Source of the DNA: Candidatus Iainarchaeum sp.
GTDB taxonomy: Archaea; Iainarchaeota; Iainarchaeia; Iainarchaeales; Iainarchaeaceae
Length of the DNA stretch: 41,061 nt
Assembly: GCA_038895675.1 (NCBI GenBank)
Contig: JAWANB010000002.1
Coordinates: 1-41,061 of the forward strand
Direction: 5' to 3'
A program made the translations under genes and the position numbers. Below, piece by piece: positions 1 to 41,061 of the stretch. Within the stretch, counting starts at the first letter, position 1; every line of letters begins with the position of its first letter. The notes beneath the pieces were generated by a model. The model had not been told where the DNA came from, made no database searches, and was given only the letters and a program-made list of their open reading frames with translations.

Positions 1-455
1 ATAGCTAATCTGGCTTTTCCTGTTTTTACATATTCTTCCATTAAGTTTGGTATTGGTGGTATCCAATTTGGATCTCTTTTTTTCATATAACCTACGTATT
101 CTTGTGCCATTCCTGAAGCAGCTGCACAAAAAGGGCAAGAAAAATCAGTAAAAATTACAATTGTTACTGGTGCATCAGATTTACCAATGACAGGCCCTTC
201 GTCAGCAAGACTTTTTAAATATGATTCAGCGTCTTTTATAATATCTTCGTTTCCGGTAGTTGTATTTTTTTCATTTATTTCTTGTGTCGTTTCTATTTTT
301 ATTTTTTCTATGTTTTTTGCTATTGTTGTTAATTTTCCTGTTATGTCATTGCCAAGCATTACTATTGGTGTTGCGATAATTAGCGCTGCTATGATTATTG
401 CTATTGGTGTGTAGTATTTTTCGGTTCTTTCTTCTTTTTTATGTTTTTCTTCCAA
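1..455 (-). CDS. Membrane-anchored DsbA/thioredoxin-fold thiol:disulfide oxidoreductase (3' end lies outside the window)
   Basis: My own minus-strand translation; the gene is absent from the ORF track because it runs off the window edge. It reads ...YYTPIAIIIAALIIATPIV (TM anchor) ... GKSDAPVTIVIFTDFSCPFCAAASGMAQEY, with a CPFC redox motif in the usual DsbA context. A probable TTG start at 455 sits about 8 nt after GGAGG, but the start is uncertain. Confidence 0.6.
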   Translation of the reverse strand, partial: MEEKHKKEERTEKYYTPIAIIIAALIIATPIVMLGNDITGKLTTIAKNIEKIKIETTQEINEKNTTTGNEDIIKDAESYLKSLADEGPVIGKSDAPVTIVIFTDFSCPFCAAASGMAQEYVGYMKKRDPNWIPPIPNLMEEYVKTGKARLA

Positions 456-740
456 ATCTATTCCTCCTTTGAAAATTTTGGAAATTGTTTTATTATTTTG
501 TTTTTAGAAAAATATTTAAAGTAGCTTATTTGTTTAGGTTTATGTTTTTGACAAGTCTTTTAAAGTCTTTTAATTTGTCTTGTCTTTGTAGAATTCCGCT
601 TTTTAGGCATTATTAGTCTTTCAATCCTTTTTTTGCCCTTGGTTTTAGAGTCGTTTTTCAAGTTTTTTTTGTTTGTTAGTATTGTTTTTGTTTTTTTTAA
701 GTCGTTTTTACAGAGTCTTTTGTTTTGCTTTAATTTGTTT

Positions 741-1538
741 TTATTTTTGTTCTTCTGTTTTTATTTTTGCTTTGGTTCCTAATTGTAATTCTGTTTCTCC
801 TCTGTTTTCTCTAACGTATGCATTTTCTATTATGATTTCTTTTCCTTCTCCTATTTTTTCTATTTCTTGTGTTTTTTCGTTCCATGCTATTGCTTTGATT
901 TCTTGGTCTTGTTGTGCTATTATGAATTTTAGTAATTCTCCTTTTCTGTCTTCTTTTTGGAATTCTCTTTTTTCTGTTATTTGTTTTATTTTTGCTTTTA
1001 TTTTCACGTTATTCATTCCTGCTTTCAAGTCGCTTATTTTTGTTTCTGTTTCTTTTTCTTCTCCTATTTTTTCTATTGTGCTGTTGTAGTTCATGTTTAT
1101 TTGTTTTTCTCCTTTGTATTCTGTGATTTTTATGTTTGTGAGTTTTATTATGTCTCCTTCTTTTAGTTTGTTGGTTTCGTATTTTTCTATTTCTTTGTTC
1201 CATAGTGTTAGTCTTGTTTGGCCTGTTTCGTCTTTCAGGTAAATGTTTTGTATTTTTCCTTTGTTTCCTTTTGTTTCAAATTCTTTTGGTTCAAATATTT
1301 TTGTGATAGTGGCTTTTAGGTCTATGTTTTTCATTCCTGTTTTTAGTTCTGTTATTTTTGGTGTTTCGTTTTCTTCCATGATTTTTACTTGTAGTTCTCT
1401 TGCTACTATTATTGCTGCTCCTGTTTCTGTTAGTAGTCCTGAAAACTTGTTTTTTTTTGTGTGAATTAGTTCAAGTATTTCTTCTTTGGTTTTTCCTGTT
1501 TTTGTTGCTATTTTGTTTATTATTTCTTCTGTTTCCAT
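741..1538 (-). CDS. Replication protein A / replication factor A-like ssDNA-binding protein (multiple OB folds)
   Basis: 265 aa. The N-terminal helical module (KEEILELIHTKKNKFSGLLTETGAAIIVARELQV) is typical of archaeal RPA. It is followed by repeated OB-like blocks (IYLKDETGQTRLTLWNKE; IIAQQDQEIKAIAWNEK). The gene is divergent from radA. Confidence 0.7.
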   Translation of the reverse strand: METEEIINKIATKTGKTKEEILELIHTKKNKFSGLLTETGAAIIVARELQVKIMEENETPKITELKTGMKNIDLKATITKIFEPKEFETKGNKGKIQNIYLKDETGQTRLTLWNKEIEKYETNKLKEGDIIKLTNIKITEYKGEKQINMNYNSTIEKIGEEKETETKISDLKAGMNNVKIKAKIKQITEKREFQKEDRKGELLKFIIAQQDQEIKAIAWNEKTQEIEKIGEGKEIIIENAYVRENRGETELQLGTKAKIKTEEQK

Positions 1539-1678
1539 TTTCTCACTTTTTTTTGCACTGGCATTTTGGTTGGTTACTTATTTAAGAATTTGGGCGTGGG
1601 TTTTTTATTAGCATAAGGCATTGAGCGGCCAAAGCCAATTGGCTAGTGCTTAGAAAGCCTTTTGTCGGAGGTTTTTTT

Positions 1679-2638
1679 ATGGCGAAAGATAAAGAAATAA
1701 AAGAAGTTGAGGATTTGCCCGGTGTAGGTCCTCAGGCTGCTGAAAAGCTTATTAATGCTGGTTATAAGACTCTTGAGTCTATTGCTGTTGCTTCTCCTCT
1801 TGAGTTAATGGAAATTGCTGGTTTGGGTGAGGGCACTGCTACTAAGGCTATTAATGCTGCGCGTGATGCTCTTGAAATGGGTTTTGAGTCTGCTGCGGAT
1901 ATTGCTGAGAAGCGTAAGCATGTTGGTAGGCTTACTACTGGTAGTAAGGAAGTTGATAATCTCTTGGGCGGTGGTATTGAGACTCAGAGCATTACTGAGA
2001 TTTATGGTAAATTTGCTAGTGGTAAAACTCAGTGGTGTTTTCAAACTGCTGTTACTGTTCAATTGCCTGTAGAAAAAGGCGGTCTTGATGGTGCTTGTCT
2101 TTACATTGATTCTGAGAATAGTTTTAGGCCTGAGAGAATTCAGGCTATTGCCGAGGCTCAGGGTCTTGATCCTGAAAAGGTTTTGCAGAACATTTTTGTT
2201 GCGAGAGCTTATAATAGTGATCATCAAATTTTGCTTGCTGAAAAGGCAAACGAGTTGATTAAGGAGAAGAACATCAAGTTGATTATTGTTGATTCTTTGA
2301 CTTCTCAGTTCAGGTCTGAGTTTGTTGGTAGAGGCACTCTTGCAGAGAGACAGCAAAAACTCAATAAGCATATGAGGACTTTGCAGAAGCTTGCTGAGAT
2401 GTATAATATTGTTGTTTTAGTGACTAATCAAGTTTTGGAAAGGCCTGATGTTTTGTTTGGCGATCCTACTGCTCCTATAGGTGGTAATATTGTGGGGCAC
2501 GCGAGCAAGACAAGGCTTTATTTGAGGAAAAGTAAGGATGATAAGAGAGTGGCAAAACTTGTTGATAGTCCTCATTTGCCTGATGGTGAGGCGATTTATA
2601 GGGTGACAGAGAGGGGCATTGAGGATGTAGAGGATTAA
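1679..2638 (+). CDS. radA: DNA repair and recombination protein RadA
   Basis: N-terminal HhH ([17 protein letters not shown]), Walker [10 protein letters not shown], Walker B LIIVDS, and a C-terminal [17 protein letters not shown]. The ATG at 1679 is preceded by GGAGGT; the track ORF starts at an upstream GTG (1646). Confidence 0.95.
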
Positions 2639-2747
2639 ATCCTCTTTATTTTCTTTTTTTTAGGTTGTAGTTTTCGTTTTTGAGTTTACTTTGTTTGTTT
2701 TTTTGTACAAATAATCTTTTTATATGCTTGTTTATTCATATTTGAGC

Positions 2748-3542
2748 ATGAACAAGCAGAAAGTTTACAAGGGTATTTTGAAGGGTATTAGTGAAAAGGG
2801 TGCTTTGGTTTTTTTGGTTATTGATCCTCCTAACCAGAGTCCTTTGTTGGCTGGGAAAATTTCTAAGATTGCCGAGGAAGTCGGTGTTGATGCTGTTTGT
2901 GTTGGTGGTTCTGTTGGTGCGCAAGGTGAACTTTTGGATAGTACTATTCTTCAGATAAAGCAGAATTGCTCTTTGCCTGTTATTCTTTTTCCTGGTAATA
3001 TTGCAAGCATTAGTAAGCATGCTGATGCTATTTATTTTATGTACATGCTTAATAGTACTGATCCTTATTATATTTCTGGTGCTCAAATAGCTTCTGCTTA
3101 TCCTATTAAAAGAACAGGGCTTGAGGTTATTTCTACTTCTTATATTATTGTTGAGCCTGGCAGGGCTGTGGGTTGGGTTGGTAGGGCTCAGCCTATCCCT
3201 CGTGATTTGCCTTACTTGGCTGGGATTTCTGCTCTTGCTGGTCAATACATGGGTTCTCAGTTAGTTATTTTGGAGTCTGGTGGCGGTTCTGATTCTCCTG
3301 CTCCGCCGGAAATGATTTCTTATGCTAAAAGTCTTATTGAGGTGCCTTTGGTTGTTGCTGGTGGTGTTAGAGATGAGAAGCTTGCTTTTGAGTGTGTAAA
3401 GGCTGGTGCTGACATTGTTCATATAGGAACTGCTATTGAGGATCATTCTGATGACCTTTCTAAAGCCAAGTCGGTTTTGCAAAAAATAGTTGAGGCTGTA
3501 AGAAAAGCCGGTTTTGAAAAGCTTTCTAGTGCCAAGCGTTGA
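2748..3542 (+). CDS. Geranylgeranylglyceryl phosphate synthase (PcrB/GGGPS family)
   Basis: VIDPPNQ, VGGS, ILFPGN, YFMYMLNS.DPYYISGAQ, ESGGGS and VAGGVRD blocks are typical of GGGPS. The start could be 2724 or 2748. Confidence 0.8.
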   Translation: MNKQKVYKGILKGISEKGALVFLVIDPPNQSPLLAGKISKIAEEVGVDAVCVGGSVGAQGELLDSTILQIKQNCSLPVILFPGNIASISKHADAIYFMYMLNSTDPYYISGAQIASAYPIKRTGLEVISTSYIIVEPGRAVGWVGRAQPIPRDLPYLAGISALAGQYMGSQLVILESGGGSDSPAPPEMISYAKSLIEVPLVVAGGVRDEKLAFECVKAGADIVHIGTAIEDHSDDLSKAKSVLQKIVEAVRKAGFEKLSSAKR

Positions 3543-3543
3543 T

Positions 3544-4419
3544 TCAGATTTTTTTTGTTATTTTTATTAATTCTTTTATTGGGTCTTGTTCTGCTTTCCA
3601 GCCAATGCTTTCTATTTTTTGTGTTGAGTAGTTTCTTTCAGCTTGCATTCTTTGTATGTATGCTTTGTTTATGTCTTTTGATATTTTCAGTATTTGGTTT
3701 ATTTCTGCAATTGTCATTCCTAACCATAATGGTATTTTTTTTACTTTTTTCATTCCGAGTTCTTTTCTTATTGTGTTCACTAGTTCTTCTAATGTTATTT
3801 TTTTTGGATGTGCTATTATGAAAGTTTCTCCATAACAATTTTCATTGTTGCAACAAAACTCGAATGCTTTTGCCGTGTCTTTTGCTGTTATCATTTGCCA
3901 AATGTTTTTGCCTTGTCCTACTATTGGGTAATTTTTTTTTATTTTTTCTATTATTTTTTTCCAGTATTCATTTTCTCCTACTATGATTGCTGGTCTCAAT
4001 ATTGTTATGTGAAACAATTCTTGTCTTTCTTGGACTTTTTTTTCTGCTTCGTACTTGCTTTTTTCATACTTTGTTTCTGGTTTTGGTTGTGTTGTTTCAT
4101 CTTTTAGTCCTGGTTGTAATCCGTAGACTCCTGCTGTGCTTGCGTATATGAATTGGTCTATTTTTGCTTCTTCTGCTGCTTCTAAGCAGTTTTCTGTTCC
4201 TTTGACGTTTATTTCCCAAAGGTCGTTGGCATTTTCGTTTAGTTGTGCTGCCAAGTGAATTACTATTTTGCATCCTTTGAATGCTTTTTTTAGGTTTTCT
4301 TTGTCCATTATATTGTTTTTTTCTTTTGTGCATTCTACTATTTCGTGTCCTTTTTCTTGTAAGTTTTTTGTTAGTATTTTTCCTATCATGCCGTTGCTTC
4401 CTGTTATTGCTATTCTCAT
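3544..4419 (-). CDS. NAD-dependent epimerase/dehydratase (SDR family)
   Basis: N-terminal Rossmann motif ITGSNGMIGKIL and catalytic YxxxK (YEKSK). Confidence 0.8.
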   Translation of the reverse strand: MRIAITGSNGMIGKILTKNLQEKGHEIVECTKEKNNIMDKENLKKAFKGCKIVIHLAAQLNENANDLWEINVKGTENCLEAAEEAKIDQFIYASTAGVYGLQPGLKDETTQPKPETKYEKSKYEAEKKVQERQELFHITILRPAIIVGENEYWKKIIEKIKKNYPIVGQGKNIWQMITAKDTAKAFEFCCNNENCYGETFIIAHPKKITLEELVNTIRKELGMKKVKKIPLWLGMTIAEINQILKISKDINKAYIQRMQAERNYSTQKIESIGWKAEQDPIKELIKITKKI

Positions 4420-5480
4420 TTTTTCACCATTTCAAAAACCATGTCTTTGCCAAGCCATTTAAAGTCTTTTAGTCTTGCTTTTATTTCTTTTTTTGTTTTG
4501 AATGCTTTTAGTCCTTTTCGGACTTTTTTTTGTGATATTATAATATACATTTTGTCAAATAGTTTTTCTTCTATTAGTGTGCTTGCTAATTTTTGCCCTG
4601 GTTCTATTAGTGCTGAGCATATTCCTATTTCGTATAATTTTTTTTTCAACCATTTTATGTCTATTTTTCCTTTTTTTTCTTTTGCAATAATTATTTTTGC
4701 TCCTGCTTTGATTAGTCGTAAGATTTTTTTGTGTTTTGCTTTTTTTGTTGTGACTATTATTGTTGTGCCTTTTTGTTTTAAAGTTTGTGCTTTTATTGGT
4801 GTTCTTGCTTTTGTATCTAGTATTATTCTTATCGGGTTTTCTTTTTGGTTTTTTTTGTATGTTAGTTTTGGGTTGTCTTTTATTATTGTGTTTACTCCTA
4901 CTATTATTGCGTCGTGTATTTTTCTTAGTTTTTGTGTGAATTCGTTGGCTTTTTTTCCTGTGATTTTTTTCTTTTTTTTGTCCCCCCATGTTATGTAAAA
5001 GTCTTTTGTCGTGGCTATTTTTAGTGTGAAAAAGCATTCTTTGTCTTTTATGTTTTTTATAAAAACTTCGTTTAGTTCTTCAGCTTCTTTTGTGCAGGGT
5101 CCTAAATTAGTTTTTATGCCGTGTTTTTTTAGTTCTTTTGCTCCTTGTTTTGATTTTTTGTTCGGGTCTTTCATTGCATAGTAGACTTCTTTTATTCCTG
5201 CTTTTATTATTGCTTTTGTGCAGGGTGGTTGTTTTCCATAATGGTTGCATGGCTCTAACGTTACAAACATTGTTGAATTTTTTGCTTTTTTTCCTGCTTT
5301 TTTTATTGCTTCTGCTTCCGCGTGTTCTTTTCCGTATTTTTTGTGCCATCCTCTACTTATTATTTTGTTGTTTTTTACTATTATTGCTCCAACCATTGGG
5401 TTTGGGTTTGTTTTTCCTAAACTTTTTTTTGCTATTTTGAGTGCTATTTTCATGAACTTTTCTTTTATTTTTTTGTCCAT
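4416..5480 (-). CDS. ribD: Riboflavin biosynthesis protein RibD (pyrimidine deaminase plus reductase)
   Basis: Deaminase zinc motifs HAEAEAI and PCNHYGKQPPC, followed by a C-terminal RibD_C-like reductase half. There is a 4-nt overlap with the downstream epimerase gene. Confidence 0.85.
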   Translation of the reverse strand: MDKKIKEKFMKIALKIAKKSLGKTNPNPMVGAIIVKNNKIISRGWHKKYGKEHAEAEAIKKAGKKAKNSTMFVTLEPCNHYGKQPPCTKAIIKAGIKEVYYAMKDPNKKSKQGAKELKKHGIKTNLGPCTKEAEELNEVFIKNIKDKECFFTLKIATTKDFYITWGDKKKKKITGKKANEFTQKLRKIHDAIIVGVNTIIKDNPKLTYKKNQKENPIRIILDTKARTPIKAQTLKQKGTTIIVTTKKAKHKKILRLIKAGAKIIIAKEKKGKIDIKWLKKKLYEIGICSALIEPGQKLASTLIEEKLFDKMYIIISQKKVRKGLKAFKTKKEIKARLKDFKWLGKDMVFEMVKK

Positions 5481-5510
5481 GCTTTTTCCTTTTTTTTTGT
5501 TGGTGCTTTT

Positions 5511-6305
5511 TTATATTATTGGCATTGTTAGTGCTATTATTGTTCCTATGAATATGAATGGTCCGAATTTTGGCAGGTCTCTATAAACTAGTATTTTTTT
5601 TATTCCTATTTTTTCTAGTTCTTTTATTTCTTTTGGTTGCATTACTTCTTTTAGTAGGTTTTTTGTTTTGTCCATTGTTTTTTTATCTATGAATTCTTTT
5701 GCTATTATTTCGTCTTCTTCTGCTTCACTTGTTTTTATTTCTTTGAGGAAAAATTCTTTTTTTATTCCTTTTTCTAGTGCTATGTAAATACAGCCTAAAA
5801 TTAGTGGTATGTAAGTAATTTGTGCTATTGTTTTTATCGTGTTGTTAGTTGGTGTTATTAGTGCTATTATAGTATATGCTGTTATTAGTGTTCCTAATAT
5901 AATTGCTTTTTTTATGTTGTCTTTGTTTATTTCTATTTCTATTCTTTTTTGTGCGTATTTTATGGTATAGTATGTTGATACGTATGTTATTGCTGTGATT
6001 GTTGCGAATAGTATTGAGTTTATTATGAAACTATTGTTTTCGCTTGGCATTATCATTGCTATTCCTGTGTATAGGTTTACGTCTCCTCCTCCTATTTTAC
6101 CTGTTTTGTAAAGTAAGTAACCTATTACGTAAATTATTATTGGTAGTAAAAAAGCGTAGTAATTGTTTTCTATTATGTTTAGTATTGCTCCTATTAGAAT
6201 TAGTGGTTTTGTTATTGTGTCGTATATGTATCCTGTTTTATAGTCAGTGTATGCTGCTATTCCTGTTGCTGTTATTAGTGTTATTGTTCTTATTGTTTCT
6301 ATCAA
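5511..6305 (-). CDS. A24-family prepilin/preflagellin (class III signal) peptidase
   Basis: Polytopic membrane protein carrying the two aspartyl motifs (AAYTDYKTGYIYD and GKIGGGDVNLY), plus a C-terminal soluble extension. Confidence 0.7.
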   Translation of the reverse strand: MIETIRTITLITATGIAAYTDYKTGYIYDTITKPLILIGAILNIIENNYYAFLLPIIIYVIGYLLYKTGKIGGGDVNLYTGIAMIMPSENNSFIINSILFATITAITYVSTYYTIKYAQKRIEIEINKDNIKKAIILGTLITAYTIIALITPTNNTIKTIAQITYIPLILGCIYIALEKGIKKEFFLKEIKTSEAEEDEIIAKEFIDKKTMDKTKNLLKEVMQPKEIKELEKIGIKKILVYRDLPKFGPFIFIGTIIALTMPII

Positions 6306-6309
6306 TTTT

Positions 6310-7656
6310 TCACCTTAATTTGAATTTTTTCTTTTTTTTCATTGCTCCTAACACTTTTTTTTGTAGTGCTTCTAAGTTGTTTTCTCTTATATTTTCTTGG
6401 CTTGTTGCTTTTGTTAGTTCTTTGTACATTTTTTTCATTTTTTTGAAGTTTGATAGTAGTTCTCTTACACTTTCTTGTGTTTTGCCTGAGCCTTTTGCTA
6501 TTCTCGCTATTCTTGATTTGTTTAGCATTTCTGCGTGTTGTCTTTCGTATGGTGTCATTGAGTCTATTATGTTTCCGTAATCTCTTAGTTTTTTTTCTCC
6601 TATTTCTGCTATTTCTTTTGGTATGCTTCTGCTTAGACCCATTAGTTCCATGATTTTTGTTAGTGGTCCTATTTTTTTTGTGGCTTTTAGTTGTGTGTAA
6701 AAAGTTTGTAGTGTAAAGTCATTTTGTGTCATGTTTATTTCTTCTATTTCTTCTTGTATTTCTGTTGCTTTTTCTATTAGGGTTTGTAGGTCTCCGTAGC
6801 CCATTATTCTGCTTAGGTATCTTGTTGAGTCAAATTCTTGAATGTCGTCTATTTTTTCTCCTGTGCCTATAAAGTAGACTTTTGCTCCTGTTGCTTTGCA
6901 TGCTGCGAGTGCTCCTCCTCCTTTTGCGCTTCCGTCTGTTCGTGTTAGTATTACTCCGTTTATTCCTATTGCTTCGTGAAATGCTTGTGCTTGTTTTTTT
7001 GCTAATTGTCCTATGTCTGCTCCTATCACTAACCACTTGTGTTCTGCTTGGAATTCGTTGTTTATTTCTTTTATTTCTTTTATTAGTTCTTCGTCTAAGG
7101 CGCTTCTTCCAGCGGAGTCGCATATTATGAGGTCGCAGTCTTTTAGTTTTTGTAGTCCTTCTTTAATTATTTTTTTTGGGTCTTTTTCTTTTTCGTTTCC
7201 GTAAAATTCTGCTTTTGCGTTTTTTGCTATTGTTCTAAGTTGTTCTGTTGCTGCTGGCCTGAAAACGTCTGCTGCTATTAATCCTGTTTTTTTGCCTCTT
7301 TTTTGGTACCATTTTGCGAGTTTTCCTGCTGTTGTTGTTTTGCCGTTTCCAAAAAGACCTACTAACAATATTTTTTTTGGGTCTTCTGGCGGGCTCGTTT
7401 TTTCTCCTAATATTTCAACTAATTTTTCGTAAGTGGTTTTTATTACGTGTTCTTTCCTGTTAATGTTTTCCGGCAGGTCTTTAAAGGCTTCTTGTTCTAT
7501 TTCTTTGCTTAGTTTTATTACTAATGCAATTTCAACGTCGGCTGAGATTAGTGCTCTTTGTATTTGTTTTATTGTTTCTTTTACTGTTTCTTTGTCTATT
7601 TTGCTTGAGTTTCTTAGTTTTTCTAGTGCGTTTCTTAACGATTCTCCTAAGTCCAT
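6310..7656 (-). CDS. srp54: Signal recognition particle protein SRP54
   Basis: GTPase motifs GLFGNGKTTTAGKLA, DVFRPAA, DSAGR and TRTDG, plus a Met-rich M domain. Confidence 0.95.
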   Translation of the reverse strand: MDLGESLRNALEKLRNSSKIDKETVKETIKQIQRALISADVEIALVIKLSKEIEQEAFKDLPENINRKEHVIKTTYEKLVEILGEKTSPPEDPKKILLVGLFGNGKTTTAGKLAKWYQKRGKKTGLIAADVFRPAATEQLRTIAKNAKAEFYGNEKEKDPKKIIKEGLQKLKDCDLIICDSAGRSALDEELIKEIKEINNEFQAEHKWLVIGADIGQLAKKQAQAFHEAIGINGVILTRTDGSAKGGGALAACKATGAKVYFIGTGEKIDDIQEFDSTRYLSRIMGYGDLQTLIEKATEIQEEIEEINMTQNDFTLQTFYTQLKATKKIGPLTKIMELMGLSRSIPKEIAEIGEKKLRDYGNIIDSMTPYERQHAEMLNKSRIARIAKGSGKTQESVRELLSNFKKMKKMYKELTKATSQENIRENNLEALQKKVLGAMKKKKKFKLR

Positions 7657-7911
7657 ACTTTTTTTTTGTTGTTAAGTAATTAAAATTGGTTGTGTTGTTT
7701 TTGTTTTTTTAGAAATTGTTTTTTTTGTTATTTTTTTTAGTTGTTTTATAAGTTTTTTTTTGTGTTGCTTTCCACTAATTTTTTTTGCTTTTTTTTTAAG
7801 TGCCGTAGTTTTTTTTATTAGTTGTTTTCAGTTTTGCCTATTTTACTCTAATCAGAATTGTTTTGTTTGTTTGAATTAGTTTTTTCGGGGAATTTGTTTC
7901 CCCGATTGTTT

Positions 7912-8100
7912 TTAGGCTTTTATTGTTTCTGTTATTTCTTCTTTTTTCTTTGATCTGAAATTAGCGTATGGTCTGTACTTTGTTTTTGTCCATGCTTCTG
8001 GTTGCTTTTTTCTCATTCTGAATTCTGCTTTCAAGAGTTTTTGTCTGAATTCTTCAGTAGCTTCTATTCCAAGTAGTTCGCTTAGGTCAACCATGTTCAT
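7912..8100 (-). CDS. Small basic hypothetical protein, translationally coupled to the TRAM gene
   Basis: 62 aa ORF whose ATG overlaps the TRAM gene stop (ATGA, 8097-8100). I recognise no family motif. Confidence 0.45.
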   Translation of the reverse strand: MNMVDLSELLGIEATEEFRQKLLKAEFRMRKKQPEAWTKTKYRPYANFRSKKKEEITETIKA

Positions 8101-8360
8101 CCCTCCGTTTGTTCTGTGCTTTGTTCGTTTTCTTTTTTTGAAATAACCTCGCCAAAGCTTACTTTTCCTCTCACTGCTTTTATTTTGATTTTGACGTTAT
8201 CGCCTTTTTGTACTCCTGGCACTATTATAACATAACCTTGGACTTTTGCGATTCCGTCTCCTTTTTCTCCAATACCTTCTATTGTGACATCGTATTCGTC
8301 ACCTTCTTTTACTGGTATTGGGCCATGCCTTGGTTTTCCTCTATTTTCTTTGTAATTCAT
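8097..8360 (-). CDS. TRAM domain RNA-binding protein
   Basis: The core EYDVTIEGIGEKGDGIAKVQGYVIIVPGVQKGDNVKIKIKAVRGKVSFGEVI is a typical archaeal stand-alone TRAM domain. The ATG at 8360 is preceded by GGAGGT; the track ORF extends to 8405. Confidence 0.8.
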   Translation of the reverse strand: MNYKENRGKPRHGPIPVKEGDEYDVTIEGIGEKGDGIAKVQGYVIIVPGVQKGDNVKIKIKAVRGKVSFGEVISKKENEQSTEQTEG

Positions 8361-8620
8361 TATATGCAACCTCCATTCTGGTGAGTAGGAAGCAAATTTC
8401 AGCAAATAAAAGCGAAACGCTCGTAGAAGCTGTTATTTGCTTTAATCCAACCCCTATTATTATGCTGCTTAGGAAATATTTAAAGCATTCTATTCTAACT
8501 CTCTAACAAAACGCTTTATTGCGTTTATTTTGGCTTTTTTGTTGTTATTTTTTGTTTAATTTTGAAATAACTGGTTTATATGTCTTTTTTTTGTTTTTCG
8601 GGTTTTTTAAATCTTTTATG

Positions 8621-9154
8621 TTAAAATAGCCTTAATCTTCTTTTTGCCTTTCTAATTTTGTTAATTGCTTTTAGCCATGCTAATTTTAATTTTTCTTTCA
8701 TTGTCAGTCTTGGTCTTTTATTCGTAATTTTTGTGTATATTTCGACTTCTATTCCATCTATTATTCTATTAATTTCTTCATAATGTCTCATTATTTCTTT
8801 TTTTGTTTCTTTTTCGTTGATGTTGTTTTTTAATCTTTGTATAAATTCTCTTGTGTTTTCGTTTTGGTCTTTTTTTTTGTCGGTGTTTTGTTTTGGTTTT
8901 GTGTTGTTTTGTTCTTTTTGGAATAATTGTATTATTTGGGCTATTTCTTCGGCTTGTTGTTCTGTTAGGTTTTCTCTTTTTGGAAAATCTGTTTGTTGGT
9001 TTCCTGGTTGTTTTACTAGGATTTCATAGTATTTATTTCTTGCTTCTATTAACTTTTTGTATTTGTTTTTTAAAAGTCTTTCTGCCAGCGAGCCTTTTTC
9101 TTTTGTTAGCAATTGTTTTATTTGTGATATGTTCATTTTTTCACTTTGTCTCAA
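8621..9154 (-). CDS. Hypothetical K/E-rich coiled-coil protein
   Basis: 177 aa ORF with composition typical of local minus-strand genes. No motif recognised. Confidence 0.45.
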   Translation of the reverse strand: MRQSEKMNISQIKQLLTKEKGSLAERLLKNKYKKLIEARNKYYEILVKQPGNQQTDFPKRENLTEQQAEEIAQIIQLFQKEQNNTKPKQNTDKKKDQNENTREFIQRLKNNINEKETKKEIMRHYEEINRIIDGIEVEIYTKITNKRPRLTMKEKLKLAWLKAINKIRKAKRRLRLF

Positions 9155-9281
9155 TAGGATAAAGCAGTCGTATTATTTATTTTTTTTTGTTTTTCAGTCC
9201 TTTTTGTTATTTTTTGTTATTATTGTTTTTTTTCTTGTTGTTTGTAGTTTTTGTTAAGTCCTCAAGGTTTATATATTAAAA

Positions 9282-9773
9282 ATGTTAATAGTATTGTGTG
9301 TTTTTATGAGGCGTTTTTTTTATTTGAGGATTGGTAGTAAAGATGTTCATTTGCCTAAGCTAATTGGTTCTTTTGCTTTGGTTTGGGCTGTTTTAATGTT
9401 TTTTCATGCTTCTTCTGTAATGTTTGATTCTTGGGATAATTTGAGGGCGTATATTGATTGTGAGAAGAATGTTGATTATACTACTGATGAAGGTAAATTG
9501 GAATTTTCTATTTGTGCTAATAACTTGTATAATTCTACCGGTGTTGTTGTAAGGCCTTCTAATAGGCAATTGACTATTAGGCAATTTTGGCAGGGTTTGT
9601 TAGTGCCAATTGCTAATTTGTTTTTTTGGTTGGCTGTAATTTTTGTTGCGTGGATGTTTTATCGTAGTGATTATTTGACTTTGCCTGTAGAGGAAGTTAG
9701 TAGGTCTAAAAAAGAGTCTTTTGAAAAGTCAGAGGCTGTTGTAAGGCCTTTTGCAAAGAGAAGAGCAAAGTAG
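9282..9773 (+). CDS. Hypothetical two-TM membrane protein
   Basis: 163 aa. Two hydrophobic segments (LIGSFALVWAVLMFF and LLVPIANLFFWLAVIFVAWMF) flank a Cys-containing loop. Confidence 0.45.
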   Translation: MLIVLCVFMRRFFYLRIGSKDVHLPKLIGSFALVWAVLMFFHASSVMFDSWDNLRAYIDCEKNVDYTTDEGKLEFSICANNLYNSTGVVVRPSNRQLTIRQFWQGLLVPIANLFFWLAVIFVAWMFYRSDYLTLPVEEVSRSKKESFEKSEAVVRPFAKRRAK

Positions 9774-9842
9774 TTTTTGTAGTTTTTTTACTATAGTTTA
9801 TTTGTTTGTTTTTAAGGCTTTTTCTTTGTTTAGTTCTGTTTT

Positions 9843-10136
9843 TCATTTGTTTAGTATTTCTATTGTTCCTGCTTTGCCTGTTGATAATTGTAATTGGCCT
9901 TTGTATTCGTTGCACCATCCGTTTGATATTTTTACTTTGTCTCCTTCGTTAACTAATTCACATTGTTCGTTCCAAAGGCTTATGGAGATCTCTGTTCCAT
10001 CTTCGTCTTTGCCTGCGCAGTTGCAAACTGTTCCTGAGCCTCTTTCGTTTACCCATTTTCTTATTTCTCCTTTTGATACTATTTCTAATACTATTTCAGG
10101 AACGCTTGACTTTGGCTTTAGTTCTGAAACTTTCAT
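9843..10136 (-). CDS. Single OB-fold ssDNA-binding (SSB-like) protein
   Basis: About 97 aa starting from MKVSELKP. It shows a single OB pattern (VPEIVLEIVSKGEIRKW ... ISISLWNEQCELVNEGDKVKISNGW ... YKGQLQLSTGKAGTIE). A TATA-like box lies 34 nt upstream. Confidence 0.55.
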   Translation of the reverse strand: MKVSELKPKSSVPEIVLEIVSKGEIRKWVNERGSGTVCNCAGKDEDGTEISISLWNEQCELVNEGDKVKISNGWCNEYKGQLQLSTGKAGTIEILNK

Positions 10137-10169
10137 AAAATCACTTTTAACAATCAAGCCTTACAAATG

Positions 10170-10177
10170 TTTATAAA
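10170..10177 (-). promoter_or_regulatory. TATA-box-like element (TTTATAAA) upstream of the OB-fold gene
   Basis: A palindromic TTTATAAA sits 34-41 nt upstream of the ATG at 10136. That spacing fits an archaeal TATA with a short 5' UTR. Confidence 0.35.
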
Positions 10178-10260
10178 TCATATTATTAGTTTGCGATTGG
10201 CACGCCATGTTTAAATTTTTACCTTTAGGAAATTCTATCAATGTTTTGTACTTTTTCAAA

Positions 10261-10333
10261 GGGCCGGTGGTCTAGTGGTTATGACACATCGTTTACACCG
10301 ATGAGGTCGCAGGTTCGATTCCTGCTCGGCCCA
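10261..10333 (+). tRNA. tRNA-Val (anticodon TAC)
   Basis: Hand-folded cloverleaf: acceptor GGGCCGG/TCGGCCC, anticodon stem CATCG/CGATG, loop TTTACAC, T arm GCAGG-TTCGATT-CCTGC. CCA is not encoded. Confidence 0.9.
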
Positions 10334-10370
10334 TCAATCAAAATAAAAAATCAAGCTCTCTAAAAAAATT

Positions 10371-12113
10371 ATGAAAGTCGCTTTAATTAGCTTAATATTT
10401 TTAGTTCTATTTTTTCAATTCACTATAATTTATAGTTTCGAACCCATAGATCCAAAAATAATAAATTATATGGATGCTGAATTGACTCAGAGTTTATTTG
10501 GTTCTTTTTATGGTACTATAAATAAAGGCGATAAGTTAGAAGTAAGTGTTTTGAGGCCTGTTAAGTCTGAAAGCTTGAGTTGGGAAATAATTGAAGAATA
10601 TTTGGAGATTCAAGGTAAAAGATTCTATCCAAAGGTTACTAATGTTGGGGATTTAGAATACTCTACTTTTGAGCTTTCTGATTTGTTTGAGTATGTTGAC
10701 GAGCCTAAATTCACGATTGTTAGAAAAATGCATGTTCAGAGTAAGTCAAGAGTCGGCATTGTTGGTGACTATAATTTGGTAAAGGAATTATCTGATTACA
10801 AAGATTATGTTCAAGCTTCAGAAAACATGGAGTCGAATGACTTTGAACTAAAGGCTTTTGCTTCTCAATTTAAGTCTATTTCTTTTTTAGAGACAATTTC
10901 TTTGACAAGCGAGTGGGTGCATAATAACATAGTTTACGATTTAGATAACTATTATAAAATAACTGCTACTGCCAAGGAGACTTTCAAGTCTAAGCGTGGT
11001 GTTTGTGATGAGTTTGCGAATTTAACTGGGGCTCTTTTGAGGGCAAACGGCGTTCCTGTAAGGTATGTCAGTGGAATAAGTTTTGACGGAGAAACATTTG
11101 GTAATCATGGTTGGATTGAAGCTTATTCTCCAAGCACTGGTTGGTTGCCTGTTGATTCTACTTTTGCAGAAGTAGGTTATGTTGATGCTGCGCATATCCC
11201 TTTTTCAAAGACAAAAGATATTAACGAGTCTGTTGATATTATAACAAAGACAAAAAGTATGAAGCCTATAGAAGTTGATGTGTTTTTTGGTGAGCCAAAA
11301 GTAGAAATTAAAAAAATTGGTTTATTCCAAAAAAATACTAGTACTGCTTTGTTAGTGCCTGAAAAAGCTTTGCCGAATAAACCAATTGTAATAAAAGTTC
11401 AGCTTCAAAATTTGACTGAAAATAGTTTGATTGTGCCTTTGAATGTTTTTGCTCATAAAGACTTTAAATCTTCAGAAAAAACAAAATTGTTTGTGTTGAA
11501 TGGAAAGGAGAGTGCTTTAAAAGTTTGGAATTTGATTACTCCAAATAAAGAAGTAGTTGATAAAGAATACACTTATGAAATACTTGCTATTTCTTTTGAC
11601 AGTAATGACAAGAAGCAGATAACGATATCTAACATTGGCGAAGCTGGAGTTGGCGAAGCTAAGGTTACTGAATTAGTACCTGAAGTAATAGATAGTAAAA
11701 TAATATTGAGTTTGAATTTTGAGAATTTTAGCGGCAGCGTTCAGAAGTTTAAGGTGAGTGCAATTCATGATAATCAAGTTGTTGTTGAGAAAGAGTTTGA
11801 AGTAAAAGATATTTTGGCAAAAGAGAAATTGGAAGTTCCTTTGGTTGTAGGTGTTTTAATAGTAAAGGTTTTTGGTGTTAAGGATCAGGAGTTTCATTTG
11901 GAGTTCGTGGATAAAAAGCACGAAATGCAAAAAGAAGTTAAAAGGAGCGAGTCAGAACCTATTAATTCTCAAGTTTCTTTGGCAGAAAACAAGTCTAACG
12001 ATCCTGTGTTGGATTTTTTCCAATCTTTTAATTGGGTTGGTTTTGCACAAATAGCATTATTAGTGTTAATAGTAATATTTTCTTTGGGTCTTGTTCTCAC
12101 AAAGAGAATTTAA
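10371..12113 (+). CDS. Surface-anchored transglutaminase-like (cysteine protease fold) protein
   Basis: N-terminal signal/TM segment. Transglutaminase core with a Cys-His-Asp arrangement (KRGVCDEFANLTGALLRANGVPVRYVSG ... NHGWIEAY ... WLPVDSTF). Beta-rich C-terminal half and a C-terminal TM anchor (IALLVLIVIFSLGLVL). Confidence 0.8.
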   Translation: MKVALISLIFLVLFFQFTIIYSFEPIDPKIINYMDAELTQSLFGSFYGTINKGDKLEVSVLRPVKSESLSWEIIEEYLEIQGKRFYPKVTNVGDLEYSTFELSDLFEYVDEPKFTIVRKMHVQSKSRVGIVGDYNLVKELSDYKDYVQASENMESNDFELKAFASQFKSISFLETISLTSEWVHNNIVYDLDNYYKITATAKETFKSKRGVCDEFANLTGALLRANGVPVRYVSGISFDGETFGNHGWIEAYSPSTGWLPVDSTFAEVGYVDAAHIPFSKTKDINESVDIITKTKSMKPIEVDVFFGEPKVEIKKIGLFQKNTSTALLVPEKALPNKPIVIKVQLQNLTENSLIVPLNVFAHKDFKSSEKTKLFVLNGKESALKVWNLITPNKEVVDKEYTYEILAISFDSNDKKQITISNIGEAGVGEAKVTELVPEVIDSKIILSLNFENFSGSVQKFKVSAIHDNQVVVEKEFEVKDILAKEKLEVPLVVGVLIVKVFGVKDQEFHLEFVDKKHEMQKEVKRSESEPINSQVSLAENKSNDPVLDFFQSFNWVGFAQIALLVLIVIFSLGLVLTKRI

Positions 12114-12139
12114 AACCATCTCAAAAATACTTTTAATCA

Positions 12140-12211
12140 GCGACCGTAGTCTAGTGGTTAGGATTCGACCTTGCCAAGGTCGAGGCCCGGGTTCAATCCC
12201 CGGCGGTCGCA
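12140..12211 (+). tRNA. tRNA-Gly (anticodon GCC)
   Basis: Acceptor GCGACCG/CGGTCGC, anticodon stem CGACC/GGTCG, loop TTGCCAA, 4-nt variable loop, T arm CCGGG-TTCAATC-CCCGG. Confidence 0.9.
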
Positions 12212-12828
12212 ATTCTTTTTAGTAAGTCTGTTTGTTCTAATTTTTTTATGACTTTTTCTTTTACGTCGTTTTTTTCTTTTGAAGCATCTATTACTTGTAT
12301 GTTTTCTTTAGGTAAAAGAGTTTTTAGTTCAAGAAATTTTTCTCGTGCTTTTTCAAGAAAGTTTTTTGTTTCAAAAAATTCTTTTTTTGTTCTTTTTTTT
12401 ATTCTGCTTAGGGCTATTTCAACTGGCAAATCTAAAATAAATACTATGTTTGGCAAAGGCATGTCTCTGTGAATTGCAATAATTTTTTCAAAATCTATTC
12501 CTTGTAGGCTTTGGTATACTAATGTGCTATACTTGAAGCGATCGCATATAATCAATTTTCCTTTTTCAAGAGATGGAATAATTTTGTTTTTCAAATGTTC
12601 TTTTCTGTCTTTGATGTATAATTCATATAGTTCGTTAGTGTTGGTTTTTGTTTGGTCGGCTAAAATTTTTCTTATTTTTTTTCCGTAGTTGCTTTTTGTT
12701 GGTTCTGCTGTTAGCACAATTTTTTTTTGCGGTATGCCGTTTTTTAATGCCCATTCTTTAATTTCGTGTGCTAATGTTCCTTTTCCTGATCCGTCTATGC
12801 CTTCAATAACTATCCAAAAACCTTTCAT
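12193..12828 (-). CDS. tmk: Thymidylate kinase
   Basis: P-loop IEGIDGSGKGT and a DRF/Y block (ICDRFKYSTLVYQ). The last 19 nt overlap the 3' end of tRNA-Gly(GCC) on the opposite strand. Confidence 0.85.
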   Translation of the reverse strand: MKGFWIVIEGIDGSGKGTLAHEIKEWALKNGIPQKKIVLTAEPTKSNYGKKIRKILADQTKTNTNELYELYIKDRKEHLKNKIIPSLEKGKLIICDRFKYSTLVYQSLQGIDFEKIIAIHRDMPLPNIVFILDLPVEIALSRIKKRTKKEFFETKNFLEKAREKFLELKTLLPKENIQVIDASKEKNDVKEKVIKKLEQTDLLKRIATAGD

Positions 12829-12939
12829 ATTGAAGTTTAGAAAGAAAAATTAGTTAAATTAGTGTATTTTTATTTATTGGGTTTTAAACAGGTTAGTGTT
12901 TTTCTGTTGTTTCTTTAGGTTTTTTTTGTAATTAGGAAT

Positions 12940-13389
12940 TTACGCTTGTTCTTTTGCTTTTTTTTCTATTATTGCTCTTTTTCCTGCTTCTAAAATGTTT
13001 TCTAATTGATTTATTCGTTGTATTGTTTTTGCTTGTTCTTCCAAACTTTTTTTTAGTGCTTTATCTATGTTTTCCATTCTTTTTTCTAATATTTTTGTCA
13101 TTTCTGTTATTTTCTTTTCTTTGAATACATTGTCTGCTATTGTCGTTATTATGTCTGTGTTGTTTTCTATTGCGGTTTCAGTATAAACCCCAGAACCTAA
13201 ATAAACAAGCATTTTTGTGCCTTTCTTGTTTTTTGAAATTTCTTGAATACTTTGTGTTGTGCCTGTTAATTCATTTTTCATGTTTGTCAAGGCGTTGAGT
13301 CTTGTGTTTATTTCTTCTAATTTTTGTCTTTCTTGGTTTATTAGTTGGATTATTTGGTTTCCTGTAAGTGTTATTTTTTTTTCTTCCAT
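12940..13389 (-). CDS. pfdA: Prefoldin alpha subunit
   Basis: 149 aa with coiled coil, beta-hairpin region (MLVYLGSGVYTETAI) and coiled coil. It occupies the conserved position after rplX/eif6. Confidence 0.75.
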   Translation of the reverse strand: MEEKKITLTGNQIIQLINQERQKLEEINTRLNALTNMKNELTGTTQSIQEISKNKKGTKMLVYLGSGVYTETAIENNTDIITTIADNVFKEKKITEMTKILEKRMENIDKALKKSLEEQAKTIQRINQLENILEAGKRAIIEKKAKEQA

Positions 13390-13392
13390 TTT

Positions 13393-13593
13393 TTAGTCCT
13401 CCAGTTTTTGTATTGTTTCGATTTTTATGTGGTTTCTTTGCACTTTGTGTCTTGACCCTATGTTTGCAAGGGCTTTTTCTTTTGCATTTTTTTCGTTGTT
13501 TGCTATTACTTGTGTATTGAAGGATATTTCTTGTTCTTTTTTCTTTTTGTATCTTCCTTTTATTTGGTATTTGAAGTTTTGCATTTTGGTCAC
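13393..13593 (-). CDS. rplX: 50S ribosomal protein LX (L18Ae/L20A family)
   Basis: 66 aa. The pattern F.Y.IKGRY ... F...V.A..EKNAKEKALANIGSRHKVQRNHIKIE matches the LX family, and the gene is in the conserved position next to eif6. Confidence 0.7.
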   Translation of the reverse strand: MTKMQNFKYQIKGRYKKKKEQEISFNTQVIANNEKNAKEKALANIGSRHKVQRNHIKIETIQKLED

Positions 13594-14267
13594 CTTAGCG
13601 CCTCGTCTATTTTTGACATTTCTATTCCTGATGTGTTTTTTCCAACTATTATTCCTTTCGTGTTTGCTATTGCGGTGTTTCCTACAAACAAGTCTCCGAA
13701 ATTTGTTGTTGTTGGTATTCCTTTTACTCCAAAAATTTTTTCTATTTTTTTGAATTCTTGTTCTGTTATATTTGGATGACAGATAAAGCCTTTATTAGTT
13801 ACTACTATGGCGCTTCCTACTAGTTCAGTACATGTAAAGCGCATTTCCGTTATTTCGATTTCTAAGAATTCACTTATTTTTTTCATGTTTTTTTTCCCTA
13901 TGTTTGGGCTAGCAATTCCTGCTTTTGAGTTCCAATTTACTAAGTTTCCTAACGCTGTGAATCCTTTTGCGTCTATTTCCAAAACTTTTATTCCTTCGTT
14001 TTTTAGTTTTTTTAGTTCGTGTTTTTCTATTAAACTTGAAACTACTATTTTTTTTCCAAGCCCTTTTGCTAGTATTCCTATTAATGGTGAGTTTCCTATT
14101 GTTGTTTTTATTGTTTTTGTTTGTAGTGTCTTTTGTATTTCTTTTTCTTCTTTTTCAGTTGTGCCTGGCGGTATTAATGTGTATTCTTCTGTTGTAGTGC
14201 TGAATACTCCTATGTAAGGGCTATTTCTTATTGTCCCTTTCAAGAATTCCATTTTTGTCCCTTTCAT
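13590..14267 (-). CDS. eif6: Translation initiation factor 6 (aIF6)
   Basis: 225 aa with pentameric repeats, GNSPYIGVF/GNSPLIGIL-type blocks and a family-typical length. The start could be 14267 or 14252. Confidence 0.9.
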   Translation of the reverse strand: MKGTKMEFLKGTIRNSPYIGVFSTTTEEYTLIPPGTTEKEEKEIQKTLQTKTIKTTIGNSPLIGILAKGLGKKIVVSSLIEKHELKKLKNEGIKVLEIDAKGFTALGNLVNWNSKAGIASPNIGKKNMKKISEFLEIEITEMRFTCTELVGSAIVVTNKGFICHPNITEQEFKKIEKIFGVKGIPTTTNFGDLFVGNTAIANTKGIIVGKNTSGIEMSKIDEALR

Positions 14268-14704
14268 TTTATTTTTCTTTTCTTTTCTATTGCTTCTGCC
14301 GTTTTTTCAATTTCTCTTTTTTCTTCTAATTTTTGTTTTTCTTCTTTTTCAGTATTTTCTGTTTTGGTTGTTGTTTTTTCTTCTTGTTTTTGTTCTTTTT
14401 CTTTTGTTTTTTGTTCGTTTTTTTCTTTGTTTTTTAAATAGTTTTCAAGTTCTTTTCCTTTTGCCAAGAAAATTCTTGCTGTTTCTCCTTCTTTTAGTAT
14501 TTTTACTTTTATTTTTCTCGGTATATTGAGTGAGTTTTTATTTATTTCTTGATTTACTTCGTTTGTTATTTTAATTTGTTTGGCTCTCGTGTGTTTTTTT
14601 ACGAAGTCTTTTATTACTTTGTTTGCTTTTGTTTGTCTTTTCTTTTGTTGGTATAAAAATGCCTTTGCTAAGTTTATAGTGTATTCTGCAATTTCACCTT
14701 TCAT
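14264..14704 (-). CDS. rpl31e: 50S ribosomal protein L31e with a K/E-rich C-terminal extension
   Basis: The L31e core spans EYTINLAKAF...KANKVIKDFVKKHT...ITNEVNQEI...IPRKIKVKI. It is followed by about 60 aa of low-complexity K/E/T sequence. Confidence 0.8.
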   Translation of the reverse strand: MKGEIAEYTINLAKAFLYQQKKRQTKANKVIKDFVKKHTRAKQIKITNEVNQEINKNSLNIPRKIKVKILKEGETARIFLAKGKELENYLKNKEKNEQKTKEKEQKQEEKTTTKTENTEKEEKQKLEEKREIEKTAEAIEKKRKIK

Positions 14705-14967
14705 TTAGCATCCCTCGTTGTTCTGGTTTTTTTTGGCAATAGTCTTGCACTTTTCTTTTTGTGTCCGCTTTTTATTTTTGTTTTTTTAGTTTTTTTTCTG
14801 TATACTTTTCCGAAAGAAGTTTCTCTCCAGTGTCTTCTTGCATATTTATTGTAAATTCTTTCTCCTTTTTTTTGCATTATCCATACTGGGGCTGCTGTTA
14901 GGCTGGCTCCTGTTTTTTTTCTTTGTGTTATTAAAAACTCTTTTTCTTTTTTTGTTTTTCTTCCCAT
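14701..14967 (-). CDS. rpl39e: 50S ribosomal protein L39e with a basic C-terminal extension
   Basis: MGRKTKKEK ... PVWIMQKKGERIYNKYARRHWRET matches the L39e core (about 50 aa). About 35 extra basic residues follow. An alternative GTG start lies at 14976. Confidence 0.8.
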   Translation of the reverse strand: MGRKTKKEKEFLITQRKKTGASLTAAPVWIMQKKGERIYNKYARRHWRETSFGKVYRKKTKKTKIKSGHKKKSARLLPKKTRTTRDAK

Positions 14968-14972
14968 TTTGA

Positions 14973-15290
14973 TCACTTTCTTTTTATAGTAATTTCTTTT
15001 GTTGGTTTGAGTTTCATTAATATTTCTTTTGTTTGTTCGTCGTTGAGTTTGTTTCTTATGTATCCTCTTTGTGCCATTTGGATTATTGCATTGAATGCTT
15101 TGAAATATAGTTCTTTATTCACTAATTTTACGTTTGCTAGTCTTTCTATGGCTTTTTCATCTACGTATCTTTTTAGTATTATCATTGATTGTAGTTCTGC
15201 CTCTATTTCTTTTTGTCTTTCTTCTTGTTCTTTCAAGTATGCTTGTTTTAGTTCTTCTAATTTTTTTTGTTTTAATTCTTCTTCATTCAT
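14973..15290 (-). CDS. PDCD5/TFAR19-family DNA-binding protein
   Basis: 105 aa with an acidic/basic N-terminal helix, then ILKRYVDEKAIERLANVKLVN ... AFNAIIQMAQRGYI...LNDEQTKEIL. It holds the conserved position between rps19e and rpl39e. Confidence 0.75.
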   Translation of the reverse strand: MNEEELKQKKLEELKQAYLKEQEERQKEIEAELQSMIILKRYVDEKAIERLANVKLVNKELYFKAFNAIIQMAQRGYIRNKLNDEQTKEILMKLKPTKEITIKRK

Positions 15291-15714
15291 TTTTTTCCTC
15301 TTTGTTTAGTGTTTTTTCTATTTCTTTTGCTTTAGTATAAAGTAGTTTTTCTCCTTGTGGTGTTATTGTTCTGCCTTTCTTGTCTTTTTTTACGAGTTTT
15401 TCTTTTTCTAGTGTTTGTAGGCAGACTCTAATTATTTTTCCACTTGCTTTTTTTTTGTGCTCTGGTTTTACCCCTCTGTTTTGTCTTCCGCCGTAATATG
15501 CTCTCAGGGCTCCTGTTCCTAATGCTCCTTCTTTGTAAATTCTGTATAGTATGCTTGCCATTCTTAGGTAGAACCAGTCTGGGTTGTTTGGTGCTCTTTG
15601 TCTGTTTTGGCCTGTTTTAACATACTTTGTGAATTCTGGTTTTTTTATTTTTGTTTTGAATTCTTCTGCTACTTTTTTTAGTAATTCGTCTATTGGTACG
15701 TCGTATATTCCCAT
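15283..15714 (-). CDS. rps19e: 30S ribosomal protein S19e
   Basis: VPIDELLKKVAEEFK ... PDWFYLRMASILYRIYKEG.LGTGALRAYYGGRQNRG ... IIRVCLQTLEK. The ATG at 15714 is preceded by GGGTG; the track ORF extends to 15759. Confidence 0.9.
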   Translation of the reverse strand: MGIYDVPIDELLKKVAEEFKTKIKKPEFTKYVKTGQNRQRAPNNPDWFYLRMASILYRIYKEGALGTGALRAYYGGRQNRGVKPEHKKKASGKIIRVCLQTLEKEKLVKKDKKGRTITPQGEKLLYTKAKEIEKTLNKEEKNE

Positions 15715-16079
15715 TTGTACACCCTTTTGCCTGTTTGTTTTAATCCCCTTTCGGGGCAAACTGGCTTTGTTTTATTCCGTCTTTTTACGGAAAAACTTCC
15801 AATTCTTTTTAAAATTAGAAGCTTATTTAGTTGTGCTTTAATAATGTTTAAAAACGTGTTGCTTGACTTTTTCGGCTTGTGTTTTTCTTACTTGCTTTTT
15901 GTTAAGTCGTTCTTGTTTAATTGTTTTTGTCGTTGATTTTGTTAGGTAGTTTGTTTGCGTGTTAAATTTTTTATTTTTGCAAACCTCGGTCTTTATGAAA
16001 CCTTGTTTTTTTTTTGAAATCGTTTATTTTGGCGATTAAAGGCAAATTTTTAAATGAATTGTTGATTAGTGGTTTTTAG

Positions 16080-16115
16080 GTCTAGACGATTATGAAAATT
16101 TCTACTATTGTAGAT
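16080..16115 (+). CRISPR. Solitary, intact Cas12a-type (type V-A) CRISPR repeat (R1)
   Basis: The sequence is GTCTAGACGATTATGAAAATTTCTACTATTGTAGAT. Its 3' 19 nt (AATTTCTACTATTGTAGAT) match the conserved Cas12a crRNA handle, with a perfect TCTAC/GTAGA stem. An AT-rich, leader-like sequence precedes it, and no repeat follows within spacer distance. Confidence 0.8.
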
Positions 16116-16145
16116 GAAAAATGTTATTGTTGTGTGGCTCAGTTA

Positions 16146-16790
16146 TTACTGGCTCAATCTTGATTTTTTTATTTGTTCTAGTAATTGTTTTTTCTTTTTT
16201 AAAAAGTCCCTATAATTTATTCCTAAATATTTTTCAGAATCATTTACATTAAATTTTCTTATAGTATCTGTAAGTTCTTTTCCAAATTCTTCTTTTTTGA
16301 AAGTTTTTAATAATTGGAAATATTTTTTGAAATTAATAGGCGCATAAATTAGTAATGTTAATAAGTCAATTAGGTCTTTCTGGCCTTTGGTCGTATTTTG
16401 TCTTTCAATTTCTGCTCCTTGTTTAAGTATCAAAAGAGCTTCGCACGAGACTGTTTTTATTCCTTCAATTAATACTTTTTCTTTAAGTAAATACTCAATC
16501 GGAATAGCAAGTTTTGAGTAAAAAGGAACGTAAACGTCAATGTCAAAGCCTTCTAATTTTACTTCGTATTTCTTTAGCCTATCATTTTTTTCTAAATAAT
16601 ATTTTTCTTTTAGTTTTGCGAGTTCTTCAAAATCAACTATTATATCAATGTCTTTGCTTTTATGTTGTTTTGTCCAGAGCCAGACTGCCCAACCGCCAAT
16701 TACAATTACTTGAATTTCTTTTGCCAATTCTTGGAGTTTTTTCCAACTTTCCTCAGTAAGGCTTTCATGCCAAAACTCTTCCTTTCTCAT
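16146..16790 (-). CDS. AbiEii-like nucleotidyltransferase (putative type IV TA toxin)
   Basis: Pol-beta-type NTase motif VIGGWAVWLWTKQHKSKDIDIIV (GG.A...S.DID) followed by FDIDVYVP, with an alpha-helical C-terminal half. The start at 16790 (MRKEEF) overlaps the upstream gene stop as ATGA; the track ORF extends to 16859. Confidence 0.5.
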   Translation of the reverse strand: MRKEEFWHESLTEESWKKLQELAKEIQVIVIGGWAVWLWTKQHKSKDIDIIVDFEELAKLKEKYYLEKNDRLKKYEVKLEGFDIDVYVPFYSKLAIPIEYLLKEKVLIEGIKTVSCEALLILKQGAEIERQNTTKGQKDLIDLLTLLIYAPINFKKYFQLLKTFKKEEFGKELTDTIRKFNVNDSEKYLGINYRDFLKKKKQLLEQIKKSRLSQ

Positions 16791-17356
16791 TGTTCTAACC
16801 CAATTTTTTGTTTCAATGATTTCAAGAATTCTTTTGCATACCACTCTTTTAAATTCCATAGATCAACAAACAATAGATAATTAGAAACAAATTTTGTTTC
16901 AAAAAAAATTTTTGGCTTTGAGAGCACGATCAAATTTGCGGGGCCGTCTTTTTCAGGAAATCTTTTCTTTAATTCAGGCACGTCTTTTTCGTCTGCATAA
17001 ATATAAACTTCACTATAATCAGCAGGAACTTGTTTAAAATTTAGTTTGTAAGCGGTGTAAGCAGTAAAAATTATTTCTGAAGGCATTTGTTTCTCAATTT
17101 CACTTACTGGCATTTCAGCTCTTGTCTTATAAATAACATCTTTTTCAAGATTTCTTTGAGTTGCTAATAAAACAAGTGCTTTTTCTTTGTCAATCAACTT
17201 AAACCCAAATTTTCGCTTTTCAATTGCTCCTATCCTTTCCAAAGGCTTTAATGCATGATTTACAGTGCTCAAAGAAATTTTCATTTTGTTTGCTATTTCT
17301 TTTTGAGTTTTGGCACCTTTCAAAACTTCCAAAATCGCTATTTCAGACTTTAACAT
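16787..17356 (-). CDS. AbiEi-like winged-HTH transcriptional regulator (putative antitoxin)
   Basis: N-terminal wHTH (ILEVLKGAKTQKEIANKMKISLSTVNHALKPLERIGAIEK) plus a C-terminal domain of about 110 aa. It lies directly upstream of the NTase gene and is translationally coupled to it. Confidence 0.5.
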   Translation of the reverse strand: MLKSEIAILEVLKGAKTQKEIANKMKISLSTVNHALKPLERIGAIEKRKFGFKLIDKEKALVLLATQRNLEKDVIYKTRAEMPVSEIEKQMPSEIIFTAYTAYKLNFKQVPADYSEVYIYADEKDVPELKKRFPEKDGPANLIVLSKPKIFFETKFVSNYLLFVDLWNLKEWYAKEFLKSLKQKIGLEQ

Positions 17357-17587
17357 GCTATTAAACTATAAATCAGTTTATTTATAAATATTTCTATAAT
17401 ATTCGAAATTTTTTTAATTGCTTAAAATTTTCTTTTAATTGCCTTAACAACAATAAAAAATCAAATTTATAGTTGAAAAAACATTAAAGCAAAATCTAAA
17501 AGCAACAAATGTTTTATTGATAATTTACTAAAATGTTCAAGTTTTGCTACACTGGCAATCCGCCATAAAATATTTTATAAATTATTT

Positions 17588-17747
17588 ATGAGGTATTTAT
17601 CAAAAGTGATAAAATTGAAAACACTTAACGATGATACGCATCAAATTTGGGGTGATTTTACAAACCAATATAGTCTCCAAAAAACCATAAGGTTTGAGTT
17701 GAAACCTATTGGAAAAACTAGAGAACATATTTTCTACTATTGCAGAT
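17588..17747 (+). pseudogene. cas12a: cas12a (cpf1) 5' fragment fused in frame to a CRISPR half-repeat
   Basis: WGDFTNQYSLQKTIRFELKPIGKTREHI matches the hallmark Cas12a N-terminus (F.N.Y.LSKTLRFEL.P.GKT.E.I). The similarity stops at codon 48 (about 17731), where the sequence becomes TTTCTACTATTGCAGAT. The open frame then runs through the spacer and stops at 17785. Confidence 0.7.
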
Positions 17748-17815
17748 GCGCAATAGGATGCATAACAATAACAGAAGTCGTCTAGACGATTATGAAAATT
17801 TCTACTATTGTATAT
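17731..17815 (+). CRISPR. Degenerate type V-A mini-array: 3' half-repeat, 32-nt spacer, terminal repeat R2
   Basis: 17731-17747 is TTTCTACTATTGCAGAT, 16/17 against the repeat 3' end. The spacer at 17748-17779 is GCGCAATAGGATGCATAACAATAACAGAAGTC. R2 at 17780-17815 is GTCTAGACGATTATGAAAATTTCTACTATTGTATAT, 35/36 against R1. Both degenerate copies carry their mismatch inside the handle stem. Confidence 0.7.
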
Positions 17816-18011
17816 GGTGTGAATTGCATTTTTTGCAGAATTTTTGTTTTAGTTCTTTTGGTATTTTTGCTTTTGTTTTTTTGCTTATTTCTCTTGCTAT
17901 TTCTACGTATCTTTTGCTTCTCTCTGGTTTTTTTTCAAATTCTTGTTCTGCTAATTCAAATAATCGGTATATTCTTTCTAATCCTATTTTTCGTGCTTTT
18001 TCGTGCTTCAT
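17805..18011 (-). CDS. rnp4: RNase P protein component 4 (Rpp21/Rnp4), C-terminally truncated (possible pseudogene)
   Basis: RIYRLFELAEQEF...SKRYVEIAREISKKTKAKIPKELKQKFCKKC matches the Rpp21 N-terminal helices and the first CxxC. The ORF ends 6 residues later, and its last codons plus the stop are supplied by repeat R2. The second CxxC of the zinc ribbon is missing. Confidence 0.65.
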   Translation of the reverse strand: MKHEKARKIGLERIYRLFELAEQEFEKKPERSKRYVEIAREISKKTKAKIPKELKQKFCKKCNSHHIQ

Positions 18012-18050
18012 GTTGCTCTTTTTGTAACCTAAATACTATGTTTATTGAAA

Positions 18051-18140
18051 TGCACCCGCCGGGATTTGAACCCGGGCCAAGAGCTTTCTTCAATCTTTCT
18101 TTTTGGAAGGCTCTGATGCTAACCACTACACCACAGGTGC
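18051..18140 (-). tRNA. tRNA-Gly (anticodon TCC) with an 18-nt canonical (37/38) intron
   Basis: Reverse complement: GCACCTG TG GTGT AGTGGTTA GCAT C AGAGC CTTCCA[AAAAGAAAGATTGAAGAA]A GCTCT TGGC CCGGG TTCAAAT CCCGG CGGGTGC A. The intron occupies 18086-18103. The intron GAAG pairs with anticodon-loop CTTC, giving a 4-bp helix flanked by 3-nt bulges (BHB-like). Confidence 0.85.
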
Positions 18141-18252
18141 TTTATGCTATTTTGCTTTGGTAATAGTTATATTTGTTTTGTAGAGTTTTGCTTTTAATTT
18201 GTGTTTTTTGGTCTTTTAGTCGTTTTTTTTTGCGTTTGTTTTTGTCTTTTTT

Positions 18253-19407
18253 TTATATTATTTTGTCTATTATGAATTCTGGTTTGAATTCTTCTAAGTC
18301 TTGGTATTTTTGGCCTGTGCCTACGTAAATTATTGGTTTTTTTAAGTTGTATAATAGTGATATTGCTGTTCCGCCTTTTGTGTCTGTGTCTATTTTTGTT
18401 AGTATTATTGCGTCTATGTTTATTGCTTTGTCAAATTCTCTTATTTGGTTTATTAGTGCTTGTCCTGTGTATGCTTCTGCTACGTATATTTTTAGGTCTG
18501 GTTTTATTACTCTTTCAATTTTTTTTAGTTCTTCTATAAGGTTTTTGTTTGTTTCTTGTCTTCCTGCTGTGTCTATTAATACTATGTCTATTTGTTTTGC
18601 TTCTGCTGCTTTTACTGCATCGTATGCTACAGCTGTTGGGTCAGAGCCATAATTTTGTTTTATTACTTTTATTCCTATTTTTTTTGCGTGTTCTTCTAAT
18701 TGTTCAATTGATGCTGCTCTGAAAGTGTCGCTTGCTGCTATTATGCTTGTTTTTCCTTTTTCTTTTAGCATGTGCGCTATTTTTGCGATGCTTGTTGTTT
18801 TGCCTGCTCCATTTGGTCCTAAAAATAGTATTTTGAGCGGTTTTTGTTTCATTTCCATTATGTTTATTGTTTTTGTTTCCATTATTTTTGTTATTGCTTT
18901 TTTTATTTCTTCTTTCAGGAATTTTGTGATGTCTTGGTTTGCTTGTATTTCTTTTCCTATTAGTTGTTGTTTTAGTTGTTTTACTATTGCGTTTGCGGTT
19001 TCTTGTTCTACGTCTGCTTCTAAAAGGCTTAGTTCTAATTCGTCAAAAAAGTCTTGAGTGTCCTTTTCTGTTATTTTTATTTTGCCTATTATTGTTCCTT
19101 TGATTTTTTCTATTATGTTTGTTTTTGCTTTGAGTTCTCTTTTTTCTTCTTTTATTGTTTCGTGTTTTTGTTTTTTTTCTTGTTTTTCTTTTTTGTCTGT
19201 AGTTTTTGTTTTACTTGTTGTTTGTTCTTCGTTTTTTTTTGTTTCTTCTTGTTTTTCTTCTGTTTGTTGTGTTTTTTCATGGGTTAGTGTTTCTGTTTTT
19301 ATTATATCTTCTTTTTGTTGTTCTTGTGTTTCTTCTCTTTTTTTTCCTATTGTTTCTTTTATTTTGTTTGTGAAGTTGTTGATTGTCTTTTTTAGGAATT
19401 CGAACAT
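18253..19407 (-). CDS. ftsY: Signal recognition particle receptor FtsY
   Basis: A long K/E/T-rich N-terminal region, then the NG domain with GPNGAGKTTSIAKIA, DTFRAAS, DTAGR and TKIDTD. Confidence 0.95.
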   Translation of the reverse strand: MFEFLKKTINNFTNKIKETIGKKREETQEQQKEDIIKTETLTHEKTQQTEEKQEETKKNEEQTTSKTKTTDKKEKQEKKQKHETIKEEKRELKAKTNIIEKIKGTIIGKIKITEKDTQDFFDELELSLLEADVEQETANAIVKQLKQQLIGKEIQANQDITKFLKEEIKKAITKIMETKTINIMEMKQKPLKILFLGPNGAGKTTSIAKIAHMLKEKGKTSIIAASDTFRAASIEQLEEHAKKIGIKVIKQNYGSDPTAVAYDAVKAAEAKQIDIVLIDTAGRQETNKNLIEELKKIERVIKPDLKIYVAEAYTGQALINQIREFDKAINIDAIILTKIDTDTKGGTAISLLYNLKKPIIYVGTGQKYQDLEEFKPEFIIDKII

Positions 19408-19619
19408 ATTTAGTTTTGGTGATGTCTTGTTTTTTTAGTCTTTTGGTAGGCCGTGTTTTGCAGAAACCATGTTGTTTTTTAAAATCGTTTTTTGTTGTTA
19501 AGTCTTTTTTTTTGGTGCTTTGTTAGAGCTTTTAGTTTTTGTGTTTTTGTTGTTTTTGAATAATTTTTTTGTTTTTTGTTAGTTTTTTTTGGTTTTTAAA
19601 TTGTTTTACAGCTTAGTTT

Positions 19620-20024
19620 TTAGTTTTCTTGGTTTTGGTTTATTAGTTGTTCTGCTATTTCTTTTTTTGCTTCTTCTTCTTCGTCTTTTGTTGTTATTGC
19701 TTTGTATGTTAATGTTTTTGTAATTCCTTTTTCTCCCCATAGGTATGTGAATTGTTGGTTTTCTCCGATGTCTAGCCATATTCTTCTTTCTTTTTCTAAC
19801 TTGGCTTTTGTTGGGTCTTTCAGTGTTATTAGTCTGCTGTATTTAATTAGTGTTTTGTTGTGGCTTATTTTTTCTACTATGAATGCGTCTTCATCGTTTC
19901 CGTTTCCTTTTATTCTGTCAAACCCTTCTTGTTCTTTTGCTTCGTATTCTTTGTTGTAAATGTTTTTTTTGAATGGTGGTTTCCAATCTGTTTCTATTGT
20001 CATTACTTCAAATATTGCTTTCAT
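19620..20024 (-). CDS. Hypothetical protein
   Basis: 134 aa ORF of non-low-complexity sequence (…DWKPPFKKNIYNKEY…RRIWLDIGENQQFTYLWGEKG…). No family recognised. Confidence 0.5.
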   Translation of the reverse strand: MKAIFEVMTIETDWKPPFKKNIYNKEYEAKEQEGFDRIKGNGNDEDAFIVEKISHNKTLIKYSRLITLKDPTKAKLEKERRIWLDIGENQQFTYLWGEKGITKTLTYKAITTKDEEEEAKKEIAEQLINQNQEN

Positions 20025-20176
20025 GTTTAGAGAAACCTCTTTTTTGTTTAAATAGTTTTCTTTGAATTATTAAAGTAACGTAGTAATTTAAAAGGTTTTT
20101 TGGTTTTTTTTTAAGTTCTGTTTTGTTAAGCTTTTTTTCTCTTGTTTTTTTTAACATGTGAAGTTTTTTTTGTTTT

Positions 20177-21397
20177 TTATAGTGTTATTGTTTTTATTGT
20201 TTCTTTTTCTTTTATTTTGCTTTTTTTAGCTCCTATAATGTATTTTATATTATTTTTTTCTGCTGCTTCTATTAGTCTGTTTGTTATTACTCCGTCAAAC
20301 ACTATTGCTTTTGCTCCTTTTATTTCTGTTATTTCTTTCATTATGTCTTTTACTTTCATTTCTTTTATTACTTGGTTTTCGTTGTCTATTATTCTGGCTT
20401 TCATTGTGCCTTTTAGTTCTTCGAAGTGTGGTTTGAATATTTCTTGTTCTTGGTTTGTTAGTTCTTGTTTTGTGGTTTCTTTGTAAGTTGTTGTTTTCCA
20501 TGGTTGTTTTGTGTAGGTTCTTTGTGTTGTTCTCGGCATGTGTTTGTATTGTCTTTGTATTTTTGGTCTTTCTGTATATCTTTGCTGGTGCACTTGTTCT
20601 TTTTTCTTTAGTGATAATAGTATTTCTTTTCTTGTGAGTTCTTCTACTTCTTTGCCGTCTGGTGCTCTTGCTATGTAATCTACTTTTGCTATTTGCATTA
20701 GTTTTCTTGCGTTTAGTATTCCTCCTCTGTCGCCGTCTACGAATACTGTTACTATTTTGTTTTTTGTTAAGTCTATGAGTGTTTTTGTTATGTTTGATCC
20801 GTTCATGCCTATGACGTTTTTTATTTGGTTTTTTAGTAGGTTTATTACGTCTGCTCTTCCTTCTACTACTATTATTTCTTGTTCTTTTTCTATGTCTGGT
20901 CCTGCTGGTAGTTTGTCTGGGCCGTATTCTATTATTTCTGATGCTCTTGCTTTTTCTCTTATTTCTTCTGAGAGGTTTTGCATTTCTGGTGTGTTTTTTT
21001 CCATGATTTTTTTTAGTATTTCTTTTGCTCTGTCTTTTATTTCTGTCCTTTTTTTTGCTCTGGTGTCTTCTATGTCTATTAGTTCAAACTTTGCTTCGCA
21101 TGGTCCTACTTTTTCTACTGTTTCTATGCCTGCTGCTAGTATGCTTGTTTCTGCGACATCTAATGAGCTTGGTATGTAAACTTCTCCTTTTGTTTTGCCC
21201 ATTGAAGTGCTATGGTTTATTTCTATTCTGCCTATTTTGCCGTTTTTTTGTAGTTCTTTTAGGTCCATTTCTTCTCCTAAGAGTCCTTCGCTTTGGCCGA
21301 ATATTGCTCCTATTATGTCTGGTTTGTCTACTATTCCGTCTATTTCGAATTTCATTTTTATTATGTATTTTGTTGTGTTCAAGTATGTTTTTGCCAT
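20177..21397 (-). CDS. dnaG: Archaeal DnaG (Toprim-domain primase/exosome-associated protein)
   Basis: Conserved archaeal DnaG N-terminus (KYIIKMKFEIDGIVDKPDIIGAIFGQSEGLLGEEMDLKELQKNGKIGRI). Toprim motifs IIVVEGRADV and VFVDGDRGG. A Q/T/K/R-rich low-complexity insertion lies at about 20407-20611. Confidence 0.9.
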   Translation of the reverse strand: MAKTYLNTTKYIIKMKFEIDGIVDKPDIIGAIFGQSEGLLGEEMDLKELQKNGKIGRIEINHSTSMGKTKGEVYIPSSLDVAETSILAAGIETVEKVGPCEAKFELIDIEDTRAKKRTEIKDRAKEILKKIMEKNTPEMQNLSEEIREKARASEIIEYGPDKLPAGPDIEKEQEIIVVEGRADVINLLKNQIKNVIGMNGSNITKTLIDLTKNKIVTVFVDGDRGGILNARKLMQIAKVDYIARAPDGKEVEELTRKEILLSLKKKEQVHQQRYTERPKIQRQYKHMPRTTQRTYTKQPWKTTTYKETTKQELTNQEQEIFKPHFEELKGTMKARIIDNENQVIKEMKVKDIMKEITEIKGAKAIVFDGVITNRLIEAAEKNNIKYIIGAKKSKIKEKETIKTITL

Positions 21398-21429
21398 AAT
21401 GAATTCTCCTTTTTTATTTTTTTACAGAA

Positions 21430-21723
21430 TCAGGTTTTGCTTTCAATTATTTCTTTGGCTTTGTTTGTATCCATGTTTACTATTATTGTTTTTTTGTTGG
21501 ATTTTTGTCCTTGTATTATCATTACTTCTGTTTTCAGTATTTTTTTTAGTTCTGTTATCAGTTCTTTGTTAGCTTTTCCGTCTATCGCTTTTGATTTAAG
21601 CTTGATTCTTATTTTTTTTGTCCATGGGTTTTTTCCCATTATTTGGAACTTTTTTGAGTTTGGAATTACTTCCAATTCTATGCCTTGTTTTTGTGTCACG
21701 CAAAAACCTAAGAATAAATTCAA
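21430..21723 (-). CDS. DUF167/YggU-family protein
   Basis: 97 aa with IELEVIPNSKKFQI ... IRIKLKSKAIDGKANKELITELKKILK..V.IIQGQKSNKKTI, which is the YggU pattern (A..GKAN..L...L). Confidence 0.65.
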   Translation of the reverse strand: MNLFLGFCVTQKQGIELEVIPNSKKFQIMGKNPWTKKIRIKLKSKAIDGKANKELITELKKILKTEVMIIQGQKSNKKTIIVNMDTNKAKEIIESKT

Positions 21724-21889
21724 AGCTTATAACCTGATTCTTTGGCCTTTTTTTAGGCCATTATTCTATTTGCTATAAAGAAAAATATATTAATTGATTG
21801 GATTGGTTTTTGGTTTGTTTTTATTAGGTTTTGTTTTTTTTTGTTTGTTTTGTTGTGGTTTATTTTAAATTGTGTAGTGTTATTTTTTT

Positions 21890-22300
21890 ATGGCTCGTTA
21901 TGGTAAAGGCGCTAGTGCTGAGCGTGAATTAATGCGTCTTTTTTCTAGTGCTGGTTTTGCTGTTGTGCGTAGTGCTGGTTCTGGGAAAAGTCAGTTGCCT
22001 TGTCCTGATGTTGTTGTTTTGAATAATGGCAAGGTTTTGTCTTTTGAGTGTAAGGCTTGGCGTTCTAAGCATTTGGTTATTAGTGAGCAGCAAATGTCTG
22101 ATTTGTTCAAGTGGCAGTCTTTGTCTGGTAGTTCTACTTTTGTTGCTTGGAAGTTTCCTAACAAGGGTTGGTTTTTTGTTCCTATTGCGTGTTTTTCTAA
22201 GAATAAGCATTATTCTATTTCTTTTGATTTGGCTAGAAAGGTTTCTGTGCCTTTTGAGGTCATTGTTGGTAGGCAATTTAGGCTTTTTGAAAAGTGTTAA
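21890..22300 (+). CDS. hjc: Holliday junction resolvase Hjc
   Basis: KGASAERELMRLFSSAGFAVVRSAGSG ... PDVVVLNNGKVLSFECK ... has the archaeal Hjc nuclease motif layout (E...D...E.K). Confidence 0.9.
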   Translation: MARYGKGASAERELMRLFSSAGFAVVRSAGSGKSQLPCPDVVVLNNGKVLSFECKAWRSKHLVISEQQMSDLFKWQSLSGSSTFVAWKFPNKGWFFVPIACFSKNKHYSISFDLARKVSVPFEVIVGRQFRLFEKC

Positions 22301-22326
22301 ATTAGAGTTGTTTTCTATTTTTTGTT

Positions 22327-22677
22327 ATGGGTTTCAAGCAGGTTGTTGTTGTTAGGTCTGATTTAGGAATGGCTAAAGGCAAGATTGCTTCTCAGGTTGC
22401 TCATGCTTCTTTGGCTGCTTTTGAGTTGGCTAAGACTTTTAATCCTGTTTGGGTAGATGCTTGGCTTTCTGAGGGTCAAGCTAAGGTTGTTCTTAAAGTA
22501 GGTAGTCTTGAAGAGCTTCTTGCAATTTATAATAGTGCTAAGAATGTTCTTCCTTGTGCTTTGGTGAAGGATGCTGGTAAGACTCAAGTTTCTTCTGGTT
22601 CTATTACTTGCGTTGGTATTGGTCCTGCTCCTGACTTTGAGATTGATAAGTTTACGAGAGGTTTGAAGTTGTTATGA
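22327..22677 (+). CDS. pth2: Peptidyl-tRNA hydrolase, archaeal type (Pth2)
   Basis: KQVVVVRSDLGMAKGKIASQVAHAS ... KVVLKV ... VKDAGKTQV.SGSITCVGIGP. Confidence 0.9.
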   Translation: MGFKQVVVVRSDLGMAKGKIASQVAHASLAAFELAKTFNPVWVDAWLSEGQAKVVLKVGSLEELLAIYNSAKNVLPCALVKDAGKTQVSSGSITCVGIGPAPDFEIDKFTRGLKLL

Positions 22678-22858
22678 GTTTTGGTAATTTTTTTTATTTT
22701 TTTGTTTTTTTGTTTCTTTGTTTTGTTGTTTTTTTCTTGTTTTTTGTTCTTTTTCACTTTTTTATTGTTGGTAATTTTGTTCTTTTTGGCTTGTTTTTTT
22801 TGTTGTCTTTTTATTTTTTTAATTTGTTTTTTCATTTTGGTTTTAGGGTGTTTAGGTA

Positions 22859-23617
22859 ATGAGTTATTGGAGTTTGGTCAGGTCGGTGGTTGAGAGTGCT
22901 GATGTTGTTGTTGAGGTTCTTGATGCGCGTTTTCCTAATTTGAGTAGAAATAAGAAGCTTGAGGGGTTTGTCAAGGAAAAGGGTAAGACTTTAGTTTTTT
23001 TGTTTAACAAGTCTGATTTGGTTGATAGTTCTTTTGTTCGTAATATTGCGAGTTCTTTCGGTAGTAATTGTGTTTTCATGTCTGCTAAACTTAGGCGTGG
23101 TGTTGTTGCTTTGAAGAAATTGCTTTCCAAGTTTTCTTTTGGGAAAACTATTAAGGTTGCTTTTGTTGGTTATCCTAACACTGGTAAAAGTAGTATCATT
23201 AATTTGTTGAAGGGTAAGAAGAGTGCTCCTACTTCTTTTCGTGCTGGTTTTACAAAGGGTTTGCAAAACATTAGGGTTAGTTCTAATGTTGTTGTGATTG
23301 ATACTCCTGGTGTTATTCCTGTTGAGAATTTTGACGAGTCTTTGCTTGTTGTTCTTTCTTCTAAAAATTCTGAGGATATTAGTGATCTTGAGTCTGTTGG
23401 TCTTGATGTTGCTAAGCTTGTTTTGAAGTGTGATCCTAATGGTGTAAAGTCTTTGTATAATATTAGTGCTTCTTCTCCTGAGTCTTTGCTTGAGTCTTTG
23501 GCTTTGGTGCGTGGAAAGTTAAAGCGTGGTGCTTTGCCTGATATTTCTGCTGCTGCTAAAATTTTGATTGATGATGTGCAAAGTGGTAAGCTAAAAATAT
23601 TTGAGGGTGTGTTATAA
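22859..23617 (+). CDS. Circularly permuted (YlqF/RbgA-like) ribosome-biogenesis GTPase
   Basis: The motifs run in permuted order: G4 NKSD, then G1 GYPNTGKSS, then G3 DTPG. Confidence 0.8.
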   Translation: MSYWSLVRSVVESADVVVEVLDARFPNLSRNKKLEGFVKEKGKTLVFLFNKSDLVDSSFVRNIASSFGSNCVFMSAKLRRGVVALKKLLSKFSFGKTIKVAFVGYPNTGKSSIINLLKGKKSAPTSFRAGFTKGLQNIRVSSNVVVIDTPGVIPVENFDESLLVVLSSKNSEDISDLESVGLDVAKLVLKCDPNGVKSLYNISASSPESLLESLALVRGKLKRGALPDISAAAKILIDDVQSGKLKIFEGVL

Positions 23618-23619
23618 TT

Positions 23620-24276
23620 ATGATTAGCGAGCGTTTTTTTAGGCTTGTTTTGTTGAGTTGTATTTACCTTGCTTTTGTTGTGATGTTTGCTTATCTTTTT
23701 TTGTTTAACGCTGCTTTTGAGATAGTTGAGGAGTATGATAGTTTTTCTGGTGAGAAGCAGTTTTTTTTGAAGAACAATACTAATAGGCTTATTAATAATG
23801 TTTCTTTGACTTTTTTGGACGCGCGTCTTGGTAGGGAGTTAAAGTCCGAGGTTGTTTCTTTGGGTCCTAAGGATAAGCTTAGGCTTGATTTGAGTGGTTT
23901 TTCCGCTACTGAAATTAGGATCGTTGCTTATGCTGATTTTTATGCTAAGGTTGAGAAGTCTGTTTTCAGGGTTGTTGAAAGGCCTTACATTAGGACTGAT
24001 TTTCCCAAGTCTGTTTTTTTTGGTCAAAGGTTTACTTTTATGTTAGAGTATTGTAATACTGCTAATTATGAGTTGCCTGTTAAAATTGAAGAGTCTCATG
24101 ATCGAATTTTTTTTCTTGAGCGTAATGAGGTAAAGTCTTTAGTTTTGAAGCCTGGGGAGTGTAAAGAGTTTAATTTTAGTTTTTTACCTGCCTTTAGGGG
24201 TCAAACCAAAATATATTTTAATGTGCAGACTCCTTTAGGTATCGAGAGGCTTGAGGAAAGTGTGAGGGTTGAGTGA
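23620..24276 (+). CDS. Hypothetical N-terminally anchored beta-rich (Ig-like?) protein
   Basis: N-terminal TM segment (LVLLSCIYLAFVVMFAYLFLF) followed by two beta-rich modules. It starts 2 nt after the GTPase gene. Confidence 0.45.
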   Translation: MISERFFRLVLLSCIYLAFVVMFAYLFLFNAAFEIVEEYDSFSGEKQFFLKNNTNRLINNVSLTFLDARLGRELKSEVVSLGPKDKLRLDLSGFSATEIRIVAYADFYAKVEKSVFRVVERPYIRTDFPKSVFFGQRFTFMLEYCNTANYELPVKIEESHDRIFFLERNEVKSLVLKPGECKEFNFSFLPAFRGQTKIYFNVQTPLGIERLEESVRVE

Positions 24277-24929
24277 TGCCGAAGTCTGAAGCGAGTATTA
24301 TTGAGATTATTGAAAAAATGGTCAAGGATGGAGAGCCTGAGGAGAAAATTTTGAAGTCTTTGGTAGAGTTAGGTGTTGAGCCTGAAAAGGCAAAGAGGCT
24401 TTTGTTGTTGGGTCAGGCTGATACTTTTGCTTTGTTGCGTAGGGAAATTAAATCGATTGTTGAGCAGGAAATAGAGGCTCAAAAGCCTGTTTTGAAAAAG
24501 TTTATTGAGGAGCAGACTATCGAGGCTGCTTATCGTTCTCGTCAAGAGTTGACAAAGGCTGTCATTACTGATTTGAAGGATTATGAGAGAGATGTCACTG
24601 GCCATAATAAGAAGTTCGAGGATCAAGTTAATCAAAATATAAAGTATGTTGTTGAGGTAGCCGATAAGACTAAAGAAAAGTTGAATGAAATGGGTGAAGT
24701 TGTGAGTCAGATTCAAACTGACATGGATGAGATCAGGGTTAAAGGTGTTGGAGGTAGGAATAGGTTAATTGCTACTATTTTGTGGGTGCTTGGTATTTTA
24801 TTTGGTCTTGTTGCTCTTTATTTGATAATAATTAATCTTGATAAAGAAGTTTCTATTGATAGGATTATTCTTTCTGTTAGTCTTGCTTTGATTTCTGTTA
24901 CTATGCTTTTTGCGGCTACTTGGGCGTGA
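24276..24929 (+). CDS. Hypothetical coiled-coil protein with a C-terminal double TM anchor
   Basis: The ATG overlaps the upstream stop (TGATG). A helical N-terminal part is followed by LIATILWVLGILFGLVALYLIII and ILSVSLALISVTMLFAA. Confidence 0.45.
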   Translation: MPKSEASIIEIIEKMVKDGEPEEKILKSLVELGVEPEKAKRLLLLGQADTFALLRREIKSIVEQEIEAQKPVLKKFIEEQTIEAAYRSRQELTKAVITDLKDYERDVTGHNKKFEDQVNQNIKYVVEVADKTKEKLNEMGEVVSQIQTDMDEIRVKGVGGRNRLIATILWVLGILFGLVALYLIIINLDKEVSIDRIILSVSLALISVTMLFAATWA

Positions 24930-25132
24930 TTTTTTTTGTCGTTGTTTTTTTAGGTCGTTATTTTTTTTTGTCGGTTTGATTTTTTTCATAAATTGTTTAG
25001 TTGGTTGCTTTCGTGGTATTTGTTTTAGAGTATTGGTTTGGTTTTTTAATTATGTTTTTGAATTTGTTGTTTTTTTGCAGTGGAATTTTCCTTTAGTTTG
25101 GTTTATTAATCGTTTTTTCTCTTTACCTTTTT

Positions 25133-26224
25133 ATGGATATTTCAAGTGTTATTGATAGGGCAGTTTCTGAAATAAATGATTTTGAGGCGAGGCAAAAACT
25201 TGTTTTTGGAAAACTTTTTTCTTTGCGTTCTCTTGATTTTTCTTCTGTTGGTTTTCCAGAGAATAAACTTGTTTTTCCTGTTTCAAAGTGGGTTGCTAAT
25301 GGTTGTGTTGTTGGTGTTGATTCTGGTTTTGTTTCAAGGCGTTTTTCTTCTATTGACGTTGTTTTAGTTAGGGCTATTGCTAGTGTTTTTGGTTATAGTA
25401 ATGGTAAGCTTTCTTTTTCTTATTATTACCCTGGTTTTTTTACTTTTCCTGTTCCTTTTTTTAGTGGTTCTTATTTAGAGGATTTTGAGTTTGATCAGAG
25501 TAAGAGTCTTGTTAGGTTGCGTGAAGAGGTCCGTGTTGCTAAAGAAGTTATTTTGAATTATTCTCCTAAGTATTTGTTTATTGATGGTAGCATTGTTCCT
25601 CAGTATCGTGATAAGCCTCGTAAGGGTTCTGTTTTAGAGGGTGGTTATTCTTCTATAATTAATGAGTTTGAGTCTTTGTATTCTTTGGCTTTTTCTAATG
25701 GCACTACTTTGATTGCTACTGTTGAGGATAGTAGAGGTAAAAGGTTTTGTGAATTTTTGGGGTCTGATATTATTCCTTATTTTTTGAGTGATTTTAATGA
25801 TGATTTGAGTAATGTTTTTGATACTCAATTGCTTGATGTTTTGTTGAAGGTTGGTGAGCGAAGTTGTGCTTTTACTTATGCCAAGGATATTTCTCAACAT
25901 CCTATTTTGCAGGATTTTTCTTCTAGTTGGGCTGATAAAATTTATTGTTTGTATTTAAAGCCTTCTGTGTTGGATAGGCCTTTGAGAGTCGAGTTTTTAG
26001 TTGGTGTTGATAATAATGTTAGTAGTGTTGCAAACGAAGTTGCTTCTGTTGTTTTTGCTTTGAGTTCTTTGCATAGGGAGTATGCTTATCCTTCTGTTTT
26101 GATTGATGCTGATTTGCATGCTCGTCTTTCTCCTCAAGAAATAGAGTTGGTTTTTAATAAGATTTTTGATAAACTTGGAGGTTCTTCTCGTTTGAGGTTG
26201 CGTCGGGAGAATAGGCCTTTTTGA
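25133..26224 (+). CDS. nurA: NurA 5'-3' nuclease
   Basis: NurA-like acidic motifs (VVGVDSGFV and LFIDGSIVPQ), appropriate size, and a position immediately upstream of herA. Confidence 0.7.
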   Translation: MDISSVIDRAVSEINDFEARQKLVFGKLFSLRSLDFSSVGFPENKLVFPVSKWVANGCVVGVDSGFVSRRFSSIDVVLVRAIASVFGYSNGKLSFSYYYPGFFTFPVPFFSGSYLEDFEFDQSKSLVRLREEVRVAKEVILNYSPKYLFIDGSIVPQYRDKPRKGSVLEGGYSSIINEFESLYSLAFSNGTTLIATVEDSRGKRFCEFLGSDIIPYFLSDFNDDLSNVFDTQLLDVLLKVGERSCAFTYAKDISQHPILQDFSSSWADKIYCLYLKPSVLDRPLRVEFLVGVDNNVSSVANEVASVVFALSSLHREYAYPSVLIDADLHARLSPQEIELVFNKIFDKLGGSSRLRLRRENRPF

Positions 26225-26241
26225 TTTTTTTGGTGTTTGTT

Positions 26242-26355
26242 ATGGTGTGTCCTTCTTGTGGTTCTAAGAAGATTAGAAAGGTTGTTGGTAAGGGTTTTCA
26301 GTTCGTGTGTTTGGATTGTGGTTATGTTGGGTTTATGGTTGAGGATTTGAGGTGA
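26242..26355 (+). CDS. Small zinc-ribbon protein (37 aa) between nurA and herA
   Basis: My own translation gives MVCPSCGSKKIRKVVGKGFQFVCLDCGYVGFMVEDLR, with two CxxC pairs. It is below the ORF-track size cut-off. Confidence 0.45.
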   Translation: MVCPSCGSKKIRKVVGKGFQFVCLDCGYVGFMVEDLR

Positions 26356-26367
26356 GGGTGTTTTTTT

Positions 26368-27906
26368 ATGGTTGGTGTTGAAATTGGTACTGTCATTTCC
26401 AGACCTAATAGTCCTTCTCCAAGCGTTGTTGATTTTGTTATTCATTCAGGCAAGTTGCATCGTGGTATGTTTGTTGAGTTAGATTATTCTGAGGGGACTT
26501 TGGTTTGTCTTGTCACTGATGTTTTTAAGACTAACCAGTATTTTGAGCGTTTTGATTCCGTTAAGGAGTTTGAGAGTTCTGGTTCTTTGTTGGTTGAGCA
26601 TTTTCCTGTTGGTGATTGGGAGTATTTTGTTGCGACTTCCAAGCCTTTGGGTGTTTTTAATAATGGTTTGTTAAAAAGACCTTCTTTTCCTCCGTCTCCT
26701 GGTTGTAAGGTTCGGTTGGCTGACAAGGATACTCTTGGTGTTTTTTTGGGTTTTGATTTTGATTCTGGGCTTTTTTTAGGTGAGGTTGATTATCATAATG
26801 TTCCTGTTAAGCTTAGTTTGTCTAGGCTTTTGCAGAAGCATTTGGCTGTGCTTGCTATGAGTGGTGCTGGTAAGTCTTATTTTGTTTCTGTTTTGCTTGA
26901 GGAGATTTTATCGAGGCCTGTTGAGAGTGGCAGGATCGGCGTTGTTGTTTTTGATGTTCATGGTGAGTATCGTTCTTTTGCTGATCCTGTTTCTAATAGT
27001 AATTTTGTGGATTTTTCAAGTAAGACTAGGTATGTTGATGCTTCGCATTTACGTATTGGTGTTTCTAAGGTTTCTCCTGGAATGTTTTCTGCTATTATTC
27101 CTGCTATGTCTTCTGCTCAGTATCGTGATTTGTCAAGAATTATTGAGTCTTTACGTTCTAAGATGAGGTCTGGTTTTGGTCCTTATTCTTTGAATGACTT
27201 AATTGCTGAAATTTTGTCTGATAAGGAGATGAAGGATAATACTAAGCAGGCTCTTGTTGGTTGGCTTTCTTCTCTTGAGCAATTAGGTGTTTTTGATGCT
27301 ATTGATAATCCTAATATTACAGAGCTTGTCAAGCCTGGTGTTCTCACTATTATTGACATGAGTTCTTTGATTGATTTGAGAAAGAAACAGATTTTGGTTG
27401 CGTATTTGTGTAAAAAGCTTTTTGATGAAAGAAGGCATAAAAAAGTCCCGCCTTTTAGTATTGTGCTTGAGGAAAGTCATCAGTTTGTTCCTGAAAAAGT
27501 TTCAAAGGATGGTGCTATTAGTAGGGGCATTATTGAGACTATTGCAAGAGAAGGTAGAAAGTTTGGTGCTTGTCTTTGCTTGGTTTCTCAGAGGCCTATC
27601 AATCTTTCTGCAACTATTTTGTCTCAGTGTAATACTAACATTATTTTGCGAATAACAAACCCTTATGATCTTGATCATATTGGTAGGACTAGTGAAGGTC
27701 TTGATTCGAGGAGTCTTGATATGATTACTTCTTTGCGTGTTGGAGAGGCTCTTATTGTTGGTGAGGCTGTTAATTTTCCTGTTTTTTTTAAGGTCAGGAA
27801 AAGGCGTTCTCAGGAATCTTCTCATGAAGTGTCTTTAGAGAAAGCTGCAAAGGATTTTGAAAGTTCTTTGACTGAAAAAACTAAAGATATTGAAAATTAT
27901 TTGTGA
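26368..27906 (+). CDS. herA: HerA hexameric DNA helicase/translocase
   Basis: HAS-barrel-like N-terminus, Walker A LAMSGAGKSY, Walker B-like IVLEESHQFVP, and CLVSQRP. Confidence 0.9.
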   Translation: MVGVEIGTVISRPNSPSPSVVDFVIHSGKLHRGMFVELDYSEGTLVCLVTDVFKTNQYFERFDSVKEFESSGSLLVEHFPVGDWEYFVATSKPLGVFNNGLLKRPSFPPSPGCKVRLADKDTLGVFLGFDFDSGLFLGEVDYHNVPVKLSLSRLLQKHLAVLAMSGAGKSYFVSVLLEEILSRPVESGRIGVVVFDVHGEYRSFADPVSNSNFVDFSSKTRYVDASHLRIGVSKVSPGMFSAIIPAMSSAQYRDLSRIIESLRSKMRSGFGPYSLNDLIAEILSDKEMKDNTKQALVGWLSSLEQLGVFDAIDNPNITELVKPGVLTIIDMSSLIDLRKKQILVAYLCKKLFDERRHKKVPPFSIVLEESHQFVPEKVSKDGAISRGIIETIAREGRKFGACLCLVSQRPINLSATILSQCNTNIILRITNPYDLDHIGRTSEGLDSRSLDMITSLRVGEALIVGEAVNFPVFFKVRKRRSQESSHEVSLEKAAKDFESSLTEKTKDIENYL

Positions 27907-28165
27907 ATTGTTAAAGTTTTTTCGTTGTAGTTTTTAATATTATTTTTGTTTGTTGTCTTTTTTCAAGTCGTTTTTTTATTGTTTTTTCAGTTTTATTTTT
28001 TTGTTTTTAGTTTTTTTAGTTTTTTTTATTTTTTTGATGTCGTGTTTTTTTGTAAAGTTTTTTGCTTGTTATTTTTTTGGTCTTTTTTTAGTGTGTTTTT
28101 TTTTCGTTAGTCGTTTTTTTTGTTGCATGTTTTGTTTTTTTTAATTTAATCTTATTATTTTTGTT

Positions 28166-28756
28166 ATGCCTTTTTTTGAGTCTTTAGAATCTTTGCTAAT
28201 TAATTTTGGTTATGTTGCTCTTTTTTTGATAGTTTTTGCTGAATCTGGTTTGTTTTTTGGTTTTTTTTTGCCTGGCGATTCTTTGCTTTTTACTGCTGGT
28301 TTGCTTGCGTCAAAGGGTTTTTTTGACTTGAACTTGATTTTGTTTGGCACTATTGTTTCTGCTATTTTAGGTGATCAAGTTGGTTATTGGATGGGTAAAA
28401 AGTTTGGTAGGGCTTTTTTTGTTAGACCTAATGATTTTTTTAGGGATCCTAAGCATGTTGTTCGTGCTGAAGAGTTTTATAGGAAGCATGGTAAGAAAGC
28501 TATTTTTTTGGCGCGTTTTTTTCCTGTTGTAAGGACTTTTGCTCCTATTGCTGCTGGTATAGGAAACATGTCTTATGTTGATTTTGTCAAGTATAATGTT
28601 TTAGGTGGTTTTGTTTGGTGTTGTGTTTTTATTTTGGGTGGTTATTTTGTTGGTTCTATTTTGCCTGATTCTGAGCAGTACTTTACTTTGATAATATTTG
28701 CTATTATTTTTGTTTCTTTGATTCCTGCTGTTAAAGAATTTTTGCTTAGAAAATGA
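28166..28756 (+). CDS. DedA-family membrane protein
   Basis: FAESGLFFGFFLPGDSLLFTAG, GYWMGKKFG and HGKKAIFLARFFPVVRTFAPIAAG. Confidence 0.85.
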   Translation: MPFFESLESLLINFGYVALFLIVFAESGLFFGFFLPGDSLLFTAGLLASKGFFDLNLILFGTIVSAILGDQVGYWMGKKFGRAFFVRPNDFFRDPKHVVRAEEFYRKHGKKAIFLARFFPVVRTFAPIAAGIGNMSYVDFVKYNVLGGFVWCCVFILGGYFVGSILPDSEQYFTLIIFAIIFVSLIPAVKEFLLRK

Positions 28757-28816
28757 GCTTGCACTGGCATTCTACTCTCTAACTTGGTTTTTTAATGTTG
28801 TTTTTGTGTTCTTTGC

Positions 28817-30130
28817 ATGTCTCCCGATACATTTGTTTTAAGTAGCTTAAAGTATGTTGAAAGTTCTAAGGGTGTTTTTGTTTATTTTTCAAGCTCTTCT
28901 ATTAATGATTTTGTCAAGTTTTTTTCTTTCAGACCTAAAATTTTGTTGCCTTTGTCTATTCCTTTTGATTTTTTAGTGTCTTTTTTTGGGAGTGAGAATG
29001 TCATGAAAAATCCTTATTCTTATTCTGTTTTTTTTGACGATTTGGCTTCTTTAAAAAGTGCTGTTAGGGTTTTGTCTTTGTCTTTTGGTATTAATATTAA
29101 TATAATTGAGCCTGAAAGGCAGTTTTTGATTTTAAATGGTTGGTCTTATCATGATGCTTTTGTTTTGAATGGCGATTCTTTTGAAAAAGTTTCTTCTTCT
29201 GCTTTCTTTTCTGTTGAAAGTATTTTATCTAATATTTGTAGGGTTCCTTCAAACGTTTGTGCTAATTTTTTTGTTGTTAAAAAAATTTTTGTTGAAAACT
29301 TGTTTTTTGGTTCTGATTTGTTTTTTGATGGTTCTTTTTTTGTTTCAAAAATTGATTTTGGTTTTAATAGCAACTTTGTTGAAATAGATTATTCTGCTTT
29401 TTTGGTTTTTCTTGCTTCTTTGCAAAATTTTTCTTTAGGTTCTTTTAATTGTTCTTGTTGTAAGCCAAATTCTTTGGAAGCTGACAATTTGTTAAAGTCT
29501 TCTCTTGTCAAGGCGCGTTTTTTGTCTGACGGGTTTTCTTTTTTTTCTGTTTCTTCTATTTGGGCTAAAAAGTTTTTGCAAAAGCCCTCTAAAAATTCTT
29601 TAGTTGGGCCTTTTTTCAGGAATAAGGATTATTTCCTTTTGGTTGGTGATGCGTTTTGTCTTTCTAAGAATGGTTTTGTGGAAATTGTTTCTAGTTCTTC
29701 TGTTTTTTGGAGTTGTAGGTCAAAAGTTTCTTTTTTTTCTTTTGAGGCTAAGAGACTTTTAGATTTGTTGTCTTGTTTTTCCTCTTCTATTCATGTTTCT
29801 TCTTCAAAGTCTAATGTTGTTGAGTGTTTGCAAGCAGAATCTAACGTGTTTGAGTATTCTTCTATTGTTAGTAATTTTTTGTCTTTAATGTCAAATTTTG
29901 TTTTTAGTGTTGGCAATGTTTGTTCTGTTGAGGCTATTCATTTTGAGTGCTTGTCTTATGAAATAGCTTGTGAATTGGCGTCTGTTTTTCCTAACAGGGT
30001 TTTTAGGTTTTTTCCTTTAAGTGCAAAGTTTGTTGTTAAGTCTTCTGATAATTTGTCTTTTGTTTTAAGTCGCTTGTCTTGTTCTTATAAAATTCCACGT
30101 GGTCTTTTAAAGGTTGATTTTAGGCGTTAG
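28817..30130 (+). CDS. Hypothetical protein; possible degenerate family-B DNA polymerase N-terminal/3'-5' exonuclease-like paralogue
   Basis: 437 aa, extremely F/S-rich. By eye it is collinear with the archaeal PolB N-terminus: YVESSKGVFVYF...FSFRPKILLPL against Y..E.GKPVIRLF...FRPYIYAL. IIEPERQFLILNGW aligns with DIPFAKRYLIDKG, AFFSVES with the ExoI motif AFDIET, and FGSDLFFD with the ExoII motif NGDSFDF. No palm motifs (DxxSLYPS, DTD) are visible. Confidence 0.4.
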   Translation: MSPDTFVLSSLKYVESSKGVFVYFSSSSINDFVKFFSFRPKILLPLSIPFDFLVSFFGSENVMKNPYSYSVFFDDLASLKSAVRVLSLSFGININIIEPERQFLILNGWSYHDAFVLNGDSFEKVSSSAFFSVESILSNICRVPSNVCANFFVVKKIFVENLFFGSDLFFDGSFFVSKIDFGFNSNFVEIDYSAFLVFLASLQNFSLGSFNCSCCKPNSLEADNLLKSSLVKARFLSDGFSFFSVSSIWAKKFLQKPSKNSLVGPFFRNKDYFLLVGDAFCLSKNGFVEIVSSSSVFWSCRSKVSFFSFEAKRLLDLLSCFSSSIHVSSSKSNVVECLQAESNVFEYSSIVSNFLSLMSNFVFSVGNVCSVEAIHFECLSYEIACELASVFPNRVFRFFPLSAKFVVKSSDNLSFVLSRLSCSYKIPRGLLKVDFRR

Positions 30131-30297
30131 TTTTTTTTGTTTCTTTTTTGTTTTTTAGTCTTTTAGCTTTTTTTTTGTTTAGTGTTTTTTTTAATATAAA
30201 AGCGGTTTTTTTTTGTGTTTTTGCTTATTCTATTCTATTTTTATTTTTTTGCTTGAAATAATTTGTTTTACATTAGTCTTTTTTTTTGGGTGGTTGC

Positions 30298-30504
30298 ATG
30301 CATAAATTGACAAGGTTTGAAATTGCAAGGCTTATTAGTGCAAGGGCTCTTCAGCTTTCTTTGGGAGCTCCGTCTTTGGTGAAGTATCATAAAAACGAGT
30401 CGGTTTATGATATTGCTAAGCACGAGTTTGAGAAAAAGGTTATTCCTTTGGCTGTTTTGCGTGAATATTCTGATGGTAGGGTGGAGAGAGTTGAGGTGAA
30501 GTAA
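30298..30504 (+). CDS. rpoK: DNA-directed RNA polymerase subunit Rpo6 (RpoK)
   Basis: LTRFEIARLISARALQLSLGAP ... D...IA..E.....IPL.V.R. Confidence 0.85.
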   Translation: MHKLTRFEIARLISARALQLSLGAPSLVKYHKNESVYDIAKHEFEKKVIPLAVLREYSDGRVERVEVK

Positions 30505-30692
30505 TGGGTAAGGCGGTTCCTAAAGACATAAAAAGAAAGGCGAATGATCTTTTTGCAGCTTATCCTGATAAGATTTCAACCGATTTTGAGGAAAACAAGG
30601 CTTTTCTTAATTCTCTTGGTATTCCTATGAGTAAAACAACGAGAAATTTGGTTGCTGGTTTTTTGGCAAGAAAAAAGGCAAGGTCTGAATAG
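30504..30692 (+). CDS. rps17e: 30S ribosomal protein S17e
   Basis: MGKAVPKDIKRKANDLFAAYPDKISTDFEENK ... SKTTRNLVAGFLAR matches the S17e pattern (…F..DF..NK…S.K.RN.IAGY). Confidence 0.85.
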   Translation: MGKAVPKDIKRKANDLFAAYPDKISTDFEENKAFLNSLGIPMSKTTRNLVAGFLARKKARSE

Positions 30693-30762
30693 GTTTGTTG
30701 TTTTTTGTTTTTTACTAACTTTTTTAAATTTTCTTGTAGAGGTATTTTAGGTAGGTTTTTTT

Positions 30763-30912
30763 ATGAAGACTTGCATTACTACGAACAAGGTTTTGGTTGA
30801 CGATTTTATAGAGTTCAAGTGTCCTTCTTGCGGCTCAAAAATTGTAAGGAGTCTTGATGCTCGTAAGCGAAGTTTGTCTTACAAGTGTTCTTGTGGTTTT
30901 GAGGGTCCTTAA
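30763..30912 (+). CDS. Small Zn-ribbon protein (49 aa) upstream of aEF-1beta
   Basis: My own translation gives MKTCITTNKVLVDDFIEFKCPSCGSKIVRSLDARKRSLSYKCSCGFEGP. Its position upstream of aEF-1beta matches the conserved archaeal Zn-ribbon translation-associated gene. Confidence 0.55.
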   Translation: MKTCITTNKVLVDDFIEFKCPSCGSKIVRSLDARKRSLSYKCSCGFEGP

Positions 30913-30924
30913 TAGTTGATTTTT

Positions 30925-31188
30925 ATGCCTAGTAAGACTTTGCTTATTGTTAGAATTAAGCCTGTTGAAATGGAGTTGTTAGATAGTATTGCCAAAAGTG
31001 TTGAGAATATCAAGTCTGGTTCTGTTAAGGATGTTAAGCGTTATCCTATTGGTTTTGGTGTTGAGCTTTTGAAAGTAGGTGTTCTTGTTGATTCTGAGGA
31101 TGAGTCTTTGCCAGACAAGGTAGTTAAAGAAATTTCTTCTATTGCTGGTGTTGAAGAGGCTGAAATTGAAGGTATGACTTTGTTGTAA
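30925..31188 (+). CDS. ef1b: Translation elongation factor aEF-1beta
   Basis: 88 aa with V.IKP.....L..I...V ... YPIGFGVELLKVGVLVDSED ... ISSIAGVEEAEI. Confidence 0.85.
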   Translation: MPSKTLLIVRIKPVEMELLDSIAKSVENIKSGSVKDVKRYPIGFGVELLKVGVLVDSEDESLPDKVVKEISSIAGVEEAEIEGMTLL

Positions 31189-31242
31189 TTAGATTTTTTT
31201 TAGTTGATATGTTTATTTTTTTGTCGTTGTTCTTTATTTCTT

Positions 31243-33288
31243 ATGATTAGGCGTTTGGTGTTAAAAAACTGGAAGACGCATTATGATACTACTCTTGAAT
31301 TTGTTAAGGGCACTAATGTTATTGTTGGTAAGATAGGTAGTGGTAAAAGCTCTGTTTTGGATGCTGTTTCTTATGCTTTGTATGGTACTTTCCCTGCTCT
31401 TAATTCTCGTAAAGTAAGTCTTGACGAGGTCATAATGGTTAGACCTTCTATACAAAATAGTGCTTTGGTTGAGTTAGAGTTCGTGTATGCTGGCAAAAAT
31501 TATTTGGTTAGAAGAATTTTGAGGCGCAATGGTGTTAACGAGGCCGAGCTTAGGGAAAATGGTAATCTTATTTCAGGACCTAAGACTAGTGATGTTAATA
31601 GAAAGATTGAAGAGTTGCTTGAAGTGAGTTATGATCTTTTCAGTAGGGCTATTTATTCTGAGCAAAATCAGTTGGATGCTTTTTTGAAAATGACGCCAAG
31701 CCAAAGAAAAGAAAAGCTTGATGAGTTACTTGGTTTGGATAAGTATGAATTGGTAAGGTCTAATGCTGTTACTTTGTCAAGCAGGTTTAGAAAACTTTCT
31801 GATGATAAGAGAAAATTTGCGGAAGAGCAAAAGAAAAAAATCGATTTTAATAAGTTTGAAGAGTATAAGAAAAAGGTTGTTGAGAAACAAAGTGAAATTT
31901 TGTCTCTTGAGAAGTCTTTGGTTGATTTGGATAATATTGTTAGAGAGAAAAAAGAGAATCTTGATTTTTTGGTTGATTTGGAGAAGAAGCATGTTGAGCT
32001 TGAGAAGAGGCTTACTTCTTTGTCTTCTAAAATAAGTTCTTTGCGTGATGATTGTGTTTTTATTGAGAAAAAAATTTCTGGCTTGAGTTTTGATGAGTTG
32101 TCAAAGAAAAAAGCAGAATTAGGAAAAAAAATCGAGTTTTTGGTTGCTGAAAGGTCTGCTATTAAGAAAGAGCAAGATACTTTGAGGTCTTTGTTGGTTT
32201 CTTTAAAGGAAGACAAGGCTTCTTTAAAGGCTGATTTGGTTAGGCTTGAAAAGTCTATTTCAAGTATTGATTCTATTAGTGGTTCTTGTCCTGTTTGTAA
32301 GAGGCCTATGTTGGAGCATGAGAAGTCTTTTTTGTTGAAAGAGTTTTTAGAAGAGAAAAAAAGGGTCGAATCTTTAATTTCTGAAAAAGATTCTTTGTTA
32401 AAGTCTCACGAGGCTTCTATTGATAATATTGTTTCTAAAGATAAGTCTTTAGAAAATGATTTAGAGGTTTTTAAGAAGCAATTTTTTGAAATTGATTCTT
32501 TGTTAAGTTCTGCTTCTGAGTTGGAGAAGAAAAAAATTTCACTTGAAAGTTATGAGAAAGAATTTTCTTCTTTAAGTTCAGAATTAAATTCTTTGGGTTT
32601 TGATTCTGAAAGATTGCGTTTGGCGAGGGCTGAGTTTTCTAATTATTCTTCTGATTTAGAAAAAACTAAGGTCATGTTGAAGAGTTCTAAGGAGCTTCTT
32701 GACGAAATTAATAGGTCTATTAGTATTTTTGAGAATTCTTTGAAGAATGTTTCGTTGCTTGAGGATGAAGCTAATTCTTTATCTTATTATTCTGAACTTA
32801 TTTCTATTTTTGTTAATGCTCTTGCTTCTGCTCAGGTTGAATTAAGAGAGCTTATGATTGATAATATTAATGTTGCCATGTCTGAGATTTGGCCTAAGAT
32901 TTATCCTTATGGTGATATTCAAGGTGTAAAGCTTGTGCTGGTTGACGGTAACTATGAAATTTTTGCTAAGGGTCTCAATGATGAGCTTGTTAGAGTTGAA
33001 GGTATTCTTTCTGGTGGTGAAAGGAGTTGTGTTGCAATAACTTTGCGTATTGCTCTTTCTTTGGTTTTGACGAGTAATTTGGGTTGGATAATGCTTGATG
33101 AGCCTACTCATAACCTTGATTCTTCTGTTGTTTCAAGATTTGCTGTTACTATTGGTGAACGTTTGCCGGAACTAATTGGTCAGGTTTTTATAATAACTCA
33201 CGATAAGTCTTTAGAGGTGGCTGGCACTGGCAAGTTGTATCATTTTGAGAGGGAAAAGGAGTCTCAAGGTTATACTAAAGTGTTTTAA
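31243..33288 (+). CDS. rad50: Rad50-like SMC-family ATPase with a zinc hook (short coiled coil)
   Basis: N-terminal LVLKNWKTH...GTNVIVGKIGSGKSSVLDAVSYALYG, a central CPVCKRP hook, then the C-terminal signature LSGGERSCVAITLRIALS and Walker B IMLDEPTHNLD. Confidence 0.8.
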   Translation: MIRRLVLKNWKTHYDTTLEFVKGTNVIVGKIGSGKSSVLDAVSYALYGTFPALNSRKVSLDEVIMVRPSIQNSALVELEFVYAGKNYLVRRILRRNGVNEAELRENGNLISGPKTSDVNRKIEELLEVSYDLFSRAIYSEQNQLDAFLKMTPSQRKEKLDELLGLDKYELVRSNAVTLSSRFRKLSDDKRKFAEEQKKKIDFNKFEEYKKKVVEKQSEILSLEKSLVDLDNIVREKKENLDFLVDLEKKHVELEKRLTSLSSKISSLRDDCVFIEKKISGLSFDELSKKKAELGKKIEFLVAERSAIKKEQDTLRSLLVSLKEDKASLKADLVRLEKSISSIDSISGSCPVCKRPMLEHEKSFLLKEFLEEKKRVESLISEKDSLLKSHEASIDNIVSKDKSLENDLEVFKKQFFEIDSLLSSASELEKKKISLESYEKEFSSLSSELNSLGFDSERLRLARAEFSNYSSDLEKTKVMLKSSKELLDEINRSISIFENSLKNVSLLEDEANSLSYYSELISIFVNALASAQVELRELMIDNINVAMSEIWPKIYPYGDIQGVKLVLVDGNYEIFAKGLNDELVRVEGILSGGERSCVAITLRIALSLVLTSNLGWIMLDEPTHNLDSSVVSRFAVTIGERLPELIGQVFIITHDKSLEVAGTGKLYHFEREKESQGYTKVF

Positions 33289-33314
33289 CAAAATATTTTG
33301 TTAATGTGTTTTTT

Positions 33315-33896
33315 ATGTTGTCGCGTTTTGCAATGCTAAAAAAAAGGCATTCTGAGACTTTTGAAACGGCTTTAAGGCAGGGCAAAGTTGACCCACAAAT
33401 AGTAAGTCTTTGTGAATTCGTAAAGTCCACTAAAAATTATTTTACTTCGAGTAGTTGTAGTGGCCGTATTTTATTGATTGAAAAGTTAGGCGTTAGAAAA
33501 ATTGACAATTTTTTTCATCGTAAGTGGCATAGAGAAATTTCCAAAAGTGAGCTTTTAGAGGCTCTTGATGTTCAGACTTCTGGCGAGTTATGGTTTCGTG
33601 TTGATCCTTTCATTTTACATTTAGGTTGTGCTGATTTGGAATCTGCTATAATTGCCTTGAACGCTATGAAAAAGGCAGGCGTTAAAAGAGGCGGTATTAT
33701 TGTTGCCGAGCCTGAAAAATTTTTGATTGAGTTTCAAGGAACTAATGTCATGTCTTTTCCTATAAAAGTTAATGAAGTTCTTTTGGCTAATGATTTGTTG
33801 ATTGATAATTTGGTGTTGAAAGCTAATGCTTTGTTAGTTGAAAATTATAGGCGTCTTGCTCGGCTTGAGTTTGAGTTCAGAAAAGCTTTGATTTGA
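33315..33896 (+). CDS. taw3: tRNA wyosine-derivative methyltransferase Taw3 (TYW3 family)
   Basis: F..AL..GKVD..IV.L..F....KNYFTSSSCSGRILLIEK carries the TYW3 hallmark SSCSGR. The start could be 33306 (GTG), 33315 or 33333. Confidence 0.7.
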   Translation: MLSRFAMLKKRHSETFETALRQGKVDPQIVSLCEFVKSTKNYFTSSSCSGRILLIEKLGVRKIDNFFHRKWHREISKSELLEALDVQTSGELWFRVDPFILHLGCADLESAIIALNAMKKAGVKRGGIIVAEPEKFLIEFQGTNVMSFPIKVNEVLLANDLLIDNLVLKANALLVENYRRLARLEFEFRKALI

Positions 33897-33933
33897 TTCT
33901 TTTTTAAATCGTTTTTAACTTTTTTATTTTTTT

Positions 33934-34005
33934 GGGCCCGTGGCGCAACGGAAGCGCAGTCGCCTTCGGAGCGAAAGGTTGGGGGTTCGAATCCCTCCGG
34001 GCTCG
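33934..34005 (+). tRNA. tRNA-Arg (anticodon TCG)
   Basis: Acceptor GGGCCCG/CGGGCTC (one G-T pair), D arm GCGC-AACGGAA-GCGC, anticodon loop CTTCGGA, T arm GGGGG-TTCGAAT-CCCTC. The first anticodon-stem pair is a G/A mismatch. Confidence 0.8.
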
Positions 34006-34080
34006 TTGGTGTTTTTATTGTTAGGTGACTAATTTGTGGATTTTTTTTGCGTTTATTTTTGCCAGGTTCTATTTTTTTTG

Positions 34081-34353
34081 TTAAATCATTTTTTTTAATT
34101 CTTCTAATAGTATTTGTTTTATTTTTGGATCTGTTATTTGACTTAAAAATAGTTTTATTGCTATTTTTGTTTTTAGTTGTTCTTTTTCTTTTTTTATTCT
34201 TGTTAGTTCTTCTTGTGTTGGTATTGTCGGATTGTTTAGTGAAAGTCTATATGCTTCTATTGCTAAAGGATCAATTTCTTCTTGGGTTTGTTTTATATTT
34301 TTTGTATTTAATGCAGTTTTTAATGCAATTCCTGTTTCTGCGAGAATTTGCAT
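34081..34353 (-). CDS. Hypothetical protein
   Basis: 90 aa ORF. No motif recognised, and coding status is uncertain. Confidence 0.35.
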   Translation of the reverse strand: MQILAETGIALKTALNTKNIKQTQEEIDPLAIEAYRLSLNNPTIPTQEELTRIKKEKEQLKTKIAIKLFLSQITDPKIKQILLEELKKMI

Positions 34354-34399
34354 TTCTTCATTTATTTGTCTTTGGAATTTAGGGTCTTTAAGCAGTCTT

Positions 34400-34597
34400 C
34401 TAAATTGGCCTATCAGTTCTTTTACTTTTTTTTTCTATTAACATTCTTTCTATTATTTCTTTTTTTCTTTGTTGTGCTTCTCTTCTTTTTTGAAATGGTG
34501 TTTCTGCTTTTCTTTTTAGATTTCTAATACCATCTTTTATTGCCCAAGTTGTTCTAAGCGCTATTACTCTTAAAACATTTACCACTTTTTTTAACAT
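34400..34597 (-). CDS. Hypothetical small basic protein
   Basis: 65 aa ORF. No motif recognised, and coding status is uncertain. Confidence 0.3.
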   Translation of the reverse strand: MLKKVVNVLRVIALRTTWAIKDGIRNLKRKAETPFQKRREAQQRKKEIIERMLIEKKSKRTDRPI

Positions 34598-34673
34598 GTC
34601 TTTTATTTTTTTATTTTTTCCAAAATAAATGTTTTTTTATTCTTTGTTATTTTGTTTTTTTTGGTGTTCTTTT

Positions 34674-35207
34674 TTGCGTCTTTTCATTGCTTTACCTCTT
34701 CCAAAGGAAGTAAAGGAAAAGATTGGCGTTGAGGTTATTTCAAGGTTTCCTTCAAAATTTTTTAAGGTTGTTAAAAGCGATAATTTGCACTTTACTATTT
34801 GTTTTATTGGTGAAAAATCTGATTCTGAGGTTAGTAGTATTGTTTCTGTTTTGTATAAGCTTTCTTTTTCTTCTTTTAGTGTTTCTGTTTCTAAATTAGG
34901 TAATTTCAAAAAAAGGGTTTTTTGGTTGGGTGTTTCTAATGGTTCGTTTGAGCTTGAAGCTCTTTCTAAGTTGGTGTGTTCCAAATTAGGTGTTAGTTTT
35001 TCTGGTTCGCCTCATTTGACTATTGCTAGAGCTAAGCCTGGCTTTGAGTCTGAGGCTTTCAGTTTTTTTTCTAAATTTAATACAAACTTTTCTTGTGATT
35101 TTGTCGTTGATAGAGTTTCTTTGTTTTCTTCTGTTTTGAGTAGTTCTGGCCCTATTTATTCTGAATTAGGGTTCAAGATTTTGAGCAAAATGGATTCTGG
35201 GTCATAA
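34674..35207 (+). CDS. thpR: RNA 2',3'-cyclic phosphodiesterase / 2'-5' RNA ligase (2H family, ThpR/LigT)
   Basis: Two H-x-T/S-x motifs (LHFTICFIGE and PHLTIARA), with an N-terminus RLFIALPLP typical of the family. The probable start is TTG at 34674; the track ORF begins at ATG 34629, which adds an F/L-rich artefactual-looking leader. Confidence 0.7.
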   Translation: MRLFIALPLPKEVKEKIGVEVISRFPSKFFKVVKSDNLHFTICFIGEKSDSEVSSIVSVLYKLSFSSFSVSVSKLGNFKKRVFWLGVSNGSFELEALSKLVCSKLGVSFSGSPHLTIARAKPGFESEAFSFFSKFNTNFSCDFVVDRVSLFSSVLSSSGPIYSELGFKILSKMDSGS

Positions 35208-36715
35208 TAGTATTGTTGTATTATTGTTTCTACTTCCGATTGTGCTGTAATATTGTTTTTCATCATCCATTCCAATATTTTTTTTCTAATAGTTATTTCT
35301 GTTTCTATTTCTTTTTTTGTTTTTAGTGTCATTGCTGCTAATTTTTCAACTAGCGAGCTCGGTACTTTTGTTCTTACTAACGTGTCTGTTTCTTTGTCCC
35401 ATTCAAATATGTTTGCTATTAATGGTTTTTGGTCCATGGATGTTACTTCTGATATTGATAGTACTCTTCTTTGTATTCCCACTCCTTTTATGTATATTCT
35501 GTATTGTAGGATTATTATGTTTAGTAATGGTAATAGTACTTCGCTTACGTTCATTGGTGGGTTTTTGAGTCTTATCATCATTTCTTTTGGCGAATTGCTG
35601 TGCAATGTTCCCATGCATCCTCTATGTCCTGTGTCCATTGCTATGAATAGTGTTTCTGCTTCTTTTCCTCTTACTTCTCCTAATATCAGTCTGTCTGGTC
35701 TCATTCTTAGTGAGTTTTTTAGTAGGTCGTCCATTGTTACTTCTGCTTGTCCTGAAATTCCTAGTCTTGCTTCCATTTGTACCCAGTTGTCTCTGTTTCC
35801 TAATTGTAGTTCTAGGGTGTCTTCTATTGTTATTACTCTTTCTGAGTATCTTATAAAGTTTCCAAGTGCGTTTAGTGTTGTTGTTTTTCCCGAGCTTGAG
35901 CCTCCTGTTACTATTATGTTCATTGGGTCTACTCCGTAGCCTTCTGTCATTAGCCATAAAAAAGCCGCTGCTTCTGTTGTTATGGTTTTTTTGTTTATTA
36001 GGTCTATTATGCTCATTGGTTTTGGTGTGAATTTTCTTATTGTTAGGCAAGGCCCATAAGGTGTTATGAATGAGTATGTTGCGTTTGACCTGTTTCCGTC
36101 TGGTAGTCTTGCGTCTATGAAAGGATTTTGTTGGTCGAATTTTCTTCCTACTGTTGAGGCTATTCTTTTTAGTATTAAGTCTAATTCTTTTTTGTCTGCA
36201 TAGTTTATGTTTGTTTTGCAGTGTCCGTATTTTCTATGAAATACGAAAACATTTTTTTCATAACCATTTATCATTATTTCTTCCAGGTTTTCATCTATTA
36301 GTAATTGTTGTATTTTGCCGTAGCCTACTGATTCGCTTAGTATTCCTTCTGCTATTAGCGTCGGGTTTGTGATTTTTGGGAAATGTTTTACTATTAGTTG
36401 TACTAACTCTGTTTTTACTTTGTTGTAGTCTTCTTTTTTTAGGAGTATTTCTTTTGAGTCGTATGTTGATATTGGTTTTACTATTTTTTCTCTGAACTCT
36501 TCTGCAAACGTTTTTGTGTATAATTTTCCTGCCCCATTCAGTATGTCTTCTATTGTTATTTGGTGTGTTAAGAAGTCTCTGAAGGTGTTTTTTAGTTCTT
36601 TTTCTTCTGGTGTTAAACTTGGTTCTGTTATTTCGTAGTGGTAATATGGAAAGCCTTCGTATATTGATATTTGGCCGTAAATTTCTAGTCTTTTTCCTTT
36701 TATTTCTTCAAGCAT
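35156..36715 (-). CDS. Type IV pilus/archaellum-type assembly ATPase (FlaI/PilB/VirB11 superfamily)
   Basis: Walker A VTGGSSSGKTTTLNAL, an Asp box region ITIEDTLEL, Walker B RPDRLILGEVRG, and a His box GHRGCMGTLHSNS. Confidence 0.85.
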   Translation of the reverse strand: MLEEIKGKRLEIYGQISIYEGFPYYHYEITEPSLTPEEKELKNTFRDFLTHQITIEDILNGAGKLYTKTFAEEFREKIVKPISTYDSKEILLKKEDYNKVKTELVQLIVKHFPKITNPTLIAEGILSESVGYGKIQQLLIDENLEEIMINGYEKNVFVFHRKYGHCKTNINYADKKELDLILKRIASTVGRKFDQQNPFIDARLPDGNRSNATYSFITPYGPCLTIRKFTPKPMSIIDLINKKTITTEAAAFLWLMTEGYGVDPMNIIVTGGSSSGKTTTLNALGNFIRYSERVITIEDTLELQLGNRDNWVQMEARLGISGQAEVTMDDLLKNSLRMRPDRLILGEVRGKEAETLFIAMDTGHRGCMGTLHSNSPKEMMIRLKNPPMNVSEVLLPLLNIIILQYRIYIKGVGIQRRVLSISEVTSMDQKPLIANIFEWDKETDTLVRTKVPSSLVEKLAAMTLKTKKEIETEITIRKKILEWMMKNNITAQSEVETIIQQYYYDPESILLKILNPNSE

Positions 36716-36788
36716 TATTTATTATTTTGTGCTTTAGTATTTAAATATGCTTAAATGTTGTTAGTAGTTTTTTTTTGTTGGATCTAAA

Positions 36789-38177
36789 ATGTCAAAAAAC
36801 AATAATTTTGTTGTTTTGTTTGGTAAGGTTTTGAAAAAGATAGTGCCTTCTGATGTTGAGTTGATTAGGCAAAAAAAATTAGTTGATTCTTTGATAAGTA
36901 AGATAATGTCTTTTAAAGGGCGTCATGTTAAGGCAGAGCTTGTAGGTAGTGCAAGTAGGGGCACTAATCTTGCTTCTGATACTGACTTGGATATTTTTGT
37001 TTTTTATCCTACGACTTTAAGCAGGGTTGATTTTGAAAGGGAAAGTCTTTTGTTGGCTAAGCGTGTTTTTGGTAAGCACAAGTATGAGAAGGTTTATTCT
37101 GAGCACCCTTATTTGCGTGGGTTTATTTCTGGGCGTGTAGTTGAAATAGTTCCTGCTTATTTGGTGAGTGGTTCTAATATTGTTAGTGCTGTTGATAGGT
37201 CTCCTTTGCATAATTCTTATCTTAATTCTAAATTGTCTTTTGAGGCAAAAAATGAAGTGAGGCTTTTGAAGCAGTTTTTAAAAGGAATTTCGTGTTATGG
37301 TGCTGATTTGAGTTCTAATAGTTTTTCTGGTTATCTTACGGAATTGCTTGTAGTTTATTATGGTAGTTTTTTAGGTGTTGTTAGGGCTGCTTGTAATTGG
37401 TCTAAGTTTCAAGTGGTTGATGTTGAGGGTTTTTATTCTAATGTTGAAGCTTTAAATAAGTTTAAGCATCATTTAATTGTTCCTGATCCTGTTGATAAAG
37501 AGAGGAACGTTGCTGCTGCTTTGTCTTATAATCAGTATGCGCGTTTTATTGCTGCTTGCAGGTCTTTTGTTGATAATCCTTCTCTTAATTTCTTTTTTCC
37601 TAAGCCTGTAAAACCTTGGTCTAAAAAGTCTTTGCTTAGTTTTTTGAATAAAGTTGAAGTTGTTGCTGTTTTGTTTCCTTATCCTCGTGTTTTAGTCGAA
37701 GATCAGGTTTGGGGCGTGGTTAGGCGTTTAGGCAGGAAACTTTTTTCTGTTTCGATTGCCAATGATTTTGTTGTCAAGCGTTTTGGCGAGTGGGTTGAAA
37801 GGGGTAAATTCATGGCAATTGTTTTTGAGGTCGAGTCTTTGACTCTTCAGAAGTCTAAAATTAGGGTGGGTCCGGAAGTAGTTGATTTCAAGAATTCTGT
37901 TGCTTTTTTGTCTGCTCATAAAAAGATTATTTCAGGCCCTCGTATAGAAAATGGCAGGTGGGTTTTGGAAGTTGAAAGGCAAGAAGTTGATTTTAGGCGT
38001 TTTATTAAGAAGACTTGTGCTTTGTTTTCTTTACAGGAAAAGCTTTCGTTGCGCTTGCCTTTAAAAAAGGTTGTCGTGTTTTCGGAAAGTGATCTTTATA
38101 GTGTTTATTCTAAGAACAAGGGTTTTGCTTCTTTTTTCACTTCTTGGTTAAAGGGTAAGGAAACTTTTTTGCAATGA
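36789..38177 (+). CDS. cca: CCA-adding tRNA nucleotidyltransferase (archaeal class I)
   Basis: ELVGSASRGTNLASDTDLDIFVFYP, EHPYLRG and VDRSPLHNSYL are class I CCA enzyme motifs. Confidence 0.9.
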   Translation: MSKNNNFVVLFGKVLKKIVPSDVELIRQKKLVDSLISKIMSFKGRHVKAELVGSASRGTNLASDTDLDIFVFYPTTLSRVDFERESLLLAKRVFGKHKYEKVYSEHPYLRGFISGRVVEIVPAYLVSGSNIVSAVDRSPLHNSYLNSKLSFEAKNEVRLLKQFLKGISCYGADLSSNSFSGYLTELLVVYYGSFLGVVRAACNWSKFQVVDVEGFYSNVEALNKFKHHLIVPDPVDKERNVAAALSYNQYARFIAACRSFVDNPSLNFFFPKPVKPWSKKSLLSFLNKVEVVAVLFPYPRVLVEDQVWGVVRRLGRKLFSVSIANDFVVKRFGEWVERGKFMAIVFEVESLTLQKSKIRVGPEVVDFKNSVAFLSAHKKIISGPRIENGRWVLEVERQEVDFRRFIKKTCALFSLQEKLSLRLPLKKVVVFSESDLYSVYSKNKGFASFFTSWLKGKETFLQ

Positions 38178-38327
38178 ATTTTTGTTCCTTTTGTGCGTTG
38201 TACTATCTTTGGCTTTTTTTGGCCGCGACTTATTTAGATTTTTTAATCTGTTTTTAATTTTTTTTGTTTGCTTTCGTTTTTTTGATCTTTGACAACCTTT
38301 TTATTGTTTTTTCTGTTGTATTTTATC

Positions 38328-39116
38328 ATGAGGTTTTTTTTGTTTTTGTTTTTGTTTTTGTTGCCTGCTTTTTCTTTTGCTGTTGTAGAGTTGTCTTTTC
38401 CAGTTTCGCAAAAGTTCGAGTCTTCGCCTTTGTTTATAGGCAATGTTTCTCCTGGTCAAAGTTTTGATTTGGTTTTTTCTGATGATTCTGGCTTGGGTTT
38501 TGATTGGGATTATGTCAAGGTTGATTATGATTCGTTGCCAAGACTTTGGTCTGTTGTTTCTTACTCGAGCACTTCTTCTTCGCTTTCTGTTACTTTGCGT
38601 ATTCCGTCTTCTACAGAGGAAGGTGTTTATTCTTTCAAGGTTGTTTTGGGTAATTCTTCTAATAATGTTTCAGAATTTGCTGATATTATTGTGGGTGTTA
38701 AAAAGAATCTTGTTTCGGTTTCTTTTTCAAGGCCTTTTGTTAAGGAAAAATTGTTGGCTTTTGAGCCTATAGAGTATTCTGTTTTCATTTCTAATGCTTC
38801 TATTGGTTATGACAATGTTTTTGTTAGTGCTAATGTTCCTTCTAACTGGTTTTCTTCTAAAAGCTTTTTAGTTAGGCCTAACGAGGACGTTGAAGTTAAG
38901 TTGGTTGTTTTTCCGCAGTACTATGGTTCAAAGACTTTGCGTTTTTCTGCTTTGCTTGGTTCTGTTAATCATAATATTGCTTCTTTCGAGTCTAAGATTT
39001 ATGTTGAGCCTTCTTTGAAAGGAAAGTTTGGTTCTTCTTTGTCTGGCTTTCCTTTTTTTACTTTTTCTTTGTTGCCTTTCCAATTAATAGGCTCTTTGGT
39101 TTCGCTTTTGGGTTGA
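38328..39116 (+). CDS. Secreted, C-terminally anchored beta-rich surface protein
   Basis: Signal peptide MRFFLFLFLFLLPAFSFA|VVE, two beta-rich modules, and a C-terminal hydrophobic anchor (FPFFTFSLLPFQLIGSLVSLL). It is adjacent to the pilin-like operon. Confidence 0.5.
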   Translation: MRFFLFLFLFLLPAFSFAVVELSFPVSQKFESSPLFIGNVSPGQSFDLVFSDDSGLGFDWDYVKVDYDSLPRLWSVVSYSSTSSSLSVTLRIPSSTEEGVYSFKVVLGNSSNNVSEFADIIVGVKKNLVSVSFSRPFVKEKLLAFEPIEYSVFISNASIGYDNVFVSANVPSNWFSSKSFLVRPNEDVEVKLVVFPQYYGSKTLRFSALLGSVNHNIASFESKIYVEPSLKGKFGSSLSGFPFFTFSLLPFQLIGSLVSLLG

Positions 39117-39122
39117 TTTGTT

Positions 39123-39647
39123 TTAGGGGCATGAAAAATTAGGTTGTTCTATGCAATTTGAAATCGTGTCTTTTATTTGGCAATCAGTGTTCGGTGGTAC
39201 TCCTACTTGTTCTCCTTCTTTTTCTAATTTTATTTGTAATGTTCTTGTTATTTTTATGTCGCCGTTGTTGTAAGTGCAGATTATTTCAGGTGTTGCTGTT
39301 AAGTTTCTTCCTGCGTTGAATACTATTTTTTTGTCTTGTGTTTGGCAATTTATTTTGTATTCATTTTTTAGGGTGTCCATTATTTTATTAAATAATTCTT
39401 CTGCTCTATTTTTTACTTGTCCATTATCATTGCAATTTCCTATTGCGTGTTCTTCGTTATACGCGTCTGCTAATGCTTTGTCAAGCAATCTTATCATATT
39501 ATTGGTTTTTGTTTCAAATATATAAGCAGTGGATGTTATTGAGTGTGTTTTCGTGTATTCTTGGTTAATGTTGTGTTGGCTTATTGCGTATAATATGATT
39601 ATTAATGCAAGTCCTGCTATTGCTATTGAAAATATTCCTTTTTTCAT
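39123..39647 (-). CDS. Pilin-like protein with class III (type IV prepilin-like) signal peptide
   Basis: MKKG|IFSIAIAGLALIIILYAI: a short basic N-terminus, Gly, then a hydrophobic helix. It is the last gene of a four-gene cluster. Confidence 0.55.
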   Translation of the reverse strand: MKKGIFSIAIAGLALIIILYAISQHNINQEYTKTHSITSTAYIFETKTNNMIRLLDKALADAYNEEHAIGNCNDNGQVKNRAEELFNKIMDTLKNEYKINCQTQDKKIVFNAGRNLTATPEIICTYNNGDIKITRTLQIKLEKEGEQVGVPPNTDCQIKDTISNCIEQPNFSCP

Positions 39648-39651
39648 TTTT

Positions 39652-39963
39652 TCACCATAGTTTTGCACATTTAACTACTTTTTCTTTGTAGTTGTCATTT
39701 GTTGAGTCGTATTCTAACATTGAATTGCATTTTGCTGTGTTGCTTTCTACTATGTCTTTAGACAAATTGTCATTTGTTGTTTGTCCTGTATAAAAGTCAG
39801 TTATTGAGTTGCTTAGTGTGTTCATGTCCATTAATAAACTCGGCGTATAATTGTTTGTTGTTTGTCTTTCTATTGTTGATATTCCTGCTAAAAATAGTAT
39901 TATTATGGTTGTTGCTGCCAAAGCGTCTGCTGTGAATATTATTCCTTTTTGTTTTATCTCCAT
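39652..39963 (-). CDS. Pilin-like protein with class III signal peptide
   Basis: MEIKQKG|IIFTADALAATTIIILFLAG. Confidence 0.55.
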   Translation of the reverse strand: MEIKQKGIIFTADALAATTIIILFLAGISTIERQTTNNYTPSLLMDMNTLSNSITDFYTGQTTNDNLSKDIVESNTAKCNSMLEYDSTNDNYKEKVVKCAKLW

Positions 39964-40460
39964 ATATACACCTTCAAGGTTTTCTTTTCTAGTGGGCAGT
40001 CAAAGCCAAAATAATTAGCAATACATTTTTCATAGTCTTTTTTTGTTAGTTCTTCATTAGTTGAGACTATTGCGATTTCTATTGTGCTTATGTCTTTTAC
40101 TTTTTCGTCTGGTTTTTGGTCGCAATCTGTGATGTTCAATAAAGAGTCATTTATTTCAAAGTAGCATTTGAATTGTTTTGGTATTAACAATTCTTCTTTT
40201 GAATAACTAAACAGCGGACTAATATTTACGCAATTGTTTATTTTGTATCCTTGTTCTTGAAATTCTGTTTGTATTTGGCATTCTGTTTTTTTTAGTAGCA
40301 TTAATGCTGCGTTTGTCGCTATTGTTGTTGCTTCTGCGCTGAACCTTGTTTCTTTGTTTTGTATTGTTATTAATTCGTAATTACCTAATATTATTCCTAT
40401 TCCTAATACTATTATTCCTGCTGCTAATAGCACGTCAATTGAAAACATTTGTCCTTTCAT
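39954..40460 (-). CDS. Pilin-like protein with class III signal peptide
   Basis: The start at 40460 (MKGQ|MFSIDVLLAAGIIVLGIGIIL) overlaps the upstream stop as ATGA. The track ORF extends to 40544. Confidence 0.55.
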   Translation of the reverse strand: MKGQMFSIDVLLAAGIIVLGIGIILGNYELITIQNKETRFSAEATTIATNAALMLLKKTECQIQTEFQEQGYKINNCVNISPLFSYSKEELLIPKQFKCYFEINDSLLNITDCDQKPDEKVKDISTIEIAIVSTNEELTKKDYEKCIANYFGFDCPLEKKTLKVYIWR

Positions 40461-40921
40461 ATTGGTCCTTTCTCCTTTATTTTTACTAATTTTCCACATT
40501 GTATTTCTGCTGTTGTTGGGTTGTTTGCATAACCATTTTTCCAATATGTTGCTCCTGTTTCGTTTTCAAAGTCTATGTAAAGATCTGTAAAGTTTATTCC
40601 TGAGTATCCTTGTTGGATTTTGTCTATTATTACGTTCATGTCTTTTGTCTGATTATCTATAATTATTTTGCATTCTTTTATCGTGCTTTGGTTGTTATTT
40701 GCTAATGTCGTGTTAAATTTTAGGTCTATGTTTACGTCGTATGCTTTTACTGCTAAGATTGCTGAGTAAAATGTTATTAGCATTTGTTTTGCTGAATTGT
40801 TTTTTGCTATTTCTTCTGTGTTTTTTTCTAAGTTGCTTGTTGTTATTGCTATTGCGCTTATGAATATTGTTGCTACTATTATTGCCAATGCTAAGTCAAG
40901 GCTTATTTGTGCTTTTTGCAT
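40457..40921 (-). CDS. Pilin-like protein with class III signal peptide
   Basis: MQKAQ|ISLDLALAIIVATIFISAIAI. It is the first gene of the cluster. Confidence 0.55.
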   Translation of the reverse strand: MQKAQISLDLALAIIVATIFISAIAITTSNLEKNTEEIAKNNSAKQMLITFYSAILAVKAYDVNIDLKFNTTLANNNQSTIKECKIIIDNQTKDMNVIIDKIQQGYSGINFTDLYIDFENETGATYWKNGYANNPTTAEIQCGKLVKIKEKGPI

Positions 40922-40942
40922 AATTCATAATTGGTTTTTCAA

Positions 40943-40950
40943 TTTAAATA
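40943..40950 (-). promoter_or_regulatory. TATA-box-like element upstream of the pilin-like operon
   Basis: AATTTAAATAATT at 40941-40953 lies about 22-30 nt upstream of the ATG at 40921. That spacing fits a leaderless or near-leaderless archaeal transcript. Confidence 0.35.
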
Positions 40951-41061
40951 ATTGTGTTATGTGTTTTTTTGGTGTTTTGTTTTTAGGTGTTTTCCTAATA
41001 AAAACCAAGTCTTTAAAAAAAGATTTGAGTAGTTTCTTCTTATGAGAAATTTTGTTTTGTT

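Follow-up and report, generated by a model that had tools for sequence, protein, structure and literature searches.

The stretch of DNA analysed here (41,061 nt of the Candidatus Iainarchaeum genome, hereafter the window) carries 45 ORFs in balanced orientation, 22 on the + strand and 23 on the - strand, and its main genes and non-coding features are collected in Table 1.

Table 1. Features of the window discussed in the text.
Feature	Position	Strand	Remarks
Whole window	1-41061	+	Part of a large skewed domain of the chromosome, in which + is the T/G-rich strand
Epimerase	3544-4419	-	A-rich-strand gene; Pfam match
RibD	4416-5480	-	A-rich-strand gene; Pfam match
Prepilin peptidase	5511-6305	-	A-rich-strand gene; Pfam match
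SRP54	6310-7656	-	A-rich-strand gene; Pfam match
Non-coding spacer	7657-8096		T excess as elsewhere; 60-nt sample T40 A10 G10 C0
Transglutaminase-like gene	10371-12113	+	Intermediate fourfold AT skew, -0.46; Pfam match
Low-skew island, two ORFs (one MarR-like)	16146-17356	-	Per-gene fourfold AT skew +0.15 and -0.08
FtsY	18253-19407	-	A-rich-strand gene; Pfam match
134-aa ORF	19620-20024	-	A-rich-strand gene
DnaG-like Toprim protein	20177-21397	-	A-rich-strand gene; Pfam match
NurA	25133-26224	+	T-rich-strand gene; Pfam match
HerA	26368-27906	+	T-rich-strand gene; Pfam match
VTT-domain protein	28166-28756	+	T-rich-strand gene; Pfam match
Unknown 437-aa protein	28817-30130	+	T-rich-strand gene
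Rad50	31204-33288	+	T-rich-strand gene; Pfam match

Over the whole window the + strand contains T 19,289, A 8,485, G 7,802 and C 5,485 (raw AT skew -0.39, GC skew +0.17, G+C 32.4%), and in 2-kb sliding windows the AT skew ranges between -0.04 and -0.63 and is positive in none, so that the polarity does not flip within the window, as the initial annotation had stated. The three 60-nt hand counts on which that annotation relied were exact on recount, both for the spacer sample at 7681-7740 (Table 1) and for those at 29401-29460 (T37 A7 G9 C7) and 15361-15420 (T37 A5 G10 C8). Its claim that T exceeds A regardless of gene strand proved stronger than first stated: at fourfold-degenerate sites the AT skew on the + strand is -0.80 in + genes (T1845 A205 G177 C130) and -0.75 in - genes (A1285 T181 C165 G105 on their coding strand), and in pooled intergenic DNA it is -0.43 with a GC skew of +0.23 (T3392 A1345 G1148 C719). 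The sign of the skew is thus independent of gene orientation, neither close to zero nor changing with the coding strand, and T exceeds A at + strand fourfold sites in 44 of the 45 ORFs. Pooled fourfold composition on the + strand is T.776, G.079, A.087 and C.057, that is 85.6% G+T, and the bias is one of G+T against A+C, beyond T over A alone.

The + genes between 25133 and 33288 have coding-strand fourfold AT skews of -0.85 to -0.89 per gene, with T making up ~85-90% of A+T at these sites, and encode F/S/V/L-rich proteins. The - genes between 3544 and 7656 lie at +0.80 to +0.91, with A at ~90% of A+T on the coding strand and K/I/T/E-rich products, and FtsY, the 134-aa ORF and the DnaG-like Toprim gene reach +0.86 to +1.00. 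The suggestion that the two strands speak different amino-acid "dialects" was borne out across the window, where F+S+V+L+G account for 45.2% of residues in + genes vs 22.2% in - genes, and K+E+N+I+T for 26.7% vs 50.8% (Mann-Whitney p = 8e-8 for each).

The underlying substitutions were read from silent-site composition, population SNPs being too few for direct confirmation. At twofold sites, which are silent for transitions only, C/(C+T) on the T-rich strand is 0.05-0.14 and G/(A+G) is 0.61-0.72, whereas in unskewed DNA G+C makes up 0.23-0.38 of such sites (NNR 0.23, NNY 0.38); both C>T and A>G are thus favoured on the T-rich strand. Presuming that unskewed DNA represents the mean of both strand states, one obtains asymmetries of ~4.8-fold for C>T and ~3.9-fold for A>G, and at fourfold sites of the T-rich strand pyrimidines outnumber purines by ~4-5:1. 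Roughly one common factor therefore describes all three classes of change (C>T, A>G, purine>pyrimidine), each favoured ~4-5 fold over its counterpart on the partner strand, and the initial description of a T-over-A skew, although right about the T excess, is incomplete. The spectrum resembles that of damage to single-stranded DNA, namely deamination of cytosine and adenine together with loss or oxidation of purines.

Exact-protein look-up placed the window at JAWAGW010000001.1:28,950-70,010 in a better assembly of the same population (SRP54 at 35.3-36.6 kb and SerRS at 4.7-6.0 kb of a 163-kb contig), where it forms a 41-kb piece of a skewed domain ~0.3-0.45 Mb long. Of the 0.84-Mb genome, about half carries the skew while the remainder is flat. 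The strand skew thus holds for the window and its domain but not for the whole genome, and the single V-shaped switch that had been expected in the genome-wide cumulative skew is absent; there is one sharp boundary and one fading end. The sharp edge, S, is a single intergenic point 32 kb before the window, which covers ~32-73 kb from S. The T-rich strand runs 5' to 3' away from S, and the skew keeps a plateau for at least 160-280 kb before fading. At 149.7 kb of contig C1 of a second species (G002) it jumps from ~0 to -0.8 within <100 nt. The far side of S is flat, except that a distinct patch of 15-20 kb, located 7-25 kb from S, has the opposite polarity. The spacer at S is flanked by a PRC-barrel gene and a 200-aa gene (L154), in the G000 population the boundary falls in the orthologous spacer, and the flanking genes are conserved across the order, unskewed genomes included.

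The domain, its boundary and its polarity are shared by the source species and two other species of the clade. In the independent assembly of G002, contig C4 (120 kb) lies at +0.7 throughout, C2 (152 kb) at -0.7 to -0.6 before dropping to 0 at the contig end, C3 goes from -0.7 to -0.3, and ~480 kb are flat; from S the polarity is unbroken via the end of C1, C4 (reversed) and C2, with G000 contigs C27 and C33 as bridges. In the third species (G001), contig skews of -0.70, +0.5 and 0 occur. Membership of the domain is conserved between the orthologues of two species: both members of the pair are skewed in 188 cases, neither in 132, and just 16 pairs are discordant. Beyond these species there is no comparable skew: the same-genus genomes G003 and G004 (G+C ~50%) stay within |0.26| on sampled contigs (larger values come from few sites), a same-family genome (G008) does not exceed ~0.35, a closed genome of the same order (G038) remains at or below ~|0.15| at almost all of the 20 positions sampled, and SRP54 loci of other DPANN are at or below |0.16|. 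The trait is thus lineage-specific, sister species and the closed relative being without such skew. The inventory of DNA-repair genes that had been proposed as a check did not discriminate, since none of the 12 relatives tested, whether skewed or unskewed, has UDG (PF03167), and HhH-GPD glycosylases, PolD and PolB occur in both kinds of genome. The N-terminal domain of PolD was not found in G001, an 85%-complete assembly.

Orthologues that have changed strand show that the pressure still operates and reshapes proteins. In 76 of the 188 pairs skewed in both species, the two genes are of opposite strand types, and in these their silent-site skew is wholly reversed (-0.70 vs +0.68), with F/S/V/L/C content 13-15 and K/I/T/E/Q/N content 15-18 percentage points apart, while same-strand pairs differ by at most 3 percentage points. 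The switched genes have thus fully swapped both codon and amino-acid usage. The initial view that this is a mutational effect following the DNA strand, not selection on codons, is upheld by these inversions and by the equal sign in + and - genes.

Taken together, the bias is mutational, strand-specific, limited to one domain with a sharp conserved boundary, heritable across three species, and still acting. We think it reasonably probable that it reflects a heritable, strand-specific mutation pressure, linked to DNA synthesis that proceeds one way from S and leaves one strand exposed. DNA synthesis would regularly begin at or near S and cross the domain in one direction, and the + strand would stay single-stranded longer than its partner, as lagging-strand template or displaced strand, and thereby suffer C>T, A>G and purine>pyrimidine changes. 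The replication link, the direction in which synthesis runs and the causal role of exposure are inferred, and several observations weigh against this reading. There is no replication marker at S, since neither of the two Orc1/Cdc6 initiator genes is located there: Cdc6-1, adjoining PolD, lies 87 kb from S in unskewed DNA, and Cdc6-2 lies 124 kb inside the skewed domain with no flip of polarity. A plain origin would predict two skewed arms, but one side of S is flat, and to explain the unskewed half one would have to suppose in addition that forks there run in random directions or are of a different type. The lineage-specific onset has no matching gene difference in the repair and polymerase inventory (12 relatives for UDG), and gene-strand bias does not consistently name the T-rich strand as leading, the share of orthologue-supported genes on it being 57% in G000 vs 44% in G002.

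We also considered that S is instead a terminus or polar fork barrier, which to us seems unlikely. Forks would then come in at the fading end and always travel toward S, with the T-rich strand serving as leading-strand template, and differences in polymerase or repair, not exposure of the lagging template, would cause the asymmetry. A XerA-like tyrosine recombinase gene lies ~1 kb from S in both species, the bacterial Xer/dif site being a mark of the terminus, at which skew changes sign; S also has one Cdc6 gene on either side, which would make it a meeting place for converging forks, and Cdc6-1 and PolD sit in the unskewed half. However, no dif-like element was identified, the spacer at S holds only a promoter-like conserved block, and an active origin at Cdc6-2 would need the polarity flip that is missing there. 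Moreover, the leading strand is the G/T-rich one in bacteria and in those archaea whose origins have been mapped, which points to synthesis away from S.

Quite unlikely, in our judgement, is a polar process outside normal replication that exposes single strands from S, such as repeated synthesis, break-induced or recombination-dependent, that begins at a site-specific nick or break, or Hfr-like transfer of a single strand in one direction with distance decay, the rest of the chromosome being copied by ordinary archaeal forks that leave no skew. A fixed start with decaying reach would account without fine-tuning for the sharp start, plateau and gradual fade, the unskewed remainder matches the normal state of the relatives, the spectrum is of the single-strand damage type, and near S there is, besides the recombinase gene, a spacer of 88% A+T carrying GTAATTAC palindromes at exact 41-nt spacing. 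Against a strongly mutagenic extra process, however, orthologue amino-acid identity is no lower in the skewed domain (65% and 60%) than outside it (60%). The genes seen at S include none for a relaxase or for conjugation, transfer would need to be about as frequent as replication to dominate the mutational input, and such a process does not predict the small patch with reversed polarity.

Selection on codon usage, transcription-associated mutation or gene-orientation bias, the kind of general explanation given by a 2026 survey that credits archaeal skews to gene orientation and translational selection (PMC12999951), deserves almost no credence here and was rejected. In its favour, unskewed contigs of the source genome show a coding-strand effect, if only a tiny one (fourfold AT skew ~-0.04). 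In the window, however, gene orientation is balanced and the sign is the same in + genes, - genes and intergenic DNA, and strand-switched orthologues are inverted. An artefact of a mixed bin, mis-scaffolding or damage-type sequencing error, which the split of contigs into skewed and unskewed classes and the runs of N in this scaffolded MAG might suggest, is just as hard to credit and was likewise rejected: the source genome is 91.7% complete with 0.23% contamination and no duplicated housekeeping orthologues, skewed and unskewed DNA are joined without gaps in G000 C1 (30.2-96.3 kb, a 66-kb stretch in which the skew climbs from ~0.15 to ~0.7), G002 C1 and L154, the pattern recurs in independent assemblies of three species and in each of the same-population assemblies (at least six exist) where skew was computed, and the proteins are intact and conserved.

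Such a skew is unexpected in archaea, which were thought to be without strand-specific mutation bias, and whose skews were concluded to be weak and to derive from gene orientation and translation (PMC12999951, 2026; bioRxiv 10.1101/2023.11.15.567178). Measured in the same way, by codon position and in non-coding DNA, the Iainarchaeum clade is a clear exception. Replication-linked asymmetry with strand-specific codon and amino-acid usage is known from bacteria such as Borrelia, Chlamydia and Lawsonia, including Lobry-type GC/TA skew (PMC2089121, PMC2671203, PMC3269012). These share with the present, archaeal case an orientation-independent G+T excess on one strand that is strongest at silent sites, strand-dependent codons and amino acids, and an abrupt polarity boundary. 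The initial annotation placed the skew above the classical bacterial level, which is fair: a fourfold AT skew of ~0.8 and a raw one of 0.39 (39%) compare with a few per cent typically, ~2.5% for bacterial GC skew (PMC8941118). In addition, bacteria have mirror-image replichores, whereas here about half the chromosome is skewed, between one sharp and one fading boundary, with no initiator gene at the boundary.

Comparable in magnitude is vertebrate mitochondrial heavy/light-strand asymmetry, for which a strand-displacement model exists (PMC3269012, PMC4182315, PMC10730292); it also shares C>T and A>G on the exposed strand, grading along the molecule, and an effect on protein composition (PMC2779903). 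In this tiny, uncultured DPANN archaeon, ~85% G+T at the freely changeable sites of one strand is as lopsided as animal mitochondrial DNA, but over 0.3-0.45 Mb of a cellular chromosome rather than a 16-kb organelle genome, and with a strong added purine>pyrimidine drive, so that T (78%) dominates in place of a balanced G+T. CPR Microgenomates (Ch65, Collierbacteria, Beckwithbacteria; Kadnikov et al. 2020, PMC7143001) are likewise an ultra-small, uncultured, symbiont-type lineage with a clade-restricted and very large strand disparity lacking the usual V-shaped cumulative skew, and unidirectional replication was proposed there, as here. Theirs, however, is a bacterial, whole-chromosome disparity of G vs C (C 29.8%, G 15.0%) with none of A/T, whereas here an archaeon has mainly T vs A over about half the chromosome with a sharp boundary. 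The "asymmetric skew" of SkewDB, in which one replichore of ~250 bacterial chromosomes has at least three times the skew of the other, which sometimes has none (PMC8941118), also leaves one part skewed and the other essentially flat from an unexplained cause, but concerns weak bacterial GC skews without reported neutral-site, spectrum or cross-species analysis.

Within the window, the ORF at 16787-17356 is the only one of the 45 without T over A at + strand fourfold sites, and its neighbour at 16146-16859 is weakly skewed; most simply, this island is recently arrived DNA that has not yet shifted to the local composition. The transglutaminase-like gene may similarly be a younger resident of the skewed domain.

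The strand asymmetry of the window is a new, extreme and domain-limited compositional bias in an archaeon. Base counts over the window are T 19,289, A 8,485, G 7,802 and C 5,485 (AT skew -0.39, GC skew +0.17, G+C 32.4%), and AT skew is negative in every 2-kb window, ranging from -0.04 to -0.63. The initial annotation had claimed, from three hand counts that agree exactly with our recount, that T exceeds A on the + strand whichever strand the genes are on. This holds at fourfold-degenerate sites, where the + strand AT skew is -0.80 for + strand genes (T1845, A205, G177, C130) and -0.75 for - strand genes (A1285, T181, C165, G105 on the coding strand), and in intergenic DNA, where it is -0.43 (T3392, A1345, G1148, C719), so that the skew is neither near zero nor sign-flipping with orientation. 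The ORFs used were the longest non-overlapping ones, checked against Pfam and against genes called independently on sister assemblies. Orientation-independent skew at neutral sites was also found in contigs of G002, a second skewed species. The two amino acid dialects that had been read from the ORFs are likewise real: F, S, V, L and G make up 45.2% of + strand proteins vs 22.2% of - strand proteins, and K, E, N, I and T 26.7% vs 50.8% (p = 8e-8 in each case). The earlier proposal of a mutational, strand-linked origin is therefore supported, and it is refined here by a G+T spectrum, a limit to half of the chromosome and a mapped boundary.

The window is C2:1-41061 of G000, an 839-kb MAG of 43 contigs whose fourfold |AT skew| spans about 0.8 to about 0, + and - genes sharing the same value on each contig. 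In 36% of its 10-kb bins |AT skew| at fourfold sites is 0.6 or more, in 14% it is 0.4-0.6, in 11% 0.2-0.4 and in 37% below 0.2, the remaining 2% having too few sites for classing. The same-genus MAG G002, all 979 kb of which were analysed, has about 46% of its genome below 0.2. On G000 C1 and on G002 C2 and C3, for which contig order is partly known, the skew forms a plateau and then declines gradually. A chimeric bin is ruled out as the source of this heterogeneity by the completeness (91.7%) and contamination (0.23%) of G000, by an all-against-all BLAST that returned ordinary paralogues only, and by the rise of skew on G000 C1 from about 0.15 to about 0.7 inside a gap-free 66-kb stretch.

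The skewed domain starts at a sharp intergenic boundary, S. On G002 C1 the fourfold skew is flat through a PRC-barrel gene, drops in the adjoining gene, and is then kept at about -0.8 to the contig end. The same step occurs between the orthologous genes at L154, the boundary locus in GCA_038889715.1, which assembles the G000 population better; G000 C16 starts inside that spacer. On a 163-kb contig of GCA_038889715.1, exact protein matches put SerRS at 4.7-6.0 kb and SRP54 at 35.3-36.6 kb, so that the distance of the window from S is 32-73 kb and its T-rich strand points 5' to 3' away from S. Since G000 C27 and C33 bridge the end of G002 C1, C4 (reversed) and C2 with continuous polarity, at least 281 kb are of one polarity. 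The single V-shaped switch at an origin that the initial annotation had suggested looking for is thus replaced by one sharp boundary, with the other side flat bar a patch of 15-20 kb. Two replichores of opposite polarity were not found in these unclosed genomes, where a contig break could hide a second flip.

Coordinates of features at the boundary, in the window and elsewhere in the two genomes, with fourfold AT skew where reported (G000 column includes L154; L050 is the G002 C1 locus around S)
Feature	G000	G002	Fourfold AT skew
PRC-barrel gene, unskewed side of S		C1:149287-149616	~0
Adjoining gene, skewed side of S		C1:149704-150306	-0.81
A+T-rich spacer	C16:1145-1916; L154:249-1019	L050:10913-11616 = C1:150913-151616	
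GTAATTAC palindromes	C16:1213, 1254	C1:150921, 150962, 151003	
XerA-like recombinase gene	L154:3035-3898	L050:7988-8866 = C1:147988-148866	
Mevalonate-operon patch	C37; C23:8.9-14.1 kb	C1:124-142 kb	+0.3 to +0.6
A-run repeat	absent	L050:7380-7940 (C1:147.4-147.9 kb); many intergenic sites; contig ends	
Dyad upstream of orc1/cdc6-1	C5:25567-25761	C1:59843-60098	
Stretch with low-skew ORFs	window 16146-18163		essentially none
Two ORFs of the low-skew stretch	window 16146-17356		essentially none
Doubtful ORF of the low-skew stretch	window 17792-18163		essentially none
Spurious + strand ORFs	window 20142-21778		
Contig C4 (120 kb)		C4	+0.7 throughout
Contig C2 (152 kb)		C2	-0.7 to -0.6, down to 0 at contig end
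Contig C3 (147 kb)		C3	-0.7 falling to -0.3
Rest of genome		~480 kb	flat

At about 1.2 kb to the right of S, within the domain, both species carry a spacer of about 700 nt and 88% A+T that contains a tRNA-Met and GTAATTAC palindromes at an exact 41-nt spacing, three of them in G002 and two in G000 C16. Each genome has only 9-16 copies of this palindrome. Downstream of the spacer is a conserved 136-aa gene whose product has no Pfam match; the spacer does not resemble ORB elements, and it could serve as an operator or as a binding array for an initiator.

To the left of S are about 7 kb of unskewed DNA, conserved in both species, with genes for a XerA-like integrase, a HAD hydrolase and NAD synthase. 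In G002 the integrase, a flanking tRNA-Gly and the lack of G000 orthologues had suggested a recently inserted mobile island; that reading was dropped because the better assembly of the G000 population has the same genes, which are conserved unskewed DNA absent from the G000 MAG. The XerA-like tyrosine recombinase (Phage_integrase plus a SAM-like N-terminal domain) and PRC-barrel genes stand directly on the unskewed side of S in both species, and no dif-like site was identified beside the recombinase gene. The same 7 kb separate S from the patch of opposite polarity, also conserved in both species, which holds the mevalonate operon (HMG-CoA reductase, mevalonate kinase, decarboxylase and IPP isomerase) and beyond which the DNA is flat. 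G002 also has a dispersed low-complexity repeat of A-runs broken by GGCTTGC or ACTTGAC-like words, which often lies at contig ends and therefore breaks assembly. On unskewed contigs its A-rich form is almost always on one strand per contig, and on G002 C1 that strand switches at S.

With regard to the mutations involved, fourfold sites on the + strand of the window are T.776, G.079, A.087 and C.057, that is, 85.6% G+T. We pooled the strongly skewed G000 contigs and took twofold sites, at which a silent change must be a transition. The T-rich strand there has a C/(C+T) of 0.05-0.14 and a G/(A+G) of 0.61-0.72, vs a G+C share of 0.38 (NNY) and 0.23 (NNR) on unskewed contigs, which indicates that this strand favours C>T as well as A>G. 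Pyrimidines outnumber purines 4-5:1 at fourfold sites of that strand, and therefore purine>pyrimidine changes are favoured too. If unskewed DNA is assumed to be the average of both strand states, the asymmetry solves to about 4.8x for C>T and 3.9x for A>G, close to the transversion factor. Mitochondrial-type single-strand exposure is expected to favour C>T and A>G on one strand, a pattern that is read here from equilibrium composition, as distinct from observed mutations. Judging from that composition, a strand that stays single-stranded for long would show one bias factor, shared by deamination and by purine loss or oxidation. Polymorphism among seven strain-level assemblies gave only 97 biallelic sites with unreliable polarisation, too few for a spectrum.

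Comparison of G000 and G002 gave 578 reciprocal best hits. Domain membership is conserved between them, 188 orthologue pairs being skewed in both, 132 unskewed in both and 16 discordant. Nevertheless, 76 of the 188 skewed-domain pairs (40%) are of opposite strand type, 51 of them T-rich in G000 and A-rich in G002 vs 25 the reverse. In these 76 pairs silent-site skew is fully inverted (-0.70 vs +0.68), and F/S/V/L/C content differs by 13-15 points and K/I/T/E/Q/N by 15-18, vs 3 or less in same-strand pairs. Composition therefore tracks the current strand of a gene and not its ancestry, the bias is still at work, and strand switching seems to be barely counter-selected despite the large protein change that it forces. 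Inside the domain orthologues share no less identity (65% and 60% in same-strand pairs vs 60% outside), and the total mutation rate there does not appear to be raised; rather, mutations appear to be redistributed between strands. Rearrangement within the skewed domain is also visible between strains: at L175 (GCA_038884555.1 JAWABR010000013.1), from one strain of the same population, the neighbourhood beside SRP54 differs from that in the window and encodes HisRS, a peptidase M24 and, where the contig ends, a 641-aa protein carrying family-B DNA polymerase domains.

Contigs of G001, a third species, are at -0.70, +0.5 and 0. Strong skew is absent from the same-genus G003 and G004 (G+C ~50%), where sampled contigs stay within |0.26| and larger values rest on few sites, and from G008, where it reaches at most about -0.3. 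The closed genome of G038, from the same order (1.24 Mb), keeps to about |0.15| or below at almost all 20 sampled positions, and the SRP54 loci of other DPANN reach at most |0.16|. Since the skew is found in G000, G001 and G002 but not in the other relatives, it is a derived, heritable trait of one sub-clade, and it is accompanied there by a fall in G+C to 32-37%.

The tie of the skew to replication is one that we infer. In bacteria and archaea with mapped origins the G/T-rich strand is the leading strand, and by that analogy synthesis would run away from S. Cdc6-1 and PolD are found together in unskewed DNA, 87 kb from S; Cdc6-2 is within the domain, 124 kb from S, and polarity does not flip at it. 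A two-origin model with a flip at Cdc6-2 fails, as G002 C4 keeps one skew across the gene and the C4-C2 junction keeps polarity. Gene-strand bias as a proxy for fork direction was inconsistent between species when taken from orthologue-supported genes only; counts of raw ORFs are too high on the T-rich strand. Upstream of orc1/cdc6-1, in unskewed DNA, both species have a conserved dyad with the consensus GGAA-N-GTT-N-AGTTCCAyAACT followed by a T-run, and in G002 PolD lies within a few kb of it. This single conserved element may be ORB-like and belong to the canonical origin.

None of the genes inventoried accounts for the trait. The initial annotation had pointed to the repair genes, yet nothing in their inventory separates skewed from unskewed genomes, HhH-GPD glycosylases and PolB occurring in both alike. 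The UDG superfamily (PF03167) was found in none of 12 genomes of the order, skewed or not (G000-G004, G005, G008, G010, G012, G015, G023 and G038), in a search that matched 13 of 14 controls. PolD is present in 11 of 12 genomes, the exception being the 85%-complete G001, where its N-terminal domain was not found; most of 41 genomes, skewed and unskewed, have both Cdc6 paralogues; and the two genes flanking S are conserved order-wide. The Cdc6 placements, together with the flanking-gene and gene-inventory results, count against a simple origin at S.

Several explanations can be given for the flat half of the chromosome. Fork direction there can be effectively random, which fits both the equal divergence inside and outside the domain and the self-consistent 4-5x solution. 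Alternatively, the flat half can be replicated by forks of a different, non-skewing kind, or the process acting in the domain can be something other than ordinary replication. Within the reading of strand-specific mutation pressure tied to one-way synthesis from S, it is conceivable, though we think it improbable, that about half of the chromosome is copied by mitochondrion-like, uncoupled or strand-displacing one-way synthesis from a fixed non-Orc1 site at S, next to the palindrome spacer, and the other half by ordinary unbiased archaeal forks. If so, two mechanistically different replication regimes would be readable from sequence on one archaeal chromosome.

A 2026 survey found strand-specific mutational skew to be essentially lacking in archaea (PMC12999951); this clade, with a bias on the animal-mitochondrial level, contradicts that generalisation. 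Typical bacterial skew in SkewDB is about 2.5%, and the same resource lists unexplained chromosomes with one flat replichore (PMC8941118). The closest parallel to so large a disparity restricted to one clade is that between G and C in CPR Microgenomates, tentatively put down to unidirectional replication by its authors (Kadnikov 2020, PMC7143001). However, it is of a single polarity over the whole chromosome, whereas about half of the Iainarchaeum genome is unskewed and the disparity is mainly T vs A, GC skew at fourfold sites being just +0.1 to +0.3. We found no literature report of such skew for Iainarchaeota or Diapherotrites. The mapped boundary, polarity and fading end allow DNA handling in an uncultivated DPANN archaeon to be approached from sequence. 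The switched orthologues, 40% of those in the domain, are a natural experiment in mutation pressure on proteins, with composition shifted by 13-18 points and function kept.

The two codon and amino acid dialects and the half-genome heterogeneity can mislead k-mer binning, and HGT detection and phylogenies of these lineages are likewise affected. The low-skew stretch of the window looks like recently acquired DNA within the skewed domain, and its first two genes fit a recent arrival. Gene calling can be misled as well, because the scarcity of stops on the T-rich strand lets long spurious ORFs accumulate opposite real genes, so that gene callers may over-predict on that strand. One such case on the + strand of the window comprises four overlapping ORFs of 114-161 aa inside a DnaG-like gene.

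Follow-up and report, generated by a model that had tools for sequence, protein, structure and literature searches.

Results

The repeats and the cas12a stump

The window, that is, the whole stretch of 41,061 nucleotides of archaeal DNA that was analysed, contains a group of CRISPR elements and two unrelated genes between S19e and a truncated rpp21 (Table 1). R1 and R2 are offset by exactly 1700 bp and have 33 consecutive bases in common, and a gap of 32 nt separates the half-repeat from R2. The first-pass annotation had reported these positions, distances and one-base differences, as well as the bracketing of non-CRISPR genes by R1 and R2, and our analysis agrees with it on all of them. At three mismatches or fewer, none of 100 dinucleotide shuffles gave any match to the 36-mer. 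The 17-mer of the half-copy yielded 4 matches in 1 of 100 shuffles; since it can arise in this way, the case for the half-copy depends entirely on its context and on its register with R2.

Table 1. Coordinates of the features at the remnant V-A locus (positions in the window)
Feature	Position	Strand	Remarks
V-A leader-start motif	15978-16001	+	TGCAAACCTCGGTCTTTATGAAAC; no cas2 upstream here
Leader-like segment of the R1 unit	15978-16079	+	102 bp from motif to repeat
R1	16080-16115	+	Intact solitary 36-nt V-A repeat, GTCTAGACGATTATGAAAATTTCTACTATTGTAGAT; single-repeat "empty" array
DUF6036-type nucleotidyltransferase (NTase)	16146-16790	-	MenT/AbiEii-like predicted fold; alternative start at 16859 gives 237 aa
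Winged-helix protein (wHTH)	16787-17356	-	189 aa; co-operonic with the NTase, 4-bp overlap
Intergenic region	17357-17587		Divergent; presumed cas12a promoter and presumed wHTH-NTase operon promoter
cas12a stump	17588-17731	+	Start codon and 48 codons, promoter-proximal
Half-repeat	17731-17747	+	17-nt 3' part; one base off R1 (TTGTAGAT to TTGCAGAT)
Spacer	17748-17779	+	32 nt; sole surviving spacer
R2	17780-17815	+	Terminal repeat with degenerate 3' end; one base off R1 (GTAGAT to GTATAT)
Truncated rpp21 (RNase P protein component 4)	17805-18011	-	65 genuine codons, then 3 codons and stop from R2

The repeat is of the V-A type, as had been proposed. R1 is identical at 24-32 of 36 positions to the consensus repeats of 11 V-A arrays, which follow cas12a-cas4-cas1-cas2 operons or, on shorter contigs, cas1-cas2, and it shares with them the length of 36 nt and the AATTTCTACT-loop-GTAGAT handle. 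The spacers of these arrays measure 25-34 nt, so the one found here is at the long end. Among the three copies, a stable handle hairpin survives in R1 alone (-4.8 kcal/mol vs. -0.3 for R2 and -0.1 for the half-copy); R2 and the half-copy carry one stem mutation each, a T to C change in the case of the latter. Rfam proved unusable as a classifier of V-A repeats here, because in neither gathering nor permissive mode did a CRISPR-DR family match the R1/R2-type repeats, and the lone CRISPR-DR match (15.6 bits, inside the wHTH gene) was rejected as chance.

On the cas12a strand, the remains of the array amount to the half-repeat, the spacer and R2. We found no match to the spacer in viral contigs, elsewhere in the window or in the unrelated loci compared, and the repeat and the leader motif gave 0 matches each in viral contigs.

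Directly before the half-repeat lies the beginning of cas12a, which had been overlooked. The stump encodes Cas12a residues 1-48, and tblastn showed them to be 100% identical (48/48) to the Cas12a of an intact sibling, described below. It matches TIGR04330 at profile positions 3-28 (E 3.4e-8), and the ORF at 17588-17785 (65 aa) matches the N-termini of solved Cas12a structures (E 7e-8). Searches of the window with Cas12a, Cas4, Cas1 and Cas2 (tblastn) returned no cas4, cas1, cas2 or full-length cas12a, as first annotated, and neither a second cas12a nor any other cas signal was found in it.

An intact sibling and the deletion junction

The first-pass annotation had recommended searching related bins for intact cas genes, and this recovered cas12a and cas4. 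Contig L002 of GCA_038891495.1, a sibling Diapherotrites MAG, carries S19e, R1, the NTase and wHTH genes, a Cas12a of 1274 aa and Cas4. The Cas12a contains all five Pfam domains and is named by NCBI as Cas12a of Candidatus Diapherotrites archaeon. The pair cas1-cas2 is not on L002, which ends 43 nt past cas4. The contig and the window align at 99.78% identity for 3150 bp, as far as position 17731; the intergenic region at 17357-17587 matches, at 99.8% identity, the sequence that precedes the intact cas12a and probably has promoter function. The records contain a single Cas12a from this lineage (P0001, one contig), and the exact Cas4 of the intact strain is likewise recorded on a single contig, L002.

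Homology to L002 stops exactly where the half-repeat is fused to the stump. The intact gene reads ...CATATT|GAAAATGAAGG and the repeat ...TTATGAAAAT|TTCTAC, while the window reads CATATT|TTCTAC. A TGAAAAT heptamer is common to both parents at the breakpoints and the junction retains 1 nt of it, which is not the product expected of a simple microhomology-mediated deletion. The deletion appears to span at least 4.3 kb, from cas12a codon 48/49 to the middle of an array repeat, and probably arose by illegitimate (non-homologous) joining. We infer both its size and the length of the array lost with it.

The deleted state is identical in GCA_038889715.1, which we treat as a separate assembly because 6 mismatches and 9 gaps over 18.8 kb set it apart from the window. 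Three sequences, namely the window, GCA_038889715.1 and a Logan contig of SRR27730018, have R2 abutting the truncated gene for Rpp21. All the compared sequences are metagenome assemblies.

The insertion site

In the related loci L009 and L010, full-length rpp21 immediately precedes S19e, and the NTase and wHTH genes, cas12a and the repeats are all lacking. Homology of these loci to the window breaks at 17826 and picks up again at 15827. On this comparison, the ancestral state is rpp21 adjoining S19e.

The Rpp21 proteins of L009 and L010 are ~101 aa long and have the second CxxC (...CKKC...CKEC). The truncated one has only the first, which leaves the four-Cys zinc ribbon incomplete, and it spans PF04032 positions 1-56 of 90 and NF003045 positions 12-74 of 121. 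R2 appears to have taken the place of the last ~35 codons of the gene. Six-frame translation, a zinc-ribbon pattern and tblastn with the L009 Rpp21 did not reveal the missing 3' end, either next to R1 or anywhere else in the window. The left edge of the island lies somewhere in 15828-15977, and a local alignment of 15828-16079 with the L009 rpp21-S19e spacer did not rise above shuffles (z = 1.5).

The wHTH and nucleotidyltransferase genes

The winged-helix protein matches HTH_24/MarR profiles. The NTase reaches PF19502 (DUF6036) in Pfam at threshold only, and its one match in PADLOC is a weak one to PDC-S09; no family came from PADLOC or from PDB sequence searches, and the structure route alone gave one. 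With an AF2 model of pLDDT 92.8, the best Foldseek matches were the MenT1 toxin (8an4/8an5) and JHP933 (E 1e-5 to 2e-4, TM 0.5-0.66).

The NTase family is conserved in Diapherotrites/Micrarchaeota. The pair of 189-aa wHTH and NTase occurs in unrelated contexts in L027-L029, and nucleotide homology is confined to 17356-16164. The genes bracketed by R1 and R2 are an independent two-gene cassette, which is found elsewhere in DPANN without cas genes.

A leader and a single repeat upstream of the cassette

The leader-start motif is 24/24 identical to that of L006, where it lies 4 nt past the cas2 stop, and L008 and L037 share its first 16 nt. L006 carries the nearest Cas12a relative (63% identical) in a canonical cas12a-cas4-cas1-cas2-leader order followed by 18 repeats. 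In metagenomes, 7/7 matches to the motif were situated 0-13 nt past a cas2 stop, with a V-A array 113-212 bp further on. The core motif TGCAAACCTCGGTCTT is present at the cas2/leader boundary in 13 other loci, and it follows cas2 in every canonical V-A locus examined in which that junction is present. It is worth stressing that the leader motif is an empirical feature found in this analysis and not a published criterion.

In the R1 unit, the distance from motif to repeat is close to the 113-212 bp of nine canonical loci. The segment has no coding potential and lacks the conserved blocks of the closest relatives' leaders, which measure 188-212 bp. The motif extension TATGAAAC is identical in the closest Cas12a lineage, L006, which places the R1 unit in the same V-A sublineage as the resident cas12a. 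R1 is not a product of the deletion: it occurs already in the intact sibling, and it is a leader and single-repeat unit older than that event. L037 provides a precedent for a one-repeat array, and together with the R1 unit it shows that leader and single-repeat "empty arrays" exist naturally.

Tentatively, TGCAAACCTCGGTCTT(Y)AT, 16-19 nt long, might be an undescribed, functionally required cis-element of V-A arrays, and the R1 unit a live second array and not debris, although we hold this to be a minority possibility. The sequence is invariant at the cas2/leader boundary in bacteria and archaea, although Cas2 is just 43-50% identical, and here it is naturally uncoupled from cas2 with its linkage to leader and repeat kept. 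During V-A integration in vitro no more than three leader nucleotides appear to matter (PMC13034035), which leaves the motif unaccounted for. To test the motif in cultured bacteria, we searched a plasmid collection for V-A Cas1 and found none, the matches being below 30% identity and of other types.

If the cis-element reading were true, the motif could serve a conserved Cas protein as a docking or regulatory site, and the R1 unit could be acquisition-ready or regulatory in the intact strain. Processing of R1, if any, would give RNAs beginning AAUUUCUAC. In general, a strongly conserved non-coding motif marking the V-A leader start is a testable handle on array regulation or leader recognition.

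Discussion

Loss of a V-A island

We are confident that the locus is the remnant of a V-A (Cas12a) island in a Diapherotrites archaeon after a recent internal deletion. The repeats, the stump, the sibling's cas12a-cas4 at the same place and the rpp21-S19e adjacency bear out the central claim of the first-pass annotation, namely a remnant V-A locus in a core-gene neighbourhood of a DPANN-like archaeon. The window locus is an ordinary case of CRISPR loss.

The island would formerly have stood between rpp21 and S19e of a Diapherotrites (Iainarchaeia) archaeon. Its intact order would have started with the leader-start motif, a short leader and R1, with the wHTH and NTase cassette on the opposite strand, and continued as cas12a-cas4-(cas1-cas2-leader)-array, closing with the degenerate terminal R2. 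The lost segment, we infer, contained cas1 and cas2, a second leader and an array longer than what is left. The deletion fused cas12a codon 48 to the middle of a repeat downstream (the penultimate one, if R2 is terminal) and would have taken the effector, the adaptation genes and every spacer but one. Decay of the locus, one of the routes first considered, is consistent with these data, but recombination through CRISPR repeats as the way of loss is not, as the deletion ran from within cas12a to mid-repeat. By itself the remnant cannot give immunity, because its RNA would have no Cas12a to process or use it and the handle stem is broken in both downstream repeats.

The deletion model leaves the origin of the upstream R1 unit unexplained. 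A circular V-A element (wHTH-NTase, cas operon, leader and repeat) that recombined through its repeat with a resident orphan mini-array may have created the R1...R2 bracket; equivalently, the island may have been duplicated in tandem and the first cas set then lost, and we regard the two jointly as possible but rather doubtful. In favour of such an origin, R1 owns a complete leader with the motif and without cas2, with the extension shared with L006, and the cassette preceding cas12a follows R1 within 30 bp; the repeats are also the only long identities open to homologous recombination. However, no circular form, second junction copy or donor element was seen, the intact strain's downstream leader lies outside L002, the cassette stands alone elsewhere and could have been inserted separately, and the 102-bp leader is without the blocks conserved in its relatives. 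This origin is compatible with the deletion described above.

R1 might instead be a CreR/CreA-like regulatory mini-CRISPR, whose crRNA-like RNA guided Cas12a to repress a promoter (cas autoregulation) in the intact strain, which would make it a functional gene instead of debris. V-A CreRs of this general layout are documented in Moraxella bovoculi and in around a dozen further V-A loci (bioRxiv 10.1101/2023.03.10.532045), and R1 stands alone ahead of the cas operon, has a perfect handle and is kept in the intact sibling. We nevertheless find this improbable. Neither at the cas12a promoter nor anywhere else in the window does the sequence that follows R1 (GAAAAATGTTATTGTTGTGTGG...) have a partial match flanked by a PAM; its best seed run of 9 nt, with a CTAT "PAM", is at chance level, and the real spacer and the sequence after R2 likewise gave only chance-level matches across the whole window. 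R1 is also 1.5 kb from cas12a with two genes between, points into the 3' end of the NTase gene, and has a full array-type leader and the post-cas2 motif, which are not reported for known CreRs. No solitary repeat was found upstream in L006, L007 or L008.

It is still less probable that the remnant works in trans, with a Cas12a elsewhere in the genome using R1, the half-repeat-spacer-R2 unit or both. A Cas12a crRNA requires only the 3' ~19 nt of the repeat and a spacer, which is the layout of 17731-17779, and R1 is intact; against this, the changes in the half-repeat and R2 break the stem, the window holds no second cas12a, the lineage has one Cas12a on record, and the spacer has no detectable target.

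It is barely credible that an assembler produced the R1...R2 layout and the cas12a|half-repeat junction as chimeric joins when it collapsed CRISPR repeats: the 33 bases common to R1 and R2, the break of the k=31 Logan contig L005 inside R2 and the metagenomic nature of all data would favour it, but the junction at 17731 joins unique cas12a sequence to a repeat with a 1-nt overlap, a join that repeat collapse cannot make, the same structure is present in the non-identical GCA_038889715.1, further contigs of 50-200 kb are reported with the same neighbours, and L002 reproduces the R1 side. The break in L005 was also considered as a sign of a long array and rejected, because R1 alone makes a k-mer branch there.

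As a CRISPR finding this is modest: class 2 loss from a reduced DPANN genome, resolved to a single base and with the intact sibling known. The remnant had been said to bear on the distribution and turnover of V-A systems, but NCBI already annotates Cas12a or V-type Cas4 in MAGs of Diapherotrites, Iainarchaeum, Woesearchaeota, Nanoarchaeota and Aenigmarchaeota, so the known distribution of Cas12a is unchanged. Of greater interest are two by-products, the leader motif and the truncated Rpp21. The latter shows that V-A islands in such archaea insert beside core genes and can damage them, here at the cost of the Rpp21 zinc ribbon.

Comparison with known systems

Canonical type V-A loci (cas12a-cas4-cas1-cas2-leader-array) include L006 and that of Francisella novicida U112. 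The locus described here shares with them a 36-nt repeat whose 3' 19 nt form the AAUUUCUACU-loop-GUAGAU handle (perfect in R1), a spacer length within range, the cas12a N-terminus and the leader-start motif, and in the sibling cas4 adjoins cas12a. The repeat ends also carry the inverted TCTA/TAGA that V-A Cas1 recognises (PMC13034035). Unlike the canonical loci, ours has an effector of 48 codons, no cas4-cas1-cas2 adaptation genes and a single spacer, with both downstream repeat copies mutated; it also has an additional leader and single repeat upstream of the operon, and an unrelated cassette between that unit and cas12a.

With the V-A CreR of Moraxella bovoculi, R1 has in common its solitary position upstream of cas12a and the kept crRNA handle; it differs in its distance from the gene, 1.5 kb with two genes in between, in its full leader and in having no PAM-flanked partial target at a cas promoter.

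The cassette, whose toxicity is putative, resembles AbiE/MenAT toxin-antitoxin systems in that an upstream gene for a DNA-binding wHTH overlaps that of a ~210-aa nucleotidyltransferase, in the predicted NTase fold, nearest to MenT1 and JHP933 at moderate TM, and in the movement of the pair as a unit between genomic contexts. Unlike those systems, its NTase matches neither the PADLOC AbiE models nor Pfam AbiEii.

Finally, as in orphan or degenerate arrays left after cas loss, there are repeats without cas genes and a degenerate terminal repeat, and the cas module is polymorphic (present or absent) at the strain level. What sets this locus apart from them is that the breakpoint is known at base resolution, because both the cas12a stump and a 99.8%-identical intact sibling survive.

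Deletion within the type V-A locus

A cas12a stump and a deletion breakpoint, both overlooked in the first-pass annotation, are present in the window. The 48 Cas12a codons match the Cas12a equivalog TIGR04330 over its first ~30 positions (E = 3.4e-8) and also the N-terminal ends of Cas12a proteins with solved structures (E = 7e-8). Beyond this stump no other cas signal was found in the window, in agreement with the earlier statement that it lacks cas4, cas1, cas2 and a full-length cas12a.

An exact-protein look-up with the neighbouring nucleotidyltransferase (NTase) led us to L002, a 7.4-kb contig of a sibling genome (GCA_038891495.1). In the orientation of the window, it carries S19e, R1, the NTase, the wHTH gene, a 1274-aa Cas12a (named by NCBI Cas12a, Candidatus Diapherotrites archaeon) and Cas4. 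The two sequences align over 3150 bp at 99.78% identity, and the alignment ends at window position 17731. The breakpoint reads ...GAACATATT|GAAAATGAAGG... on the side of the intact gene and ...GATTATGAAAAT|TTCTAC... on the side of the repeat, and the junction found in the window is ...GAACATATT|TTCTACTATTGCAGAT. A TGAAAAT heptamer is common to both parental breakpoints, and the junction retains only one T of it.

Judged by its sequence, the junction looks like an illegitimate joining event and not like repeat-by-repeat recombination. The stump and the intact sibling uphold the original idea of a decaying or rearranged V-A locus; its variant of recombination through repeats does not appear to explain the deletion. 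The documented missing sequence amounts to at least 4.3 kb (L002 positions 1–4294). If cas1, cas2 and the leader were as in L006, the nearest Cas12a relative with a long contig, the deletion would in total have taken out some 5.7 kb in addition to the array.

The deleted state was also observed in GCA_038889715.1, which we regard as a separate assembly because 18.8 kb of alignment with the window show 6 mismatches and 9 gaps. Repeat collapse was rejected as an artefactual source, as it cannot join unique cas12a sequence to a repeat.

The deletion made a chimeric ORF of 65 aa, in which the Cas12a codons are continued by the half-repeat, the spacer and part of R2. The region upstream of the intact cas12a is retained, and transcription of the ORF may therefore persist.

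Coordinates of the described features (positions in the window unless a comparison locus is named)
Feature	Position	Strand	Remarks
Leader-start motif	15978-16001		upstream of R1; TGCAAACCTCGGTCTTTATGAAAC
R1 (repeat)	16080-16115	+	GTCTAGACGATTATGAAAATTTCTACTATTGTAGAT
NTase	16146-16790	-	DUF6036 at threshold
wHTH, 189 aa	16787-17356	-	4-bp overlap with NTase gene
wHTH + NTase pair	16146-17356 (window); L027 7489-8699; L028 7489-8699; L029 418-1628	- (window)	DPANN archaea
cas12a stump-containing ORF	17588-17785	+	first 48 codons match Cas12a N-terminus
Half-copy (17-nt 3′ part of repeat)	17731-17747	+	one base different; 32 nt before R2
R2 (repeat)	17780-17815	+	one base unlike R1, in 3′ stem arm
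Truncated rpp21 (RNase P protein component 4)	17805-18011	-	65 genuine codons, then three codons and stop from R2
Motif TGCAAACCTCGGTCTT(Y)AT	L006 15636; L008 19440; L030-L036; L037 11798; L039/L040 11821		non-coding

Repeat copies and their type

The coordinates of the three repeat copies reported earlier were confirmed exactly. Dinucleotide-shuffled windows contained no match to the 36-mer. The 17-mer alone lies within chance (four matches in 1 of 100 shuffles), and the half-copy was judged real from its register with R2 and the sequence to its left. The handle hairpin is stable in R1 only (-4.8 kcal/mol vs -0.3 in R2 and -0.1 in the half-copy). Inverted TCTA...TAGA repeat ends are recognised by the V-A Cas1 in Francisella (PMC13034035); R1 has both, and R2 has lost the 3′ one.

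No Rfam model recognised the window repeats, so we typed them by comparison with arrays physically downstream of V-A cas genes. In L006 (a long contig, 63% identity), the order cas12a-cas4-cas1-cas2 is followed by an array with 18 copies of GTCTAGAAGCTTCTCATAATTTCTACTGTTGTAGAT, 30/36 identical to R1. Across eleven V-A-associated arrays, the identity to R1 was 24–32 of 36 positions, with repeats always 36 nt long and spacers of 25–34 nt. These results bear out the assignment of the 36-mer to type V-A.

The leader-start motif and the R1 unit

R1 is identical in the intact sibling and hence was not made by the deletion. The leader-start motif lies 102 bp from it, with no cas2 ahead of the motif, and we therefore regard R1 as a complete "leader + one repeat" unit. 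All 24 nt of the motif are identical to the L006 sequence beginning 4 nt past the cas2 stop codon, and the first 16 recur in L008, another V-A locus, 3 nt after cas2.

A metagenome scan with TGCAAACCTCGGTCTTYAT yielded seven loci, each with the motif 0–13 nt past the cas2 stop and 113–212 bp ahead of the first V-A array repeat; their Cas2 proteins are 43–87% identical to that of L006. L037 has the motif as well, and two Candidatus Iainarchaeum loci carry it with two changes. At the cas2/leader boundary, TGCAAACCTCGGTCTT(Y)AT is invariant across bacterial and archaeal V-A loci, although their Cas2 proteins share no more than 43–50% identity. Viral contigs gave 0 matches, and a text-string search of the accessible literature did not turn the motif up.

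In L037 (5841-12032), cas12a (1369-aa Cas12a), cas4, cas1 and cas2 are followed by the motif, the leader and a single repeat. This array is "empty", without spacers, and the leader + one-repeat form thus occurs naturally. Besides the repeat, V-A Cas1-Cas2 is reported to need at most about three nucleotides of the leader in vitro (PMC13034035), which suggests that R1 could be competent for spacer acceptance in the intact strain.

The unit may have arisen when a circular V-A element recombined with a resident orphan array via repeats, or possibly by tandem duplication followed by loss. Both the locus layout and the motif extension TATGAAAC, which the closest Cas12a lineage has in identical form, are compatible with either route. 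V-A loci can have a solitary repeat upstream of cas12a, and the pseudo-spacer of such a regulatory mini-CRISPR (CreR) base-pairs at the cas12a promoter with a site flanked by TTTA (bioRxiv 10.1101/2023.03.10.532045), but R1 is very unlikely to be one: it lies 1.5 kb from cas12a and is directed into the NTase gene from its 3′ end, and neither the cas12a promoter nor the rest of the window contains a PAM-flanked partial match to the sequence 3′ of R1.

Other V-A loci showed features of their own. L008 (9399-17527) encodes a 1257-aa protein without a Pfam match between cas12a and cas4, and a Csa3_N/HFX_2341_N-like gene directly upstream of cas12a. L039 and L040 (Candidatus Iainarchaeum sp.) have identical Cas4, but their arrays (12058 onward) differ in size, with 16 vs at least 41 repeats, and in the dominant repeat variant, …CTGTTGTAGAT vs …CTGTGGTAGAT.

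The ancestral site and truncation of rpp21

Two relatives came out of a search with the S19e protein among species-representative genomes: L009, a Candidatus Iainarchaeum MAG (83% S19e identity), and L010, another archaeon (72%). Both have a full-length rpp21 (~101 aa, ...CKKC...x22...CKEC...) directly upstream of S19e, and neither carries the NTase, wHTH, cas12a or repeats at this site. Their nucleotide homology to the window extends on the FtsY side to 17826 and restarts at 15827. This gap defines an island at ~15828-17825 that replaced the 3′ end of rpp21.

The window rpp21 covers positions 1–56 of 90 in Pfam Rpr2 and 12–74 of 121 in NCBIfam PRK03954. The terminal CRISPR repeat took the place of its last ~35 codons, and the second CxxC of the zinc ribbon was lost with them; the second half of the ribbon was not found anywhere in the window. 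The 68-aa product is recorded on four contigs, one of them a Logan contig (SRR27730018) whose end falls within R2. We rejected this break as a clue to array length, since R1 alone gives a k-mer branch there.

ARAGORN called a 90-nt gene at 18051-18140 (-) tRNA-Phe(aaa) and placed its anticodon at position 38. Inspected by eye, the gene is a tRNA-Gly(UCC) that an intron of ~18 nt interrupts after position 37 (anticodon loop CUUCCAA, stem AGAGC/GCUCU). In L010, an intronless tRNA-Gly(tcc) and rpp21 share a contig and lie about 2 kb apart.

The wHTH and NTase cassette

Among the best 120 matches listed, the NTase family shows 52–78% identity in Diapherotrites and Micrarchaeota. The pair formed with the 189-aa protein was observed in three other loci, each time in an unrelated setting with neither cas genes nor repeats. 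It is conserved at 72–74% nucleotide identity, and the homology is confined to the two coding regions. We read the cassette as a mobile toxin-antitoxin-like unit that is inside the island by chance.

The closest folds to the NTase model (pLDDT 92.8) were the MenT1 toxin of MenAT1 and JHP933 (E = 1e-5 to 2e-4, TM 0.5–0.66). PADLOC gave no AbiE-type match to the cassette. The pair may represent a toxin-antitoxin family of DPANN that has yet to be characterised.

Comparison with known systems

The pair is no more than a putative member of AbiE/MenAT. The predicted NTase fold is closest to those of MenT1 and JHP933.

Class 2 systems are described as rare in archaea in a recent classification, where II-D is the only one singled out for DPANN (PMC12669027). 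The remnant was initially said to bear on the distribution and turnover of V-A systems. It does not add a new point to the distribution, as annotations of Cas12a or V-type Cas4 already exist at NCBI for MAGs of Diapherotrites, Iainarchaeum, Woesearchaeota, Nanoarchaeota and Aenigmarchaeota. The remnant is thus not a new kind of system; it is a new, well-resolved example of a known process, CRISPR loss through deletion. Of most further interest are the conservation of the leader-start motif, the single-repeat arrays that occur naturally and the truncation of rpp21 by a CRISPR repeat.
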